Counted from the stretch's first letter, positions 1 to 64,000 are shown. The stretch is 64,000 bases of DNA from a virus (IMGVR_UViG_3300048837_000549:13112-77111); one strand, 5' to 3'. A program made the numbers and translations. The notes: generated from the sequence alone by a model not told the origin.

Positions 1-74
1 AGGCCTTCTTAAAGAGTCTTATGATGGTATGGTTAAAAACATATCTAATTACATCTATGCTATTATGAATCAAT

Positions 75-1028
75 ATGAAAAAAAATAGAAAAGATGAAAA
101 AGAGTCTGTTAGTATGTGGGCTAAACGATTTGACTATAAGGGCTATGCTATGGAGATAGCTCCCTCTTTTTATGAACAAGTGGGTAGAATGTATCCAGTT
201 GTTAAAATAGCAGATAGGGATATAAAATCTAAAACTTTAGCTTACGCTAAAAAATTTGCTAAAGAAGTTCAAGATTCTTATAAACAAAGACTTCATGCTA
301 AACTCTTTATTATACTTAAAGCAAAACCACTTAAGGATGTTAAACTAGTACGCTTAGATATAAGAGAATTTTATTCTGCAGTATTTCATTTCTTTTTTGA
401 AGATGGAAGTTCTTTTACTCTTCAAAGTCAGATAGTAACGAGCACTAGTATCTTAGGAAATGATTTTTATAGATTTCCCAACATATATCAGAACATTATT
501 ATGCAAGATGGAACAAAGATTAAGAAACAATCCGAAGAGTGGATGCTTGTTAATTTTGCAGGGAAAACAGCGAGTGACATTAAACAAGCTAAAAGAAGTC
601 TTGACCCTGATGCCGATGCAAAGGATTTAAAGAAACTTAACTTTCAGAACAAAAGATATTACGGTATCATTACAACTACAGGACAGATAGAAGTAGGTAA
701 TAAATTTAAGATAGACTATCAGAGTCAGAATAGTGATCTTAAAAATATTAAAGATATTCATATAAACTTTAATATGCCTGAGATAGAAACAAGACCTAAT
801 GGTTCTATGTGGGTAGATGATATCAGAGGTAAATCCGGTACAGCTACTATCGAATATAATGATGGTGTTAAAGTTCTTATAAATCTTTCAAGTGTAGCAA
901 GACATGATGCTGTTAGATTTAAAAGGGTCGGGGGAGATTTAGTTTATGGTATAGAGACAAAAGCATTAAAGTATTCATCTAATAGTTATTTCACTGGACT
1001 ATCAGGAACAGTAGCAAAAATATTATAG
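75..1028 (+). CDS. hypothetical protein
   Basis: 317-aa ORF; no motif recognised. Confidence 0.6.
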   Translation: MKKNRKDEKESVSMWAKRFDYKGYAMEIAPSFYEQVGRMYPVVKIADRDIKSKTLAYAKKFAKEVQDSYKQRLHAKLFIILKAKPLKDVKLVRLDIREFYSAVFHFFFEDGSSFTLQSQIVTSTSILGNDFYRFPNIYQNIIMQDGTKIKKQSEEWMLVNFAGKTASDIKQAKRSLDPDADAKDLKKLNFQNKRYYGIITTTGQIEVGNKFKIDYQSQNSDLKNIKDIHINFNMPEIETRPNGSMWVDDIRGKSGTATIEYNDGVKVLINLSSVARHDAVRFKRVGGDLVYGIETKALKYSSNSYFTGLSGTVAKIL

Positions 1029-1038
1029 GGGTAAACAA

Positions 1039-1173
1039 ATGGAACAGTTAATAGAAGTAAACGGGCAGAATGTAACAAAAGAACAATTTGAAGAAATGCA
1101 AAAAGATTCAAATATTAGACTTAAAGAAATAGCTCCAAGAGTTTATAAGGTACTAACTAAATTAGAAGGATAA
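1039..1173 (+). CDS. small hypothetical protein (44 aa, MEQLIEVNGQ...)
   Basis: Hand-translated; GGGGT SD; fills the gap between genes. Confidence 0.55.
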   Translation: MEQLIEVNGQNVTKEQFEEMQKDSNIRLKEIAPRVYKVLTKLEG

Positions 1174-1281
1174 TTATGTCTTACATTATTCTTACTGGAT
1201 CTGTGATTATTGTAATCACTTTTCTTAGTTTAGTTGGTACACATACCATAATTAAAATATTTTTTAAATAAGGAGACATAA

Positions 1282-1644
1282 ATGAGTTCTTTTTCTGAAA
1301 AAGAAAAATCAAATTTTGATCAAATAGTAGCTTTAACCTCATTAACTCAAACTCAGGTAAGAGATGTATTATTTGCTATGCTTACTTGTGCCAGTCTTAA
1401 TGCTCATTCTCAAGAGAACGAAATAACAATACCATATCTTTGTACTCTTAAATTTAATTATGAAGAAGTCACCAGTGATAAAGGTATAGAGTCTTCTATT
1501 AAGATAGAAGCAGAACCTTCAGTCACATTACTGAAAGAATATGTAGCTATTAAAAATGGAGAAGAACCTATTACTAAAAAATATTTTAAGAGACAAAATA
1601 AACTACATTTTAAAAATATGCTAAGTATCAATACGGATATGTAA
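1282..1644 (+). CDS. divergent HU/IHF-like DNA-binding protein
   Basis: QIVALTSLTQTQVRDVL...EITIPYLCTLKF follows the HU helix-helix-strand pattern; AGGAG SD. Confidence 0.4.
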   Translation: MSSFSEKEKSNFDQIVALTSLTQTQVRDVLFAMLTCASLNAHSQENEITIPYLCTLKFNYEEVTSDKGIESSIKIEAEPSVTLLKEYVAIKNGEEPITKKYFKRQNKLHFKNMLSINTDM

Positions 1645-2034
1645 ATGGATTGGATTATACTATTTCAAAATCAATATAACAGAATAGTCTTTGTATCTTC
1701 TCAAAACCCAGATGAGAGAGATTCTATGTCTTATGAAAAATTTTTATCATTTATAAATAATGAATTTGTTATAAAAAACTTTATAGAGTTCTGTGATAAG
1801 GTAGATAGATTTAAAGTTATATATCTTACTAAAGATGGAACATGGGAAATAATGGAAGAAGATTTTACAGAAGCATCCTTCCAGGATTTATATCATATAA
1901 ATGGTAATAAAGAAGAAGACGAAGAAAAATCAATTACAGAATCAAAAGTAGATAAGTCTAAAGATTTATTAAATAAAATATTTGATTTTAGAAAAAAGGA
2001 GACAAAACATGGTATTAAACTTACAAATAGCTGA
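1645..2034 (+). CDS. hypothetical protein
   Basis: ORF abutting the previous stop. Confidence 0.6.
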   Translation: MDWIILFQNQYNRIVFVSSQNPDERDSMSYEKFLSFINNEFVIKNFIEFCDKVDRFKVIYLTKDGTWEIMEEDFTEASFQDLYHINGNKEEDEEKSITESKVDKSKDLLNKIFDFRKKETKHGIKLTNS

Positions 2035-2251
2035 CGATGAGGAGCATGTCTTTGAATTTGATAATTTTGAATTAGTTCTACATTCGAGTGGTAACTATAT
2101 TCTCTCTGAAGAAGGTGTGTTTACTTTAGAAGGTTTACAATCTTTTCTAGAATTTAATTCTGAGTATGTTGTAGTGAACGAAAACGATAAACTCTTTATT
2201 TCTGCAGAAGATTTTAAAAAAGTAAAAGAGATTTATTTGAAATTTGCATAA
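2009..2251 (+). CDS. hypothetical protein
   Basis: AGGAG SD before ATG 2009 (the ORF track starts at 1982). Confidence 0.55.
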   Translation: MVLNLQIADDEEHVFEFDNFELVLHSSGNYILSEEGVFTLEGLQSFLEFNSEYVVVNENDKLFISAEDFKKVKEIYLKFA

Positions 2252-2281
2252 TATTATTTATATTACAATTAAGGAGTTTTC

Positions 2282-2488
2282 ATGGAACTTGAAATGGAAG
2301 TTAAAACTATCAAAGTGTATTATACTTGTCCTAAATGTAAAATAGGTAATTTAGTATTAAGTAAAGTAAGCCCAGTCGCTAATCCTCCAGAGAATGAACA
2401 TAGATGTAGTAATAAGGAATGTGATTATACTGAAGTCTTCGTAAGAACAATCTATCCATATATAAAGAAGGTGGAGATACCTTGTTAG
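2282..2488 (+). CDS. small zinc-ribbon protein
   Basis: CPKC...CSNKEC; AGGAG SD. Confidence 0.55.
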   Translation: MELEMEVKTIKVYYTCPKCKIGNLVLSKVSPVANPPENEHRCSNKECDYTEVFVRTIYPYIKKVEIPC

Positions 2489-3564
2489 GTAATTTTACAA
2501 AAAATATTTCCGTTATAGATGCCCTAAATCAACTAAACATAAAGCATGAGAATAGGCCAAATTCAAAAGGGTGGTTAAATATTATATGCCCTTTTCACAG
2601 GGATTCTAGTTTTGGAAATGCCAGTGTTAATGTTAATAGTGGGGTTATCTCTTGTTTTAAATGCGGAGCAAGTAAGAACATTTCTACTCTATTAAGAGAT
2701 CATAATAGCGTATATGAATTTGTACCTACAGTTCCTATTGTACAAAGAAGAAAAGAGATAGTTAAGTCTAAAAATATAACTAATAAATTAAATTATAATT
2801 TTATTCATAAAGAAATAGATCCAGATGAATTCTACTATCTTAAACAAAGAGGACTTACCAAAGAATTCTGTGATGAATTTAAAATTGTAAGAAGTTTTAC
2901 TGACCCATACTGTGACTATTTTGCGTACCCGATTGTAGATTCTAATAAGAAGATTTTCAACGTGGAGTTTAGAAAGCTAAAACAAATGGAATATTTACAA
3001 ACATATTACGCATCTTATGATATGTCTTATTCTCAACTTTCAGATAAGTTTAAAGAACAATGTGAAAAAGAAAACATAAGAATATCTGACTACAAACTTT
3101 ATAAAGGTAATGAAATAATACAAGATAAGGTTCTTTTTTACTTATTAGATAAAAAGGTGAAATATGAATCGGGTAGTCGAATAAAGGAAACACTTTTCAA
3201 TATAGATAATCTTGACTTTAATAAAGACTTATATCTTGTAGAGGGTATAGGAAGTGTGGGTCGAATTTGGGCTAATATTTCTAAAAATTGTACTTGTACT
3301 TTCGGAAGCAAAATTTCTAAAGAACAATTAGAGTATCTTAAAAAATTTAAAAGAGTAATTTTAATACCGGACCGGGATTTGGCTGGTTTTCAAATGGTTA
3401 ATAGTTTATATCAAGAATTAAAAAATCTAATTGTTATAGATACTATTTTTGAAGATACAGATACAGATTATGTTTTTGATTTACAAAATACTAATAATTA
3501 TATGGAAGCAAATGAATACATTGCTAAGTATCTTTTAAAATACAATGTGAAGACTCTTTTCTAG
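2482..3564 (+). CDS. DNA primase (CHC2 zinc finger + TOPRIM)
   Basis: CPFH...CFKC zinc finger; LYLVEG and IPDRDLAG TOPRIM motifs. Confidence 0.88.
   Translation: MLGNFTKNISVIDALNQLNIKHENRPNSKGWLNIICPFHRDSSFGNASVNVNSGVISCFKCGASKNISTLLRDHNSVYEFVPTVPIVQRRKEIVKSKNITNKLNYNFIHKEIDPDEFYYLKQRGLTKEFCDEFKIVRSFTDPYCDYFAYPIVDSNKKIFNVEFRKLKQMEYLQTYYASYDMSYSQLSDKFKEQCEKENIRISDYKLYKGNEIIQDKVLFYLLDKKVKYESGSRIKETLFNIDNLDFNKDLYLVEGIGSVGRIWANISKNCTCTFGSKISKEQLEYLKKFKRVILIPDRDLAGFQMVNSLYQELKNLIVIDTIFEDTDTDYVFDLQNTNNYMEANEYIAKYLLKYNVKTLF
3489..3497 (+). promoter_or_regulatory. putative late promoter TACTAATAA
   Basis: Recurrent motif; lies inside the primase 3' end, upstream of the MIRY/MKRY gene run. Confidence 0.5.
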
Positions 3565-3570
3565 GTAATT

Positions 3571-4224
3571 ATGATAAGATATAAAAGTTATTTTGAAGAA
3601 GCAGTAATTGATCCGGATAAGTATTTACAGAATAATATAGATCCATTGCTACCTTCAGTTCAAAAGATTATACACAATTCTAGAAATACATGGGCTATCT
3701 GTAAAAAACTAAATTTAATATTTAGAAAGTATAATATATCTTTTAAAAACTTAAATCAAATGTCCCCAAACGGTATTCTGTATGGAGCAGCCGAAAATAA
3801 TAAAAAGAAATCAATTATAATTTTCTTATCCAATAATCTTATAAATACAAGAAATTCTACCGCATTTAAATATTTTTTTATAGAATTAAAATCTAAGATA
3901 AGCCACGAACTTATTCATAGATATCAATTTATAAGGATGGATAATTTGAAATTAAATCAAATGCCTACATACAAAAATGAAAAAGAATATTTAGCTGATA
4001 AACAAGAAATAATGGCGAATGCTTTTAATTCTATAGAATATTTTCGTTTTATGGGGATAGAGGATAATCAACTTAAAGGGTTCTTAAAAAATAAAAATCC
4101 TTTATTAAAAAGTTGTGTATGGTATAAAAAATATTTAGAATTATTTACTAATGAGGATAAGGAGTTGAAATTATATTATAAGTATCTATATATGTATCTA
4201 GATAATCAGGCACAATCAATATGA
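3571..4224 (+). CDS. HExxH metallopeptidase-like protein with capsid-targeting-like N-terminus
   Basis: MIRYKSYFEE N-terminus; SHELIHRYQ and downstream EIMANA; paralog of 4688..5401. Confidence 0.55.
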   Translation: MIRYKSYFEEAVIDPDKYLQNNIDPLLPSVQKIIHNSRNTWAICKKLNLIFRKYNISFKNLNQMSPNGILYGAAENNKKKSIIIFLSNNLINTRNSTAFKYFFIELKSKISHELIHRYQFIRMDNLKLNQMPTYKNEKEYLADKQEIMANAFNSIEYFRFMGIEDNQLKGFLKNKNPLLKSCVWYKKYLELFTNEDKELKLYYKYLYMYLDNQAQSI

Positions 4225-4676
4225 AATATAAATTACAAGAAGTTGAAACCTCAGAATTTTCATTTAATCCTCTCCACGACTATGGTTTAGATAAACCTTG
4301 GCAATCAGCTGGTCAAGTTCTTATGTCTGACTTAGGTTTGGAAAAATTTGGTAATAATGTTTTTATTCAGAAAGTACTCGGAGTTGGTCTTCCAATTTAT
4401 GTTATCACCTACAACAGCAGATACCCTAGAGTCGGATTAACAGCGACAAGAGTTAAGAAATTAAAGTTTACTTGGATTGGAAAATCTAAAAGAAAAGGTA
4501 TCCATACTTATATCAAACCCATGAAGTTAACTCCACCCTTATGTTTACAATCAGCTATGGTTACTATGACTTCGGGGAGTTTAGTTGTACAAAGAGATAT
4601 AGCCGGCGAGTACTTAAGGAATCCAAAAGTATTTGGTTACACTGATTACATATTAGATAAAAAGATAAACCAATAG
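4221..4676 (+). CDS. hypothetical protein, short MKY..LQE N-terminus
   Basis: ATGA overlap with the upstream gene. Confidence 0.55.
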   Translation: MKYKLQEVETSEFSFNPLHDYGLDKPWQSAGQVLMSDLGLEKFGNNVFIQKVLGVGLPIYVITYNSRYPRVGLTATRVKKLKFTWIGKSKRKGIHTYIKPMKLTPPLCLQSAMVTMTSGSLVVQRDIAGEYLRNPKVFGYTDYILDKKINQ

Positions 4677-4687
4677 GCAGTAAAATA

Positions 4688-5401
4688 ATGATTAAGAGAT
4701 ATCAACAATTCTTTGATGTAGATAGTATAAGATTTCTTGGACCTACACACAACATGTTCGAAATGGTTCAACGCCCAGAAAATTATTATACTATTATTAA
4801 AGAAAAAATTGAAGTTTTTCGTAATAGAAATATATTTGAATCTTTAGATGATCTTATAATTTCTTTAAACTCTTATTTTATTGATGAAAAAATTATATTT
4901 ATTTCATCTAAGACAAAAATGAAGTTCGATAGTGGTTTAACTTCGGCAGGATACAATCCAAAAACAAATGAACTTTATTTATTTTATAATTCGGATATTA
5001 GTAATGCTTTTAAAATGGAAAATAAGGAGCAGGACATCTATGATTATAAATGGTTTTTAGAGGATTTAGAAGGATTTATAGGACATGAAATTATACATAG
5101 AATGCAATACTTTAAAGACAAAATTAAAGATGTAGGAGTAATGTCGAAAGAAAATAGAAAAAAGTATTTAGCAAAACCCAAAGAAATTATGGCTTATGCT
5201 TGGCAAATAGTTCAAACTTTTAAATTAAACGGTAAAGATGATGATTTTATAAAGTTTGTTTTAGGATCGAAAAGAGATTTAGAGAATGTTAAAATAATAA
5301 ATTTTATTCCTATGTTAGCTGAATACTATAACACTTTTGATAAGGATTCCAATACTATGAAGTTATTATATAAGTATATCTATCAATATGTAGATAAGTA
5401 G
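4688..5401 (+). CDS. HExxH metallopeptidase-like protein with capsid-targeting-like N-terminus
   Basis: MIKRYQQFF; GHEIIHRMQ and EIMAYA; paralog of 3571..4224. Confidence 0.55.
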   Translation: MIKRYQQFFDVDSIRFLGPTHNMFEMVQRPENYYTIIKEKIEVFRNRNIFESLDDLIISLNSYFIDEKIIFISSKTKMKFDSGLTSAGYNPKTNELYLFYNSDISNAFKMENKEQDIYDYKWFLEDLEGFIGHEIIHRMQYFKDKIKDVGVMSKENRKKYLAKPKEIMAYAWQIVQTFKLNGKDDDFIKFVLGSKRDLENVKIINFIPMLAEYYNTFDKDSNTMKLLYKYIYQYVDK

Positions 5402-5406
5402 GTCAA

Positions 5407-5547
5407 ATGAAATTATGTAAATGTGGTAAAGAACTCATATTTAAAGGCGGATATTGTATAGTGGGTATGAGTATAGTTAAATATGAATGCTATGAGTGTG
5501 GTAATAAAGTAGAAACAATGAAAATTAAAATCTATAAACAGGTATAA
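5407..5547 (+). CDS. small zinc-ribbon protein (46 aa)
   Basis: Hand-translated MKLCKCG...ECYECG. Confidence 0.45.
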   Translation: MKLCKCGKELIFKGGYCIVGMSIVKYECYECGNKVETMKIKIYKQV

Positions 5548-5549
5548 AA

Positions 5550-5975
5550 ATGAAAAGATACAAAAGATTTGAGGAATCAACTAAAATTATAAATTGTAAA
5601 ATTGGTTCTAAAATTTACGAAATAGATTTAATTGAGAATATAAAAGAGTATAAAGATTTATTTGGAACTAATCTAACTCAGATCAATAAAGTTTTTGGTA
5701 AGCAACTAAAACAAAAAGGTGGACCAGATAAAGCCGAATATTCATTTTCAGGTATTATAGATATTACTATAGAGGGTTTACTATCTACAGCTTATCAATT
5801 AACTGGGGATAAAATATTTAAAGATTTAAATGAACTAATACAAACCATTTTTGGAAAAGTTGAAGGATCATTTGATTATTGGGTAGATGTAGAAGATTAT
5901 CTAAATACTGACATTGATATTGATTTTACATTTCTATATAATCAAGAATTAAAAATAAAAATTGATATAAGGTAA
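5550..5975 (+). CDS. putative internal head protein (MKRY family)
   Basis: MKRYKRFEES N-terminus. Confidence 0.5.
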   Translation: MKRYKRFEESTKIINCKIGSKIYEIDLIENIKEYKDLFGTNLTQINKVFGKQLKQKGGPDKAEYSFSGIIDITIEGLLSTAYQLTGDKIFKDLNELIQTIFGKVEGSFDYWVDVEDYLNTDIDIDFTFLYNQELKIKIDIR

Positions 5976-5979
5976 TATT

Positions 5980-6210
5980 GTGAAAAGATACAAAGAATTT
6001 TTTAGAGAAGATTGTACATTAGAAGAACAAGAAGAAGGTACTTGCGCGCTTCCTGAAGAATGTCCAACTCCTCAACAGAATGGTCCTAGTGGTTATTGTA
6101 AGAGAATTAATGATGGAGCTAAACTATTAGGTAAATGTCAAGATGGTTATATTTGGGATGACAAAACAAATAAATGTATTATAGCTCCTAAAAAATCAAA
6201 TGCCAAGTAA
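5980..6210 (+). CDS. Cys-rich putative internal head protein (MKRY family)
   Basis: GTG start, MKRYKEFFRED, six Cys. Confidence 0.5.
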   Translation: MKRYKEFFREDCTLEEQEEGTCALPEECPTPQQNGPSGYCKRINDGAKLLGKCQDGYIWDDKTNKCIIAPKKSNAK

Positions 6211-7096
6211 ATCAGAACAACAACGAAAATATATCTATTACCTTAGAAGTCAAGACGAGGACAAATCTAAGTGGTTCTGGGATAAAGATTGGGAACAAAT
6301 AGAGGAAACTAAAATGGAGAGATATACACCTTATTTCGAAGATATAATTATACCTCTCTCGAAGGGAGATACTTTCCTCTACGGGAAATTTAAAAATAAA
6401 CAGGCTATATATGCAAGTCATTACTTTAATGATAAGGGAGATCTGATTATAGTAACTGATCAGAAAAAAGAAATTCCGGCTTGTAAGATAAGATTAGTAC
6501 AAGAGCAATTAGAAGAGAATCTTCGTCTAAGTGACTTAAAAAAACACGCAGGTATAAGTAATTTTACCAAACCTTTTATGAAAGATAGACAAAGAATAAA
6601 AGGTACTGGAGCAAGATCAGCTAAGATAAAATCGATTAAAGTTAATAGAAAGAAAGACTATATAACATTCACTTTTACAAGTGAACCTACATATACAAAA
6701 ACAGCTTTTGCAGTTAAATTTCCAGATGTTGAAGATAAGAAAAAAGTAAGATTATATACTCAAGAAATCCGTATTCTTGACTTCTTTAAGTGGGCGGAAA
6801 CAAAACCGGGATATATTGAAAAAGAAATGACGCCGAAAGAAATTAAAGAAATATTAAATGTGGCAGATGTTAAACTAGCTTGTAACTGTTTTTCATTTCA
6901 GTTCCAGGGGTTTAATCATATACTTACAACTTTCGATGCTGCAATATATCCAGAATTAAGACCACCTAAGAAATGGAATAAATACCACAATGATGATAGC
7001 TTCACCTGTAAGCATCTGGATCTACTCATTTCGTCTGGACTTAATATTTATATAAACAACATGACTATGATGGTTAACAAGTACATAAAGAAATGA
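6200..7096 (+). CDS. SWIM zinc-finger protein; second in-frame start at 6314 (MERYTPYFE)
   Basis: CNC...CKH SWIM motif; AGAGG SD before ATG 6314. Confidence 0.6.
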   Translation: MPSKSEQQRKYIYYLRSQDEDKSKWFWDKDWEQIEETKMERYTPYFEDIIIPLSKGDTFLYGKFKNKQAIYASHYFNDKGDLIIVTDQKKEIPACKIRLVQEQLEENLRLSDLKKHAGISNFTKPFMKDRQRIKGTGARSAKIKSIKVNRKKDYITFTFTSEPTYTKTAFAVKFPDVEDKKKVRLYTQEIRILDFFKWAETKPGYIEKEMTPKEIKEILNVADVKLACNCFSFQFQGFNHILTTFDAAIYPELRPPKKWNKYHNDDSFTCKHLDLLISSGLNIYINNMTMMVNKYIKK

Positions 7097-7249
7097 AAGA
7101 CTTACTAAATAAAGAGTATGAAAAGCTTAAATTGATTACAAAAGATTATGTCATCTCTGTAGATCAACTTGATGAGTACCATGAAATACAGAATAGAATA
7201 AAAGAGTTGAGATTACTAGTAGGTACTAATCAATAAGGAGAATATTATT

Positions 7250-8485
7250 TTGAAAGTTCTTATTTGTGGTGACAGTTTTAAAAATATAACGGGGCTTAAC
7301 GAAGTATCATTTAATATAATCAAGTATTTTTATAATAAGGGATATGAAGTTGGCTACTGTGTTATTTCAGGAGAATCTTGTAAACCAGACGATTTAAAAA
7401 AATTAGGTAATAACCTATATGAATATTTCTTCGACACACCCTTATTTAATTGTCAAAAAGAGCAATCTAATTTTGATACTGCAATACAATTATTCAAACC
7501 TGATATAGTATTCTCTGCTCATGATTTATGGAAACTTGAAAAAATAATGTTATCAGATTATCGATCAACTTATAAATGGATTGCATACTGTCCTATTGAA
7601 AGTGATTACTATTCAGACCATATTGTATTGCCCGATAAAAATAGTTTTAGAAAATCACTACCCGAAATAGTTAATAATATTGATTTAATAATACCATATA
7701 CAGATATGGGCAAACGGGTATTACAAAAATTAGGGGCTACAAATATAACTGAAAAAGTATTTAATGGTATTGAAGATATATATATTGAGTCTGTGAATCG
7801 TCAAGAAGTATTTAAAGGATTAGTTAAAGATTCAGATTTTATATTTATGACAAATACAACCAATTTCCAAAGAAAAGGTCTCGCATATATTATTGAAGCC
7901 TTTAACTCATTTGTAAATCAACTTGACAATAGGGAAAATTATAAACTATATATACATGGTCAAATTGACACCATAGATCAAGGAACTGATATTAAATCTA
8001 TGGTTATTGATTTGGAGTTAAGTAATAATGTTATTTATTCTAAAAATGAACAAATATCAAAAAGAGAATTATATAAACGATATAGATGTTGCGATTGTTA
8101 TATTGGACTACCATTAGCCGAAGGATTTGGATTACCTTTTGCTGAAGCTATGATAAATAAATTACCTATCATAAGTTCGGGATTTGGTGGGCATATTGAA
8201 TATTTGCAACAAACATATGAAGTTGGATATGTAAGTTATTTTTACCCCAACAATCAATACACTTTATGGAAGATTCCCCAAGTGGATGAAGCTGTTTGTG
8301 GAATGTTTTATTATACTAACAATTTAACTAATATAAAAGAAAGAACAAAAGAAAATTATAACTATGCAAAAGAAAATCTTACATGGGATAAAGTGTATAA
8401 AAGATTTGACGAAATATTAAAACCTTTTCTTGATATTTATATTCAATCGATAGATAATAAGTTAACATTAAGGAGAATAATTTGA
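7250..8485 (+). CDS. glycosyltransferase, GT4/GT-B family
   Basis: RKG and EGFGLPFAEAM motifs. Confidence 0.88.
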   Translation: MKVLICGDSFKNITGLNEVSFNIIKYFYNKGYEVGYCVISGESCKPDDLKKLGNNLYEYFFDTPLFNCQKEQSNFDTAIQLFKPDIVFSAHDLWKLEKIMLSDYRSTYKWIAYCPIESDYYSDHIVLPDKNSFRKSLPEIVNNIDLIIPYTDMGKRVLQKLGATNITEKVFNGIEDIYIESVNRQEVFKGLVKDSDFIFMTNTTNFQRKGLAYIIEAFNSFVNQLDNRENYKLYIHGQIDTIDQGTDIKSMVIDLELSNNVIYSKNEQISKRELYKRYRCCDCYIGLPLAEGFGLPFAEAMINKLPIISSGFGGHIEYLQQTYEVGYVSYFYPNNQYTLWKIPQVDEAVCGMFYYTNNLTNIKERTKENYNYAKENLTWDKVYKRFDEILKPFLDIYIQSIDNKLTLRRII

Positions 8486-9612
8486 AATTATTATATATAG
8501 CCCCTTTATCGACTGATAAACAAACCTCAAGTGGTTATACAAATGCTAGTGATGGGATGCTCAAAGTTTATAATAGAATGAAAAATGAAGGTGTATTTAG
8601 TGTTGTAGATACTATTTCTAATCCCTATAGTTTTGATATACCTAAAGATAGCTATGATATATGTTTAGTTAATCTTAATATAGGATTATTATTAAAGAAA
8701 GAAGAAACATTAGCACTTTATTATAATTTAAAAACTAAATGTAAGAAAATGTATTTAAGCATAGTTTGGGAAGCGACCCCATATCCCGAATTTTGGAATA
8801 AATTATTTAAAGAGTATAACATATTTGATGGATATCTTTTTCCGTCCAAATTTTGTAAGAATCTTTTATATGACATAAAAAAACCAAAATATTACTATCC
8901 TCATTTTATAGATTCAACCATATTTTTTCCTTGCGATAGAGAAATAAAAGAAAATGAAAATATATTTACAGTTTTAATGACGGGTCAATTAACCGAAAGA
9001 AAGGGATTTAGGGAAGGCATAATTGCATTTTCTCAAGAGCTTGGAGATATAAAAGATTGCAGACTTATAATAAAATCAAATAGGATGAGTAAATATGAGG
9101 AAAGTATTGAAAGTCAAATAGAAAGATACTCTTTAATGAATGGGTTAACTGAAGCACAGATATTTACAATAACGGATACGAATTTAACTCAACAAGAAAT
9201 GATTGATCTTTATCATTCAAGTTCAGTAGTACTTTTACCATCAAAAGGAGAAGGTTTTGGATTAAATTTACCTGAAGCAATGTCTTGTGGTATACCTTGT
9301 ATATATGCTAAAAATTCTGCTTGGGAAGATGCGAAATATGCTTCATGGAGTAATTATCCTTTGTCTTATATTCCTAAAGGAGTTGAATCTATGATACATT
9401 ATGGGTATTCTGTTAATATGGTATGGAGTGATGTTTCTATTTTAGATATAAAATATGCTCTTAAATATTTTTATAATAAATGGGTTAATCATAGAGAGAA
9501 TTATTATGCTTATATTGAAGAGGATAATTTGAAAATATCTAATCTCTATGGATATGATGTAATAAAACAATGTATACTAGATATAATAGAAGAAAAGGAG
9601 AGGGTTCAATGA
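8482..9612 (+). CDS. glycosyltransferase, GT4/GT-B family
   Basis: ERKG and PSKGEGFGLNLPEAMSCG motifs. Confidence 0.88.
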   Translation: MKLLYIAPLSTDKQTSSGYTNASDGMLKVYNRMKNEGVFSVVDTISNPYSFDIPKDSYDICLVNLNIGLLLKKEETLALYYNLKTKCKKMYLSIVWEATPYPEFWNKLFKEYNIFDGYLFPSKFCKNLLYDIKKPKYYYPHFIDSTIFFPCDREIKENENIFTVLMTGQLTERKGFREGIIAFSQELGDIKDCRLIIKSNRMSKYEESIESQIERYSLMNGLTEAQIFTITDTNLTQQEMIDLYHSSSVVLLPSKGEGFGLNLPEAMSCGIPCIYAKNSAWEDAKYASWSNYPLSYIPKGVESMIHYGYSVNMVWSDVSILDIKYALKYFYNKWVNHRENYYAYIEEDNLKISNLYGYDVIKQCILDIIEEKERVQ

Positions 9613-10772
9613 TATATGTAATCGGAGATTCACACGCTTTAAGATTTAAAGATAAAATGTTTGTAACTAAGGAAATAGTTTATGCTACGGCTCATAATTT
9701 AATCGAGGAGAATTCTACATCAAAAGGAAGAGAAAAAACTTTAGAATATTTAGAAACAATAGATAAAAAAGAAAAGATTCTATTTGCTTTTGGGGAAATA
9801 GATTGTAGAAGTCATATTATAAAAAAACATCCTGACGAACCTTTCAAGGGGGTGGTTGAGACAGTAGATAGATATTTTCAATTTATTTTAGAAGTATGGA
9901 AAAAAGGTTGGAAAAACTTGGTTATATTCGCCCCTATCGCTTCAACTCCTTGGACATTTGATTCAGGGGAATTTCCTACTATAGGATCGGTACGAGATAG
10001 GAATTATGTGACTTATATGTTTGGCAAATATTTAGAAGATAAATGTAATAAACATAATTTAATGTTTGTTTCTATCTATGAGGATTTGATTAAATTACCT
10101 TTTATTCCTAATCCCGAATGCTATCAAGATGATCATATCCATATTAAACCAGAAGTACAAGTTGAATTCTTTAAAAATAAATATAGAGAAAAACATATAC
10201 CTTTTAAATATGGTGGTAGAAATAGAAAAGTTTCTTTTAATAAAGTTCTTAATCATTTAGATAATATTGAAAATCCTATTATGGTGGAAATTGGTCAAAC
10301 TAGAAATTATTATAACTGGAATGGTGACGGTTATTCAACTCCTTTATTCTCATGGTATATAAGTCAAAGGCCCGACGGACAATTTTACTCGATTGATATT
10401 TCTGATAATTCAAAAATATATGAAGGTATATTTGGAATATGGGGTATAAGAAAAGATAGAATAAATATATTACAACAAGATGGAATTAAATTTTTACAAG
10501 AATTTGAAAACAAAATTGACTTTCTTTATCTTGACGCATGGGATTATCATAAGACTAATATAGAAATGCAAACTATTTCAGAAACAATGCATTTGGAAGC
10601 CTTTAAAATTGCTGAGCTAAAATTAAATGAAAATGCTTTAATTTTGATAGATGATATTCTAGATCAAGAAACTCTTATAGGTAAAGGTAAACTACTAATA
10701 CCCTATATGATAGATAATGGGTATGAACTTATACATAAAGGTTATCAGTTTCTATTTAAAAAAATAAAATAA
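9609..10772 (+). CDS. SGNH/GDSL hydrolase-like domain fused to class I SAM methyltransferase
   Basis: IGDSHA, GEIDCR and DHIH (SGNH); VEIG...IDFLYLDAWD...LIDD (methyltransferase); ATG 9609 overlaps the upstream stop. Confidence 0.7.
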   Translation: MIYVIGDSHALRFKDKMFVTKEIVYATAHNLIEENSTSKGREKTLEYLETIDKKEKILFAFGEIDCRSHIIKKHPDEPFKGVVETVDRYFQFILEVWKKGWKNLVIFAPIASTPWTFDSGEFPTIGSVRDRNYVTYMFGKYLEDKCNKHNLMFVSIYEDLIKLPFIPNPECYQDDHIHIKPEVQVEFFKNKYREKHIPFKYGGRNRKVSFNKVLNHLDNIENPIMVEIGQTRNYYNWNGDGYSTPLFSWYISQRPDGQFYSIDISDNSKIYEGIFGIWGIRKDRINILQQDGIKFLQEFENKIDFLYLDAWDYHKTNIEMQTISETMHLEAFKIAELKLNENALILIDDILDQETLIGKGKLLIPYMIDNGYELIHKGYQFLFKKIK

Positions 10773-10782
10773 GGAGATTGCT

Positions 10783-11043
10783 ATGAAACAATCAGATTCA
10801 ATTAAAATATTTGATAAGTTAAATAAAGTAATTAATGGCTCGAAAAGTATAGTAGAAAACATCAATAATAGTTCTTCAATAAATCATGAGAAAGCTATTA
10901 AAGCTTCTATGCTCAATTCTATTCTTATTGCCGAAGCTTTGAAAGATATACTGAGAGATATAGTTGTTTTGGATAAAAATCCAAACTCTAAAATGGATTT
11001 ACCTGAGGGATTTGAGGAATTATTCGGGGGATTTAGAAAATGA
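10783..11043 (+). CDS. hypothetical protein
   Basis: AGGAG SD; overlaps the next start. Confidence 0.55.
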   Translation: MKQSDSIKIFDKLNKVINGSKSIVENINNSSSINHEKAIKASMLNSILIAEALKDILRDIVVLDKNPNSKMDLPEGFEELFGGFRK

Positions 11044-11771
11044 GTAAAACATACGTAACAATGACAGCTATTCAAAATAGATTTATGAATTTTGAACAAA
11101 CTATTCCCCTACTCGCTGATAACGCTGACAAAGTATTTATAAAAATTTGTGGTACACTTGAGTACCCAAAAATACTAGATTCATATAGTAATATAGAAGT
11201 GGAAGTATCTGAGGATAGACTTGGATCGGAGGAAAAATTTCATGGATTCAAAAAAGTAAAAGAAGATGGGTATGTTTTTACTTGCGATGACGACATCCTG
11301 TACACCTCCACATATTTTAAAATTATGAAACAAGCCATAGATAGATATGATAAACAATGTGGAGTATCTCTTCATGCAGGGTTTATAGATTTTAAAGTGA
11401 TTCAAGCCAATTATTACAAACATCGCAGAATGTTCTCAATGTATCATCCCCTAGATAAAGATGTTCAAGTTAATGCTATCTTCTCTGTTACAGCAGCATA
11501 TCATACTTCTACATTTAAAATAACACCTGAAGATTGTCCTATACATCAAATGGATGACGCTTATGCTACGGTAGAACTTTCTAAAAGAGATTTAAAAATA
11601 ATATCTCCCGCAAGACCTGAAGGTATGATTAAACAATTACAAGTAGGTGGATACGCCATTCATGCCAATAAAGGAGGCTCTGGCGGACACCCCGTGGAAA
11701 GCATAGATAAGTTGTTTAATGATAACAAAGAAATGTTAATAGCTTATCAAGAAAGACATACAGGAATTTAA
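11040..11771 (+). CDS. glycosyltransferase, GT-A fold
   Basis: YVFTCDDDILY DxD motif; MDD motif downstream. Confidence 0.75.
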   Translation: MSKTYVTMTAIQNRFMNFEQTIPLLADNADKVFIKICGTLEYPKILDSYSNIEVEVSEDRLGSEEKFHGFKKVKEDGYVFTCDDDILYTSTYFKIMKQAIDRYDKQCGVSLHAGFIDFKVIQANYYKHRRMFSMYHPLDKDVQVNAIFSVTAAYHTSTFKITPEDCPIHQMDDAYATVELSKRDLKIISPARPEGMIKQLQVGGYAIHANKGGSGGHPVESIDKLFNDNKEMLIAYQERHTGI

Positions 11772-11773
11772 AT

Positions 11774-12439
11774 ATGAGAATACTTTACACAAGTTTATTT
11801 CCAAGACTTCCTTATAAACAACATGAACAAGAGAATTTAGAATTTTTTATGGATTCAGTCAAATATCATAATTATAATAATTTTAAATATATAATAGCTT
11901 CTGCTCATTCATTTATGTTAAAAAATTCTTATGATTATTTTTTAGATACTGATTTTACATATAATGAAAAAATGAATGAAGAAAGAGGGCATGAAATATC
12001 TTTTTCAAAACAAAAATTATTTCAATTATCAAATGAAATAATGAAAGAGCAAGAAATAGATTACCTTTTCTATATAGATTCTGACATGATGATAGATAGT
12101 AAAGATGTAGTTGAGTTATGTAAAGCTCTAGAATATAAAGAAAATACTTTTGTAAATATACCTTATGTTCTTAGAGATCTTAAAAAAGTATCTAATTCTA
12201 GTTTTGGTTGTTATATTATACCCTTTAAAATTTTAAAAGAAAATCCTGATTTATATGAAGTAATATATAGAACTAAAATAGTGGATGATCAGATATGTAG
12301 AATAGGGGCTCCAGATTGTAATATAAGGGAAGAACTTATACGAAGAGGTTATAAAGAGTTAAATGCTCATAATATAAATACTAGACATTATATAGACAAT
12401 GAAAATTTTCTTGAATACGATAATGGAGTAATAAAATAA
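11774..12439 (+). CDS. putative glycosyltransferase, GT-A fold
   Basis: DYLFYIDSDMM DxD; FGCYII; context. Confidence 0.6.
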   Translation: MRILYTSLFPRLPYKQHEQENLEFFMDSVKYHNYNNFKYIIASAHSFMLKNSYDYFLDTDFTYNEKMNEERGHEISFSKQKLFQLSNEIMKEQEIDYLFYIDSDMMIDSKDVVELCKALEYKENTFVNIPYVLRDLKKVSNSSFGCYIIPFKILKENPDLYEVIYRTKIVDDQICRIGAPDCNIREELIRRGYKELNAHNINTRHYIDNENFLEYDNGVIK

Positions 12440-12455
12440 TTTTAAAATTTAATTT

Positions 12456-12464
12456 TACTAATAA
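12456..12464 (+). promoter_or_regulatory. putative late promoter TACTAATAA
   Basis: Recurrent motif upstream of a virion gene. Confidence 0.6.
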
Positions 12465-12528
12465 ATAAATAAGTGGTATTCGGGAATTATATATTCCTTA
12501 AAATTTAGTACCATAGAGGTAAATTAGC

Positions 12529-12804
12529 ATGGAAAAAACATGGAGAAAGAGTTCAGTACACATTACTGATACTGCCGTTACCGCAGATGCTTCTGCAAAC
12601 CAAAAAGATATTGTAGTATCTACAAACACCCCAACAGATGACTTCGTTTATAATATTAACATTAAACGAGCAAGAGTAGATGTAACTAACAATGCAATTC
12701 ACTTTTATAACCCTAATTCAGGTACAGTTGTTATAAGAGATAACAGTACTGATTACGTTATTACTGCTGGAGATGTTATTACAATTTCTGGAACATATCT
12801 ATAA
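12529..12804 (+). CDS. small virion protein
   Basis: Thr/Val-rich beta-type sequence; late motif upstream. Confidence 0.45.
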   Translation: MEKTWRKSSVHITDTAVTADASANQKDIVVSTNTPTDDFVYNINIKRARVDVTNNAIHFYNPNSGTVVIRDNSTDYVITAGDVITISGTYL

Positions 12805-12824
12805 TTGTTATAGTTATTAACTGC

Positions 12825-12862
12825 TAAGAGCCTATGTAGAAATACATAGGTTCTTTAATTTT
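12825..12862 (+). terminator. intrinsic terminator
   Basis: AAGAGCCTATGTA-GAAA-TACATAGGTTCTT then T-rich. Confidence 0.7.
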
Positions 12863-12873
12863 AATTTACTTTT

Positions 12874-12882
12874 TACTAATAA
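12874..12882 (+). promoter_or_regulatory. putative late promoter TACTAATAA
   Basis: Directly after the terminator, before 12921. Confidence 0.6.
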
Positions 12883-12920
12883 TTAAAATAGGAAACAATT
12901 CTTAAATGAGGAATATATAA

Positions 12921-13301
12921 ATGAAAAATAAAACTTTTACAATAAGTAAGGCACAGCTAGATACAAATGCCAATGTGATAATAGATACTTGTCTTGATAT
13001 TAACGATGTTAGCCCGTCTGGGGCTACTGAATCTAGAAGATATTACCCAAGAAAAATAAATTTTCTTAATACTTCTGGTGTTGCAGTAAAAGCTAATATA
13101 TTTAGTTCAGATGCTGAAATAGCTACATATACTGCAGATCCAACTAATTATGATTTTTTTACAATTCTATCAGGTACAAGCTTAATACTAACTTCTTCAG
13201 TACTTCTCCCAACTGCTTATAAAATATATGTCATACTACCTACGGGGGTAGCAACATCCGGAATGTCAATCGAATGTATTGGCTATCAACCTTATAGATA
13301 A
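12921..13301 (+). CDS. virion protein, paralog of 21605..21985
   Basis: Both 126 aa; MKNKTFTI / MINKRFEI and RRYYP / RYLYP align. Confidence 0.5.
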   Translation: MKNKTFTISKAQLDTNANVIIDTCLDINDVSPSGATESRRYYPRKINFLNTSGVAVKANIFSSDAEIATYTADPTNYDFFTILSGTSLILTSSVLLPTAYKIYVILPTGVATSGMSIECIGYQPYR

Positions 13302-13914
13302 AAATGAGGCACAAATGGAAAATTTAAAAATTATTTCAGATACAGGTAATGAAAGCCAATTTCAATTTACTCAAATATTTGACGAACAATTTATACAAAT
13401 AGGAAAAACTATTCAGGAATATTATGATTATTTTGTAAATAAAATAGATAATGAATTCACTGCTACAGAAGAGAATTTTTTAGAATATAAAAATAATATT
13501 GATACACAAATAGAAGCTAACTATTCAAAAATAATCGAAATTCTTTTACATAAAGAGAAAGAATTCAATTCCATTATTAAAGATATAATGATAGTAAGCA
13601 ATGACCAAATAACAGATATTGAAAAAATAATAAATTCTAAATTTAATTATATAGATAGTGATTTAAAAGATATACATTTTAATTATGATAATTTAAAAAT
13701 AAGTATAAATAGCTCTTTGGATAAACTTGGACAACTTGTAGAGTCAAATACTGAAAGTATAAATAATCTTAAGTTATTTAATTCTGTTATGGAAGCTGAA
13801 AACAATAAGTTAAAAAAAGAGTTAGAAATTATAAAAATTAATAATTTCAATATAAATAAAAGAAAAAGAAATATATTTCAACGGAGCATAATCAAATTAT
13901 TGGGGTTATATTAA
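13279..13914 (+). CDS. coiled-coil hypothetical protein
   Basis: Heptad-like, Asn/Ile-rich; start uncertain. Confidence 0.5.
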   Translation: MAINLIDKNEAQMENLKIISDTGNESQFQFTQIFDEQFIQIGKTIQEYYDYFVNKIDNEFTATEENFLEYKNNIDTQIEANYSKIIEILLHKEKEFNSIIKDIMIVSNDQITDIEKIINSKFNYIDSDLKDIHFNYDNLKISINSSLDKLGQLVESNTESINNLKLFNSVMEAENNKLKKELEIIKINNFNINKRKRNIFQRSIIKLLGLY

Positions 13915-15567
13915 ATGGGAACAAAGATTACTAAATTATCTACAGGGGGCTCAGGTGGTGCCGTCGAAGTTTATGATGAGGGGGTTTTAGTTACTTCTGT
14001 TGCGTCTAAACTTAATTTTGTTGGGGCAGATATTGAAGCTAGACAAACAGGTGAATTTACAAATATATATAGTCCGGTTCCGACTTTTAGTTCTCATTTC
14101 AATACTTATGATGGGTTAACTAATGGTAACGTTCCCGATATAAGCACAACTTTAAGATATATATCAGCCCCTACATCTGAAGGGACTCCATTTAAAATAG
14201 GTGATTGGGTAGCGGGTACTTCAAAAAGTTGTACAACTTCAACAGTATTAAGTTACACTACCCTGCAAAAAATTTCTATACTAAATAATACAGCAACAAC
14301 ATTAGAAGCTATACTATACGATGCAGATGGAACTACTCCGTTGGCAACCCATCAAATTACTTTAACAGGAAACACTGATGTTACTTCTGATAATATTCAG
14401 ATTGTAGTAACAAGTTTTATTGTTGAGGGAATAAAATACTCTGCTATACTTCAGGTTAAATTTAATATATCTACTATACTTCCTGACGGAGGGAGATTCT
14501 CAATAAAGATAACACATAATAATGGAGCTGACGGGATATTTACTAAAACACAAAATAATTTATTTTTCGATTCTAATAACAATAATGCCACTGTGACTGT
14601 ACCAACTATTACCGAAGTTACTCCTTTTACTACAGCTTGTTCTGGAGTATATTATTATAGAGATGGTTCAGTTTTTAATGTATCTATTTCGGATATTGAT
14701 TATGTTAACGACAAGTCGTATCCTTTAAATCAAGTAGAAATTCTTGGAACTGAGTATGGGCTTCCTCAATTACTTATACCAGGAGCTTCCCTAACAAGCT
14801 GGTCAAATATTTGGAATAATATTAACGCGTCTTATACAAAAGCAGATTGGACATTAAATGTAGCAAATTACTATAACGTGAGTACAACAGCAAAGATACA
14901 AGCAAGAGCGAAAGATTGGGTTGACCAAGTGTTACAAGATTCTTCAGTTGCTTCTATATGTGTTATGAATTATACTGATAATAGAACAGGTATATTTGAA
15001 GATTTTAGAAATGAAGGATTTAGAGTAACTTCTGCTCTTGCTTCATGGGACAGTTTTCAAAATCTAAGCGCTTATGACGGAAATGATGGCTTGATGATTC
15101 AAGGGTCGAGATTGATATATCCATCAGGTGATTATACAACATATAGTCCTAATACTGTGAGTCAACCTGATTATTCAACTGAAACGGGGGATAGAACTTT
15201 ATACACTAAGTTTTATCATTTAAGCACATCTCATTCAAATGGCATAATTGCTTTTGGAGATCATAATATCTTAGAAGCAAATATATTATCTCAAGATATT
15301 AAAATAGAATTAAGTCTTGACGGAATTGATTGGTATAATGTTTGTTCTGATTATATAGGAGGAGCGCTCGCTAATGGTTCGGGTTGCCGTGTTGAATCAG
15401 ATGCTTATTCAATAACAATAAATAATTCTCTAAAATTTACTCTCGGAACCGGGAAATCTACAACTGTTTCTACTGGTTCAGGTTGGGGAGTATGGGTTAG
15501 ATTAACTTATACTTCTACTATGACAACAAAATATATAGGTAGTATTAACTTTAGTGATTGGGTATAA
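13915..15567 (+). CDS. virion structural protein (fiber/baseplate-associated)
   Basis: Thr/Ser/Gly-rich beta protein within the structural run. Confidence 0.55.
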   Translation: MGTKITKLSTGGSGGAVEVYDEGVLVTSVASKLNFVGADIEARQTGEFTNIYSPVPTFSSHFNTYDGLTNGNVPDISTTLRYISAPTSEGTPFKIGDWVAGTSKSCTTSTVLSYTTLQKISILNNTATTLEAILYDADGTTPLATHQITLTGNTDVTSDNIQIVVTSFIVEGIKYSAILQVKFNISTILPDGGRFSIKITHNNGADGIFTKTQNNLFFDSNNNNATVTVPTITEVTPFTTACSGVYYYRDGSVFNVSISDIDYVNDKSYPLNQVEILGTEYGLPQLLIPGASLTSWSNIWNNINASYTKADWTLNVANYYNVSTTAKIQARAKDWVDQVLQDSSVASICVMNYTDNRTGIFEDFRNEGFRVTSALASWDSFQNLSAYDGNDGLMIQGSRLIYPSGDYTTYSPNTVSQPDYSTETGDRTLYTKFYHLSTSHSNGIIAFGDHNILEANILSQDIKIELSLDGIDWYNVCSDYIGGALANGSGCRVESDAYSITINNSLKFTLGTGKSTTVSTGSGWGVWVRLTYTSTMTTKYIGSINFSDWV

Positions 15568-15573
15568 AATAAT

Positions 15574-16536
15574 ATGGCACAACCAAATTCAACTTTACAA
15601 TTAAAATCCTCATTTTTTCATGGACTCTCCAAAACTCTTACAGAAGAAGCTCAAGCAGTATATGAATCTCTATACAAAAGTGGGCATAATGTAGGATTAA
15701 AAGGAGTTTGGGGAGAAACTGTTTCCTATTGTGTTGATGAGACTACTGCTGACGCATTTGTTACTGCCAATCCTTTAGTAGTTAAAAAATATACCCAGCA
15801 AGCATTAACCGAAGTTCCTGGAAGTAATGGACAAGCTTGGTATGTAGAAGATACCGGCGTATTTATGAAATATATGATAGATCCATCAGATATACCTGAA
15901 TCAAGTACAAGTGCCCCCTCTTATGGGTTTCAACAAAAACTCTACACTCAGGCAGGTGTATTTATACCTCCGACATCAGGGGCATTTTACTATGATCCTT
16001 TTTCTGGTATAGTTCACTTTGATAAAAATTATACACCCACTACTATGGGATGGGGTACACCAAAATTAACAGCATATTATTATATAGGCAAAGACTTACA
16101 AGGAGTCCTACAAACATTAGGTGCTTTATCTTATAAAGGTACATGGGACGCTTCAACAAATACCCCACCTATTCCGGCAGCGCAAGCAGCAAATAATGGA
16201 TGGTACTATGTTGTATCTACTGATGGGAGTACTTTAATCGATGGTGTAAATACATGGTTAAAAAATGACTGGATACTATCTAATGGCACTAACTGGCAGA
16301 GACTTATACAAAATAGCTCAGGAACTCTCGACACTTTTACAATAACTGAAGGAGTAGATGATTATACTCTTTCAGGAACTCCTACTATTCCCACAAAGTC
16401 AGATGTTTATCTTGATGGTATAAGACTACAGTATGGAATAGAGTATACTATTACTTTAACACAACTATCTTTAATTCCTTCTGCTATAGGGTATAATCCA
16501 GAAACAGGGGCAAAACTAATAATTAAGTGGAGTTAA
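15574..16536 (+). CDS. virion structural/fiber protein
   Basis: YKGTWDASTNTP...GWYYVVS..G fiber-type motif; VYLDGIRL...EY Ig-like end. Confidence 0.6.
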   Translation: MAQPNSTLQLKSSFFHGLSKTLTEEAQAVYESLYKSGHNVGLKGVWGETVSYCVDETTADAFVTANPLVVKKYTQQALTEVPGSNGQAWYVEDTGVFMKYMIDPSDIPESSTSAPSYGFQQKLYTQAGVFIPPTSGAFYYDPFSGIVHFDKNYTPTTMGWGTPKLTAYYYIGKDLQGVLQTLGALSYKGTWDASTNTPPIPAAQAANNGWYYVVSTDGSTLIDGVNTWLKNDWILSNGTNWQRLIQNSSGTLDTFTITEGVDDYTLSGTPTIPTKSDVYLDGIRLQYGIEYTITLTQLSLIPSAIGYNPETGAKLIIKWS

Positions 16537-16552
16537 AAAATAAAATATTTTT

Positions 16553-16561
16553 TACTAATAA
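16553..16561 (+). promoter_or_regulatory. putative late promoter TACTAATAA
   Basis: Upstream of 16591. Confidence 0.6.
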
Positions 16562-16590
16562 ATAATAGTTCCACATGAGGTTATCTTTTA

Positions 16591-19140
16591 ATGTTAGATA
16601 TAAAAGCTATAAAGAATAATATATCAGTTTTAAATAGTACTGGGGCAACAATAAACGCATTTACTTTGATAAATGTTTATAATGATGCGGGAACTTTAAA
16701 AATGCAACCAGCTAATGCTATTTTATCGTCAGGTACTGTTTATCCTGCTACACATATTTTATTAGAAACAGCATTAACAACTGAAAGTAAATTATGTACA
16801 AATTTTCAAAAATTAGATAGTGTTTCTGGTCTTTCAGGATTAACCCCCGGTGATTTATATTTAGGCTCTCTCGGACAAATAACAAGCACTATACCTGATG
16901 GTGATTATGATATAAAACAAAAAATAGGGTTTGCAAAAGATGCCACAAATGCATTAATATCTATATTAGATAATGGTATAATAAATAAAACCTTAGTGAA
17001 TCCATTTTTATTTAAAGGTGCTATAAATTTAAATTCTGATTTTCCAACACCAACAGAAGTAAGAAATGGTTGGGTTTATATTGTACAAACTAATGTTACC
17101 GATAATGACCCAACTAAAACTAATACCGGTCAATCGTTCCTTAGTGGAGATGAAATAGTTTGGGAAGGTTCTACATGGATAGAATTAGGTTCTACAACCT
17201 TGTGGACAAGAACAGGAACTACTTTATCTCCAGCAACTTTAAACGATAACATAGACATCGGAACAGGTATTATAACTTTAGCAGAGTCAGATTATAATAT
17301 AACATTACCTAACCCTGGTTATGCGGAAGGAAAAGTTTTTTACGATAACACTAAACATGCTCTTTCATATTTCAATGATGAGCCTGATATAACTGTAAAC
17401 TTGGGGCAAGAAGTTTTAATAAGAGTTAAAAATGAAACCGGATCAACTATACCAAATGGAGCCGTAGTATATCCTTCGGGGTTTTCGGGAGGAGATGTTT
17501 TAATTGATTTAGCAATAGCTTCTGATAAAGAAAAATGTAGGTTAATCGGAGTAGTAACACATGAAATTCTATCTGGTGACACTGGGTATGTTACAAAACT
17601 TGGAGAAGTAGCAGATGTCGATACTGATTCATTTACAAGTGGTGATGTTGTTTATCTTTCCCCGTCAGTAGCAGGAGGATTAACAAAAACTCGCCCTACT
17701 GGTGCTAATTATATAACAAGAATTGGGGCAGTAAAAATAAAATCAGCGACAGTGGGTTCAATTGTTGTTGATATTTCTACAAGTGAACAAACCGTAGAGT
17801 CAACTCAGGATGTTGGATTCAGTAGAACAGATGATTGTACTATATCAGTCTCAGATAGTGCTACAGGTGCGACACTTACACTCACTCCAGTTGGAGCAGA
17901 TTATTGCTTCTATCAATATGGGGATAAGTATTGTAAAACTACAGACTCAATTGCTTTACCCGATGAAGAAGGGTTATTTGCTATTTACTATAATTTGGGT
18001 ACTTTGGCTTATATCAAGAATCCTACTAACTCGCAAATAGAAATTGTTATCAAAAATAATCCAGTAGTAGCTTATGTATATTGGAACGCAACTGATAATA
18101 AATCAGAATATATCGGTTATGAATTACATGGGATAAATATGAGTTCTGTTACTCATGTTTATTTACACTTTGCTTTCGGTGCAAGATATATGTCAGGGCT
18201 TGCACCTAATACGATAGTAGCAGATGGTTCTGGAAACAGTAATGCTTCAGCACAATTCGGAGTCGATAGTGGTGCTATAGCAGATGAAGATTTATACCTT
18301 GCTTTTCCGGGAATATTGTCAACTACTGGATTAACAATTGCTTATTTATCAGGCACTTCTGCAAATCCAACTTTAAGAACTACAACAAATGCTGGGTTCT
18401 CTGTACTTACAACTGGAACAGGGAGACTTGCCTATAATACGATCTCAGCAGGGAACTATGTTTTAGCTGAAGTAACAAATAAAGACTTTGGATTATGTCA
18501 TGTTATAGCAATAAATGAAAATAATGTGTCGAAAAGAGTAATAGCATTTGTGGGTCAAAACTTATATCCGGATATAGGCGCAGCAAGGGCAGGGGCACAA
18601 GTTGAAATCGCCACACTTAGAACAGTAGGAATACTCCCTCAAGAATCAAAAGCAATAGCCTCTTTTGTATTTGAGACACAAAACGCATACACAAACGCTG
18701 TAAAGTCAAGAATACGAACAATATCTACTGGTGTAAATTATGTAGATTGGCGGACAACTTATTTTAACGGCTCTGGATCTGGGGCTTCAAGCGGAGTAGG
18801 TTCAACTATATTTGATGATTCTCTTTTTAAGATAATCGATAATGTAGATGCAACAAAAGCAGTTCAGTTTGAAGTTGGCGGAGTTACTACTGGAACTACA
18901 AGAGTTGTCGCAATTCCAGATGCTAACAGTACAACGATAACAGACGAAGAACAAACAATAATGGGTAGAAAATATTTTACCCCTGATATAGATAGTACAA
19001 CAGCCTATCAATTTTTTAAAGCGGACGGTGTAACGCCATTGCTAACAGTGGACAGTACAAACGAATTGTTATTAGATAAAGATGACAAAGAGTTAATAAA
19101 TAAAAATAGAGCGATAGCATACGCAATAGCTTTAGGATAA
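16591..19140 (+). CDS. tail fiber-like virion protein
   Basis: 849 aa, mosaic of beta domains (GDVVYLSPSVAGGLT; AIAYAIALG end). Confidence 0.6.
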   Translation: MLDIKAIKNNISVLNSTGATINAFTLINVYNDAGTLKMQPANAILSSGTVYPATHILLETALTTESKLCTNFQKLDSVSGLSGLTPGDLYLGSLGQITSTIPDGDYDIKQKIGFAKDATNALISILDNGIINKTLVNPFLFKGAINLNSDFPTPTEVRNGWVYIVQTNVTDNDPTKTNTGQSFLSGDEIVWEGSTWIELGSTTLWTRTGTTLSPATLNDNIDIGTGIITLAESDYNITLPNPGYAEGKVFYDNTKHALSYFNDEPDITVNLGQEVLIRVKNETGSTIPNGAVVYPSGFSGGDVLIDLAIASDKEKCRLIGVVTHEILSGDTGYVTKLGEVADVDTDSFTSGDVVYLSPSVAGGLTKTRPTGANYITRIGAVKIKSATVGSIVVDISTSEQTVESTQDVGFSRTDDCTISVSDSATGATLTLTPVGADYCFYQYGDKYCKTTDSIALPDEEGLFAIYYNLGTLAYIKNPTNSQIEIVIKNNPVVAYVYWNATDNKSEYIGYELHGINMSSVTHVYLHFAFGARYMSGLAPNTIVADGSGNSNASAQFGVDSGAIADEDLYLAFPGILSTTGLTIAYLSGTSANPTLRTTTNAGFSVLTTGTGRLAYNTISAGNYVLAEVTNKDFGLCHVIAINENNVSKRVIAFVGQNLYPDIGAARAGAQVEIATLRTVGILPQESKAIASFVFETQNAYTNAVKSRIRTISTGVNYVDWRTTYFNGSGSGASSGVGSTIFDDSLFKIIDNVDATKAVQFEVGGVTTGTTRVVAIPDANSTTITDEEQTIMGRKYFTPDIDSTTAYQFFKADGVTPLLTVDSTNELLLDKDDKELINKNRAIAYAIALG

Positions 19141-19155
19141 GAGAGGAAATAAATA

Positions 19156-19464
19156 ATGGCAATAAATAATGTAGTAGTAGGTAATACAGCAACAAGCATT
19201 TTAACTGCAACGGCAGATAGTGCGGTGGTAAGTATAGTGTTTTATAATGACCACACATCAACGGTTAATTTAACATTATACGCTTATCCATCGGGGGGAA
19301 GTGCTGGAGCTGGTAGTACTATAATGACAGTAGATATACCGACAAAGGATAGTTTTATCTGGTCAAGTGATGAGAAATTTATAATCGAAACTGATGATGT
19401 GATTAGTGCGGTTGCTGATGTTGACGCGGTATTGACAGCTACAATATCATATTTGGCGGTGTAA
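19156..19464 (+). CDS. small virion/fiber-associated protein
   Basis: Beta-rich; GAGG SD; typical partner of ...AIALG-ending fibers. Confidence 0.5.
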   Translation: MAINNVVVGNTATSILTATADSAVVSIVFYNDHTSTVNLTLYAYPSGGSAGAGSTIMTVDIPTKDSFIWSSDEKFIIETDDVISAVADVDAVLTATISYLAV

Positions 19465-19466
19465 TT

Positions 19467-19856
19467 ATGGCTGGATTAGTTAATAGAAGCGGATACATTA
19501 CAGACATAAATATAAGCGGTAATTTATCAGTTGCGGGTTTTTCCAAAGTTGGAGACGCTGCTCCGAAGATTAAGTGTAAAAAGCTAACAGGAACGACATC
19601 AAGTACTGAGGGTGGGGCATCAGGAGTATTGCACGGATTAACACAAAGTAAAATTATTAGTTTTACTGTTATAATACAATTTGACAGTACAACAATTATG
19701 CCGCTAAATTATAATCCCGGCACTGGCGGAAATCAAGGATTTGAGGCTCATGCTTATTTGAGTACGGGAAATACCGTAACCGTGGTAAACCATGCAACAA
19801 ATAGCGAAAACATATTAAGCAAGCCATATATCGTTACGATATGGTATGAGGAGTAA
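19467..19856 (+). CDS. fiber-related protein
   Basis: Fiber-tip-like beta domain (HGL...KIIS). Confidence 0.45.
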   Translation: MAGLVNRSGYITDINISGNLSVAGFSKVGDAAPKIKCKKLTGTTSSTEGGASGVLHGLTQSKIISFTVIIQFDSTTIMPLNYNPGTGGNQGFEAHAYLSTGNTVTVVNHATNSENILSKPYIVTIWYEE

Positions 19857-19861
19857 ACAAT

Positions 19862-21418
19862 ATGGCAGAATTATTAAAATCAAAAGGTTACCAAAAGAAA
19901 GGTACTGCACTGTTCATCCAATCTGGAATAGCTGCGAGTATTACCACTAACGGATTTTTTAAAATAGCAACGACAGAAATGTATAATGATAGTGATAGCA
20001 TAACAGTTATTTCAGACGAAGAAATACAATTAAAAGCTGGTAAAAAATATAAACTAAAAGCGTCATTATCTGTAGATACGTCTGGAAGCTCATATATTAA
20101 CTATAAATTATATAATTCAACAATCTCAGCAGTTGTCGGAACAATAGCAACAATAAATACTTCTACAAGGGCGGAAAGTTCAGGAGCTAACACAACAGCT
20201 AATTTAATAATAGCTCCGACAGTTGACACAAAAATAAAACTACAACACCTCGGAGCCGATACAACAACAGCTTATACGACATCACTTGAAGTTGAAGAAG
20301 TCGAAGCATATAATCAAGTTATAAATTATCAAGATCATAATTCTTTAACAAACAGAGATGCGGCGGGAAGTCATTCAAGTTTTACACCTTTGGCAGACAG
20401 CACTACAGCTTTCCAGTTTTTGAAGGCTGATGGTGTAACGCCTGTTTTGGGGATTGACTCTATTAATGGGAGGGTTGGTATAGGGACAGCAAGTCCCTCA
20501 CAAAGATTAGAAGTATACTCGACTACATCATCTACTGCTGGATTTATTGCAACTGGCGAAGGTATTGCGGGACTTGTTCGCGGAAAAAGACTGAATGGGA
20601 CAAGTGCCTCACCAACTGCTATTTTAAGTGGTGAAAATGTTGCTCGGTTTGTTGCTATTGGTCAAAATACGGATGGTAATTCAACCCCTTGTGGTGATAT
20701 GTCTATTGTTGCTGAGGCAAACTTTGGCGCAGTTAATAACGCCCCTACTGCTTTGGTTTTTTCTACATCAAGTACTACTGCCCTAACTGAAAAGATGAGA
20801 ATAACAAGTGCTGGCAATGTAGGTATAGGAAATGTTTCACCTTACGCTATATCCAATTATGTAGCTTTAACAATAGGTGATAACGATGCCGCTAAAGCTG
20901 GTCTGATAAAATTATCAAGCACATATAATTCAGGAAGTGGTGCTGAAATATTCCAGCTTGCAAATGGTGATTTTGCGATAAACTCTAATCCGTCTACAAG
21001 GGTGCTCACCATTACTGCTGCTGGTCTAATAAAATCAACTCAAACATACGCCAATACGTCAGCAGGGGTCAGTAATTTAGGTGTATCGATACAGGGTGAG
21101 TTTTACAGGTCAACGTCCGCTTTGAAATACAAGAAAGACGTTGAGGATTTGCCATCGGATGATTCTAAAATAATCTACGCCATGCGACCAGTTATATATA
21201 ATTCAGCTTGTGAGAATGAAGAAAGCCCAGAATATAAATTTGCTGGACTAATCGCAGATGAAGTTGATAAACTGGGGGACGCAGGTAAGAGGCTTGTAAC
21301 ATATAACAATGAGGGCGAAGTTGAGGGATTTCAATATGAAAGACTTACAGTTTATCTTTTAAAGGAAATTCAAGAACTCAAAAAAGAAATTGATAAAATA
21401 AAAGGAGATAACGCATGA
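19862..21418 (+). CDS. tail fiber with C-terminal peptidase S74 intramolecular chaperone
   Basis: GRVGIGT/GNVGIG repeats; STSALKYKKDV...GLIADEV...YERL plus coiled coil. Confidence 0.8.
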   Translation: MAELLKSKGYQKKGTALFIQSGIAASITTNGFFKIATTEMYNDSDSITVISDEEIQLKAGKKYKLKASLSVDTSGSSYINYKLYNSTISAVVGTIATINTSTRAESSGANTTANLIIAPTVDTKIKLQHLGADTTTAYTTSLEVEEVEAYNQVINYQDHNSLTNRDAAGSHSSFTPLADSTTAFQFLKADGVTPVLGIDSINGRVGIGTASPSQRLEVYSTTSSTAGFIATGEGIAGLVRGKRLNGTSASPTAILSGENVARFVAIGQNTDGNSTPCGDMSIVAEANFGAVNNAPTALVFSTSSTTALTEKMRITSAGNVGIGNVSPYAISNYVALTIGDNDAAKAGLIKLSSTYNSGSGAEIFQLANGDFAINSNPSTRVLTITAAGLIKSTQTYANTSAGVSNLGVSIQGEFYRSTSALKYKKDVEDLPSDDSKIIYAMRPVIYNSACENEESPEYKFAGLIADEVDKLGDAGKRLVTYNNEGEVEGFQYERLTVYLLKEIQELKKEIDKIKGDNA

Positions 21419-21594
21419 TAATCAAAGCAGACCAACAAGGCGTGCAAGTATTACACCAACTCGCAGACGTAGTATTAAAATCAGGTGGCATTCAGAACCT
21501 GCAAGCAATCAATGAGTTTTTGTCGAAGATTGAATTGATACCGGAAGAAAAACAAGAAGAAGTATTTGATAATGTGAAAAGTAAACAAGTATAA
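21415..21594 (+). CDS. small protein after the fiber (59 aa)
   Basis: Hand-translated; AGGAG SD; ATGA overlap. Confidence 0.55.
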   Translation: MIIKADQQGVQVLHQLADVVLKSGGIQNLQAINEFLSKIELIPEEKQEEVFDNVKSKQV

Positions 21595-21604
21595 GAGGAA
21601 ATAG

Positions 21605-21985
21605 ATGATAAATAAGAGATTTGAGATAACAGCAGCCACAATAAATGCAGGTACCGCTATTGAAAGTGATGTAGAAATTACTAAAATAATTCCAGCAATA
21701 AATGGGGATACAGATACTCGTTATTTATATCCTCAACAATTACAAGTTATAAATGATTGTGGAGGTAATATTGAATGGCTAAGTTTATCATCTATTGAAG
21801 AATATGAAGAATATACAGATAATCCTTCATTATTCACTTTTGTAAGATTACCTAATGGATATTCATTACAAGACGACTTTACAAGTTTTGGTAGGTGTTA
21901 TAAATTTATTATTAAATTATATAGTGGTACAGCTACATCAGATTTAACATTAGAATTTATAAATTATCGTAATAGCTTAAAATAA
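21605..21985 (+). CDS. virion protein, paralog of 12921..13301
   Basis: Aligns by eye with 12921. Confidence 0.5.
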   Translation: MINKRFEITAATINAGTAIESDVEITKIIPAINGDTDTRYLYPQQLQVINDCGGNIEWLSLSSIEEYEEYTDNPSLFTFVRLPNGYSLQDDFTSFGRCYKFIIKLYSGTATSDLTLEFINYRNSLK

Positions 21986-22075
21986 GAGTTCCTTAATATA
22001 GTGCTCTTGTTTGATATATAGCACCAAGATGTAGGTCACTAAAACTTACCCGACAAGGTACTTTACTACTCACCA

Positions 22076-22110
22076 AAAAGCTATTGGGTAAAACTAATGG
22101 CTTTTTTTAT
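22076..22110 (+). terminator. intrinsic terminator
   Basis: AAAAAGCTATT...AATGGCTTTTTTT hairpin with U-tract. Confidence 0.65.
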
Positions 22111-22125
22111 TTTTGAAAATAAAAA

Positions 22126-22134
22126 TACTAATAA
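22126..22134 (+). promoter_or_regulatory. putative late promoter TACTAATAA
   Basis: Upstream of MKRY gene 22165. Confidence 0.6.
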
Positions 22135-22164
22135 TTAAAATTGTATTGAAACGAGGATTATAAA

Positions 22165-22470
22165 ATGAAAAGATATGAATTTAAAAAGCCTACTGATTTA
22201 AGCATACTTGAAGAATCAAGATTAAAAGAAGCTAGTTTTATGGTTAACAATATTGCTTCAGCAGAAAATAGTCTGATAGGAGTAATAGGAATTATAAATA
22301 AAATTAAAAGACAACCAACGGCGGCTGCTAATATCCTAGGTCAAGCTCTGATTACTGGTATTGATTCTATGGACCCAGATATAGAAGATGACAGATTAAA
22401 AACAGCTAGAAAACAACTTGTAATTAAAACTTTAATAAAATATCTTATTTCTTACAGAAAATCCCTATAA
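22165..22470 (+). CDS. putative internal head protein (MKRY family)
   Basis: MKRYEF...ILEES..LKEA; similar to the C-terminal part of 28692..29483. Confidence 0.5.
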   Translation: MKRYEFKKPTDLSILEESRLKEASFMVNNIASAENSLIGVIGIINKIKRQPTAAANILGQALITGIDSMDPDIEDDRLKTARKQLVIKTLIKYLISYRKSL

Positions 22471-22484
22471 TAGGTAAAAATAAT

Positions 22485-22925
22485 ATGTTTAGTTTAATAT
22501 GGAATTATGCAAAATCAAATGCAATAACTATTCTATCTAAAGTCAATATAAAAAATATTGCTAAAGGAGTTGAAACAGTGATTGACAAATCAGCTAAAAA
22601 AATAAATGAAACTAAGACGGTAGAGTTTGATGGTAAAAAAGTTAAAGAGCCTAACTGGCAACGTAAATTTCCTTTTACATTTTTCTTTGGAGGTGGTAAG
22701 TTTCAGCCTCTTTATTTTTGGATTTTTTCTTTTTGCACTCTTGCTTTGGCTATGTTATTTGTTAAAATTTATGCTGCATGGAAAGCAATAAAAACCGGTA
22801 CATATGATTCTGAAATGATTAGTACTGCTGATCTCGGAGTAGTTCTTGGTTTTATTTCTTCCCTAATTCTTTTATATAATAATGGCAAAAAAAATAAGGT
22901 TAATAAAGAGGAAGAGGCTTCATAA
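22485..22925 (+). CDS. membrane protein (holin candidate)
   Basis: Two hydrophobic segments; charged C-terminus. Confidence 0.45.
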   Translation: MFSLIWNYAKSNAITILSKVNIKNIAKGVETVIDKSAKKINETKTVEFDGKKVKEPNWQRKFPFTFFFGGGKFQPLYFWIFSFCTLALAMLFVKIYAAWKAIKTGTYDSEMISTADLGVVLGFISSLILLYNNGKKNKVNKEEEAS

Positions 22926-23317
22926 TGGATATATTTAAAGTTAATAATATCTTAGATTTATTAAATATTCTTTTTGTATCAATAAATATATTTAGTGCTC
23001 TATACATAAAGTATTTGATTTATAAATCCAATAAGCTATATAAATTTTGTATAATTAACGTAAGAGAGCGTAAAATTATTGATATTATTTTAGCAATTGA
23101 AATGTTGTTTTTTGCTGCTATTTATGTGTTTCTTCAGTCTAATAGAAATGAACAATTTGGGGGTATTACTGATCCAAGTTTGCTTTTATACACAGTAGCT
23201 GAATTAGTAAAAGGATTAAGCTTTATGTTATATTTATTTTTAAATATTATTGAAATTAAAAAAGGATTGAAGAAATTATTTGAAAGAAAGGGAATAATAC
23301 ATGGATGTGACTGCTAA
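22925..23317 (+). CDS. membrane protein
   Basis: Three hydrophobic segments. Confidence 0.5.
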   Translation: MDIFKVNNILDLLNILFVSINIFSALYIKYLIYKSNKLYKFCIINVRERKIIDIILAIEMLFFAAIYVFLQSNRNEQFGGITDPSLLLYTVAELVKGLSFMLYLFLNIIEIKKGLKKLFERKGIIHGCDC

Positions 23318-24068
23318 AGAACTTGGGGAGTTTATTGCGTATGGGACGGCAGTTTCATATGCATTTTTTAAGATTTTTCAAAATGTTTTCAGCTTTTTAA
23401 AAGGTATTTTTAAAAAAGATAAAGATAAGTCTGGCGTCACTGTCAATATAAATAGTCAAAATGCTCCTAAAGAATTTGAAAAGGATGATTACAGATATTT
23501 TTTATATTTTTTACTTGAGCAAGGTAAAATACTAAGAGCAATGCACGATTTAAAATCTGATATATTAAAAGAACAAATGGATTACCTCAGCAGACATGTT
23601 CAAGATATAAAAGTCAATATGACAGGACTGATGATGAAACATTTATATGATCTATTAGATAAAGAAATTATATCAGAAATAAAATATGAAACATATCTTA
23701 TGAATTTTGAAAATTTTCTAGAAATATTAGAGTATCAAACTACAGAAACTTTCAGAAAAATGTGCAAAGATAATCACTTTTCAGATTATACTCAATCTGA
23801 GTATAGAGATGTTATTACAAGAAATGTATCAATTATTGAGGGGGAAATTAATGAATTGATTCGTAAAAGATACCCTCAGCGAGATTTAATAAGAGAGATA
23901 CAAAATCTAAATCAAATAAAAATAATGATTCGTATCAGTCTAAAAGATTGTTTAGAACACGCAAGAGACGTTTCTATAGAGAAGAGCGGGAAGGTTAATG
24001 AAGCTAAAAAATGTTTTGAAAAAAGAATTGAGGAAGCTATAGGAATCCCTTATAGTTTAGAGTTATAA
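23301..24068 (+). CDS. membrane-anchored helical protein
   Basis: N-terminal hydrophobic helix and a soluble helical domain. Confidence 0.45.
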   Translation: MDVTAKELGEFIAYGTAVSYAFFKIFQNVFSFLKGIFKKDKDKSGVTVNINSQNAPKEFEKDDYRYFLYFLLEQGKILRAMHDLKSDILKEQMDYLSRHVQDIKVNMTGLMMKHLYDLLDKEIISEIKYETYLMNFENFLEILEYQTTETFRKMCKDNHFSDYTQSEYRDVITRNVSIIEGEINELIRKRYPQRDLIREIQNLNQIKIMIRISLKDCLEHARDVSIEKSGKVNEAKKCFEKRIEEAIGIPYSLEL

Positions 24069-24286
24069 TGTTTAAATTCAAAGTTAAACCTAAGGTTAAG
24101 TTATCGAAACTAATTAAAGATAAAGAATTAGAATTAGAATCTTTAGATACTGAAGTTAAATATGAAACGCAACTAGATGAAGATGTAACATTTAAAGCCA
24201 GTATTAAGGCAGATTTAAACCCTCAAGTTGATTTAGGCATGAACAATATTAAAGAAGCTGAATTTAGTTTCACTAAAAAGTTTTAA
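24068..24286 (+). CDS. hypothetical protein
   Basis: TAATG overlap. Confidence 0.5.
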   Translation: MFKFKVKPKVKLSKLIKDKELELESLDTEVKYETQLDEDVTFKASIKADLNPQVDLGMNNIKEAEFSFTKKF

Positions 24287-24322
24287 CTAATATAATATAA
24301 CTATATATCGCAGGTAGATTAC

Positions 24323-27300
24323 ATGAAGTATAACGAATCATTTTTTGATTTAACAAATTCAATAGATAGACAAACATTTATTTCTGATAAAGAAAAAATT
24401 ATAGACTATTTTCATCTTTATTGGTTATCTTTCCTTATATTTAAAAAACACTTTCCGAATTCACCTAAACTCTCAAAGTTTATGAAGACAATGTCTAAAA
24501 CACAAATAAAAAATATAGATGATGGGAACGATCTTGCATCAATAACTAAATATGCTAATGACTTAGGGTTACTAAGTGGTACCTCAGTTAATGCTTTAAC
24601 CAAATTTCTTTTTCTGATGAAGACCTCAAAAGATTTACAAATAGATGAAAGTTTAGTTCGTAAATGGTTTGTGTCCTCCTCAAATATACACCTTCCTGAA
24701 AATACATTTTTAAAACAAGCTAGAAAAGATTTTGTAGCTGGTGCTACATTACTTGATATCTACCCATTGGTTTTAAAATATTTTAAAGCTAAGAAATCAG
24801 AATTACAAATAACACAAATATATCATTTTCTAACTTATAGTGCTTTTACTGTAAATATTCTACAAGCAAAAGGAGTTATAGCAAATACACCATCTCCTGC
24901 AGTAGTATCTCAAGTGGCTACAGACGCTCGCACTGATAGTGTTGTACCTGTGCAAACTACTACTCAATCAGTCGTCTCAAATAAAATCGATATAAGTAAA
25001 ATAGAAGCTTATATCGATGAGATAAAAATAAAGGGCATGAAGGAAGATAAAGAATTATTAGATGATAGAAATTATGTTATATCTACTGTTTTATATTCTG
25101 GTTCAGAGGGTTGGTTAGGGAGACTCGATCCCAATTTATCTCTTGAGAATATTAATGCATTAAAACCTTACATTTTTGATGAATACTTAGAGTTAATAAA
25201 GCTTCCACTAAAATCTTTAGAATCCAGAATAAATTTACAGGCGTTTCTAAATTTCATGTTCGCTTTTTTAATAAAGAGTAAAGAGCTTGCGACCATTGAT
25301 AAAAAGATTTCCTTATTCAAGCCTATTATAAAAAATGAAAAATTTTATTTAAAACTGGATGTAGAAGATTTCAATTATCTCTTTACAACTCAGTCTACGT
25401 GCGGTGATCTCATTTTTAATTTTCTAGTTAAAGAAAAAGAAGTTTTAATTGCTTTACTTGAAGCCGGAAGTTCCCTCACAGATAACACAACTTTAATTGT
25501 TAAAAATTATGGAAGTGAAACTCCTGATGATTTTATTGAAAAATTGGATGCTCGTTTCAAAATGTTTTCTACATCAAAATCTAGTATTCTAATAAATAAG
25601 TTGATTGATAAATATGATAGTATAGAAATAGTTGCTTTGTTACAGACAGTAATAAAAAAGAAGCAACGTTATTCACCACGATATTCAAAATCTACCCGCA
25701 GATTAAACTTAGATTTAATATTCTATATATTATTTCAATATTATGAAAATAAGAAAATTTCTTTTGGGGACGTAGTACGCCTTATTGTAACGGAAGGAGC
25801 GTATAAGGATCGTGTTACTGCTTATATTAGATGGAAATACAAAGAATTATTTGATATATCTAAATTATCTGATGAGGAAATTATTCAGTCCTATTTAGAT
25901 TTAGGGGATAAAGATTTAAATGAAGTTCACAAGGAATTAGTTTCTATCAAAAGAGAACATCTATTTCTACCTTATATACTTCAGGATAGTTATGCTTATA
26001 GAATACTATCATATCCTTTCGAGGAATCGTCGAGGTATAACTTTGGAATAGATGCATTCAAAGCGAATAAGAATTATAAAGAGTTAATAAGAACTTATGT
26101 TACTAATGCAAAAAACTTAAAAGACTTAGAATATATGCTCAAACAATCTGAGGATAAAGACTTCTTCTCATTTCTATTAGATTGTTTTCCAGATGAAAAC
26201 AGTAAAATAAAATTTTTTACATCTCTTGTAGAAATAAATTTGTCCCTAACGTCTATGTATCTCTATAAGATATACTTCAATCTCCCCACCAAACAAATAT
26301 TTGATATATGGGTAGATATAAATAATGGTAGAATTGGTTCGAAACGACTAACTACTTCTTATATTTCATCGGTTCGTAATAAAGAAGATGATCTATATAA
26401 AAAAGAATTCTATACTTTATTATTCGACTATATGTGTCTAAACAACTTTACCAGTTTTGATTCAGACTATGCGGTTCAGGGAAATATTAAGAATTATGTA
26501 ATGGAGAACAATGAGTCCCTTAAAAAATTAAGGCTTGAATGGTTACAGAAGTATAAAGATAGTACCAACCCAGATATACGTAACTCTACTAAAATAACAT
26601 GGATTTTTAATGAAAAATATCTGGAAGTAAATAAAGACACCCTCTGGGATAGTTTTGGTATAGGGGTATTCAGTTATTTCAAAGCATCTTTTACTCTTAC
26701 TATTTTTCTAAAATACTTATTAGATGAAAAAAAGTATTCTGATGTAATAGATAATATAGATTTCTTTTTTAGAAACTTCGCCACAATTAAAATATTCCAA
26801 CTTTTATTTTTTGAATACCCTGATTTTTTTAATAGTTATTTCGATATAATACTTGATTCTATAGAAAAAAATTCAAAGCGTGAGATAACTAATATACTTG
26901 ATGATACATTAGAAGAAATAATTAAGAGTGATAAAAAAGAACTAATTCCTACGTTACTAAAGATATTGAATAAGGATGTATGGTTGAAGAGTTTAATTGC
27001 TGAGATCACGGATGCTAAATTGTATCTAGAATCTATTTCACTAAGTTTTCTGGCACTACTCGAAAAATATCAAATAAAGGAAATAGACTCACTACTTTTA
27101 CGTATACAAGAAGAAGATGAGAAAGTATTTAAAAAAATGGTATACATAATGAAAAGATCTTTTTTATCGGAGAGTGTCTATTCTGATTTACTCTTTTCAG
27201 AAAATAATCCTCTTCCTCTTGAGGATATAGCTTTTACAAGACAGAATATTAAAAATTTTCTAAAAGTAAATGATGAAAATTTACAATTGAGACTACCTAG

Positions 27301-28060
27301 TAAACAATTGAAAAAAGGTGAATCATTTCTAGTATACATAAATAATCTTAAGGAGATATCTAAAGATGTCGTTAAAACGATTCAAGCTTCTCTCCCTGAT
27401 CCAAAAGTTGTTGAAGTACCTAAAACAGAACAAGAATTAAAGGATACATCGTTTGAAATAAATTTAAAATACAATACTCAGAAACATGGTAATGTAGGAC
27501 TTAAGATTATTAAAGAATGGGATTATGTAACATCTCAAGAGCAATTAGATGCTATTCAAGAATTTCTAGGAGCTAGACCAGAATCAGAAGTAGCTGTTCC
27601 TGCTTTCCATAGCTGTGGTACCTTGGCGGCTAACATGATATTAAGATATTGGTTTTCACTAAGTAGTAAAGTAGAGAAGGTCGCTAAAGGGTTAGGAGCT
27701 GGTATTTATTTTGCTCCTGTTATAGAAAAATCTCTACAATATCTAGGAGACACAGGAATGAGTAGGTCACACGGAACAAGAGGATATGTATTAGACTGTA
27801 CTCTATATCTAGGTAACCATGCTGGTAGGGGGGATGATGGAGATTATAGAGATGCAGCAGGAACTGGTTGGGTGAGTGCAGAATATGTGATAAGAGATCC
27901 ATGGAAGCAATGTAAAATAAACAAAGTATATTACGCAGAAATAGCACCAATAAGAGAATTTAAAAATGAATTAAAAGCTCGAGGATACGATGAAGACCAT
28001 ATAACTGGAGTTGATAGGTTTTTAACATCAAAAGAAAAAGGAACTAAATATGACAAATAA
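24323..28060 (+). CDS. large Alt-like protein with C-terminal H-Y-E (PARP-fold) ADP-ribosyltransferase domain
   Basis: FHSCG...LGAGIYFA..KSLQY...AEYVI; short MKYNE N-terminus; AACTAATAT upstream. Confidence 0.7.
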   Translation: MKYNESFFDLTNSIDRQTFISDKEKIIDYFHLYWLSFLIFKKHFPNSPKLSKFMKTMSKTQIKNIDDGNDLASITKYANDLGLLSGTSVNALTKFLFLMKTSKDLQIDESLVRKWFVSSSNIHLPENTFLKQARKDFVAGATLLDIYPLVLKYFKAKKSELQITQIYHFLTYSAFTVNILQAKGVIANTPSPAVVSQVATDARTDSVVPVQTTTQSVVSNKIDISKIEAYIDEIKIKGMKEDKELLDDRNYVISTVLYSGSEGWLGRLDPNLSLENINALKPYIFDEYLELIKLPLKSLESRINLQAFLNFMFAFLIKSKELATIDKKISLFKPIIKNEKFYLKLDVEDFNYLFTTQSTCGDLIFNFLVKEKEVLIALLEAGSSLTDNTTLIVKNYGSETPDDFIEKLDARFKMFSTSKSSILINKLIDKYDSIEIVALLQTVIKKKQRYSPRYSKSTRRLNLDLIFYILFQYYENKKISFGDVVRLIVTEGAYKDRVTAYIRWKYKELFDISKLSDEEIIQSYLDLGDKDLNEVHKELVSIKREHLFLPYILQDSYAYRILSYPFEESSRYNFGIDAFKANKNYKELIRTYVTNAKNLKDLEYMLKQSEDKDFFSFLLDCFPDENSKIKFFTSLVEINLSLTSMYLYKIYFNLPTKQIFDIWVDINNGRIGSKRLTTSYISSVRNKEDDLYKKEFYTLLFDYMCLNNFTSFDSDYAVQGNIKNYVMENNESLKKLRLEWLQKYKDSTNPDIRNSTKITWIFNEKYLEVNKDTLWDSFGIGVFSYFKASFTLTIFLKYLLDEKKYSDVIDNIDFFFRNFATIKIFQLLFFEYPDFFNSYFDIILDSIEKNSKREITNILDDTLEEIIKSDKKELIPTLLKILNKDVWLKSLIAEITDAKLYLESISLSFLALLEKYQIKEIDSLLLRIQEEDEKVFKKMVYIMKRSFLSESVYSDLLFSENNPLPLEDIAFTRQNIKNFLKVNDENLQLRLPSKQLKKGESFLVYINNLKEISKDVVKTIQASLPDPKVVEVPKTEQELKDTSFEINLKYNTQKHGNVGLKIIKEWDYVTSQEQLDAIQEFLGARPESEVAVPAFHSCGTLAANMILRYWFSLSSKVEKVAKGLGAGIYFAPVIEKSLQYLGDTGMSRSHGTRGYVLDCTLYLGNHAGRGDDGDYRDAAGTGWVSAEYVIRDPWKQCKINKVYYAEIAPIREFKNELKARGYDEDHITGVDRFLTSKEKGTKYDK

Positions 28061-28373
28061 TGATTTTATATGGGATGTTATAACATACACATTTCAAGAG
28101 GAAGAACTTATACCTTTAGGTAAAAGTAAAGAAGGTGAAAATCTATACGGTGATCTAGATCTACTTACAATTCTTATAAACTCAGGAGGACACGGTGATC
28201 TTATTGCTGTAAGTGAAACGCAACAAGGTTTATCAATCTATATCAGAAATACCATTGGATTGAATGATAATATTTCTATTCTAGATACAAAAGAATGGCA
28301 GAGAGACGATCCTGCTGGACAATATTCTCAATTTAAAACATTATTTGTAAATGTTTTAATGAGTGATGTTTGA
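28050..28373 (+). CDS. hypothetical protein coupled to the ART gene
   Basis: Overlaps the ART stop. Confidence 0.5.
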   Translation: MTNNDFIWDVITYTFQEEELIPLGKSKEGENLYGDLDLLTILINSGGHGDLIAVSETQQGLSIYIRNTIGLNDNISILDTKEWQRDDPAGQYSQFKTLFVNVLMSDV

Positions 28374-28392
28374 TATTTCTAGAAATAAATTA

Positions 28393-28401
28393 TACTAATA
28401 A
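28393..28401 (+). promoter_or_regulatory. putative late promoter TACTAATAA
   Basis: Heads the MQRY/MKRY run. Confidence 0.6.
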
Positions 28402-28413
28402 TATATGGTGATT

Positions 28414-28695
28414 ATGCAAAGATATATTTCACATTTTAAAGAAGATTTTAATTTAGATAATTTAATTGAACAATATAAATTAAAGGAATCTGGAAATAAT
28501 ATTGCAGCAACTTCAATGGAGTCTTTTTATAATATGGTTAACATGTATAAAGAACTAGAAAGAACTCATGAAAGTAAAAATAAAAGAAAGTTACTTAAAA
28601 CACTCAAAAGATTGCTCACTGATTTTGTTACAATGGATTCATTATTAGCAAAAGAGTTTAACTATAAAGGAATAGCAGGTACACACTACAGATGA
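28414..28695 (+). CDS. putative internal head protein (MKRY family)
   Basis: MQRYISHFKED; GGTG SD before ATG 28414. Confidence 0.5.
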   Translation: MQRYISHFKEDFNLDNLIEQYKLKESGNNIAATSMESFYNMVNMYKELERTHESKNKRKLLKTLKRLLTDFVTMDSLLAKEFNYKGIAGTHYR

Positions 28696-29483
28696 AAAGA
28701 TATAAACCATTTAAAGAAGACGAAATTGAAGGCGGATTAGCAGATAACCTTGATTGTCAACAAATAGCAGATAAACACAATGTATCTATAGACGATATAA
28801 TGTCTCAATTAGATAAAGGGGTCAAAGTAGAAATGGAGCATACAGATGATGAAGAATTAGCAAAAGAAATAGCTAAAGATCATCTTACTGAATATCCTTA
28901 TTATTACGACGAATTAGACAAAATGGAAAAGAAATTTGAAAATAAAAGAGGAATAAAACGAATGAAAAGATACGAACCAAAATTCAAAGTAAAAGAAGCA
29001 GATGATAATGAAGCTAAAACATTAGAAGCAGTAAAAGCACTTATAGATATGAAAGATATAAGTAATGAAGATGAACAAGGTAAATTTATTGAGCTATTAA
29101 AAGGAATAGTATTTGCAGACAACAAACATGGTGACGAATTCCTTTCTAAGATTAATGATTTTACATCTGGATTAAAGATAGAAGATTTTAAGGAGAGCTG
29201 TAAAAAGAAACCTAAGAAGAAGGATATGAAAGAAGCGCATGTAACAATTATGAGTTTAAATGATGGAGCGCAGGCTATATCGCAAGTTATTCAGCAGATT
29301 GTAGATTCTTATACAGATTTGGATAATATAAAATTTATAAAAGCTCTTGGATTTGGAATAACAACCGGTATTCAAGAATGTCTAAATGGACCAGATTATG
29401 AAGATTTAGATCTACAACAAAAAGATAAATTAAAAAATAAAATATATACTCTTTTATTTAGAGATATTAAATCAAGGTTCTAA
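28692..29483 (+). CDS. DUF5661-like domain protein (MKRY family) with second MKRY start at 28962
   Basis: GVKVEMEHT...AKEIAKDHL.E.P.YY motif; internal AGAGG SD plus MKRYEPKF. Confidence 0.6.
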   Translation: MKRYKPFKEDEIEGGLADNLDCQQIADKHNVSIDDIMSQLDKGVKVEMEHTDDEELAKEIAKDHLTEYPYYYDELDKMEKKFENKRGIKRMKRYEPKFKVKEADDNEAKTLEAVKALIDMKDISNEDEQGKFIELLKGIVFADNKHGDEFLSKINDFTSGLKIEDFKESCKKKPKKKDMKEAHVTIMSLNDGAQAISQVIQQIVDSYTDLDNIKFIKALGFGITTGIQECLNGPDYEDLDLQQKDKLKNKIYTLLFRDIKSRF

Positions 29484-29489
29484 ATATCT

Positions 29490-29849
29490 ATGAACAAATA
29501 TATGAGATTATCAGATGATATAGATAATGATGGTATTAGTGAAGAAGATAAGCTAAAAGCAGAACAAGCTAAAGCTGATGAAATTGAAGCTAATGACCTG
29601 ATAGAGCAACTTCAAACTCAAACATTTAGAAATAGAGAAATGAGAATTGAATTTGCTAAAATCATTCTACAACTTGCATCTAACAATAATCCAAGAGCAA
29701 AGAAACTGGTATATAAAATGTCAGAGTTTGCTAAGTACTGGGAAAATGATGAAATGATAGATGAAGAAGAATGGAGAAAACTAAATAACACTCAAGATAT
29801 GATTGAGAGTGTTCAGATTAAAAAATATAAAAGTAAATTTAGTTACTAA
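29490..29849 (+). CDS. putative prohead core/internal protein
   Basis: Acidic helical; ends IKKYKSKFSY; near the protease gene. Confidence 0.4.
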   Translation: MNKYMRLSDDIDNDGISEEDKLKAEQAKADEIEANDLIEQLQTQTFRNREMRIEFAKIILQLASNNNPRAKKLVYKMSEFAKYWENDEMIDEEEWRKLNNTQDMIESVQIKKYKSKFSY

Positions 29850-29873
29850 TAGTATATTGAGGTTGTTATAAAT

Positions 29874-30070
29874 ATGAAAAGATACAGGAGATATGAAGAA
29901 TCAGTGTTTAAATTTAAACTTTCTGATTTCGGTATTAAAGATTTAGTTGAATTAACACATTTTATTGATGATTTAAAAAAAATAATATAAAATGGGATCA
30001 GTTAAAACCAGGCACATTTTTATTTTCTAATGAAAATGATTTTAATAAAGCAAAAGATTTGCTAAAATAA
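29874..30070 (+). pseudogene. MKRY-family gene broken at an A8 run (stop at 29990; the -1 frame runs to 30070)
   Basis: MKRYRRYEES; TACTAATAG and GAGG upstream. Confidence 0.5.
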
Positions 30071-30082
30071 GAGGTAATTAAA

Positions 30083-30421
30083 ATGAAAAGATATAAAAGA
30101 AAATTTGAAGAAGCCTTTCCTCCTAATAATGTTTCTTGGAATGTATATGTAATATTTTCTAAACTTCCTAATTTACTAAAAGATTTAACTTCTGAAATAG
30201 GTAATATGTCTTCAGTATTTTTTGAAAGTGATGCCAAAGGTGCTAGAGGAAAAGCTACTATGGAAGAAGATTATAAAGGGAAACTAATTGTATTTAACTC
30301 TGCTAAAAATAAATATTTAGAAGTTTTAATAGATACTAAAAATCCCTCAAGTACTAAATGGATCAGGTCAGTATCAGGAGATTCATTAAAAAATATAGCA
30401 TTAGAGTTAAACACAAAATAA
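30083..30421 (+). CDS. putative internal head protein (MKRY family)
   Basis: MKRYKRKFEEA; GAGGT SD. Confidence 0.5.
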   Translation: MKRYKRKFEEAFPPNNVSWNVYVIFSKLPNLLKDLTSEIGNMSSVFFESDAKGARGKATMEEDYKGKLIVFNSAKNKYLEVLIDTKNPSSTKWIRSVSGDSLKNIALELNTK

Positions 30422-30433
30422 AGGGTAATTTAA

Positions 30434-32416
30434 ATGAATAAAAAGATTTCATTAGAAGAAAGAGCAAAACAAAAAGGAAAGACACTTCTTATTGAAAGTA
30501 TTTCTTATTTGCCTAATATAGAAGATGTTAAAGTAGAAACTAAACTTATTGAAGCTATAACTGGTAAGCAACATGAATGTAGAGGTGTTCTTAAAAATGT
30601 TCCTGTTACTAGATTTACCGAGAATGCTAATGGAAGAATTTATCCTAAAGAGTTATGGGCTGAAGTAGAAAAAAGAAAAACTTTTGAGGGAGCGGATTGT
30701 CTAGCAGATCACGCTGCTGAGGGAGATGGTAGCGTTCTTGATACGGTGGGTATTTGGAAAAACTTCAAAGTCGGTGAAGATATCGCCACCGCTGATTTAT
30801 ATTGTATAGGTGCTGCTGGAAATCTTTTGTTAGAGAAAGCCAGAGCCGGTGGAAAAGTTGGTTTCTCAACTGTAGCTTTCGGTACATTGAGTGAATCCGA
30901 TAACAAAACTGTTATGACAGAAGATTTCGAGTTTGAAAATTGCGACTGGGTCCGCAAGCCAAGTCAGAATGTATTTGCTACACAAGAAAATCTAGAAGAA
31001 TCTATTAAAGAAAGTGTAGAAATAAAAAAAGAAAATAAAATTATAGAAAATAATTTTACTAATAATTATAAAGAAGAAAAAACGGTAGAGGTAAAACAGA
31101 TGGATAAATTTTCAGAATCAACATTTAAAAATCTTATACGTGCTACCATTAAGGAAGCGAATGCTAATGAAAACTACGTTGAGGCTATAGAAGAGCTTAA
31201 AGAAGTTTCTAAGACAATTCCTTCTGAAATGGTTGAACAAATTGCACAAGTAGACACAGCAATTACACAGATTCAAAGTAAACTACATGAGCAAAAAGAA
31301 CAAGCACAAAAAGAGCTAAAGGAATCAAAAGAAACTCTTGAAAGCATGACTAAAAAGTATGAAGCCTCATGTAATACTATAAAAGTTTTAAAAGAGAATC
31401 TAGAAAAAGCTTCAAAAATTGTTGAAAAAGTAAATGATAAAGATACTGTAAAAACAATTAAACTTATGTCAGAAGACCTTGATCAATTTGAATCTGATAG
31501 AAAGCTAATGGAATCAGACATTAAAAAATTTATTGAATCTATTGAAGCTCTTAAAGAAGATGTTAAGCTTATGTCTGAAGATATTAAATGTTTTGAAGAA
31601 GACACAATACTTAGAGATAAAGATATTGCAAGGTTCAAAGAAGAACGAGGTAAAATGAAAAATAAAAATAGTAAACTCTCAAAACAACTTAAAGTAGCAG
31701 AACGCCATATTAAAAGACTTGAGAAAACCTTGAAAGAAGAATTTGATTATGAATTTGATGATGAAATTGTAGATGACGAGTTTGTAGATGACACTATGAT
31801 TATAGATGATGAGTTTGTAGACGAATCTGATATTGATGATGTATTTGCGGATGAAGATGACTTCTACATGGAATCAGAAGATGAAGACGAAGAAGATGAA
31901 ATGGAAGAAGATTCCGATGACGCTGATGAAATTTCAGATGGTGCTCTTGAAGAATCTGACGATGAAGATGAAGACGAAGAAGATGAAGACGAATTAGAAG
32001 AGTCTGATGACGATGATGAAGACGAAGAAGATGAAGAACTTGAAGAAGAAGAAGACGACGAAGAAGAGTCTGACGACGACAAAATGGCTGCTGTAAGAGA
32101 TGCTAAAAAAGAAGCTCTTAGACGTAAGAAAAGACTTCAGGTTAAAAAATTAGAAGCTAAAAAAGCATCTAAGAAAAAATCAGTTAAAGAGTCTAAAGCA
32201 CCAGTAAAGGAAGTTGTTGAATATTACAAAGCAATTTCTAAAACTAAACCAGCTATTAGAGATATTAAAGAAGCAGTTCTTAAATCAAGATCACTTCTAG
32301 AAGCTGTTAAGAAAGTATCTATGTTTGAGCATAAGTTTGGTAATGATGTTCACAAACTAAAAGAATCAGCTCAGAGTAATAAACAAGAGTTTACAAAATA
32401 TAAGTTCACTGTTTAA
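30434..32416 (+). CDS. prohead protease (T4 gp21-like) fused to scaffold
   Basis: NANGRIYP, LADH, VGFST..G and DWV..PS motifs; coiled coil and acidic tract; directly upstream of the MCP gene. Confidence 0.8.
   Translation: MNKKISLEERAKQKGKTLLIESISYLPNIEDVKVETKLIEAITGKQHECRGVLKNVPVTRFTENANGRIYPKELWAEVEKRKTFEGADCLADHAAEGDGSVLDTVGIWKNFKVGEDIATADLYCIGAAGNLLLEKARAGGKVGFSTVAFGTLSESDNKTVMTEDFEFENCDWVRKPSQNVFATQENLEESIKESVEIKKENKIIENNFTNNYKEEKTVEVKQMDKFSESTFKNLIRATIKEANANENYVEAIEELKEVSKTIPSEMVEQIAQVDTAITQIQSKLHEQKEQAQKELKESKETLESMTKKYEASCNTIKVLKENLEKASKIVEKVNDKDTVKTIKLMSEDLDQFESDRKLMESDIKKFIESIEALKEDVKLMSEDIKCFEEDTILRDKDIARFKEERGKMKNKNSKLSKQLKVAERHIKRLEKTLKEEFDYEFDDEIVDDEFVDDTMIIDDEFVDESDIDDVFADEDDFYMESEDEDEEDEMEEDSDDADEISDGALEESDDEDEDEEDEDELEESDDDDEDEEDEELEEEEDDEEESDDDKMAAVRDAKKEALRRKKRLQVKKLEAKKASKKKSVKESKAPVKEVVEYYKAISKTKPAIRDIKEAVLKSRSLLEAVKKVSMFEHKFGNDVHKLKESAQSNKQEFTKYKFTV
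31100..32416 (+). CDS. nested scaffold protein (in-frame internal start)
   Basis: TACTAATAA at 31057 and GAGGT SD before in-frame ATG 31100 (Met223). Confidence 0.6.
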   Translation: MDKFSESTFKNLIRATIKEANANENYVEAIEELKEVSKTIPSEMVEQIAQVDTAITQIQSKLHEQKEQAQKELKESKETLESMTKKYEASCNTIKVLKENLEKASKIVEKVNDKDTVKTIKLMSEDLDQFESDRKLMESDIKKFIESIEALKEDVKLMSEDIKCFEEDTILRDKDIARFKEERGKMKNKNSKLSKQLKVAERHIKRLEKTLKEEFDYEFDDEIVDDEFVDDTMIIDDEFVDESDIDDVFADEDDFYMESEDEDEEDEMEEDSDDADEISDGALEESDDEDEDEEDEDELEESDDDDEDEEDEELEEEEDDEEESDDDKMAAVRDAKKEALRRKKRLQVKKLEAKKASKKKSVKESKAPVKEVVEYYKAISKTKPAIRDIKEAVLKSRSLLEAVKKVSMFEHKFGNDVHKLKESAQSNKQEFTKYKFTV

Positions 32417-32430
32417 TTAGCTTAGTAAAT

Positions 32431-32455
32431 CTCCTCTAGAAATGGAGGGGGTTTT
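32431..32455 (+). terminator. intrinsic terminator
   Basis: CTCCTCT-AGAAAT-GGAGGGG then TTTT. Confidence 0.55.
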
Positions 32456-32467
32456 AAAAAGTATTCT

Positions 32468-32516
32468 TACTAATAATAAATGTAAGAATATTTTTTAAAA
32501 TTATTTTTACTAATAA
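32468..32516 (+). promoter_or_regulatory. tandem late promoters for the major capsid gene
   Basis: TTACTAATAATAAA at both 32467 and 32507. Confidence 0.65.
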
Positions 32517-32704
32517 TAAAATGAAACAAATAGGAAAGTATAGAGACTTGATTCATAAAGTAAGAAAGTGAGCTACAAGAAGCCAACCAAATTATCCATT
32601 AGGGTTTGAAAAAATAGACATTATTATATAGACTTAAAAAACTTTATAAAGATTTTTCAGTATAGATTCAAAAAATTAAATTTACAAAAAGGTGTAAATA
32701 CAAT

Positions 32705-34153
32705 ATGAAACACGGAAGACAAAAAATGAGCGAGTCTCAAATGAAAGAGATAGTTCAACAAGAATGGGCATCTAAATCTAGAATCGGAGAAGCATGTGTA
32801 GCAAAATGGTCTAAGATGGATTTAGTTGGAAAAGAAATGCTTGAAAAATACGCTGAGAATCCTGCTAAGATTCGTAAAGCAGCTATTATGCTTGAAAATC
32901 AAGAAAAAGTTCTAAAACAGATTATGAAAGAGAATCTTTATTCTACTACTTTTGGAACATCTGTAAAACCTGAGCATATGCTTAAAGCAATATTCCTTGG
33001 AGCTGCTAACTCAAAGAGGGGAGATATATTCACAGAATATCCACTTACTTCTACTGATGACGCATTATTCTACATTCAATCAGTTTATGAGAGCACTGTT
33101 CGTGGAGCAACTGCAGGAGCTAGATCTTATGAGAGCATGTCTCCTTACTACTCTGGAGAACAATATTTTGGCTCAGTAGGAACAGGTAACGGAGCACTTA
33201 CAGCATTCGTTTCTGCGCCTATGGCTTATCTACCACTTATTCCTTTTAAGACTGTAATCACTTTAGGTGGAGCTCAAATAGCTGTTGATAATGGTTCTGG
33301 AGTTCTTGTAGGTTCACTTCTTAATCCAGCACTTACTAACACAGTTAACTATGCTACAGGTGTTATTACTCTTAATTTTCTTGTAGCACCTGCTAATTTA
33401 GCTCCTATTACTTGTGTATACAATTGGAACTCAGAAGATGCAACTAACTATACCAATTATGGTACTATGAGCCTTGAACTTGTGAAAGCTAGATTCAACG
33501 CACGTCCTATGCCTCTTGGATATAGAATTTCAGATATGACTCAGATTATGTTTGAGACAACTGGTCTTGGAGATGCTAAAGACTATATGGCACAAGCAGT
33601 TGGTCAAGAACATGCAAGAGCAAAAGATTATAGAGCGATTGCACAAGCAAGACGTGTAGCACTTGGAAACGCAGTAGCAACATTTGATACAGACTTCGCA
33701 GCAGCTGGTGAAATCAGTTATAAGTCACACGCTCAAAGAGTACTTACAGAGATTGAAAGAGTTGGAGCAGTTATATATGACGATCTAAAGAGAGGTGGTA
33801 TTACTGATATCGTTGCAGGAGCAAAAGCAACCGCATATCTTAAAAATCATGATCTTTGGAAAGACGTTTCAGGAGATGCTAAGAATGGAGTTTATCAAGC
33901 TGGTACACTTTCAGACATGAAAGTATTTACTTGTCCAGCAGATGCAGCTCTTGTAGCAACTAACGAAATGCTTCTTGTATATAAGAACCCACAAGAGTCC
34001 ATGGATGTAAGTATATTATTCGGAACTCTTGCAGAAATCGACGCTAGTTTAAGATATCCAAATTTTGTAACTGAGGGAAATTCCTGTGTAATTGAGGACA
34101 GCCGTGTCGTGAACGGAAAATTCATTCGGTTAATGCAACTACAGTCTCTTTAA
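32705..34153 (+). CDS. major capsid protein (T4 gp23-like)
   Basis: KW...AIMLENQ N-terminus like gp23; position after protease/scaffold; biased codon usage. Confidence 0.85.
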   Translation: MKHGRQKMSESQMKEIVQQEWASKSRIGEACVAKWSKMDLVGKEMLEKYAENPAKIRKAAIMLENQEKVLKQIMKENLYSTTFGTSVKPEHMLKAIFLGAANSKRGDIFTEYPLTSTDDALFYIQSVYESTVRGATAGARSYESMSPYYSGEQYFGSVGTGNGALTAFVSAPMAYLPLIPFKTVITLGGAQIAVDNGSGVLVGSLLNPALTNTVNYATGVITLNFLVAPANLAPITCVYNWNSEDATNYTNYGTMSLELVKARFNARPMPLGYRISDMTQIMFETTGLGDAKDYMAQAVGQEHARAKDYRAIAQARRVALGNAVATFDTDFAAAGEISYKSHAQRVLTEIERVGAVIYDDLKRGGITDIVAGAKATAYLKNHDLWKDVSGDAKNGVYQAGTLSDMKVFTCPADAALVATNEMLLVYKNPQESMDVSILFGTLAEIDASLRYPNFVTEGNSCVIEDSRVVNGKFIRLMQLQSL

Positions 34154-34173
34154 TATTTAAGTAGATTAAATTT

Positions 34174-34204
34174 AAAAGCCCTATAAAATTTTATAGGGCT
34201 TTTT
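34174..34204. terminator. bidirectional terminator
   Basis: AAAAGCCCTATAA-AATT-TTATAGGGCTTTT between convergent genes. Confidence 0.75.
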
Positions 34205-34792
34205 ATTTTGTATTTGTTTTGTTAAACAGTCATAATTTAACCTTGTTTTATACTCTGGGTTTTCAATTAATTTTGTAATATCGTCAAACATAATAATAAA
34301 ATTATTATCATAATAACTTTCAGGTATTCTAAATAAATATAAATCAGGTTTTTTAATAAATATTTCTTTTTCCCTGAGTAAATCTGCTTCAATTTGTTTA
34401 GGAGAATTATGCCCATACTCATCAAATTCTATAGCAATTCTAATTTCGTTACTATTTTTAAAATAGAAGTCGAAAAATCTATATTTATTTTTTGATAGTC
34501 TAAGGTCACCGATATAGACACCCCTCTCCCTCTTTACATATTTTCTATTATCTCTATCATAAATACAAAACTCAAATTTATATTTATAGTTAAAATACTT
34601 ATCAATTTCTATAAAGAGTGATGTGGCTTTATGCGAAATAGAATATATCCTACAATGACGTGACTTATTTTTTATATATGTTTTTTCCTTCTTAATCTCC
34701 TTCAATTTTTTATCTTCTATGGATAAATTTCTATTATGCTCATGCATACTATTTAAAGCTATCGGATTATAAGTTACTCCAAACTCTTTCAT
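34181..34792 (-). CDS. free-standing PD-(D/E)xK (Vsr/DUF559-like) endonuclease, probably 5'-truncated
   Basis: FFDFY...IAIEFDEYGH...D..RE...LFRI; related to 59222..60439. Confidence 0.6.
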   Translation of the reverse strand: MKEFGVTYNPIALNSMHEHNRNLSIEDKKLKEIKKEKTYIKNKSRHCRIYSISHKATSLFIEIDKYFNYKYKFEFCIYDRDNRKYVKRERGVYIGDLRLSKNKYRFFDFYFKNSNEIRIAIEFDEYGHNSPKQIEADLLREKEIFIKKPDLYLFRIPESYYDNNFIIMFDDITKLIENPEYKTRLNYDCLTKQIQNKKPYKIL

Positions 34793-34844
34793 ACACCAAG
34801 CTTGATACTTTTTTAAAGTCTCAGCTTTTTCTTCATCGGTTCGA

Positions 34845-35078
34845 TTAGCATGCCCCTCGGAAACTTGTGAAAGATATTTTTAAAAGTTCTGTCTCCCAAT
34901 CTATATCAAGAAATATTTTTTCATATTGATCTTGTCTACCATTACAATTTTCTTTATATATAAAATCAAGAAATTTTATTGCTTCTGGAATTGTTCTCCC
35001 GTTTAAGTCATCAATAATATTTTCTATTAAAATTTCTCTTGTAGTTGGTCTTTCTTTCTCCGTTGTCATAATTAACAC
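34845..35078 (-). CDS. hypothetical protein
   Basis: ORF in a minus-strand operon. Confidence 0.45.
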   Translation of the reverse strand: MLIMTTEKERPTTREILIENIIDDLNGRTIPEAIKFLDFIYKENCNGRQDQYEKIFLDIDWETELLKISFTSFRGAC

Positions 35079-35269
35079 TCCTTATTTAAATTTCTATCTA
35101 AAAAACTGGCTATTCCTTCATTTCTTTTATATTCATCTAACATTTGTCTTACTGCTTCTAATCGGACGTGATCTTCTTTTTTCTGTTCTTGTTTAACTAA
35201 AGAACACTTAGCATCTGAACATAATAAGTTAAAACTATTTACGCATATATGATAATGTATACACTTCAT
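35072..35269 (-). CDS. small Cys-rich protein
   Basis: AGGAG SD; Cys cluster. Confidence 0.5.
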   Translation of the reverse strand: MKCIHYHICVNSFNLLCSDAKCSLVKQEQKKEDHVRLEAVRQMLDEYKRNEGIASFLDRNLNKEC

Positions 35270-35514
35270 TTCTCGTTAAACTCCTTTAGTTTCATATTAA
35301 AGTAATCTTCAAAGGTCATTTCAAGTCTTGCATAATGTTCAAGACCATCTGAAGCAATAATAATATCAGTCAGATATTTTTCTTTGAGCAGCTTAACTAT
35401 TAAATAATCTTTTTTATTTTGGCTCATATCAAATAATGTTATCATTTTAATTTTCTCCTTATTTAAATCTTACTCATATATAATATAAATAAGATTTAGA
35501 TTTTTTAAAACTTT

Positions 35515-35799
35515 TTATTCAGTAATAATAGCGAATCTTGGAAGAAATGCGTATAAAAAATCTACAGTTCTTCTATCAAGATTGTTGTGTATACCTATAA
35601 CATCGTGAAAGAAATTAAAATTATCAGCTTCAAATAACCTCTGTAGATCCAATCTTACGATGTTACAATGTACTAACTCAATGTCCATAGACAGAGAAAC
35701 AAAGTCAGTTTTCTCAGCCAACATTTTATTTTCAAGTGCCCTATCTACTATCTGAGTAATCCAATCTGAATCTTCTTTTGTAGCGTTAAATCTTAACAT
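35515..35799 (-). CDS. conserved small phage protein (DUF6874-like)
   Basis: MDI...H...LDL..L..AD.FNF.HDV.GI...L.R.T..F...FLPRFA. Confidence 0.65.
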   Translation of the reverse strand: MLRFNATKEDSDWITQIVDRALENKMLAEKTDFVSLSMDIELVHCNIVRLDLQRLFEADNFNFFHDVIGIHNNLDRRTVDFLYAFLPRFAIITE

Positions 35800-35877
35800 T
35801 TGTTTTCTCCTTACTTAATTTCTAAAACTCCTTATATCTGACTTATAATATAAACTATAAGTCAGTTACAAATAGTC

Positions 35878-36510
35878 TTATACTGTAAACTCATATCCTA
35901 TTGAGTTATTAAATTCAACATATCTCTTTTGAAGCTTAACAATCCAGTAAGACAAATTTGCCATACGTTTTTCTCCGAGTTCTACTACTATATCGCTTTT
36001 CTTCATACCATCTGCTAATAGTTGAAATAATCTTTTTTCTTTTTCTGGTAGAGTTTCTTCAAACTTGTCTCTATACATATTAAATATGATACTCCCTTCT
36101 GGAGATTCTGTTTGTCCTTGTTCAATTTTATTCAAACCCTCTTCCTGTTGTGTTACATATTCTTCTGTAATAGAATCTTTACCTTTTATATATTTTCTAT
36201 ACTCTGCAATAAAATGACTTGAGAGATAATTGCTAAAAGTACTTCCAAATGAATAACGTTCAAGATCATTTACTTTATTTAAGTCAACATAGTCTAGAGC
36301 CTGTATCATCTGGAAGTAACAATCCTGCATATTATCTTCCATTGGTTGTAAGTAACTATACTTAGAAGAATATTTTTTACAAAGTGGGGTATACTTTTTG
36401 TATAAGTGAGTTTCAATATCTTGCTTAGTTCTCCAATGTGAATTATTCTTATAAATCTCAATTACTTCTACATCTGTTTTTGCGGAGTAAATAGAATTGA
36501 CTTTTTTCAT
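35878..36510 (-). CDS. sigma-70-family RNA polymerase sigma factor
   Basis: Region-2-like LYKKYTPL...EDNMQD...ALD...SFG; region-4-like LPEKEK..F.L..G....DI. Confidence 0.65.
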   Translation of the reverse strand: MKKVNSIYSAKTDVEVIEIYKNNSHWRTKQDIETHLYKKYTPLCKKYSSKYSYLQPMEDNMQDCYFQMIQALDYVDLNKVNDLERYSFGSTFSNYLSSHFIAEYRKYIKGKDSITEEYVTQQEEGLNKIEQGQTESPEGSIIFNMYRDKFEETLPEKEKRLFQLLADGMKKSDIVVELGEKRMANLSYWIVKLQKRYVEFNNSIGYEFTV

Positions 36511-36550
36511 TTTTTATTTTTCCTTTTATTTAATTTAACTACTTATTACA

Positions 36551-36612
36551 AATATAATAATTTATATACCAAAAATGTCTACTACTTTTTTGATAAAATT
36601 TCAAAAAGTTAC
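36551..36612 (-). promoter_or_regulatory. early-type promoter module with AACTTTTT..AAAAAAGT palindrome
   Basis: One of four similar modules. Confidence 0.5.
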
Positions 36613-36672
36613 AAAAAAGAAAACAGCTAAAAATGTAGTATTCCTAGCTGTCTATACTTTTACTTATGAATT

Positions 36673-37962
36673 CTAAACTGTTCTTTCAGTTCCCTGTATA
36701 CCTTTGAATATTGGGAAACGCAATGAGTATAATCCTTCCTTGTTTTTTGTCTCCTCAAAATATTTTACTGTTATTATCATATCCTTTATTAACTCTGGAT
36801 TCTCATAGTATTCTCTTCTCTGATCAAATGTAAATCCACTTCCTACTGATACTCTATTTCCTTTATGCTCAATAATAACATTACTTAGAGTTTCAATAGT
36901 TTCTTCAAGACCAGTTTGTTTGTTTATTTGTCTGAATGGGCCAAACTCAACATCTATTACTTTGTATTCGGCATCCTCCATCTTTTTCACCTTGAGCAAG
37001 TCGTTTGATCGTTTGCCTTTATAAATTGTATTCTTTCTTACTATGAGTCCTTCCCAATTATTGTCTTCTGCCTCTTTCGAAAGTTCTAGAAATTGTTCCA
37101 TTGATTCTATCTTAGTTTGTTTCAGCATTTCAATAGCAGCACCTTTATAACGTCCTAGAGTCTTCCTTAGGTATTCTTGTCTCTCAGTAAATATAGTACG
37201 ACTCTCTTCTTTAAAGAAGTCATCATACTTAATCTGATCAAATACTAGATATTTAGGATTGGGAATATCAAAGTCTTTTTTACGAATTAGTTTCATTATA
37301 CTCTGAAAGTCTTCCACGCCCTTATCATCTACTATACAAATTTCTCCATCAAGAACAACATTTTTAAGATTCATCGTCTGAATTTCTTTTCTCAGAACTC
37401 CGAGAGTTTCAAATTCATTCCCCTGTCTGCTATAAAACTTTATATCGCCTGTGTTATCAATTACACATAGACATCTACAACCATCTATTTTCTTAGCAGA
37501 GTAATAATCCTCTTTTATAAGATCAACTTTGTTTTTAACGTCTTGGTAGCTATTAGCCAGCGCGACATTAAAGGTAGGGATTAGTCCAGGATAGACATCA
37601 TTGATAATTTTATCTCCAATTCGGCATTCAAGATCTTTATCAAGGATCTTATAAATGGTATCTTCATATTGAGGATTCAAACTTATAAAACCATTTACAA
37701 CAGCAATAGCATCGTGCCCAGTTACTCTTCTAGTTCTTAGATCCTCAAGTACGTCGAATATAGTTCCTATTTTTTTATTTATGAGAGTTTTATTCTTTTT
37801 ACAATTATCACTTGATACATTATACATTTTAAAAGGATTGTAAACAACTTCTAACATTTCTTTCATATCCGGATACCGTCGGAGTACTTCCTTTTTATCT
37901 ACACTGCTGTTTGTTTTGTTTATCTCTTCTATAAACTGTTTTGTTAATTCTAATATTTCCAT
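36673..37962 (-). CDS. ATP-dependent DNA ligase
   Basis: KIDGCR, LDGEI, EGLIVR, LLKVK and SLRFP motifs. Confidence 0.93.
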   Translation of the reverse strand: MEILELTKQFIEEINKTNSSVDKKEVLRRYPDMKEMLEVVYNPFKMYNVSSDNCKKNKTLINKKIGTIFDVLEDLRTRRVTGHDAIAVVNGFISLNPQYEDTIYKILDKDLECRIGDKIINDVYPGLIPTFNVALANSYQDVKNKVDLIKEDYYSAKKIDGCRCLCVIDNTGDIKFYSRQGNEFETLGVLRKEIQTMNLKNVVLDGEICIVDDKGVEDFQSIMKLIRKKDFDIPNPKYLVFDQIKYDDFFKEESRTIFTERQEYLRKTLGRYKGAAIEMLKQTKIESMEQFLELSKEAEDNNWEGLIVRKNTIYKGKRSNDLLKVKKMEDAEYKVIDVEFGPFRQINKQTGLEETIETLSNVIIEHKGNRVSVGSGFTFDQRREYYENPELIKDMIITVKYFEETKNKEGLYSLRFPIFKGIQGTERTV

Positions 37963-37981
37963 TTATATTCTCCTTTATATT

Positions 37982-38506
37982 TTATTCAACTTCAATACAA
38001 TATGCTATACCACTATCCCAAAGTTCCCCTTCATGATAAGTAACAGTGACATTTTCGTTCAGTTTAATTGTTTGAATTTCATTAGCACTATAACCTATTT
38101 CTTTTTGAACTAATTTCATTATATAAGAATGTAAATAGCTCTCTACAATAATTCTAATGTCCCCTGATTTAGTATGAAAATCTTTAAAGTTTTTCTTAAT
38201 AGGGGGAAGAGTTACAATAATAGCATGATTATTTTTATCTCCCCTGTTCTGATTATCTCTTCTCCATTCGAGTATAACACATATACCAGTTGATTTAGAC
38301 CATATACCATATGTAGTATCTTCATCTTTATAATTATCTACGATCTTTTTCATACCATTATTTATAACAGTAATGACTTGATCCTTATCTAAATTTATGA
38401 ATCTAGTTTTATCAATTAGTCTCTCAATGGAGTGAGCAGTATCTATAATTTTTCTGCCTTTGTATCCTAGTATACTTGCTTCTTTGTACCGCTCATACTT
38501 TCTCAT
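37982..38506 (-). CDS. MKRY-family protein, possible BECR/RelE-like RNase; paralog of 41588..42112
   Basis: MRKYERYKEA; DTAHSIER; SK..G....EWR.D. Confidence 0.45.
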   Translation of the reverse strand: MRKYERYKEASILGYKGRKIIDTAHSIERLIDKTRFINLDKDQVITVINNGMKKIVDNYKDEDTTYGIWSKSTGICVILEWRRDNQNRGDKNNHAIIVTLPPIKKNFKDFHTKSGDIRIIVESYLHSYIMKLVQKEIGYSANEIQTIKLNENVTVTYHEGELWDSGIAYCIEVE

Positions 38507-38516
38507 GTATTACTCC

Positions 38517-39182
38517 TTACTTTATTTGTCCATTAAGTGAGACTGAATCTCCTGCCATTTTACCAGCCATATAACCCTGTCTGTCACTTACAGATGCACT
38601 TGTTGATATTGTTCTTAAATTTGGATATTGTTGTTTTATAAAATTTCTAACCAACGCTTTCTCTTGAATTACAAGAGCAGTACACTGTGTGTCAAATTCA
38701 TTTTGTTTTTTATTTCTTTCTCTTAAAATCTCATCAACCTTTTGGCTAATAGAATGAGCAAACCCAAGTTTAAAGGAAAGAGAGTTTAATCTCTTGTCTC
38801 TTTTTGAGGAAAGTCTATCAAGTGTAGAATTCAAATACTCATACATTGAAACACTTACTTCAATATTATGTCTCTTCCCTAAGGCTTTGATTGTCTTTTC
38901 TCCTCTAATTCTATTGTGAATTATTATTTCACAATTGTTTAATCTCATTACAGCTGATAGTAAATTAGTTTTGAAAGAAGCTAATTTCATCCCTGATAGA
39001 ATATTATTTTCAATAATATTATTTAGATCAACTGATTCACTAACATCTGACATTTCTAGATTGTATTTCATTAAAAGTTTATTAGCGTTCTCCATAGCTA
39101 GCATTGCTTCATGCTCATTGGGGCTTTCTGAGAGAGCTAAAAGTTTTCTGATTTTATCAACAATTTTTTCCTTGTCTGTCAT
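38517..39182 (-). CDS. DUF2786-domain protein
   Basis: KIRKLLALSESPNEHEAMLA...LLMKYNL. Confidence 0.8.
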   Translation of the reverse strand: MTDKEKIVDKIRKLLALSESPNEHEAMLAMENANKLLMKYNLEMSDVSESVDLNNIIENNILSGMKLASFKTNLLSAVMRLNNCEIIIHNRIRGEKTIKALGKRHNIEVSVSMYEYLNSTLDRLSSKRDKRLNSLSFKLGFAHSISQKVDEILRERNKKQNEFDTQCTALVIQEKALVRNFIKQQYPNLRTISTSASVSDRQGYMAGKMAGDSVSLNGQIK

Positions 39183-39209
39183 ATTATTTCTCCTATAACT
39201 ACTTTTTAA

Positions 39210-39279
39210 TTAAATATAATTAAATATAACAGTACATTTAAGTCTAGTACTTTTTTGAATTGATTTCAAAAAAGTTACA
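39210..39279 (-). promoter_or_regulatory. early-type promoter module with perfect 11-bp inverted repeat
   Basis: ACTTTTTTGAA-TTGAT-TTCAAAAAAGT (39249-39275). Confidence 0.5.
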
Positions 39280-39281
39280 GT

Positions 39282-39470
39282 TTAATTTTCACTCTTTTCC
39301 AAATAATACCCTTCTTTCATCGTACGATATTCTGCCTCAGTTACACTTACAGCTTTATTATCTGGTGTGCCCTGTAACTTTCTCTTATAGTGCCCCGATG
39401 TATTCATAAAATATGTTAAGCTATTTGTAGTAAATCTAGAATTCATTTTTTCTTGTAATGTGAGTTTCAT
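39282..39470 (-). CDS. hypothetical protein
   Basis: AGGAG SD. Confidence 0.5.
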   Translation of the reverse strand: MKLTLQEKMNSRFTTNSLTYFMNTSGHYKRKLQGTPDNKAVSVTEAEYRTMKEGYYLEKSEN

Positions 39471-39495
39471 TTATTCTTTCTCCTTATAGTTACTT

Positions 39496-40683
39496 TTAGT
39501 TCAATTCTACCAAATATTTTATTGTACACTGTTCAGATTTATAAATCATTTGTTCATTGTTTATGAGATCAGCCCCTCCTTGAGCAAATACAGAATCATA
39601 CTCCCCTAATTCTTTTAACTTTTTAAAACTTAATTGATACATCCATGATTCATGTTTTTTTATTCTATATTCCCTTCCAGTATTAACTTCATATAATGCC
39701 ATAAATCCCTGTTTAGAATTTCCTTTTGCCCAATAGCTTCCTGATAGACTTGTATAACCCAATGCTTTCTTACATTTATCCGCCATATAGATTGCATCAC
39801 CAAACATTGATCCAGTATGCACTGCTCCAGTAGGTCTTATCAATAAACTCGTTTTCAATATGTTTAACCAGTTTTCATTTCTACTACCATGCCACATTAA
39901 CTTAGTCCAGTGTTTAACTGATTCTTTTCTCTGCTTTTCAAATTTATCTCTTGATACTTTATGAGTAACTTCAAATAGATTTTTAAATTTACCTGATTCA
40001 GTTCCCATCATTTCTTTTACTTTATCAATTTCTGTTTTATCTGTTACTTTTGAAATTTTAACTCCAAGTATATCCTCTAAAGTTTTATCTGAATCTGTTG
40101 ATGCCGAATTGATACTTACCTGTCCTTTCATTATGTCTATTGCATCCTGTTCTCTTTCAAGTATTGCTTTTCCTTTTGCCTTATCTCCAGTTCCGTTAAG
40201 AATAAAGTCTTGAACTTTTTTCATTTTTCTTGGTATAACTGTATAGAGTTCTGTAAGCTTATTATCAATTGAGGGATTAGATATTGTTTTCTTCTTTAGC
40301 ATATCTGCTATTTCATTTAGAATCTCTTGAGCTTTATCTATTTGAGCCTCAGTAACCTGTTCTGCTGAAACTGTATAATTCTCTAATATAGAAGCTTTTG
40401 AGTAGCTCTGTAAATCAGAGAGTAATTTCATTATAGTAGAATCTGTTATGTCTTTAAGAGTAGTAGTTGTAATAGTAGATTTAAGACTTGTAATGTCTCT
40501 ATATCCTTTTTTAATTTTCTCAGCATACTTCTTATCCCATTGTGACATTGGATAACTTACAGTAATTTCAGTAAGTCCAACTCTACCATATTTAACTATG
40601 AAGTTATTTCCATCTTCTGTCATTCTGTAGAACTTATTATTATTCTCTGCTGTACACATTATCAATTCAACTTGCTTTGCCAT
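39496..40683 (-). CDS. WGR-domain poly(ADP-ribose) polymerase
   Basis: NNNKFY...YGRVG (WGR); LYTVIPR regulatory domain; WHGSR...GSMFGDAIY.A..KALGY...NNEQMIY. Confidence 0.9.
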   Translation of the reverse strand: MAKQVELIMCTAENNNKFYRMTEDGNNFIVKYGRVGLTEITVSYPMSQWDKKYAEKIKKGYRDITSLKSTITTTTLKDITDSTIMKLLSDLQSYSKASILENYTVSAEQVTEAQIDKAQEILNEIADMLKKKTISNPSIDNKLTELYTVIPRKMKKVQDFILNGTGDKAKGKAILEREQDAIDIMKGQVSINSASTDSDKTLEDILGVKISKVTDKTEIDKVKEMMGTESGKFKNLFEVTHKVSRDKFEKQRKESVKHWTKLMWHGSRNENWLNILKTSLLIRPTGAVHTGSMFGDAIYMADKCKKALGYTSLSGSYWAKGNSKQGFMALYEVNTGREYRIKKHESWMYQLSFKKLKELGEYDSVFAQGGADLINNEQMIYKSEQCTIKYLVELN

Positions 40684-40694
40684 GGTGTTTCTCC

Positions 40695-40880
40695 TTATTT
40701 AAATAACTTATTTATTAAATACCTCAGACTGAATTTTTTAAATTCACGTTCACTCCATTCTGTATAGAAAGTACCTATTCTCAAATCATGCTTTATAGCA
40801 TATCCTACGTCTGGTTCAGTAAACCAGACCACTGAACCTTCACTTCCTATTCCTAAATATGGATATTTTTTATTTTTCAT
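40695..40880 (-). CDS. hypothetical protein
   Basis: AGGAG SD. Confidence 0.5.
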   Translation of the reverse strand: MKNKKYPYLGIGSEGSVVWFTEPDVGYAIKHDLRIGTFYTEWSEREFKKFSLRYLINKLFK

Positions 40881-40905
40881 TTGTGGTTTCTCCTAATTTA
40901 ATTTT

Positions 40906-41250
40906 TTATTCTGCAGCCCAACCAAAAAAGTAAAAAGCTTTGATTCCTTTTTTTCCTGAGAAATCTCGTTTTTTCATTTCATTAAAAATTTTCCCAGTAA
41001 TTTCAATGGCAATACAATGACCATATTTTTGTAGCGTATCGAGTTGTTTATCCTCCCATTCTTGAAAAGCTTTTGTTCCAAATTTAGGGGCAGTTGTTAT
41101 AAGTTTAAATCCTCGTGTTGTACTAATTGTCCCATTATAACCATCTCGATGACCACTGTATTCAACCGCCTCTTTGCAAGCAGTATCATATGCTTCTCGT
41201 GCATCTTTAAATTTACCTATTGAGGTTGTACCAAAATTACAAGCTCCCAT
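40906..41250 (-). CDS. conserved hypothetical phage protein
   Basis: MGA...GH.DGYNGTIST...FFGWA pattern. Confidence 0.6.
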   Translation of the reverse strand: MGACNFGTTSIGKFKDAREAYDTACKEAVEYSGHRDGYNGTISTTRGFKLITTAPKFGTKAFQEWEDKQLDTLQKYGHCIAIEITGKIFNEMKKRDFSGKKGIKAFYFFGWAAE

Positions 41251-41271
41251 AATTATTTCTCCTTCCTTAAT

Positions 41272-41339
41272 TTAAATATATAATAATATATACATTAAAA
41301 AAATCAATAACTTTTTTGAATTGTATTGAAAAAAGTTAC
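41272..41339 (-). promoter_or_regulatory. early-type promoter module with palindrome
   Basis: TAACTTTTTTGAA-TTGTA-TTGAAAAAAGTTA; TTGATT -35-like. Confidence 0.5.
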
Positions 41340-41566
41340 TATCTATAGAAAACGATAAATTCTCCAAATTCTTTATCAATAACTGATAGTAAATTGTTAT
41401 AATCTGAAGACTTCATATCAGCTAATAACTTTTGAATTTGATCTGTACTATAACCTAGGTCTTTAGCCAATTTCTGAGCTACTGCCATAATGTAAAAAGC
41501 ATTTCCCTGAGGGCCTGTCAAGTCTATAACTATTTTTCCTAAATCATCTTTGTCCCTGATTGCCAT
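41339..41566 (-). CDS. conserved small phage protein
   Basis: IDLTGPQGNAF..M...SSDY..L. Confidence 0.65.
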   Translation of the reverse strand: MAIRDKDDLGKIVIDLTGPQGNAFYIMAVAQKLAKDLGYSTDQIQKLLADMKSSDYNNLLSVIDKEFGEFIVFYR

Positions 41567-41587
41567 CGTATTTCTCCTTTGTTAATT

Positions 41588-42112
41588 TTATAGTTCTATC
41601 ATCTCAAAATTATAGCTTATCTCTCCTGACTGTATATATAGATCAAATCCACATATATCCATTTCTTTCTGAGTCTCCTCTGTAAATCCATATCTATAGT
41701 AACCATTATTTACTCTGTCTAATGCTTTCTCTTTTGATTCTTCGAAGTAGAGTTGTTCGAGAAATAATTCTTTATCTCCTTTAGTGAAAAATTCCATTTC
41801 ATTATTAGAAAATGAAGTAGCACTATAACCATTAAATTGTTTTGTAACTCTATCCTTTCTCCATTCTACTTGTATACCAAATCCATATTTCTTAGAGACA
41901 AAAATATATCTATCTTCAACATTTTCTTTGTTATTGTTTACAATCCAGTTTATTCCTTTTTTAAGAAGTTTCATATAAAGGAATATATCCTTACCAACTC
42001 TCTCTTTATATCTAGATACTGAGTGTTCAGTATCATAGACATTATAACCTTGATAATCGTGTAAAATTTCTTTAAAGTATTCTTCGAATTTATGTGGTTC
42101 ATATCGTTTCAT
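41588..42112 (-). CDS. MKRY-family protein, possible BECR/RelE-like RNase; paralog of 37982..38506
   Basis: MKRYEPHKFEE; DTEHSVSRYKER; own AACTAATAA motif at 42130-42138. Confidence 0.45.
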   Translation of the reverse strand: MKRYEPHKFEEYFKEILHDYQGYNVYDTEHSVSRYKERVGKDIFLYMKLLKKGINWIVNNNKENVEDRYIFVSKKYGFGIQVEWRKDRVTKQFNGYSATSFSNNEMEFFTKGDKELFLEQLYFEESKEKALDRVNNGYYRYGFTEETQKEMDICGFDLYIQSGEISYNFEMIEL

Positions 42113-42129
42113 TTGTTGACCTCTTTCTA

Positions 42130-42138
42130 TTATTAGTT
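42130..42138 (-). promoter_or_regulatory. late-promoter variant AACTAATAA
   Basis: Directly upstream of the GAGGT SD of the minus-strand MKRY gene. Confidence 0.55.
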
Positions 42139-42148
42139 ACAAAACTTC

Positions 42149-42370
42149 TTATTTTCTATAATATATATTAGACATATGACCTATAGGAGTATAATTCTCT
42201 TCTATATAATCAATAAGGTCATTATAAGCTTCATATTCTCCAGCATTATTATATTCTATAAGTTTATCATTCATACTATTAAGTATTTTATATTCTTTAC
42301 ATTCAATAATAACTTTTACTAGTTTATCTTTTTTAATACTAACTCTAGCTAATTTAGGGTCCATTTTCAT
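42149..42370 (-). CDS. hypothetical protein
   Basis: GGGG SD before ATG 42370. Confidence 0.45.
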   Translation of the reverse strand: MKMDPKLARVSIKKDKLVKVIIECKEYKILNSMNDKLIEYNNAGEYEAYNDLIDYIEENYTPIGHMSNIYYRK

Positions 42371-42377
42371 TTCCCCC

Positions 42378-42674
42378 TTAATCATTAAATAGTGTGCATC
42401 GAATATTGTCATCTGACAGATATTCCCAAGATTCAATATCAACCCCATCGAAAGGATCAAGAATTCTTTTATAGAAAGAAAAATATTTTGATATGCCTGT
42501 TCTTTCAGACTTAATATAGAATCCTTGTTTAAGATTCATATAGTCTAATAACTCTTCAGGCAAGTCTGATAACTCAGTAACAAAGGTTCTTGTCTTACTT
42601 ACCCAAGTAAAGAAATCACTTGATATAGTTACTACTACTAAAGGACCTTCTGTTTGTATTGTGTATTCTGCCAT
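42378..42674 (-). CDS. hypothetical protein
   Basis: AGGAG SD; promoter module upstream. Confidence 0.55.
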   Translation of the reverse strand: MAEYTIQTEGPLVVVTISSDFFTWVSKTRTFVTELSDLPEELLDYMNLKQGFYIKSERTGISKYFSFYKRILDPFDGVDIESWEYLSDDNIRCTLFND

Positions 42675-42846
42675 CTGTTTTTCTCCTTACTTACTTACTT
42701 ATTTTTAATTAAATATAATACTAATATAAAACATATACAGAAAATGTGCAACATTTTTTTTGTTTATTTTGAAAAAAGTTGAAATTTTTTCTATATACAT
42801 TTAATAAGAAACTATATATTTTAATTTTAATATAAAATGAGGACAA

Positions 42847-44868
42847 ATGTCTAATTATCAAAAAGTGAAAGAGTCAATTTCAGATAGAACAAATGAGTTA
42901 TATAATGAACTATCTAAAGAAGAAAAAGAACAAGTATATCAATTATTTTTTGATGAAGATACTAGACAAGAGCTAAAGAACAAACTCGAAAATATTGTCT
43001 TCTATAAAAAGCCGCCAACTATTGAAGAATTCCTGGACCCAGAAAACAGATGGCTACCATATACAGTTATACAAGGAATATTTCCGCACATTAAAAAAGA
43101 ACTTATAGAAATATTAGACCCCTCTAAAGTAACTACAAAAGTAGTGGAGTACGGGGCTACTCGACTTGGTAAAACTTTCATGGCAAGATTAATGATTATG
43201 TACACGATAGTATATATCCATCATCTTCGAGAACCTGCCATGTACTATGGGCTAAGCTCACTTACTCGTCTTTGTATTTATTTCATTTCATTTAAGTTTG
43301 ATAAAACTCGACAGCTTTACCTTGAACCTATGTTTGAGATAATGAGACAATCAGAAAGATTCCAACAAGTAAAGTTCGAAGAACAAGTAAGACAAAAACA
43401 AGCTAAATTAGGAAGAGACGTTATTGTATGGAGTAAGGCAGCAACCACTGGTGAAATTACTTTAGCTTCTGGACTTCAGCTTCAGCTAGGTAATAGTGAT
43501 GCCATTTCAGCAATTGGATCTGACTTACTTCAATGTTATATTTCAGAGATTGGTTTTTTTATTGAGCAAGCAGGAACTACTGAAGAAAAGATATTCGAAC
43601 TTTATACAAATATTAGCACAAGGATATATTCTACAGTAAGAGAAAACTTTTTAGCTTTTGTATATCTTGACACTTCAGCTAATAATGCTGAATCAATGAT
43701 TGAAAAACATATTATAAATGATTTACAATTTGATGAAAAAACTCACTTTAAATGGCAGTCACAGTGGGATGCAAGACCAGATTTATTTCCTATATGGCGA
43801 GAGACAGGAGAAACATTTAAAGTAGTAGTGGGTAATGGAACAATCAATCCATGTATAGTTACTGAAGACTCTCAATTACTAAATGTTCCTAAGGACTTAA
43901 TTATTGATGTTCCTATAGATGCTTATAAGTTTTTTAAACTTAATCTAATAAAAGAAATAAAAGATATAGCGGGTAGACCTACTCAATCCGAGAATAAATT
44001 TATTCAAGATATTCAACTCATCAATGATATATTTAATAATCCTTTTCTTAGTAATGTAGAGGGGGCTATTGTAGCAGACTCTTCTTATATGCCAGAAAAT
44101 TTATTATGGAATCAAATAAAACATTTATTCTTTCATAAAAATCATATAGATCACTATATGATAAATAGAGCACCAAGAGAACCTAGATTTATAGGTCTTG
44201 ACACATCATATTCAATACATGGAGATGCTACTGGAATTACTATACTTCATAAAGAATTCGATATAGAGAAAAAAGAAACTGTCTATGTAGTAGATATGAG
44301 TTGTGCTATTATAGGAAAAGAAAAAGGAATTAACTTAGAAGCTGTTCCTTACTTACTTATAGATTTAATTACTCAAGCGTCTCTTCCTATTTATGCTCTA
44401 TATATAGATACATTTCAAAGTGAATCTAGTAAGCAATTCCTCGAAAGAAATAGAGTTCAGGTAATTAAACAATCTGTTGATAGAGATGTAACTGCATATC
44501 AAGTGTTATTAACGGCTCTTTCTAATGGACTAGTAAAAGCAGGAAGAAATATATTCTTAAGAAACAATTTACAGTGTCTTATGGTAGTTAAATCAGATTC
44601 AGGAAAAGATAAAATAGATCACCCCATTGGTAAAGTTACAAATAATTATAATGGGGATTGGGAGAATTCACAATCAGGTTTATTTGCAAAAGACGTAAGT
44701 GACTCTTTGGCTAATGCATTATATGGAGCATTTGTTTCTAATATACATCCTATAACAATTATGCAAGAAGAAGATAGAAGATTTTCTAAAGAAGAAGTTG
44801 ATATAGCTATTATGAAAAATAACGCCTACCAGAATCTAATTAAAGCAAGACCTCATTTATCAATATAA
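42847..44868 (+). CDS. terL: terminase large subunit
   Basis: Walker A GATRLGKT, Walker B YISE, nuclease FIGLD and KDVSDS. Confidence 0.85.
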   Translation: MSNYQKVKESISDRTNELYNELSKEEKEQVYQLFFDEDTRQELKNKLENIVFYKKPPTIEEFLDPENRWLPYTVIQGIFPHIKKELIEILDPSKVTTKVVEYGATRLGKTFMARLMIMYTIVYIHHLREPAMYYGLSSLTRLCIYFISFKFDKTRQLYLEPMFEIMRQSERFQQVKFEEQVRQKQAKLGRDVIVWSKAATTGEITLASGLQLQLGNSDAISAIGSDLLQCYISEIGFFIEQAGTTEEKIFELYTNISTRIYSTVRENFLAFVYLDTSANNAESMIEKHIINDLQFDEKTHFKWQSQWDARPDLFPIWRETGETFKVVVGNGTINPCIVTEDSQLLNVPKDLIIDVPIDAYKFFKLNLIKEIKDIAGRPTQSENKFIQDIQLINDIFNNPFLSNVEGAIVADSSYMPENLLWNQIKHLFFHKNHIDHYMINRAPREPRFIGLDTSYSIHGDATGITILHKEFDIEKKETVYVVDMSCAIIGKEKGINLEAVPYLLIDLITQASLPIYALYIDTFQSESSKQFLERNRVQVIKQSVDRDVTAYQVLLTALSNGLVKAGRNIFLRNNLQCLMVVKSDSGKDKIDHPIGKVTNNYNGDWENSQSGLFAKDVSDSLANALYGAFVSNIHPITIMQEEDRRFSKEEVDIAIMKNNAYQNLIKARPHLSI

Positions 44869-44912
44869 TTATTAGTAATTTAATTTTCTATTATTTTATT
44901 ACTAATAATTAT
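44865..44912. repeat. 15-bp perfect inverted repeat made of two divergent TACTAATAA motifs
   Basis: ATAATTATTAGTAAT (44865-44879) / ATTACTAATAATTAT (44898-44912). Confidence 0.75.
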
Positions 44913-45054
44913 GAAAGCATTTACTTTAAAATTAAATAGGAAAGAAGAGATACTTGCTAAGTTTTCTCGTACACTCGTGCAACAAAAACCTAAAGTTCAA
45001 AGTAATAAGAAACAATATAAAAGAGAAAAGTTTAACTATAGAGAAGAGGTATAA
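44911..45054 (+). CDS. small basic protein (47 aa)
   Basis: Hand-translated MKAFTLKL...KQYKREKFNYREEV; apparently leaderless. Confidence 0.4.
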   Translation: MKAFTLKLNRKEEILAKFSRTLVQQKPKVQSNKKQYKREKFNYREEV

Positions 45055-45057
45055 TCA

Positions 45058-45420
45058 ATGTCGGTAAATATGAGATTTGAAATAGTTGGAAATAAAGTAG
45101 TGAGTGACCAATACACTGATGAAACATTATCAGTAATAGGAAAAATAGAAAAAGAATTTACTGGTATTGTAGTTGGGGACGGTTGGTTAAATATCCCTAT
45201 AGCTAAAATAGGTACTATATCAAAAATAATAGTTAATGCAACTACTGCTAATTTAAGAATTACTTATACAGATGGTGGAAGTCAAACTATGATACTACCC
45301 ATCAGTGGATTATTTGTATATAGTGTATTAGCTTCATTTTCTGCTTTGATTACAGCTATAGATATATCAACAGATAGTACTCAAGTTGTAGATGCCGTTG
45401 TCTCTATATATGGGGTATAA
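45058..45420 (+). CDS. small virion protein
   Basis: Beta-rich; GAGGT SD. Confidence 0.45.
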   Translation: MSVNMRFEIVGNKVVSDQYTDETLSVIGKIEKEFTGIVVGDGWLNIPIAKIGTISKIIVNATTANLRITYTDGGSQTMILPISGLFVYSVLASFSALITAIDISTDSTQVVDAVVSIYGV

Positions 45421-45540
45421 ATGTTAATTGATAAGATAACATACCCATTTTATTATATTTATTTTTCAATAGCTACTAGGCAAAGAAATTTGAAAATTAT
45501 AGAAAACCAAGTTTATCTGAAATTTATACGGAGCTAATAA

Positions 45541-45774
45541 ATGAAAATATTAAAGTTGATTAAAGAATATCTTACTACTATACTTACTATTATATTTGTG
45601 GTAGCAATATTCATAGGTATAGTAGTAGCTGTAATATATCTCAGAGGTACAAATAAAAAAATTCAAATAGTCCCTGAGTTTAAAGTTATAGATGCAAAAG
45701 TTGATCCTAATCTAGATGCATTAAGTGAGTCAGTTGAGATAGCAAAAAATATATTAAAGAAGGTGAACAAATGA
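45541..45774 (+). CDS. membrane protein
   Basis: One long hydrophobic helix. Confidence 0.5.
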   Translation: MKILKLIKEYLTTILTIIFVVAIFIGIVVAVIYLRGTNKKIQIVPEFKVIDAKVDPNLDALSESVEIAKNILKKVNK

Positions 45775-46197
45775 AAAGATATAAAAGTTACTTTAAGGAA
45801 AGTAATTATAAATTTAATACTAAAACAACTGGTATGTCTCTATATGATGATATAATGAAAAAACCTGAATATCATCAATACTACAAAGGGTTGATTTACA
45901 CTATTGAACAGATGTCTCCTCAAGAGTATATGAATAAAACTAAAAACTCTACAAGTAGTAATCCATTAGCCGGTGTTGATATAAATAAAGTAGATAAGTA
46001 TGTAGATCAAATATCTAAAGGTAAAAAGTTTGATATGCCTGTTTTAGAATATGATACGGATGGCTGGGTTGAACATGAAGGTAGACATAGAGCATTAGCT
46101 ATGGATAATTAGGGGTAAATAAAATAGATGTTATGGTAGTTAAAAGAGTTAAAAAAGATATTGAAAAATGGTATGATATAGCGGGGAAAAGTATATA
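45771..46197 (+). pseudogene. ParB/Srx-like MKRY-family protein with a frameshift near 46108
   Basis: MKRYKSYFKES; MSPQEY..PVL..EGRHRALA; the alternative frame continues LGVNKIDVMVV to a stop abutting the next ATG. Confidence 0.55.
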
Positions 46198-46500
46198 ATG
46201 AAAAGATATAAATTTAAAGAGAATGATGACGACTATTACTCTATAGATAATACAAAAGAAAATAGAGATATGTTTATAAGAATGATAGCAGAAGACTACG
46301 CTGATTGGATGGCTACTGCTCATGATGCTTATGTTAATCAGGAACACTCTCATGAATTTACAAAAGGATTATTTATGAAGAGTGCAATGGGGATAGCTAA
46401 AGCCGCATCTAAAAGAAATAAAACTGTCGACGATCTTCATGAGTATAGGGAGGATATGCTATCACGCATATTTAGATTGAAGAAGAAATTAGGTATATAA
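46198..46500 (+). CDS. putative internal head protein (MKRY family)
   Basis: MKRYKFKEN. Confidence 0.5.
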   Translation: MKRYKFKENDDDYYSIDNTKENRDMFIRMIAEDYADWMATAHDAYVNQEHSHEFTKGLFMKSAMGIAKAASKRNKTVDDLHEYREDMLSRIFRLKKKLGI

Positions 46501-47250
46501 ATGAAAAGATACCAACCCTATTTTAATCATGGTAAATTATATGAGTGGACTTCAAGAGATAATAGTGAATATATCTTATTTGAGAAGTATACTAATTTAT
46601 TCTTACAGGGCAGACTTGATGAATTTAGCATACCTAAAGCTATTAAAGATAAATTTGAATTTATAAAAGAGTTATCTGTGGAAACGGGCTTTAAGATTAA
46701 AGATTTATTTAAATTATTTCTTAATAAATATGTATTTAAATTCTTCACTCTTATAGGTTGGTCAATAACTAAACTCTTTAATATAGTTAAATCGGGATAT
46801 AAAGCTTACCAGGATTTACAAAAAGTAATAACAGAATATGTTCACTCGAATAAAGTGATACAATGGACTAAAAATGAATTAGAAAAGCTTGATACATTTT
46901 TAAGTAAGCATCCTAAGACAAGAAGAATTGTTGGGGTTGCGGTTGCGGTTGCGGGGCTTCTTATTTATATATGGTTAACAATGAGTTTTACAGGAGATGC
47001 TTTGGATGATTTTGACATAACTATGGTGTTTGCTTCTCTTACAGGGCATGCAACATTATCTGATGTATTTGGTACTCCAGCAGGAACTAAAATGTTGATG
47101 TTATTTGTAACGGGTGCTATTACTGGACTGGGTTTTCCTTGGGGAGGGAGTAGTTTATTTAAATTTAGTATAGCAGTTATTGTAAGTCTTGCAAAACTAT
47201 TTAAGCAAAAAATAAGTAAAGGTAATGATATATCACAGGTAAACGGATGA
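46501..47250 (+). CDS. MKRY-family protein with hydrophobic C-terminal helices
   Basis: MKRYQPYF; about three hydrophobic Gly/Ala-rich segments. Confidence 0.5.
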   Translation: MKRYQPYFNHGKLYEWTSRDNSEYILFEKYTNLFLQGRLDEFSIPKAIKDKFEFIKELSVETGFKIKDLFKLFLNKYVFKFFTLIGWSITKLFNIVKSGYKAYQDLQKVITEYVHSNKVIQWTKNELEKLDTFLSKHPKTRRIVGVAVAVAGLLIYIWLTMSFTGDALDDFDITMVFASLTGHATLSDVFGTPAGTKMLMLFVTGAITGLGFPWGGSSLFKFSIAVIVSLAKLFKQKISKGNDISQVNG

Positions 47251-47291
47251 AAAGGTATGAATCATATTCAATCGCAAATTATACTTATTAA
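47247..47291 (+). pseudogene. 14-codon MKRY stub
   Basis: AGGT SD, ATGA overlap, MKRYESYSIANYTY-stop. Confidence 0.45.
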
Positions 47292-47303
47292 AGGACAATT
47301 AAA

Positions 47304-47744
47304 ATGAAAAAATTATTTATAACAATATTATTTCTAGTATGCTTTACGGGATTAGTATTTCCTAAGTCAAGTGATGTAGTAATTACTCAAGATAATAGGG
47401 TGATAGGTAAACTGACATCTTCTCAATTTGAACTACTTGTACAAGCTGCGGATAACTATCAAGAGATTATGTTAGCACAAAAAGAAAATAGAGTATCTAT
47501 TCAAATAATATCAGATATAGAAAAAACATCAGTACCCGGGCAGTATAAAGCAGTATTAAAAATTCAATGGTTAAATAGTAAGAATGAAGAAATTAACTTT
47601 GTAAGTTCAGTTATGTTTCTTACGATAGATAATCCAAATGATACGTCTGTCACTGAATGGAAAATACTATATAGAGACATTGCTGAAATAGGTTTTCCAC
47701 TTTCTAGTGTCTTATTGATACTAATAATTATAGTTTTACTTTAA
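47304..47744 (+). CDS. exported protein with signal peptide and C-terminal membrane anchor (spanin-like topology)
   Basis: N-terminal MKK plus hydrophobic stretch; C-terminal TM helix. Confidence 0.45.
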   Translation: MKKLFITILFLVCFTGLVFPKSSDVVITQDNRVIGKLTSSQFELLVQAADNYQEIMLAQKENRVSIQIISDIEKTSVPGQYKAVLKIQWLNSKNEEINFVSSVMFLTIDNPNDTSVTEWKILYRDIAEIGFPLSSVLLILIIIVLL

Positions 47745-47757
47745 GAGGGAAAATAAT

Positions 47758-48498
47758 ATGTCAGTAGTGACAATAGATAGTGTATGGTTAAACCAGATCA
47801 AGAAAATAATTGCCGCCCCTATGGTCGATTCTTTGTTGCTTTCTGACGAAGAAATAAAGGATCTAATTATCTTTCCAGTTCTTCAAAAATATTTCACAAA
47901 GTTTCCTATTAAAGAAGAACTTCAAATGTCAATAAATGGAGAAATGTTTATACCTTTTCCAGACGAATATACCTTCGGGGTTCTTGACTGTAGGGTAGTT
48001 GACATTGGCTTACTTCCAGGAAGTGGAACTGGATTTTGGGACTTAGTACTATTTACAAATACTAATTCTATGAGTTCTTCTATGAAAGGTTCTGGCGCTT
48101 ATGGATATAATCCTTCAGGACTTCTTTATCAAAGAGATGTAGAAAGACAACAATATAAATCACAGCAAAATCAGTATACTACTATTAAGTCGAGGGTAGA
48201 TATTACAAATAAAAGACTCATAGTATATAGTTCAATGACAGGGTCTCTTAATATAACATGGGCAAAATATAGCAATAATTTTGACTCCGTAATGTTTGAA
48301 AGAAGAGACGATGTAATTAAACTTTGTCAAGCGGAGTTACTAGATCACTTAATAGACGCAGCTTCAATTCTTTCAGATTCTGGGTTGGAAATTTCTATCA
48401 ATATAGATAAACTTGGAGAGAGATCAGAAAAGCTAAAAGAATATGTTAAAGAAAGATGGGATGCCGTACAGGAAATTATATTTCTTCACAGTGTGTAG
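47758..48498 (+). CDS. neck/head-tail adaptor protein (T4 gp13-like)
   Basis: IKKIIAAP.V...L.DEEI...VLQKYF N-terminal pattern. Confidence 0.5.
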   Translation: MSVVTIDSVWLNQIKKIIAAPMVDSLLLSDEEIKDLIIFPVLQKYFTKFPIKEELQMSINGEMFIPFPDEYTFGVLDCRVVDIGLLPGSGTGFWDLVLFTNTNSMSSSMKGSGAYGYNPSGLLYQRDVERQQYKSQQNQYTTIKSRVDITNKRLIVYSSMTGSLNITWAKYSNNFDSVMFERRDDVIKLCQAELLDHLIDAASILSDSGLEISINIDKLGERSEKLKEYVKERWDAVQEIIFLHSV

Positions 48499-48771
48499 GT
48501 ATATAATCAGTCCAACACATACATTTTAAATTGTTGTGTAAACAGCATTGATACTCTTTACCCATATGTACACATAATCCTTTCTTAATTATTTTACGAG
48601 AATCACAACATATAGAATAATCAGGATAATAAGATTTCATTTATTTTATGTGTTGTGATTTATATTTGATTTTCTTCTTACAATTTAAATTCCACTTCTT
48701 AAATCTATAATTACCATCAAGAAACAAATACTGTAAATTAAATAATTCATTACAAAATCTTTTTAAAAATA

Positions 48772-49176
48772 TCATTTAGACTCAATCCTCAATTTATTTT
48801 TTTCTGCGTCTTCTCTAACACCTTTCATTTCCCCCACAATACCTAATACTGCTATACCAAAATCTTCAACTTTAGATGCTATCTTTGTTGCCATAAAAGA
48901 GTTTTCTTTTGCATTCTTTTTAATCATATATTCTCTAGTATCTAATTCTTTTTCTCTTTGCTTATATGATTTTATAGTATCTTGCAACATACTGATTTCA
49001 GCATTCTTCTCTTGTATCTCTAATTCATGTTCTCTTTTTTGATGAGATAAGGCATCTTCAAGTTTTTCTCCCCAATACTTTTCATCTAGTTTTTTCTGTC
49101 TTTCTTTAGATTTTTTTAACATATCTGTAAGATCAGTAAGTCTAAACAATTTAATTATTAGTAATTTCCAATTCAT
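48772..49176 (-). CDS. coiled-coil hypothetical protein
   Basis: 134-aa ORF. Confidence 0.55.
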   Translation of the reverse strand: MNWKLLIIKLFRLTDLTDMLKKSKERQKKLDEKYWGEKLEDALSHQKREHELEIQEKNAEISMLQDTIKSYKQREKELDTREYMIKKNAKENSFMATKIASKVEDFGIAVLGIVGEMKGVREDAEKNKLRIESK

Positions 49177-49574
49177 CTATTTTATCCCTGGACATTTTTC
49201 TTGGTTAACATAAGGACATTTGTTACAATCTTTACTTACAAGACATTCTGATATTATTTGTTTAATCATCCCCTTCACCTCTTTTCTGGTTTAATTATTT
49301 TATTTCAATTTTATGTCCACAATAAGGACAAAAAATAAATCTTCCGTAATTATCATAATCTATTCTTTTACCACATTTTGTATGATACTCCAAATCTTGA
49401 AACCCCATAGTTCCCGTATCTCTTAAAACATAAACACACTTTTTAACATTTTTGTCCTTCATATCACTTAATCCTCCTTTTGTGACACGCTGAACACGTC
49501 ATCACTGCATATTTTCCAGCAAAGTATAAATGCTGTTATTGTTATAATTGCTAGCGTCATTTATTCGCTCTCCT

Positions 49575-49760
49575 TTATTCAATTATTTTTTCTGAATTAA
49601 ATTCATACTCTCGCTTCTCTAGATTATACCTTCTCAACCATAGCTCATGTGTTTTAACATCGTACCAGTATTGGTTCATACATTTCTTACATATTACTTT
49701 GCTATGTATAATCCATTTAAAAGAATCGCTACCACATTCGCACACAAAATATTTTTCCAT
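49575..49760 (-). CDS. small zinc-ribbon protein
   Basis: CECG...CKKC. Confidence 0.5.
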   Translation of the reverse strand: MEKYFVCECGSDSFKWIIHSKVICKKCMNQYWYDVKTHELWLRRYNLEKREYEFNSEKIIE

Positions 49761-49947
49761 CTACTCACTCTCCTTTTTTAATTATTTGTCACTAGTCCTT
49801 TCGAAAGGTAACACTTTATCTTATTGCAATAGAATCTATATGGACATGCTTTGCAATATAAACTCATACTCCCTCCCTATACAACTATTATTAAAAGAAT
49901 TACAAACATCGCTACATACATTATACCTATTGCTATAGATACTCTAT

Positions 49948-50454
49948 TCATCTCTCTCCTCCCCACTCTTTAAGCTGTGATTTAAGGGCTTGAATAGTTT
50001 CTTCTTGTTTAGATATTAAATTTATTATACTGGAATGTTCATCATGACTTGTTTTTGTTAACCATTTTTTATACATCTCTTCCGCTTCCTCAACCAACAT
50101 TTCAAGTTCGGATTTGCGGATGATTCCGAGTTGCTCTAGAAACCTGATAAAAACATCTTGCGTTAATGTTATAAAATCTGATAAAGACATATATAATGAT
50201 CTTGCTTCAGCTTCTGTCATATGTATCTTTTCCACTTCTTTCTCCTTTGATATGTAATAGTCGCACTCACCTGATATGCCATGTACAATAAGAGGACTAC
50301 GTTTTACTTCACAAGAAAATCTTTGACATCCTATACAATCCATTTCTTTCTCCTTTGGCTCGTATTCATCAAATTCTGAATTACAAATTATATCATCTCT
50401 ATTGCATATATGTTTTAAATTATCATACCATTTGCAAGTCTTACAATTTATCAT
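49948..50454 (-). CDS. Cys-rich hypothetical protein, paralog of 50748..51179
   Basis: Shares KSE.E.LVEEAEEMY. Confidence 0.55.
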   Translation of the reverse strand: MINCKTCKWYDNLKHICNRDDIICNSEFDEYEPKEKEMDCIGCQRFSCEVKRSPLIVHGISGECDYYISKEKEVEKIHMTEAEARSLYMSLSDFITLTQDVFIRFLEQLGIIRKSELEMLVEEAEEMYKKWLTKTSHDEHSSIINLISKQEETIQALKSQLKEWGGER

Positions 50455-50487
50455 TCTATCACTCCTGACTAAATAATCATTATGTCG

Positions 50488-50751
50488 TTATTTTTGTTCT
50501 TTTAGATATTTGAATAACGTATCTTTGAGGTTTGAATAATATAATTTCCTTCTCTTGTCATCCAAAGCCATTGCGAGACAATTTATCAACTCCGCTTTCT
50601 GCTGTTTTAATTTTTCGATCACTAAATCTCTTGCAACATTCGAGTCTGTTAGTATTGATATCTGCTGTTCAAGTTCATTAACATAATCAGTAACTGGAGA
50701 CATATCTCCACCGGATATTGCTATATAATTTTTATATCGCTCTTTCCTCAT
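50488..50751 (-). CDS. hypothetical protein
   Basis: ATGA overlap. Confidence 0.5.
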   Translation of the reverse strand: MRKERYKNYIAISGGDMSPVTDYVNELEQQISILTDSNVARDLVIEKLKQQKAELINCLAMALDDKRRKLYYSNLKDTLFKYLKEQK

Positions 50752-51179
50752 TTCTTTAACCTTTCATTCTCTGCTTTGAGATATTGAACTGCTTCATATA
50801 ATTTATGAACGCAATCAAGTCTCTCTTGCAATACTTCTTTTACAACGCCCATATTTTCAAGGTTCATTGCAAAAGGTCTGACGTTAGAAAGATACATCTC
50901 TTCCGCTTCTTCAACCAAAGTTTCAATCTCGGATTTTTTAATGTAGCCTTTTTCTTTTGCAACTTTAATATCATATGGTTGGATTAACATTCCTAAGTCA
51001 GCCATTATAATTTTATATTGTTCTTCACTCTCAAATTCTATTTTGCTCATTGGTTTCTCCTTCGCCTCCCATTTATCAGCTTCCACGCATTTTCCTATAG
51101 CATCATAGCACTTAGCGAATCCATTCCTACCTAATCCTTTCTGGTCGTGCTTGCAATTACGACATATTTTCATTTCCAT
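50748..51179 (-). CDS. Cys-rich hypothetical protein, paralog of 49948..50454
   Basis: Shares KSE.E.LVEEAEEMY. Confidence 0.55.
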   Translation of the reverse strand: MEMKICRNCKHDQKGLGRNGFAKCYDAIGKCVEADKWEAKEKPMSKIEFESEEQYKIIMADLGMLIQPYDIKVAKEKGYIKKSEIETLVEEAEEMYLSNVRPFAMNLENMGVVKEVLQERLDCVHKLYEAVQYLKAENERLKK

Positions 51180-51200
51180 ACTCTTCTCCTAGCATAATTG

Positions 51201-51602
51201 TTATTTTAACAGCTCCGGATTTTCGTAGATGTTCCCGATGATTTCTATTTTATCAATAAAAACCGTCAAATCACGCAAATCATAGTTTTTATTTTTCCTC
51301 TTAAATGCGCCTTCGAGAAAAATAACTTCAAAACATTCCGATTCAAATATTCTCATTTGCTCATAAGCAATTATATCACCCTCGCAAATCTCTTTACCGT
51401 TTTTATCGTGCAATCCAGTAAACTGCATAATTTTCATTTGCTGTGAAAAGTATGGATTATTCACCCACCTATCAAAACACTCGTGCTTATCTGATTTAAA
51501 AATAATCCAATCGTTTGCAGAATCTCCAGATTTAATAAACTGAAAATCGTTATGCATAATTTTATTTTGCTCATCCCATGCTCTAAACTTTATCTCTCTC
51601 AT
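51201..51602 (-). CDS. YopX family protein
   Basis: MREIKFRAWD...MQFTGLHDKNGKEI.EGDI...IIGNIYENPELL. Confidence 0.92.
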   Translation of the reverse strand: MREIKFRAWDEQNKIMHNDFQFIKSGDSANDWIIFKSDKHECFDRWVNNPYFSQQMKIMQFTGLHDKNGKEICEGDIIAYEQMRIFESECFEVIFLEGAFKRKNKNYDLRDLTVFIDKIEIIGNIYENPELLK

Positions 51603-51628
51603 TTTAATCTCCTATAATGTCATAACTG

Positions 51629-51823
51629 CTATTTTGTCACTATTCTTGCCAGTATCTCTATTCTGTTTTTATTTTCTATAAGATGTTTAGATTCGGCGAA
51701 CTTTTTTGCTTCTTCATATGACTTTAAAAATATAGAGTGTTGCTCTAATTCGCCAGTAAATTCGTTGTCGGTAAAAACATAAAATCCTTCTATCTCGAAT
51801 TCGTCCATTTTTATTCTCCTCAA
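51629..51823 (-). CDS. hypothetical protein
   Basis: ORF; true start probably the internal ATG. Confidence 0.45.
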   Translation of the reverse strand: MRRIKMDEFEIEGFYVFTDNEFTGELEQHSIFLKSYEEAKKFAESKHLIENKNRIEILARIVTK

Positions 51824-51919
51824 TTATTGTATATACTCAAATCAAATACTTAAAATTTTTATTCTCGAAATATCCATCTCATTTATCCTTTAATGTCATA
51901 ATTTATTTATTTTGTCAGG

Positions 51920-52327
51920 TTATTTCTTAATGTATACACTTCTTGATCTTTCCTCACCAGTTCCAGTTGCATAATCTTTTATTACGACTAATCTTTTATT
52001 ATCTTTATCAGGAAAAGACATAATCCAAGTATGGCCGGTATTAAGATAGACTAAAAGAACTTCTGAATTATCTTCTGAGACACTAATTCTAAGTATTTTA
52101 CTAAAGACATAATAGTCATTATCAAAGTTAACAACTTTAGTCCCATAGAATCTACAGAAAAATTCTTCATTGATGTCTTGTATTGTTTCTCCCTCATCAT
52201 TAGAATAACCTATCATGTAATAACTTCCTTGATACTTAGCTGGTATAGATTTAAGGATTTCTTCTTTTGATTCTGCGAAAGCATTTACTGCCATAAGTAT
52301 TGTGATAATTGTTATTAGTTTTTTCAT
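51920..52327 (-). CDS. exported protein with signal peptide
   Basis: MKKLITIITILMAVNAFA signal peptide. Confidence 0.6.
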   Translation of the reverse strand: MKKLITIITILMAVNAFAESKEEILKSIPAKYQGSYYMIGYSNDEGETIQDINEEFFCRFYGTKVVNFDNDYYVFSKILRISVSEDNSEVLLVYLNTGHTWIMSFPDKDNKRLVVIKDYATGTGEERSRSVYIKK

Positions 52328-52342
52328 TTGATTAGTCTCCTT

Positions 52343-52675
52343 TTATAATTTAATTTGTTTTTTCTTATGAAGCTCGTTTGCTTTATTATATAACACTACA
52401 TTCTCAGCAATGACTTTTTTATACTCATTATATTTTTCTGTTGCTGATTTAGTTGAGTCTACAATTACTTTAATAGTATTTCTGAGAGGTTCACCACTAA
52501 GGTTTCCAAATGAATGAACTAATTTCACATAAGCAATATGATAAACTCTCAATTCTTCTTCACTGAAGTTTTCAGCCATTCTCATTTTCTTATATTTATA
52601 CGTATAATAGATTTCCATAGATAAGCAATCTTTAAGAAACTTTCTGTGTTCATCTGTCATTTTTTGTTTCATCAT
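52343..52675 (-). CDS. hypothetical protein
   Basis: 110-aa ORF. Confidence 0.5.
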   Translation of the reverse strand: MMKQKMTDEHRKFLKDCLSMEIYYTYKYKKMRMAENFSEEELRVYHIAYVKLVHSFGNLSGEPLRNTIKVIVDSTKSATEKYNEYKKVIAENVVLYNKANELHKKKQIKL

Positions 52676-52745
52676 AGTGGTTAATCCTTATTTAAATTCT
52701 TTCTATATATAATATATATAAAAAGAATTCAAAAAGTTAAACTTT

Positions 52746-54053
52746 TTATTCTTCTACTTGATTATCTTCTATATTAGATTCTCCCAAGTCGAGTGTTTTA
52801 CTCTCATATACTCTAAATAGAAAGCTCTTGAGTTTATATACATCTATATCGAGAGACTCAACTCGTAAACAGATTCCTTCATCTGGAACATTATTTTTGC
52901 AGATCGAACATTTCTTTTCAAGATACTTTTCTTGTAGAAATTCTAGAAAATATCTTTGCCAATCTCTTTCAATTTCTGTATCTGAAAATAAATTTCTTGC
53001 TCTACCATAATAATATAAAGGAACTACCTCAAGCCCGTTCTGCTTACACCATTGTTGAACTTGAAGCATTGACCATTCAACTACTCTTCCATCTTCGTTG
53101 GTAGTAGTTATTCTGTATATATAGTTTTCATGTTTATTATTATCACATCCATAATCAAATCCTTTTTGGATATATCCACCATCTTTTAGAAATCCAACTA
53201 TCTCGTAATATATGGTCATTCCTTTTTGTAGAAAAGGTTTAAGTTCTTCAGCCCCGACCTTCCAGATGTCCTCGGAATAATAGTGTGTTTGTTTATCTTC
53301 ATACAAATACTGATTTTTAACGACCTTACGAGAGGCATGGATGTAATCATACTCATTCTCTTGAATTTTTATCCCAAAGAATTTGGCTACCTTATCTTTA
53401 AATGAAAGTTTTCTATTACAAAGAATATAACTTGCAATCGCGGAAGTCCCATGAAGTTTTCCGGTAATTGAAATTATCGAATCCGGTTTTATCATATGAA
53501 TATTTTTTGCCAATGGTGCCGTGTCGATATGGAATCGAAATTGCTCCTCTTTAAGTTTATTAAATCGTTTTATCTTTTTACTCGTCTTACTATTCTTCGA
53601 ACTAGAGGAATTTTGATTATTAGATTTAACAACATATTTTTCACATATCATTACATCATCTATATGATCAAAGTCTGTTCCAATAGAAACATCTAAATCT
53701 TTCACAATCCAAAATAAACTTTCTATTGGGATAAAAAAGCCTTCTGATTTATAGCCCCTAAACTTTATACATTTGACGCGACCTTTATTTTCAAAGAATC
53801 CTGCTTTTTCTTTATCTTCATTAAGTTCTTTATCTCTATATAGAGAATTAGCTTTTAAAAATACTTCTTTGATTGAGCATTCGACCGGAAAAAATATTCC
53901 GATGTCTCCAACTTGAGTATCTTTGGATATAATCACGTGATTGCCTAAGATGGTTGTCGCCTGGATATTGTCGCAACCCTCTAATGTGATAATATTGTTA
54001 ATACCTACAATAGTAGCACAATAATTGATATTACCTTTAACTTCTAATTTCAT
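52746..54053 (-). CDS. RNA ligase (Rnl2-like, N-terminal OB/tRNA-binding-like domain)
   Basis: KLHGTS motif I; YYEIVG; PDEGICLR...YKLKS. Confidence 0.8.
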   Translation of the reverse strand: MKLEVKGNINYCATIVGINNIITLEGCDNIQATTILGNHVIISKDTQVGDIGIFFPVECSIKEVFLKANSLYRDKELNEDKEKAGFFENKGRVKCIKFRGYKSEGFFIPIESLFWIVKDLDVSIGTDFDHIDDVMICEKYVVKSNNQNSSSSKNSKTSKKIKRFNKLKEEQFRFHIDTAPLAKNIHMIKPDSIISITGKLHGTSAIASYILCNRKLSFKDKVAKFFGIKIQENEYDYIHASRKVVKNQYLYEDKQTHYYSEDIWKVGAEELKPFLQKGMTIYYEIVGFLKDGGYIQKGFDYGCDNNKHENYIYRITTTNEDGRVVEWSMLQVQQWCKQNGLEVVPLYYYGRARNLFSDTEIERDWQRYFLEFLQEKYLEKKCSICKNNVPDEGICLRVESLDIDVYKLKSFLFRVYESKTLDLGESNIEDNQVEE

Positions 54054-54344
54054 CTATTTCTCCTTTGGATATCTGAATTTGTAATCTTCATGGTTCATTA
54101 TTTCTCTACTATTAAAATACATTTCATCAATTGTATAATCAGCATTATATATCTTTTTAGCTAATTCAGATTTTGAATATGCTTCTCTTATATTATACAG
54201 ATGAATACACATAAAGAAACATAAAATTATTAAACCAATAATAGAAACGCCTATAACTCCCTCTTGGACTGTTTTAAAACCATAAACCGCAGATCCAATA
54301 AGCCCCATTAAAATTAAAACTAAAGTAATTGTTATCGCTGTCAT
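54054..54344 (-). CDS. membrane protein
   Basis: Two TM segments. Confidence 0.55.
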   Translation of the reverse strand: MTAITITLVLILMGLIGSAVYGFKTVQEGVIGVSIIGLIILCFFMCIHLYNIREAYSKSELAKKIYNADYTIDEMYFNSREIMNHEDYKFRYPKEK

Positions 54345-54364
54345 TTTATTCTCCTATTTATTTT

Positions 54365-54583
54365 TTATTGTTTCTTTGGAGGAACATTTACTTGTTTCTC
54401 TTTATACCATTTACAATCGTTATTTTTATTCATCTTCTTTGGTTTAATAGGATATCTCATTATCATATTTCTCCACGTATCTTTTGTTTTAAGATTAAGC
54501 TGGTGAGTACAAAAATACTCCACGCCTTGAGAGTCATACTCCATTTTAAAAAATTCACAATCATCGCAATACACTTTATTCAT
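54365..54583 (-). CDS. small Cys-rich protein
   Basis: CDDC..C...C. Confidence 0.55.
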   Translation of the reverse strand: MNKVYCDDCEFFKMEYDSQGVEYFCTHQLNLKTKDTWRNMIMRYPIKPKKMNKNNDCKWYKEKQVNVPPKKQ

Positions 54584-54584
54584 A

Positions 54585-55163
54585 TCAATCCCATAACCTA
54601 TTCCTTATTTTTATAAGTCTGATTAAAGCATCTTCTTTTTCTTGTTCAAATCTAGTTTCTTCATCATTCATCATTTTAAAAAGATAATCAGCATACTTGT
54701 TATTGGGGTTCGAATAATACTGCAGACACCCCAGTTTATCGTCAACTTCATCTCGACACTTCCCCCACCAACTAACATGGTGTTCATTCCAAATGTCTAA
54801 AAGATATTCAAGTTCTTCTTCTCGTCTTGGTTTTTCTACATTATACCAGTTATAAAGCCATTCAAGTTCTTCATTATCTTTATTTTGTCTAATCAATTGT
54901 TCTCTTTCATATTCTTCTGCTTTATCTATATCCCATCTATAGCTGATTTTATCTTTATGATTCTCATAGAATTCATTAAGTATTTCAAAAGGATAATCTA
55001 ATAAAGGTTCAACTAATTCCCATGATCCCCAATAAGGGTGTTTCATAAATCGTTTAAATAATTGCCAGCGATAATAGGGTCTTCTAAAGATGTAAGTGAA
55101 ATAACCCATCTTAAAAGGTTCTATTCTTATCCAGTCTTTAATGTCTTGTATTATGTATTTCAT
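54585..55163 (-). CDS. hypothetical protein
   Basis: 192-aa ORF ending LIKIRNRLWD. Confidence 0.6.
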   Translation of the reverse strand: MKYIIQDIKDWIRIEPFKMGYFTYIFRRPYYRWQLFKRFMKHPYWGSWELVEPLLDYPFEILNEFYENHKDKISYRWDIDKAEEYEREQLIRQNKDNEELEWLYNWYNVEKPRREEELEYLLDIWNEHHVSWWGKCRDEVDDKLGCLQYYSNPNNKYADYLFKMMNDEETRFEQEKEDALIRLIKIRNRLWD

Positions 55164-55264
55164 TTTTCTTCCGTTTCTAATATAATAGAACTGTCAGATA
55201 TAATATATCTGCCCGTTAATTTAATCTCTTCCTTCTTTAGCTCGTCTATTAAATCTTTTATTTT
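55160..55264 (-). pseudogene. 35-aa gene separated from its SD and ATG (56761-56776) by the IS insertion
   Basis: Rejoined flanks read MKIKDLIDELKK...EEK-stop with ATGA overlap to the next gene. Confidence 0.65.
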
Positions 55265-56523
55265 GTGAACCAACCCAACTCTAAAGAGTTGGATCTTCCT
55301 AAGCTGAAACTACTTACATCTCGTTTCATATCTCTTAAGGCGTAACTTTCCGAAATATTCACATCGGTAGAATTTTTTAAAAGGTTTATTCCTCTTTTTT
55401 TAAGAATACTTATTCCTGCGTTTTTAATGTTTATTGCTGCATTAATGTCTCTATTTATGTCTAATCCACACTCACAAACATACCTTCTATCAGCTAATGT
55501 TAAATCCGACTTAATTTGACTACAACTTGAACAAAGTTTAGAGGATGGGAACCAGCGATCAATCTTCACAAAATGTTTATTTTCCTTAAAACATTTCCAC
55601 TCTAAATTGGAAAGAAATTCACTAAAAGAAAAATCCATAGTAACTGTTTTAGAGACACCTTTGTTAAATTGTTGCATTCCTTTAATGTTTAAATCTTCAA
55701 AAATTAACACATCAAATTTCTGACTTAATTCATGAGCCAAATTCCATTGGTGTCCTCTTCGTTCGTTTACTATTTTTTGATGAAACTTCGCTACTTTTAA
55801 TTGTTCCTTGCCCCGATTATTTGAACTTTTTTGTTTTCTACTTAATCTCCTTTGCCTGATTTTTAATGTTCGTTCATTCTTTCTATAGTGTTTTTGATTT
55901 TCAAACACCATTTCTTGACTTACAAGAAAATCTTTAGCAGACATATCAGCAGAGAAAACTTTAGATTCTTTTATTTCATTGGGTAAAGTTTGTTCAAATT
56001 TCTCTTCAATTAAAATGGAAACATAATATTGATTAGATGGATTTTTAGAAATTGTCATTGATTTTATTTTAGAATCAAATACTCTCTTATCTCTAAACTT
56101 TATCCAGTCTATTTTAGGTATTTTTATCTTTCTATTTTCAAAGTCTATTTGACAATGTTGTGGTACTCGAAAAGACGCATGATTATTTTTCTTACTTTTA
56201 AAATTTGGAAATCCAGATTACTTCACTTTAAAGAATTGTTGAAAAGCATTATCTAAATTCAATATTACTTGCTGTATGACTTGACTATTTATTTCTTTTA
56301 ACCACTCATACCCTTCAATTTTCTTAATTTCCGTAAAATCTTTTATAGCATCGTAAGCAGAATATTTGATGCCATGTTTATATGCATCAATTTTATATGC
56401 CAACACTGAGTTATAGACAAATCTACTTGTACCAAAATATTGTTCAAAAATTTCTTTTTGACTTCTATTCGGGTATATCCTAAATTTATATGCTTTATTG
56501 ATTTTTTTCATCTCTTTTTTCAT
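55258..56523 (-). pseudogene. tnpB: TnpB RNA-guided nuclease interrupted by an in-frame TAA at 56218-56220
   Basis: KAYKFRIYP, GFPNFKSK, ADMS, FEDL, CSSC..CECG and RDINAAINI; both ORF halves are in the same frame. Confidence 0.88.
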
Positions 56524-56760
56524 CTATTAAACGTCTTAAAATATCCGACTCAGACAACCCAGATTCAGCAGTTTGTTCTTTTAACCACTGCTCCTGCTTT
56601 TCGGTTATACTTATACTCTTTTTTATCATTATATCACCATTATATATTTATTATATTAGTATAATATTAAAAAATAGTTACATTTTTTCTTTACTTTCTA
56701 AAAAAATCAATTTAACGCCTTATATACACAACTCTAAAGAGTTGTATTTTTACGGCGTTT
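55265..56760 (-). mobile_element. non-autonomous IS200/IS605-family (IS1341-like) element: RHH gene + tnpB, no tnpA
   Basis: Same CAACTCTAAAGAGTTG palindrome near both ends (55275-55292, 56728-56745); right end TTCAC; no target duplication. Confidence 0.85.
56495..56629 (-). CDS. ribbon-helix-helix (CopG-like) protein, 44 aa
   Basis: Hand-translated MIKKSISITEKQEQWLKEQTAESGLSESDILRRLIDEKRDEKNQ; GGTGA SD. Confidence 0.7.
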   Translation of the reverse strand: MIKKSISITEKQEQWLKEQTAESGLSESDILRRLIDEKRDEKNQ

Positions 56761-56868
56761 CATATAAATTCCTCCTATTTTTATTATCTCTATTTATAAT
56801 ATAAATAAAACTTCCTAGAATTTAAACTATTTTCTTTAATTAGCCAAAACTATTTCTAATAAATTTCT

Positions 56869-56877
56869 TACTAATAA
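56869..56877 (+). promoter_or_regulatory. putative late promoter TACTAATAA
   Basis: Upstream of the sheath gene. Confidence 0.6.
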
Positions 56878-56922
56878 TAAAAAAGAATTAACAAGGAACT
56901 AATTCAAAAGAGGTATAAATAG

Positions 56923-59076
56923 ATGAGTAGAACGTCAGTAATTGAACGGGACCTGAGTGGGTTTATAAACACTTTGGTGGACGAGACTGGAGCTATGGTT
57001 GTTAAGTCTTCTAAAGGTAAATCAACCCCTATGTATTTACAATCAGAAGCAGATGTATTAAGAGAATTGGGTAAACCTTCGGCTACATATCCAGGAGTAT
57101 TTGAAGCGATTGCATTTACTAGAAGAGCTCCATTATATGTAGCATGCGCAATAGGAGCTGGAGCAGTTTATGGGGGTATAGATGTTACATTATCAGATGT
57201 AACTGGATTTGGAGTTGGTAGAGATTTTTCAACTTTTAATTATGGAGCAACTGTTAAAGGAGCTGTCCATACAGCAGGAACTGGAGATGGAGTTGAAGCT
57301 ACATATACTGGAACAATTACAAATTTTCCTATCGTTGAAACAGGCGAGTTTAAGGTATATGTTGGTGGAGTATTAAAAACAGTGACTTTATCCGCTGGGG
57401 GAGTATTATCTGGGGATGATGTTACTGCAGGGTCAGTTACTCTTGCTGATGGAACTTTTACAATTACTTTTGCTGGAGTCGCGGGAACTTTTGCTACAAT
57501 AACAACTGATGTAGATGGTTCTTCAAATTATGATTTAAGCTTAGGGTCAACAGATAAACTTATTAAGATTACAATAGACGACGCAATAAAGACTATTAAC
57601 TTAGGTCAGTCAGCTACAACTACAAGAGCCGCTATAATTACAGCTATAAATACTGAATTTGGCTATACGGCAGCTGCTACTTCCGGTACTGATTTTATAT
57701 CTATTACAGGAAGAAAAGGAAGTACTTTAGGAAATATTACAATTGAAGACCCAGATACAGGAGATTCTGCTTTAGCTTTAGTATTTGATACAGGTGGATC
57801 AACAATTACTGATGCTGGTTCTAATCCTACTTTAGCAATTCCTAAATATGGAGAAGTAGTAACATTTGACTATCATTATTCAGTAGATACTTCTGCAATT
57901 GTATCTCATAGCTTTTTTACAACTTCACCCTATGCTGATGACTTAGCAGCTTCAGTTCAATATGTATCTGGAAGTAAATTTATTCTCACTCTGTACAAAG
58001 TAGGTACAAGTGGTAATTCATTATTAGAAACTTATAACTATTCTCTTATACAAGAAAAAGATGGTTATGGTAAATCACTTTATTATGTAGATGTATTTGA
58101 TGAAAATCCATATGTTCAGATTAAAATCAATACAGCTTTTGCGGGAATACTGTATACAGTTAACTCGGCAGTAATAGCTTTCTCAGGCGGGTCAAGAGGA
58201 GCTGAACCTGAATTAGGAGATTATACATCTGCTTGGAATAACTTCCAATATGGTAATAAGTATAGAGCTAAAATATTTATGGATGTATATGGTACTCACG
58301 CAACAACTATAAATACTATTATACAAACTTATCAAACATGGGGACAAGGTATTACATGTGTTCCTTTGGGATATAGTGCTGCGCAAGCGTTAACATTTAG
58401 ATCTGGACTTGCACTTGATACTGATGATGTTGGATTATATCATAACTGGTCAAAAATTCAAGATGATTATAATAACAGTTTCGCTTGGATTTCTAATGTA
58501 GGTTCTATAGGTAAAAAATACGCTTATATGTCAGATGTATATGATGCGGCAGCACCAGCTGGTATAGATGAAAATAATCATGGTGGATTACTTAATGATT
58601 GGGTAGTAAAAGAAGTTGAAATAGATTATACACAAGCTGAACTTGATTCATTTTATAATAATCAAGTCAACCCTATTATACTAGATCAAGCGTATGGTTT
58701 AATGATATATGGAGATCAAACTCTACAAGTTACAAATAGTGATACGAGTTTTGTTGGAACTAGACGAGTATACAAATATATTATAGATGTGGTTACAAAG
58801 CAAATTCTTAGAAAACAAGAATTTAAAATAAATGATCCATTGCATCGGTTGATGGCTAAAGTACAAACTGATGAGTTTATTGAACCTATTAAAGCTAATG
58901 GGTGGATCAGAGACTTCCTGGTGGTTTGCGACTCAACAAACAATACCGATGCAGTATTAAATGCACGACAATTCATTTTGGATCTGTATATTAAAATTAC
59001 CCCAACATCGGAATTCGTTATCCTCCGGCTTACTCGGGTGGGACAATCTATAAATATTTCTGAATTGGTAGCTTAA
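56923..59076 (+). CDS. tail sheath protein
   Basis: VIERDLS N-terminus; QVNPII...YGDQTL...F.INDP...VVCDSTNNT..V. Confidence 0.92.
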   Translation: MSRTSVIERDLSGFINTLVDETGAMVVKSSKGKSTPMYLQSEADVLRELGKPSATYPGVFEAIAFTRRAPLYVACAIGAGAVYGGIDVTLSDVTGFGVGRDFSTFNYGATVKGAVHTAGTGDGVEATYTGTITNFPIVETGEFKVYVGGVLKTVTLSAGGVLSGDDVTAGSVTLADGTFTITFAGVAGTFATITTDVDGSSNYDLSLGSTDKLIKITIDDAIKTINLGQSATTTRAAIITAINTEFGYTAAATSGTDFISITGRKGSTLGNITIEDPDTGDSALALVFDTGGSTITDAGSNPTLAIPKYGEVVTFDYHYSVDTSAIVSHSFFTTSPYADDLAASVQYVSGSKFILTLYKVGTSGNSLLETYNYSLIQEKDGYGKSLYYVDVFDENPYVQIKINTAFAGILYTVNSAVIAFSGGSRGAEPELGDYTSAWNNFQYGNKYRAKIFMDVYGTHATTINTIIQTYQTWGQGITCVPLGYSAAQALTFRSGLALDTDDVGLYHNWSKIQDDYNNSFAWISNVGSIGKKYAYMSDVYDAAAPAGIDENNHGGLLNDWVVKEVEIDYTQAELDSFYNNQVNPIILDQAYGLMIYGDQTLQVTNSDTSFVGTRRVYKYIIDVVTKQILRKQEFKINDPLHRLMAKVQTDEFIEPIKANGWIRDFLVVCDSTNNTDAVLNARQFILDLYIKITPTSEFVILRLTRVGQSINISELVA

Positions 59077-59081
59077 ATATA

Positions 59082-59117
59082 AATTAGGAGATAAGTTGTT
59101 AAATCTATCTCCTAATT
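59082..59117 (+). terminator. hairpin after the sheath gene (terminator or processing site)
   Basis: AATTAGGAGATA / TATCTCCTAATT 12-bp stem. Confidence 0.55.
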
Positions 59118-59221
59118 ACTAATAAATAAAGAGGGACAGAGACTGATCATCTTTTTCCGAAACTGTACTGAGTAGGAATTACCTCTTTTAACTTAAAAAA
59201 TCCAAGTACAGAGGAAAACAA
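59117..59221 (+). promoter_or_regulatory. late promoter plus structured leader of the endonuclease gene
   Basis: TACTAATAA at 59117; AAAGAGG/CCTCTTT stem; CTGTACT pairs with AGTACAG at the SD. Confidence 0.5.
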
Positions 59222-60439
59222 ATGATAACAAAGGAACAACTTCTACCTTATTTTGAAGATTATAATGAGTGGACAGTAAGAAAGATTTTAAAAGTATATC
59301 CATACGAACACTTTTTTGAAACTACCAAACATCTCCTACCTCAGATAAAAGAAAAAGATATTAAAGAAAGAATTTATATAATACTTAATAATATTAAGGA
59401 AATACCTGTATGTATATATTGTGGAAATCCTGTTACATTCTGGAGTATTACTAAGGGATATCATAATTATTGTTCTTATACTTGTAGTAATTTTGCAACA
59501 TCTGCAAAAAGAGTTAAAACTACAAGAGATCGGTATGGAGATAAAGCTTTTGATTCTAGCGAATCATGGTATAAAAAATCTGATGAAGAAAAAGCCGAAG
59601 TATTAGTCGGAAGAGAGGAAACAAATTTAAAAAAGTTTGGATATAAATGTTATTTTCAAACTCCACAATTTAAGCAGCAATGTATAGACACCTCTCAAGA
59701 AAAATATGGAGTAGATTACCCTACACAAGCCCCTGAAGTACGAGCCAAAACCATAAGTACTTGCTTAGACGTATACGGATATGAAAATCAAATGCAATCT
59801 CCTATTATACAACAGAAAAGTAAAGATACTTGTTTAAATACTTATGGTTTTGAGCATGCCAGCCAACACCCGGATGTTTGGGGAAAGGGAATGGCTACTT
59901 TTAAAAGTAGGTATGGAATTACTTCTAATTTTAGTAGACCTGAGGTTCAATTAAAGAGTAAAAATACTATTTTGTCTAGGTATGGAGTTCCTAATGCATA
60001 CCATATTAATAATAGTGATAGGAGTTGCCATTCTAAAGTTTCTCAAGAATTATTTTGGGGGCTATATAATAAATTACCTATAGTATTACAAAACCAATGT
60101 TATTTTGGAGAATTAAATAAAGAATATATTATTTATTACCAAGAGAAAGATAAACTCAGATACTTTTTTATTGATTTCTGTTTAGATAGTAAAAAAATAA
60201 TTATAGAATTTCAAGGGGATCATTGGCACAGAAACCCAGAGATTTACGAGCCCACTGACGAAAATATTATTATATGGGAAAAAGATAAGGATAGAAAGAA
60301 AAAAATTGAAGATCAGGGGTTTATAGTTTTTTATGTATGGGAAAGGGATTACTATAGGGATAAAGAAGAAACTATAAATAATTTATTAGATAAAATTTTA
60401 CTAATAAATAATGAATTTGAATTAAAAAATGAGGTATAA
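59222..60439 (+). CDS. free-standing homing-type endonuclease (zinc finger, T...YG repeats, Vsr-like nuclease)
   Basis: CIYC..CSYTC; about seven T..(K/R)YG repeats; FIDF...IIEFQGDHWH...VWE.D; inserted between sheath and tube. Confidence 0.75.
   Translation: MITKEQLLPYFEDYNEWTVRKILKVYPYEHFFETTKHLLPQIKEKDIKERIYIILNNIKEIPVCIYCGNPVTFWSITKGYHNYCSYTCSNFATSAKRVKTTRDRYGDKAFDSSESWYKKSDEEKAEVLVGREETNLKKFGYKCYFQTPQFKQQCIDTSQEKYGVDYPTQAPEVRAKTISTCLDVYGYENQMQSPIIQQKSKDTCLNTYGFEHASQHPDVWGKGMATFKSRYGITSNFSRPEVQLKSKNTILSRYGVPNAYHINNSDRSCHSKVSQELFWGLYNKLPIVLQNQCYFGELNKEYIIYYQEKDKLRYFFIDFCLDSKKIIIEFQGDHWHRNPEIYEPTDENIIIWEKDKDRKKKIEDQGFIVFYVWERDYYRDKEETINNLLDKILLINNEFELKNEV
60399..60407 (+). promoter_or_regulatory. 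late promoter for the tail tube gene, embedded in the endonuclease 3' end
   Basis: TACTAATAA. Confidence 0.55.
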
Positions 60440-60444
60440 ATAAA

Positions 60445-60957
60445 ATGGCTATTTCAACTGATGAAATTTTGAGCTTGGGCGACGACGCGATGTCCAGTCA
60501 ATTCTCAATTATATTTCCTAATGGTATTCCAGGTGGTGGAGATGCTAATGCTATATCACTAAGATGTGATCAAACATTTGATCCACCTGAAGATGTAGTA
60601 AACGTATATGAGATATTTAGAAAAGGTTTTAAAATTCCTAAGACTGGAATGCTACAAGAAACTACAAAAGAGTTTACTATAGATATAAGACTTGACCAAG
60701 CTTGGAAAGTTTATGATGATATGAGAAAATGGGCAGATATGTCTTATGATCATTCCAATGGTACGGCACTACCTGAAGTTATGGCTAGAAGTACTGTAAT
60801 AGTTCAAGCGGAAGATAGAACACAGGCTGGAGTTAAGAATATTACTTTTAAATACGCAAAACCTAAATCAGTTAAAATTCAAACTTTTGACAATCAATCA
60901 GGTGATCCACTTAGAATTACTGTAATATTTATTTATGTTGTTATGACGGTTGAATAA
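60445..60957 (+). CDS. tail tube protein (gp19-like)
   Basis: 170 aa after sheath; D..W.VY..M..W and P.SV motifs. Confidence 0.8.
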   Translation: MAISTDEILSLGDDAMSSQFSIIFPNGIPGGGDANAISLRCDQTFDPPEDVVNVYEIFRKGFKIPKTGMLQETTKEFTIDIRLDQAWKVYDDMRKWADMSYDHSNGTALPEVMARSTVIVQAEDRTQAGVKNITFKYAKPKSVKIQTFDNQSGDPLRITVIFIYVVMTVE

Positions 60958-61583
60958 TGGCAAGAGTACCTGATAACATAATCAATGCTTATAAAACTGG
61001 GGTTGATTTTGCGTCATATTTAAATCAAGGCGATACAACTATTGTGTCTAACCTTGATTTACAAAATAAATGTTTATTTGATATTCTCATCTATCCCGAG
61101 AATTTGTTGTCTTTATCCCCTACGGGAATAGCTATGGCAGCTTTAGATACATTTATAATGAGATTTCATTTATATGCTATAAATGATATACCATTGGTGG
61201 GTTTCGAATATCAAAGATCAGGTGGATTTCAATTTTTAAAAGATACCGTATATCCTGATAGTTTTTCTTGTACATTTTTAGAAACTAATTTTGGAGCTAC
61301 TAAAGGATATTTTAGAAAATGGCAAGAACAAATTGCTACTTACGATCAAACAACTAGAGATTATTTTTTTAATGATAATCAAATAGAAAGTAAGAGATCA
61401 GCAATTATAATTCCTCAAGCACCTGATATATTACCAGCATGGGAATGGATTAAAATAGATGGTATGAAATTTAAAAATTTAACTGGGGTAGGTTATGATC
61501 ATGCTTCTAGTGAGCAAGAATTACTTACGGCTGAGTTTACTTGTGATAATATCCGTATATCTTTAGGACCTACAGCACTTTAG
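60957..61583 (+). CDS. tube-like baseplate/tube initiator protein (gp48/gp54-like)
   Basis: Tube-fold pattern (YP..F.CTF.E.....YF..WQ); position. Confidence 0.55.
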   Translation: MARVPDNIINAYKTGVDFASYLNQGDTTIVSNLDLQNKCLFDILIYPENLLSLSPTGIAMAALDTFIMRFHLYAINDIPLVGFEYQRSGGFQFLKDTVYPDSFSCTFLETNFGATKGYFRKWQEQIATYDQTTRDYFFNDNQIESKRSAIIIPQAPDILPAWEWIKIDGMKFKNLTGVGYDHASSEQELLTAEFTCDNIRISLGPTAL

Positions 61584-61590
61584 TACTCAC

Positions 61591-61599
61591 TACTAATAA
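61591..61599 (+). promoter_or_regulatory. putative late promoter TACTAATAA
   Basis: Upstream of 61641. Confidence 0.6.
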
Positions 61600-61640
61600 A
61601 TAATAATTTTTAAAATGTATCATTTAATGGAGAAACATAA

Positions 61641-62810
61641 ATGGATAATGAGTTAATATTAAAACCAGAAGAAGTCGTACAGAGGCGTTCACAAAGTAAT
61701 GTGACAAAAATTCAGTTTGAAGAAGAACCGAAAGAACAATTGATTAACACAGCGGGATTAGTTAGAATAGACTATGAATCTCAAGGGAGATTTGCTACTC
61801 CACCTACTTTATATTTTGACGATTTTCTTGGAAAACATCTTAATGATATTGAATTATCGACTCAAGAAAATCTACTTGAAAACCTAATAATTATATTAAA
61901 TGATCTAAAGAAAAATGAACCAGATTTCGATGTAAGAAATATGACTGCTGAAGATTTACTTGAAACTCTTATCGCTCTTAAACAACAATTTGAAGGGGAT
62001 ACTCATATTCACTATTGGATATGTGATTGTCAAGTAGATAAAAGTGACAAAGAAAGAATAATAAATGAACATACGTTATCTTTAGGTGGATTATCTTTTA
62101 AATCAATGAGTCAAATAGATGAAGAAATGAAAGTTTATATGACAGAACGATTTAAAGATATGTCAGATGAAGAATTCAAAGCTTACTTATTGAAAAAATA
62201 TAAAAATAATCCTTTAGATGACATTGATAGTTATACTAGAGAACAAGAAATAAGTACAATTCTTATTAAAGAACCTTTTCATATTATAGCGGGTAATGAT
62301 GTATATACTATCCGATATCCAAGGCTAGATGATGTAATTAAAGCTAAAAAGTTTGCTGAAAAATTATATAGCCCAAAGATAAAAAATATTCAAAATAGAA
62401 AAGAACACGGTGTTCCATTACATGAGCTTAAAGATAAAAAAGAAAATGAAATTAAAGCTCTTAAAGATGAACAAGCTTCTACAATAGTATTATACGCGAA
62501 ATCAATGATGTTAGTATCTAAGAATGGAATGATATTAGCTGACAATGATAAGTATGAAATGTTTAAAAATGAAATTAAAAGAAATACTATTCGTAATATA
62601 GAAGATTTATTTGATAATATTCAATTCGGACTACAAACAGAAGCAGAGCTGTCTTGCCCTATATGTGGTGAAACAGAGAAGAGGTTACTTCGGGATTTTC
62701 TCGATCCAAGACAACTTCTCCCCTTCAATCATAAGAGGACAAGTAATGGAGATGCTCCCGAGAGAGAACTTAGACTCAATCCAGGATTTGATCTTTATTT
62801 TGGAATATAA
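61641..62810 (+). CDS. baseplate hub/tail assembly chaperone (T4 gp26-like)
   Basis: MTAED...LIAL, CDC, IRYPR and CPICG; precedes the tape measure. Confidence 0.65.
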   Translation: MDNELILKPEEVVQRRSQSNVTKIQFEEEPKEQLINTAGLVRIDYESQGRFATPPTLYFDDFLGKHLNDIELSTQENLLENLIIILNDLKKNEPDFDVRNMTAEDLLETLIALKQQFEGDTHIHYWICDCQVDKSDKERIINEHTLSLGGLSFKSMSQIDEEMKVYMTERFKDMSDEEFKAYLLKKYKNNPLDDIDSYTREQEISTILIKEPFHIIAGNDVYTIRYPRLDDVIKAKKFAEKLYSPKIKNIQNRKEHGVPLHELKDKKENEIKALKDEQASTIVLYAKSMMLVSKNGMILADNDKYEMFKNEIKRNTIRNIEDLFDNIQFGLQTEAELSCPICGETEKRLLRDFLDPRQLLPFNHKRTSNGDAPERELRLNPGFDLYFGI

Positions 62811-62946
62811 GTTAGGATTTTCTGAAGATGATTCTATGTCTATGAAGAGATGGGTAGCAAAGAAAAGAGTTAAACAGTATGAAGCTTATCAAAAAGCTAA
62901 AAGTGATGAAATAAAAAAACAAACTAATCAAATATCACATAAATAA
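62746..62946 (+). CDS. small tail assembly protein (gp51-like), overlapping the upstream gene
   Basis: GAGG SD before ATG 62746; LIFILEYKLGFSE...M..W pattern. Confidence 0.55.
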   Translation: MEMLPRENLDSIQDLIFILEYKLGFSEDDSMSMKRWVAKKRVKQYEAYQKAKSDEIKKQTNQISHK

Positions 62947-62971
62947 CTATGTGATATTTTTTTACTAATAA
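62931..62971 (+). terminator. terminator followed by late promoter
   Basis: AATATCACAT/ATGTGATATT stem plus T-run; TACTAATAA at 62963. Confidence 0.6.
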
Positions 62972-62999
62972 TTAAAATTAAATTATGGAGGTTTGATAA

Positions 63000-64000
63000 A
63001 TGGAAAATGGATTTGTAATGCCAGATTTAACTAAGCCTCTTAATAAAGAGCTAAAAAAAGAACAAACTAAAGTTGATAAAATATATGGGCCATTTCTAAT
63101 GAAGTTCTTTGGTAATAGTGGTATGTTTACTATGGCTATAAAAGGTCTTCATAATATGCTTATTACCCGATTTACACGTCTTATTGAAATAGTAGAAAAG
63201 GTATATGGAGAAGCAGAGACTAGTAACGCACGTGGTAAAAAGAATGAAGAATCTGATAGTGAAAAAAAGAAAAAGCACTGGATAACTGAAAAATGGCAGA
63301 AAGTTATTAAAAGTAATTTCTTTCAAAAAACTTTAGGTTTTTTAAAGGGAATGGCTTCAGTAAGTTTTATCACTACTCTATTAACATTCTTAGTATTATT
63401 TAGAATGGGTATTATACAAAAATTCTTACCTTGGATATTCTCTATTGTAGGTGACGCAGTAATTAGTTTAATAAAATTTCTGCCTACATTACTTAAAATG
63501 TTTTGGGGGCTTTTAACTAAGACACTACCTAAAATACTTTCTCAGGTATTTAGGGCAATATTTAAAATGTTAGGCATCGAGAATGAAACACTTTTAAAGT
63601 TTTCAGATGGACTCGCTAAGATACTTCCGTTACTGTTAGCTGGATTATGGCTATTCGATAAAATATCAGCAGTATTCCCTATCTTTACAGCTATAGGCAA
63701 AGTATTTTCTTTTATCTGGACTATAGCATCTCAGCTTTTTGGAATAGTTAAATTGATTGCTTTTGCTCTATCTATCCCTGTTGGCTGGATAGTACTTATT
63801 ATTGCAGGAGTTGTTTTACTTGGAGTCTTAATATGGAAATTTAGAAAAGAAATATGGGATTTTTTAAAATGGATAGGATCAGCTTTCAATAAATATGTAT
63901 TACAACCTTTAGTTTTCATTTTTACTATGATTGGTCTATTAGCATGGGATTATATTATAAAACCCTTAATTAAGGGTTTTAAATGGATGTTTAAAATTTA
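63000..64000 (+). CDS. probable tape measure protein, N-terminal part (runs off the window)
   Basis: GGAGG SD, ATG 63000, reads open toward the window end; amphipathic/hydrophobic helices; position after the chaperones. Confidence 0.65.
   Translation, partial: MENGFVMPDLTKPLNKELKKEQTKVDKIYGPFLMKFFGNSGMFTMAIKGLHNMLITRFTRLIEIVEKVYGEAETSNARGKKNEESDSEKKKKHWITEKWQKVIKSNFFQKTLGFLKGMASVSFITTLLTFLVLFRMGIIQKFLPWIFSIVGDAVISLIKFLPTLLKMFWGLLTKTLPKILSQVFRAIFKMLGIENETLLKFSDGLAKILPLLLAGLWLFDKISAVFPIFTAIGKVFSFIWTIASQLFGIVKLIAFALSIPVGWIVLIIAGVVLLGVLIWKFRKEIWDFLKWIGSAFNKYVLQPLVFIFTMIGLLAWDYIIKPLIKGFKWMFKI

Follow-up and report, generated by a model that had tools for sequence, protein, structure and literature searches.

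An N-terminal leader with the consensus M-(K)-(R)-Y-x-x-(F/Y)-x(1-3)-E begins a large set of otherwise different proteins in this phage, and it is likely to be a capsid-targeting propeptide of the T4 type (CTS). Since the tag closely resembles the T4 head-loading signal, the phage probably loads dozens of different proteins, which on our analysis would be packed with its DNA. Re-translation of the window (the whole 64,000-nucleotide stretch of viral DNA that was analysed) recovered all 19 N-termini listed in an earlier note on this DNA. The array described there is present, whilst its figure of 'about 20' tagged proteins is too low, because the 77-kb contig from which the window is taken carries roughly 28-30. 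Ten more tagged genes precede the window (genome positions 3192-13199 of the contig), and the 3' end of a 54-aa tagged gene (MLLQRYQPYKFTE/A, where the slash here and below marks the end of the tag), which starts 76 nt before the window, occupies 1..88 on the plus strand. Tagged genes make up about one quarter of the genes on the contig. To our knowledge, head cargo on this scale would go far beyond any characterised phage, and this counts against the CTS reading.

Across 23 aligned tags, M1 and Y4 are invariant (23 each), with K2 in 19 and R3 in 21. An aromatic residue follows at position 7 or 8 (F/Y at position 7 in 15/23, F at position 8 in 10), and the tag Glu falls mostly at 9-11, followed by S/D/A/E. 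The motif-enrichment check proposed earlier bore out the tag as a feature of gene starts: with a loose regular expression, 22/121 called starts matched versus 2/438 internal Met (Fisher p 8.9e-14), and in a scan of all six frames 25/2628 ATGs fitted. KRY is rare outside N-termini, occurring five times in 22,217 non-N-terminal residues. Replication and tail genes had been said to lack the tag, and the sheath, tail-fibre, capsid and ligase genes are indeed all untagged.

A conserved start could also be a signal for late-gene expression, acting through the mRNA (a purine-rich start) or the nascent peptide rather than through localisation. In many bacteria, translation initiates more readily when the second codon is AAA and the start is rich in A, and the tagged and late genes have in common a style of ribosome site (AGGTA) and a promoter-like motif. 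There are 18 copies of this motif, TACTAATAA, where 3.3 would be expected; it stands before most tagged operons as well as the genes for capsid, sheath and fibres, as would suit a late-type promoter. On the plus strand it is found at 3489..3497 (74 nt before the tagged operon 3571-7096), 22126..22134 (31 nt before the tagged gene at 22165) and 28393..28401 (13 nt before the tagged cluster 28414-30421); the tagged gene 37982-38506 lacks it, which counts against the CTS reading. Structural late genes with the same motif lack the tag, however, and the conservation within the tag is not what is expected of an RNA signal: it extends to residue 9-11, follows amino-acid class and tolerates variable spacing. 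Codons for the invariant Tyr divide 15 TAT to 7 TAC, the same as genome-wide usage; in one relative (G007) with 27 MKRY starts, Arg is encoded by AGA, AGG, CGT, CGA and CGG, and thus from both codon boxes. In the DNA upstream of tagged genes, conservation stops at the ribosome site. Because synonymous codons vary freely, the tag is selected as a peptide, and we consider an expression signal highly unlikely.

The tagged genes of the window, on the plus strand unless stated, fall into several groups. The first operon opens with a gene whose product has a HExxH (zincin-like) body (MIRYKSYFEE/A, 3571..4224; M1, Y4 and E10 are invariant in its orthologues). It continues with the weakly tagged 4221..4676 (MKYKLQE/V), a tagged HExxH paralogue in which MIKRYQQFFD is followed by a 14-aa spacer (4688..5401), 5550..5975 (MKRYKRFEE/S), the 76-aa, Cys-rich product of 5980..6210 ((M)KRYKEFFRE/D, with a GTG start codon) and 6314..7096 (MERYTPYFE/D). 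The ATG at 6314 lies in-frame within a longer ORF, 6200-7096; it has an AGAGGAA-type ribosome site of its own and its use as the true start is backed by a 261-aa orthologue in a complete relative (G002). Further downstream are 22165..22470, with a longer, 16-aa leader (MKRYEF...SILE/E), and 24323..28060, encoding a 1245-aa protein whose tag, MKYNESFFD, is, like that at 4221, a weak match.

A second cluster comprises 28414..28695 (MQRYISHFKE/D), 28692..29483 (MKRYKPFKE/D, with a DUF5661 body), 29490..29849 (a degenerate tag, MNKYMRLSDD), the ORF 29874..29990 of just 38 aa (MKRYRRYEE/S, preceded by TACTAATAG) and 30083..30421 (MKRYKRKFEE/A), which lies directly 5' of the protease gene. Within 28692..29483 another tag lies in frame at 28962 (MKRYEPKFKVKE/A), again at an ATG with its own AGAGGAA-type ribosome site, and the second half of this ORF is a separate gene in G002. 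Two paralogues on the minus strand, 37982..38506 (MRKYERYKE/A) and 41588..42112 (MKRYEPHKFE/E, preceded by AACTAATAA), sit in a block with ligase and PARP-like genes, a setting that counts against the CTS reading. The last group consists of 45771..46112 (MKRYKSYFKE/S), 46198..46500 (MKRYKFKE/N), 46501..47250 (MKRYQPYF..., with its first Glu in LYE at residue 15) and 47247..47291 (MKRYESY...), an ORF of just 14 aa that is probably the vestige of a tag, or else a chance match. Leaders with no suitably placed Glu (46501) or with Asp at the end (4688, 24323) also count against the CTS reading; in T4, Asp at this position of the tag blocks processing.

If the tagged genes formed one fast-evolving family of paralogues, the N-terminus might simply be its slowest-changing part. 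Their tandem arrays would fit such an origin, as would the paralogues among them. We compared the bodies of 28 proteins from residue 15 onward with phmmer at E<=1 and detected just two groups, the HExxH trio and the minus-strand pair (37982-38506 and 41588-42112). The earlier description of the bodies as unrelated therefore holds for nearly all of them, the trio and the pair being the exceptions. No other links between bodies were found in the 28 proteins, which represent at least 25 unrelated families. Tagged proteins range from 38 to 1245 aa and carry distinct domains (DUF5661, YunG-like, HExxH), and DUF5661 homologues elsewhere begin at the domain itself and have no tag, all of which makes descent from a single family extremely unlikely. 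Nearly all cargo lacks a named match in Pfam and PHROGs. As a lead only, the C-terminus of the 1245-aa protein may be PARP/ART-like. Among the HExxH proteins, the conserved start of the mature body comes after the Glu, and two of the paralogues have a spacer and, at the corresponding position, another hydrophobic-x-Glu site; in 4688..5401 this second site, MFE/M, is aligned with the tag end of 3571.

One tagged cluster ends at a gene (30434..32416, plus strand) that encodes a prohead protease fused to a scaffold. The protease occupies residues 1 to ~200, and the remainder is a coiled-coil and acidic scaffold rich in hydrophobic-x-Glu sites. The family profile aligns with T4 gp21, including the His and Ser motifs (hhalign probability 95.5%, E 1.3e-8), and 49 homologues all keep His93 and Ser145. 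In a Foldseek search of the PDB, an AlphaFold model of the protease (pLDDT 83) gave significant matches only to chains A-C of 5JBL (gp21), with E about 1e-6 and a TM of 0.64 normalised to the target. By profile and by model, the N-terminal part has the gp21 (assemblin-like, Ser/His) fold of prohead proteases. We defined the putative cut motif as [LIFMYV]-x-E followed by S/A/D/N/E/G. The scaffold part has 23 such sites where 9.6 would be expected, and residues 1-80 of the major capsid protein (32705..34153, plus strand) have five where 0.95 would be expected. The rest of the capsid protein shows no enrichment (3 versus 2.3), and the enrichment in the first 80 residues suggests a removable N-terminal domain. 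Enrichment extends to the protease domain (10 versus 3.3), and the motif is short whilst the proteome is Glu-rich; both points count against the CTS reading.

The same gene arrangement recurs in relatives. The clade comprises uncultured, AT-rich myoviruses of about 155 kb; we looked for a cultured relative and found none. In phages at 38-85% protein identity the arrays of tagged genes adjoin the protease; in relatives at 38-53% protease identity, tagged ORFs make up from 3/3 to 12/19 of those upstream of the protease, and a 100-kb fragment of one relative has up to 27 tagged genes. The tag consensus is lineage-specific among the relatives. Two more distant protease relatives (L021 and L023) have no such tags nearby, which counts against the CTS reading.

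Conceivably, the leader could be recognised by a different enzyme or a chaperone, such as a radical-SAM modifying enzyme, and not serve as a capsid address. Peptide natural-product systems are known to work in this way, with a common leader for a single enzyme, and G002 encodes two radical-SAM-domain proteins. Those genes (at 63.8 and 124.9 kb) do not adjoin its tagged genes, however, and the 77-kb contig, with about 28 tagged genes, has no match to PF04055. The tags cluster by the protease-scaffold gene instead, and their end matches the putative protease cut motif of the scaffold and the capsid protein. We judge such an enzyme very unlikely.

The idea put forward in the earlier note, T4-like capsid targeting with cleavage after hydrophobic-x-Glu, is thus supported, well but indirectly. 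The support comes from the gp21-fold protease-scaffold and the enrichment of the cut motif in the scaffold and capsid N-terminus, from the regulatory motif in common with structural genes and the clustering by the protease in relatives, and from conservation of the critical CTS positions. According to a review (PMC9026906), the T4 CTS needs residues 4 and 7 for targeting and residues 8 and 10 for processing; the positions conserved in the phage tags are those that T4 mutagenesis found necessary.

We propose that the tagged proteins would be made late in infection, alongside the head proteins, and that the tag, mainly through Tyr4 and the aromatic at position 7/8, would bind the scaffolding core, presumably the C-terminal part of the protease-scaffold protein. 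Once the core had been enclosed by the capsid shell, the gp21-type serine protease would be activated, digesting the scaffold, stripping the capsid protein of its N-terminal domain and cutting each tag after its Glu. The mature bodies, many of them small and basic, would remain in the head with the DNA, and most would be ejected with the genome into the next host cell.

What the cargo does is a separate matter, and for the kit of injected anti-defence or host-takeover proteins suggested in the earlier note the Pfam and PHROGs comparisons gave no support. It is possible, and we suggest it tentatively, that a CTS peptide has been turned into a clade-wide address code, with one quarter of the contig's genes encoding pre-made proteins that are loaded into the head and injected. 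The injected set may then include the zincin-like proteases and the 1245-aa protein, a possible ADP-ribosyltransferase. If this is true, a whole injected proteome could be read directly from sequence, together with a large reservoir of new proteins for anti-defence or host takeover, and the tag could be reused for loading foreign proteins. Rather unlikely, in our estimate, is that the tag targets the prohead and most of the cargo consists of assembly-core or DNA-condensing components, degraded or left as inert counter-ions and not acting as effectors. T4 gp67 and gp68 are core proteins of this kind, cut by gp21 and encoded next to gene 21 (PMC9026906). Many of the tagged proteins are small and basic (median pI 8.8 versus 6.0 for the rest; p 0.0017), the acidic tagged gene 28962-29483 is kept right by the protease in relatives, and no cargo matched a known anti-defence family in Pfam or PHROGs. 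Against such a structural role, at least 25 unrelated bodies are very many, three of the cargo proteins have the HExxH signature and the 1245-aa protein a possible ART-like end, and the repertoire varies between close relatives, which looks like the pattern of an arms race.

The proposed capsid targeting has partial counterparts in several known systems. Encapsulins likewise use a short portable peptide that sends unrelated cargo inside an HK97-fold shell, but no protease removes their peptide, which mostly lies at the C-terminus, and the shell is a cellular compartment and not a virion (PMC8346489). In P1, whose Dar cargo counters host restriction, an N-terminal signal of <=30 residues from DarB suffices to bring a foreign protein inside the capsid; the Dar proteins differ in lacking a consensus and gp21-type cleavage, and few cargo proteins are known (PMC9024508). 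The giant phages phiKZ, 201phi2-1 and SPN3US also have many internal head proteins processed after Glu and a gp21-related protease: propeptides of head and ejection proteins, thought to direct them into the prohead, are cut at (S/A/G)-x-Glu by gp21-like enzymes (PMC5694885, PMC10052503). In contrast to the tags here, those propeptides are mostly long (up to >100 residues) with no short common tag, the P3 residue is small and not aromatic or hydrophobic, and the count of processed proteins in SPN3US was only 8 (PMC5694885, PMC10052503).

The closest likeness is to T4, although by BLAST the lineage does not appear to be T4-like. A tblastn search with 14 T4 proteins against the contig and G002 returned only sheath gp18 and a short stretch of wac at E<0.01; BLAST found no recognisable homologue of portal gp20, terminase gp17 or capsid gp23 in either, and BLASTP of the capsid protein against gp23 gave an E of 1.2. 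The leader of T4 ipII and ipIII, as read from the record, is MKTYQEFIAE/A. Both systems have an N-terminal leader of ~10 residues beginning M-K-x-Y, with an aromatic residue at position 7 and a hydrophobic-x-Glu end before a small residue; a Ser/His protease of the gp21 fold; a scaffold and a capsid-protein N-terminus dense in the tag-end motif; and basic cargo with unrelated bodies, like the T4 internal proteins. The consensus here is MKRYK(R/P)F.E as opposed to MKTYQEFIAE, and the protease and scaffold are in one gene. With ~28-30 tagged genes on half a genome, where T4 has three IPs in addition to Alt and the core proteins, the system would be a new and greatly expanded form of T4 capsid targeting.

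The earlier note had described an MKRY-type N-terminal leader (the tag, M-(K)-(R)-Y-x-x-(F/Y)-x(1-3)-E) on about 20 unrelated proteins and had read it as a capsid-targeting code for an injected arsenal. Every coordinate that it listed gives the N-terminus claimed and the listed members stand, but the count was too low: our own gene call adds ten tagged genes from the part of the contig that precedes the window, giving 28–30 of about 120 genes. The motif enrichment proposed there as a check was also found, the loose pattern fitting 22 of 121 gene starts compared with 2 of 438 internal methionines (Fisher p 9e-14). Across all six frames it fits 25 of 2628 ATGs, and on these two sets of counts AT-rich start bias is rejected as the cause. 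Elsewhere than in tags, KRY occurs five times in 22,217 residues. Among 23 tags, M1 and Y4 are invariant, K2 is present in 19 and R3 in 21, and the tyrosine is followed by K and then R/P; position 7 is F/Y in 15 and position 8 is F in 10, with the closing Glu at positions 9–11 followed by S, D, A or E. The gene at 5980 has a GTG start, the tagged starts at 6314 and 28962 lie in-frame within longer ORFs, the ORFs at 29874 and 47247 encode 38 and 14 aa, respectively, and the fits at 4221 and 24323 are weak. The observation of the tag is real and strong.

Judging by codon usage, the tag is selected as a peptide and not as DNA. Upstream of the tagged ATGs, the ribosome site is the sole common element. 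The codons of the invariant tyrosine (TAT 15 : TAC 7) are no different from those of the genome (909:202). In G007, a related uncultured phage with 27 MKRY starts (control 2), arginine is encoded by AGA, AGG, CGT, CGA and CGG, and tyrosine by both codons. A signal at the nucleotide level, acting on the mRNA or its translation, is contradicted by the codon data and by the late genes that are untagged. We also considered a leader for a radical-SAM enzyme, which finds no support: the contig has no radical-SAM gene, and those of the related genome G002 are not near tagged genes.

The tagged proteins are 38 to 1245 aa long. When their bodies (residues 15 onward) were compared by BLAST and phmmer, links at E ≤ 1 were confined to three HExxH proteins and one further pair; the description of the bodies as mostly unrelated thus holds for most of them and fails for these. 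A single paralogue family is contradicted both by phmmer on the bodies and by homologues of DUF5661 that have no tag. Pfam and PHROGs searches with ~40 proteins, mostly tagged, returned only DUF5661 (gene 28692–29483), a sub-threshold YunG-like match in one gene upstream of the window, and a few sub-threshold matches at chance level. DUF5661 homologues in other phages often begin directly at a GG(L/K)AD motif, untagged, while in the closest relatives the tag stands directly ahead of this motif. Because the domain exists without the tag elsewhere and with it in the closest relatives, the tag behaves as an add-on module. Further into the same gene, at 28962, a second tag stands in frame behind a ribosome site of its own, and in G002 the two halves of the counterpart gene are separate adjacent genes; two mature proteins would arise from 28692–29483 whether by internal initiation or by protease cutting. 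In the HExxH family, a conserved mature sequence (A-V-x-x-P-D-x-Y) begins right after the tag Glu, and in two paralogues the tag is followed by ~14 spacer residues and then, at the aligned position, by another hydrophobic-x-Glu site. Downstream of a tagged operon, at 7250–10772 (+), lie three consecutive genes of 376–411 aa, two with TTG starts, possibly encoding sugar-modifying enzymes.

With a median pI of 8.8, compared with 6.0 for the remaining proteins (Mann–Whitney p 0.0017), the tagged proteins are the more basic group, matching the basic internal proteins of T4 (PMC9026906). In the one live alternative, which involves the same mechanism, many tagged proteins may serve as core components or in DNA condensation and not as effectors. 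The 1245-aa protein (24323–28060, +) has an FHS...GAGIYFA pattern at its C-terminus and was linked to PARP catalytic domains by a language-model lookup (score 0.91), which is a lead only. A PDB sequence search with this protein gave no match, and BLASTP against the phage's own PARP-like protein was not significant (E 0.37); an ART domain is therefore unconfirmed. The PARP-like protein itself (39496–40683, −) has WGR, PARP regulatory and PARP catalytic domains (Pfam PARP E 1e-21), a eukaryote-style architecture that is unusual for a phage.

The record is 77,111 bp long (the window being bases 13112–77111), with ~50% completeness by CheckV and a G+C content of ~30%. From its genes for a tail sheath, tail fibres, a major capsid protein (32705–34153) and a 660-aa 'head maturation protease' (30434–32416, +), the phage is a myovirus. 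Nucleotide, protease-domain and capsid-protein searches found no cultured relative: a 24-kb megablast query had no match among 50,697 phage records, tblastn with the protease domain gave none either, and the capsid protein gave weak matches only, to unrelated large phages. When 14 T4 head and tail proteins were compared by BLAST with the contig and with G002, the sheath alone resembled T4; the capsid protein has no significant BLAST match to gp23 (E 1.2), despite an ENQEK stretch common to both. For this reason we do not class the phage as T4-like. A homing-endonuclease-like gene (59222–60439, +; PHROG 3339, E 2e-26) separates the sheath gene from the tail genes that follow it, and the minus-strand blocks contain an ATP-dependent DNA ligase (36673–37962; PF01068) and an RNA ligase (52746–54053; PF09414). 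Two adjacent ORFs at 55258–56523 (−), one starting ...INKAYKFRIYPN, are a candidate split TnpB/IS605 OrfB-type gene, by N-terminal motif only.

The relative G002 is a complete 155.6-kb genome with terminal repeats and a capsid protein 85% identical; it has about 20 tagged ORFs among 251, and the window's contig is richer (28–30 of about 120). Tagged ORFs surround the protease gene in six relatives with 69–85% capsid-protein identity. Loci of more distant relatives (38–53% in the protease) were gathered with a tighter alignment, a search with two distant single proteins having found none. Upstream of the protease, these have tags on 8/18 (L015), 3/3 (L017), 6/18 (L018), 4/15 (L019) and 12/19 (L022) ORFs, with 0–4 matches in the internal-Met controls. 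Two still more distant records (protease 34–43%) had no such tags. The consensus varies by lineage, from MKRYKS(L/I)(F/L)KE in L022 to M-x-YKSKF(V/I)E in L015 and L018, with Tyr and the closing Glu kept; such drift would be expected if the tag co-evolved with a receptor particular to each lineage, for example the scaffold.

The 660-aa protein consists of an N-terminal domain of ~200 residues, a long coiled coil and an Asp/Glu-rich tract. A full HMMER scan with the protease domain yielded 347 representative clusters at 50% identity, nearly all of them similar fusions of 500–750 aa. All 49 homologues that were aligned keep His93 and Ser145, and the family profile matches T4 gp21, the prohead protease, with 95.5% probability (E 1.3e-8, 165 columns), pairing NHP and GVSSRG of T4 with ADHA and GFSTVA of the phage protease. 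An AlphaFold model made with the 49-sequence alignment (pLDDT 83; single sequence only 31) matched three chains of 5JBL, the T4 gp21 structure, at E ~1e-6, the next match being at E 0.17. When the full-length alignment was used for a PDB profile search, coiled-coil matches to the scaffold dominated the output, and phmmer with the single protein against PDB gave low-complexity matches only. From the invariant His/Ser, the profile match and the structural match, the protease is of the gp21 kind.

Proteases of this kind from T4 and its giant-phage relatives cut after Glu in hydrophobic-x-Glu (PMC9026906, PMC5694885). We counted [LIFMYV]-x-E followed by S/A/D/N/E/G, with expectations from shuffles. 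The scaffold part has 23 such motifs against 9.6 ± 2.6 expected (p <0.0005) and capsid-protein residues 1–80 have five against 0.95 (p 0.0005), while the rest of the capsid protein is not enriched (3 vs 2.3). This distribution mirrors that of T4, where scaffold digestion goes together with loss of the N-terminal domain of the capsid protein. The tag end resembles a cutting site of this protease.

The window contains 18 copies of the motif TACTAATAA (flanked form TTTACTAATAA(T/A)), where 3.3 ± 1.8 would be expected. It precedes capsid, sheath, fibre and other structural genes by 13–100 nt. The tagged operons that start at 3571, 22165 and 28414 also have it upstream, as do three operons located before the window, and a version with one mismatch precedes 24323, 29874 and 42112. 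From the genes that it precedes, we infer a late promoter. One TACTAATAA, with an in-frame ATG after it (31057–31100, +), lies within the protease-scaffold gene where its domains join, and the Thr-Asn that it encodes there is kept in the homologue consensus; this suggests a nested promoter yielding a separate scaffold protein.

Were the tag to work as in T4, one could read off from sequence alone which proteins are delivered with the DNA throughout an uncultured clade, a large one judging by the 347 protease-scaffold clusters, and lineage-specific drift would provide a natural data set on tag recognition. If true, this would open up a large, unexplored reservoir of candidate anti-defence proteins and effectors of the first minute, and the 'load then clip' mechanism of T4 would predate the T4 family, extend beyond it and be scalable to dozens of cargo types.

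The T4 ipII and ipIII products both start MKTYQEFIAE then A (NC_000866). In amber-suppression mutagenesis of the IPIII leader, targeting depended mainly on residues 4 and 7 and processing on residues 8 and 10, Asp at position 10 blocking processing with targeting intact (PMC9026906). At the positions that matter in this capsid-targeting sequence (CTS), the tag has its invariant Tyr4, an aromatic at 7/8 and a closing hydrophobic-x-Glu, and one relative, L015, even has MKTYKTKFVEE. DUF5661 homologues from other metagenomic phages (P0167–P0170) start MKSLKEFLNE then S, a leader other than the tag that also fits the CTS pattern (hydrophobic at 4, F at 7, L-x-E at 8–10); other lineages may thus use tag variants of their own. 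The best reading, and in our judgement a likely one, is a greatly expanded T4-type capsid-targeting code, by which, we infer, the tagged proteins would be packaged, cleaved and ejected. The tag-plus-protease module probably works like the CTS/gp21 system of T4, with which it is probably homologous. Packing of varied proteins by T4-like phages has already been suggested as something that the CTS may allow (PMC9026906), and the concept is therefore in print. What differs here is scale and lineage, and the tag is an extension of the established T4 concept rather than a new principle.
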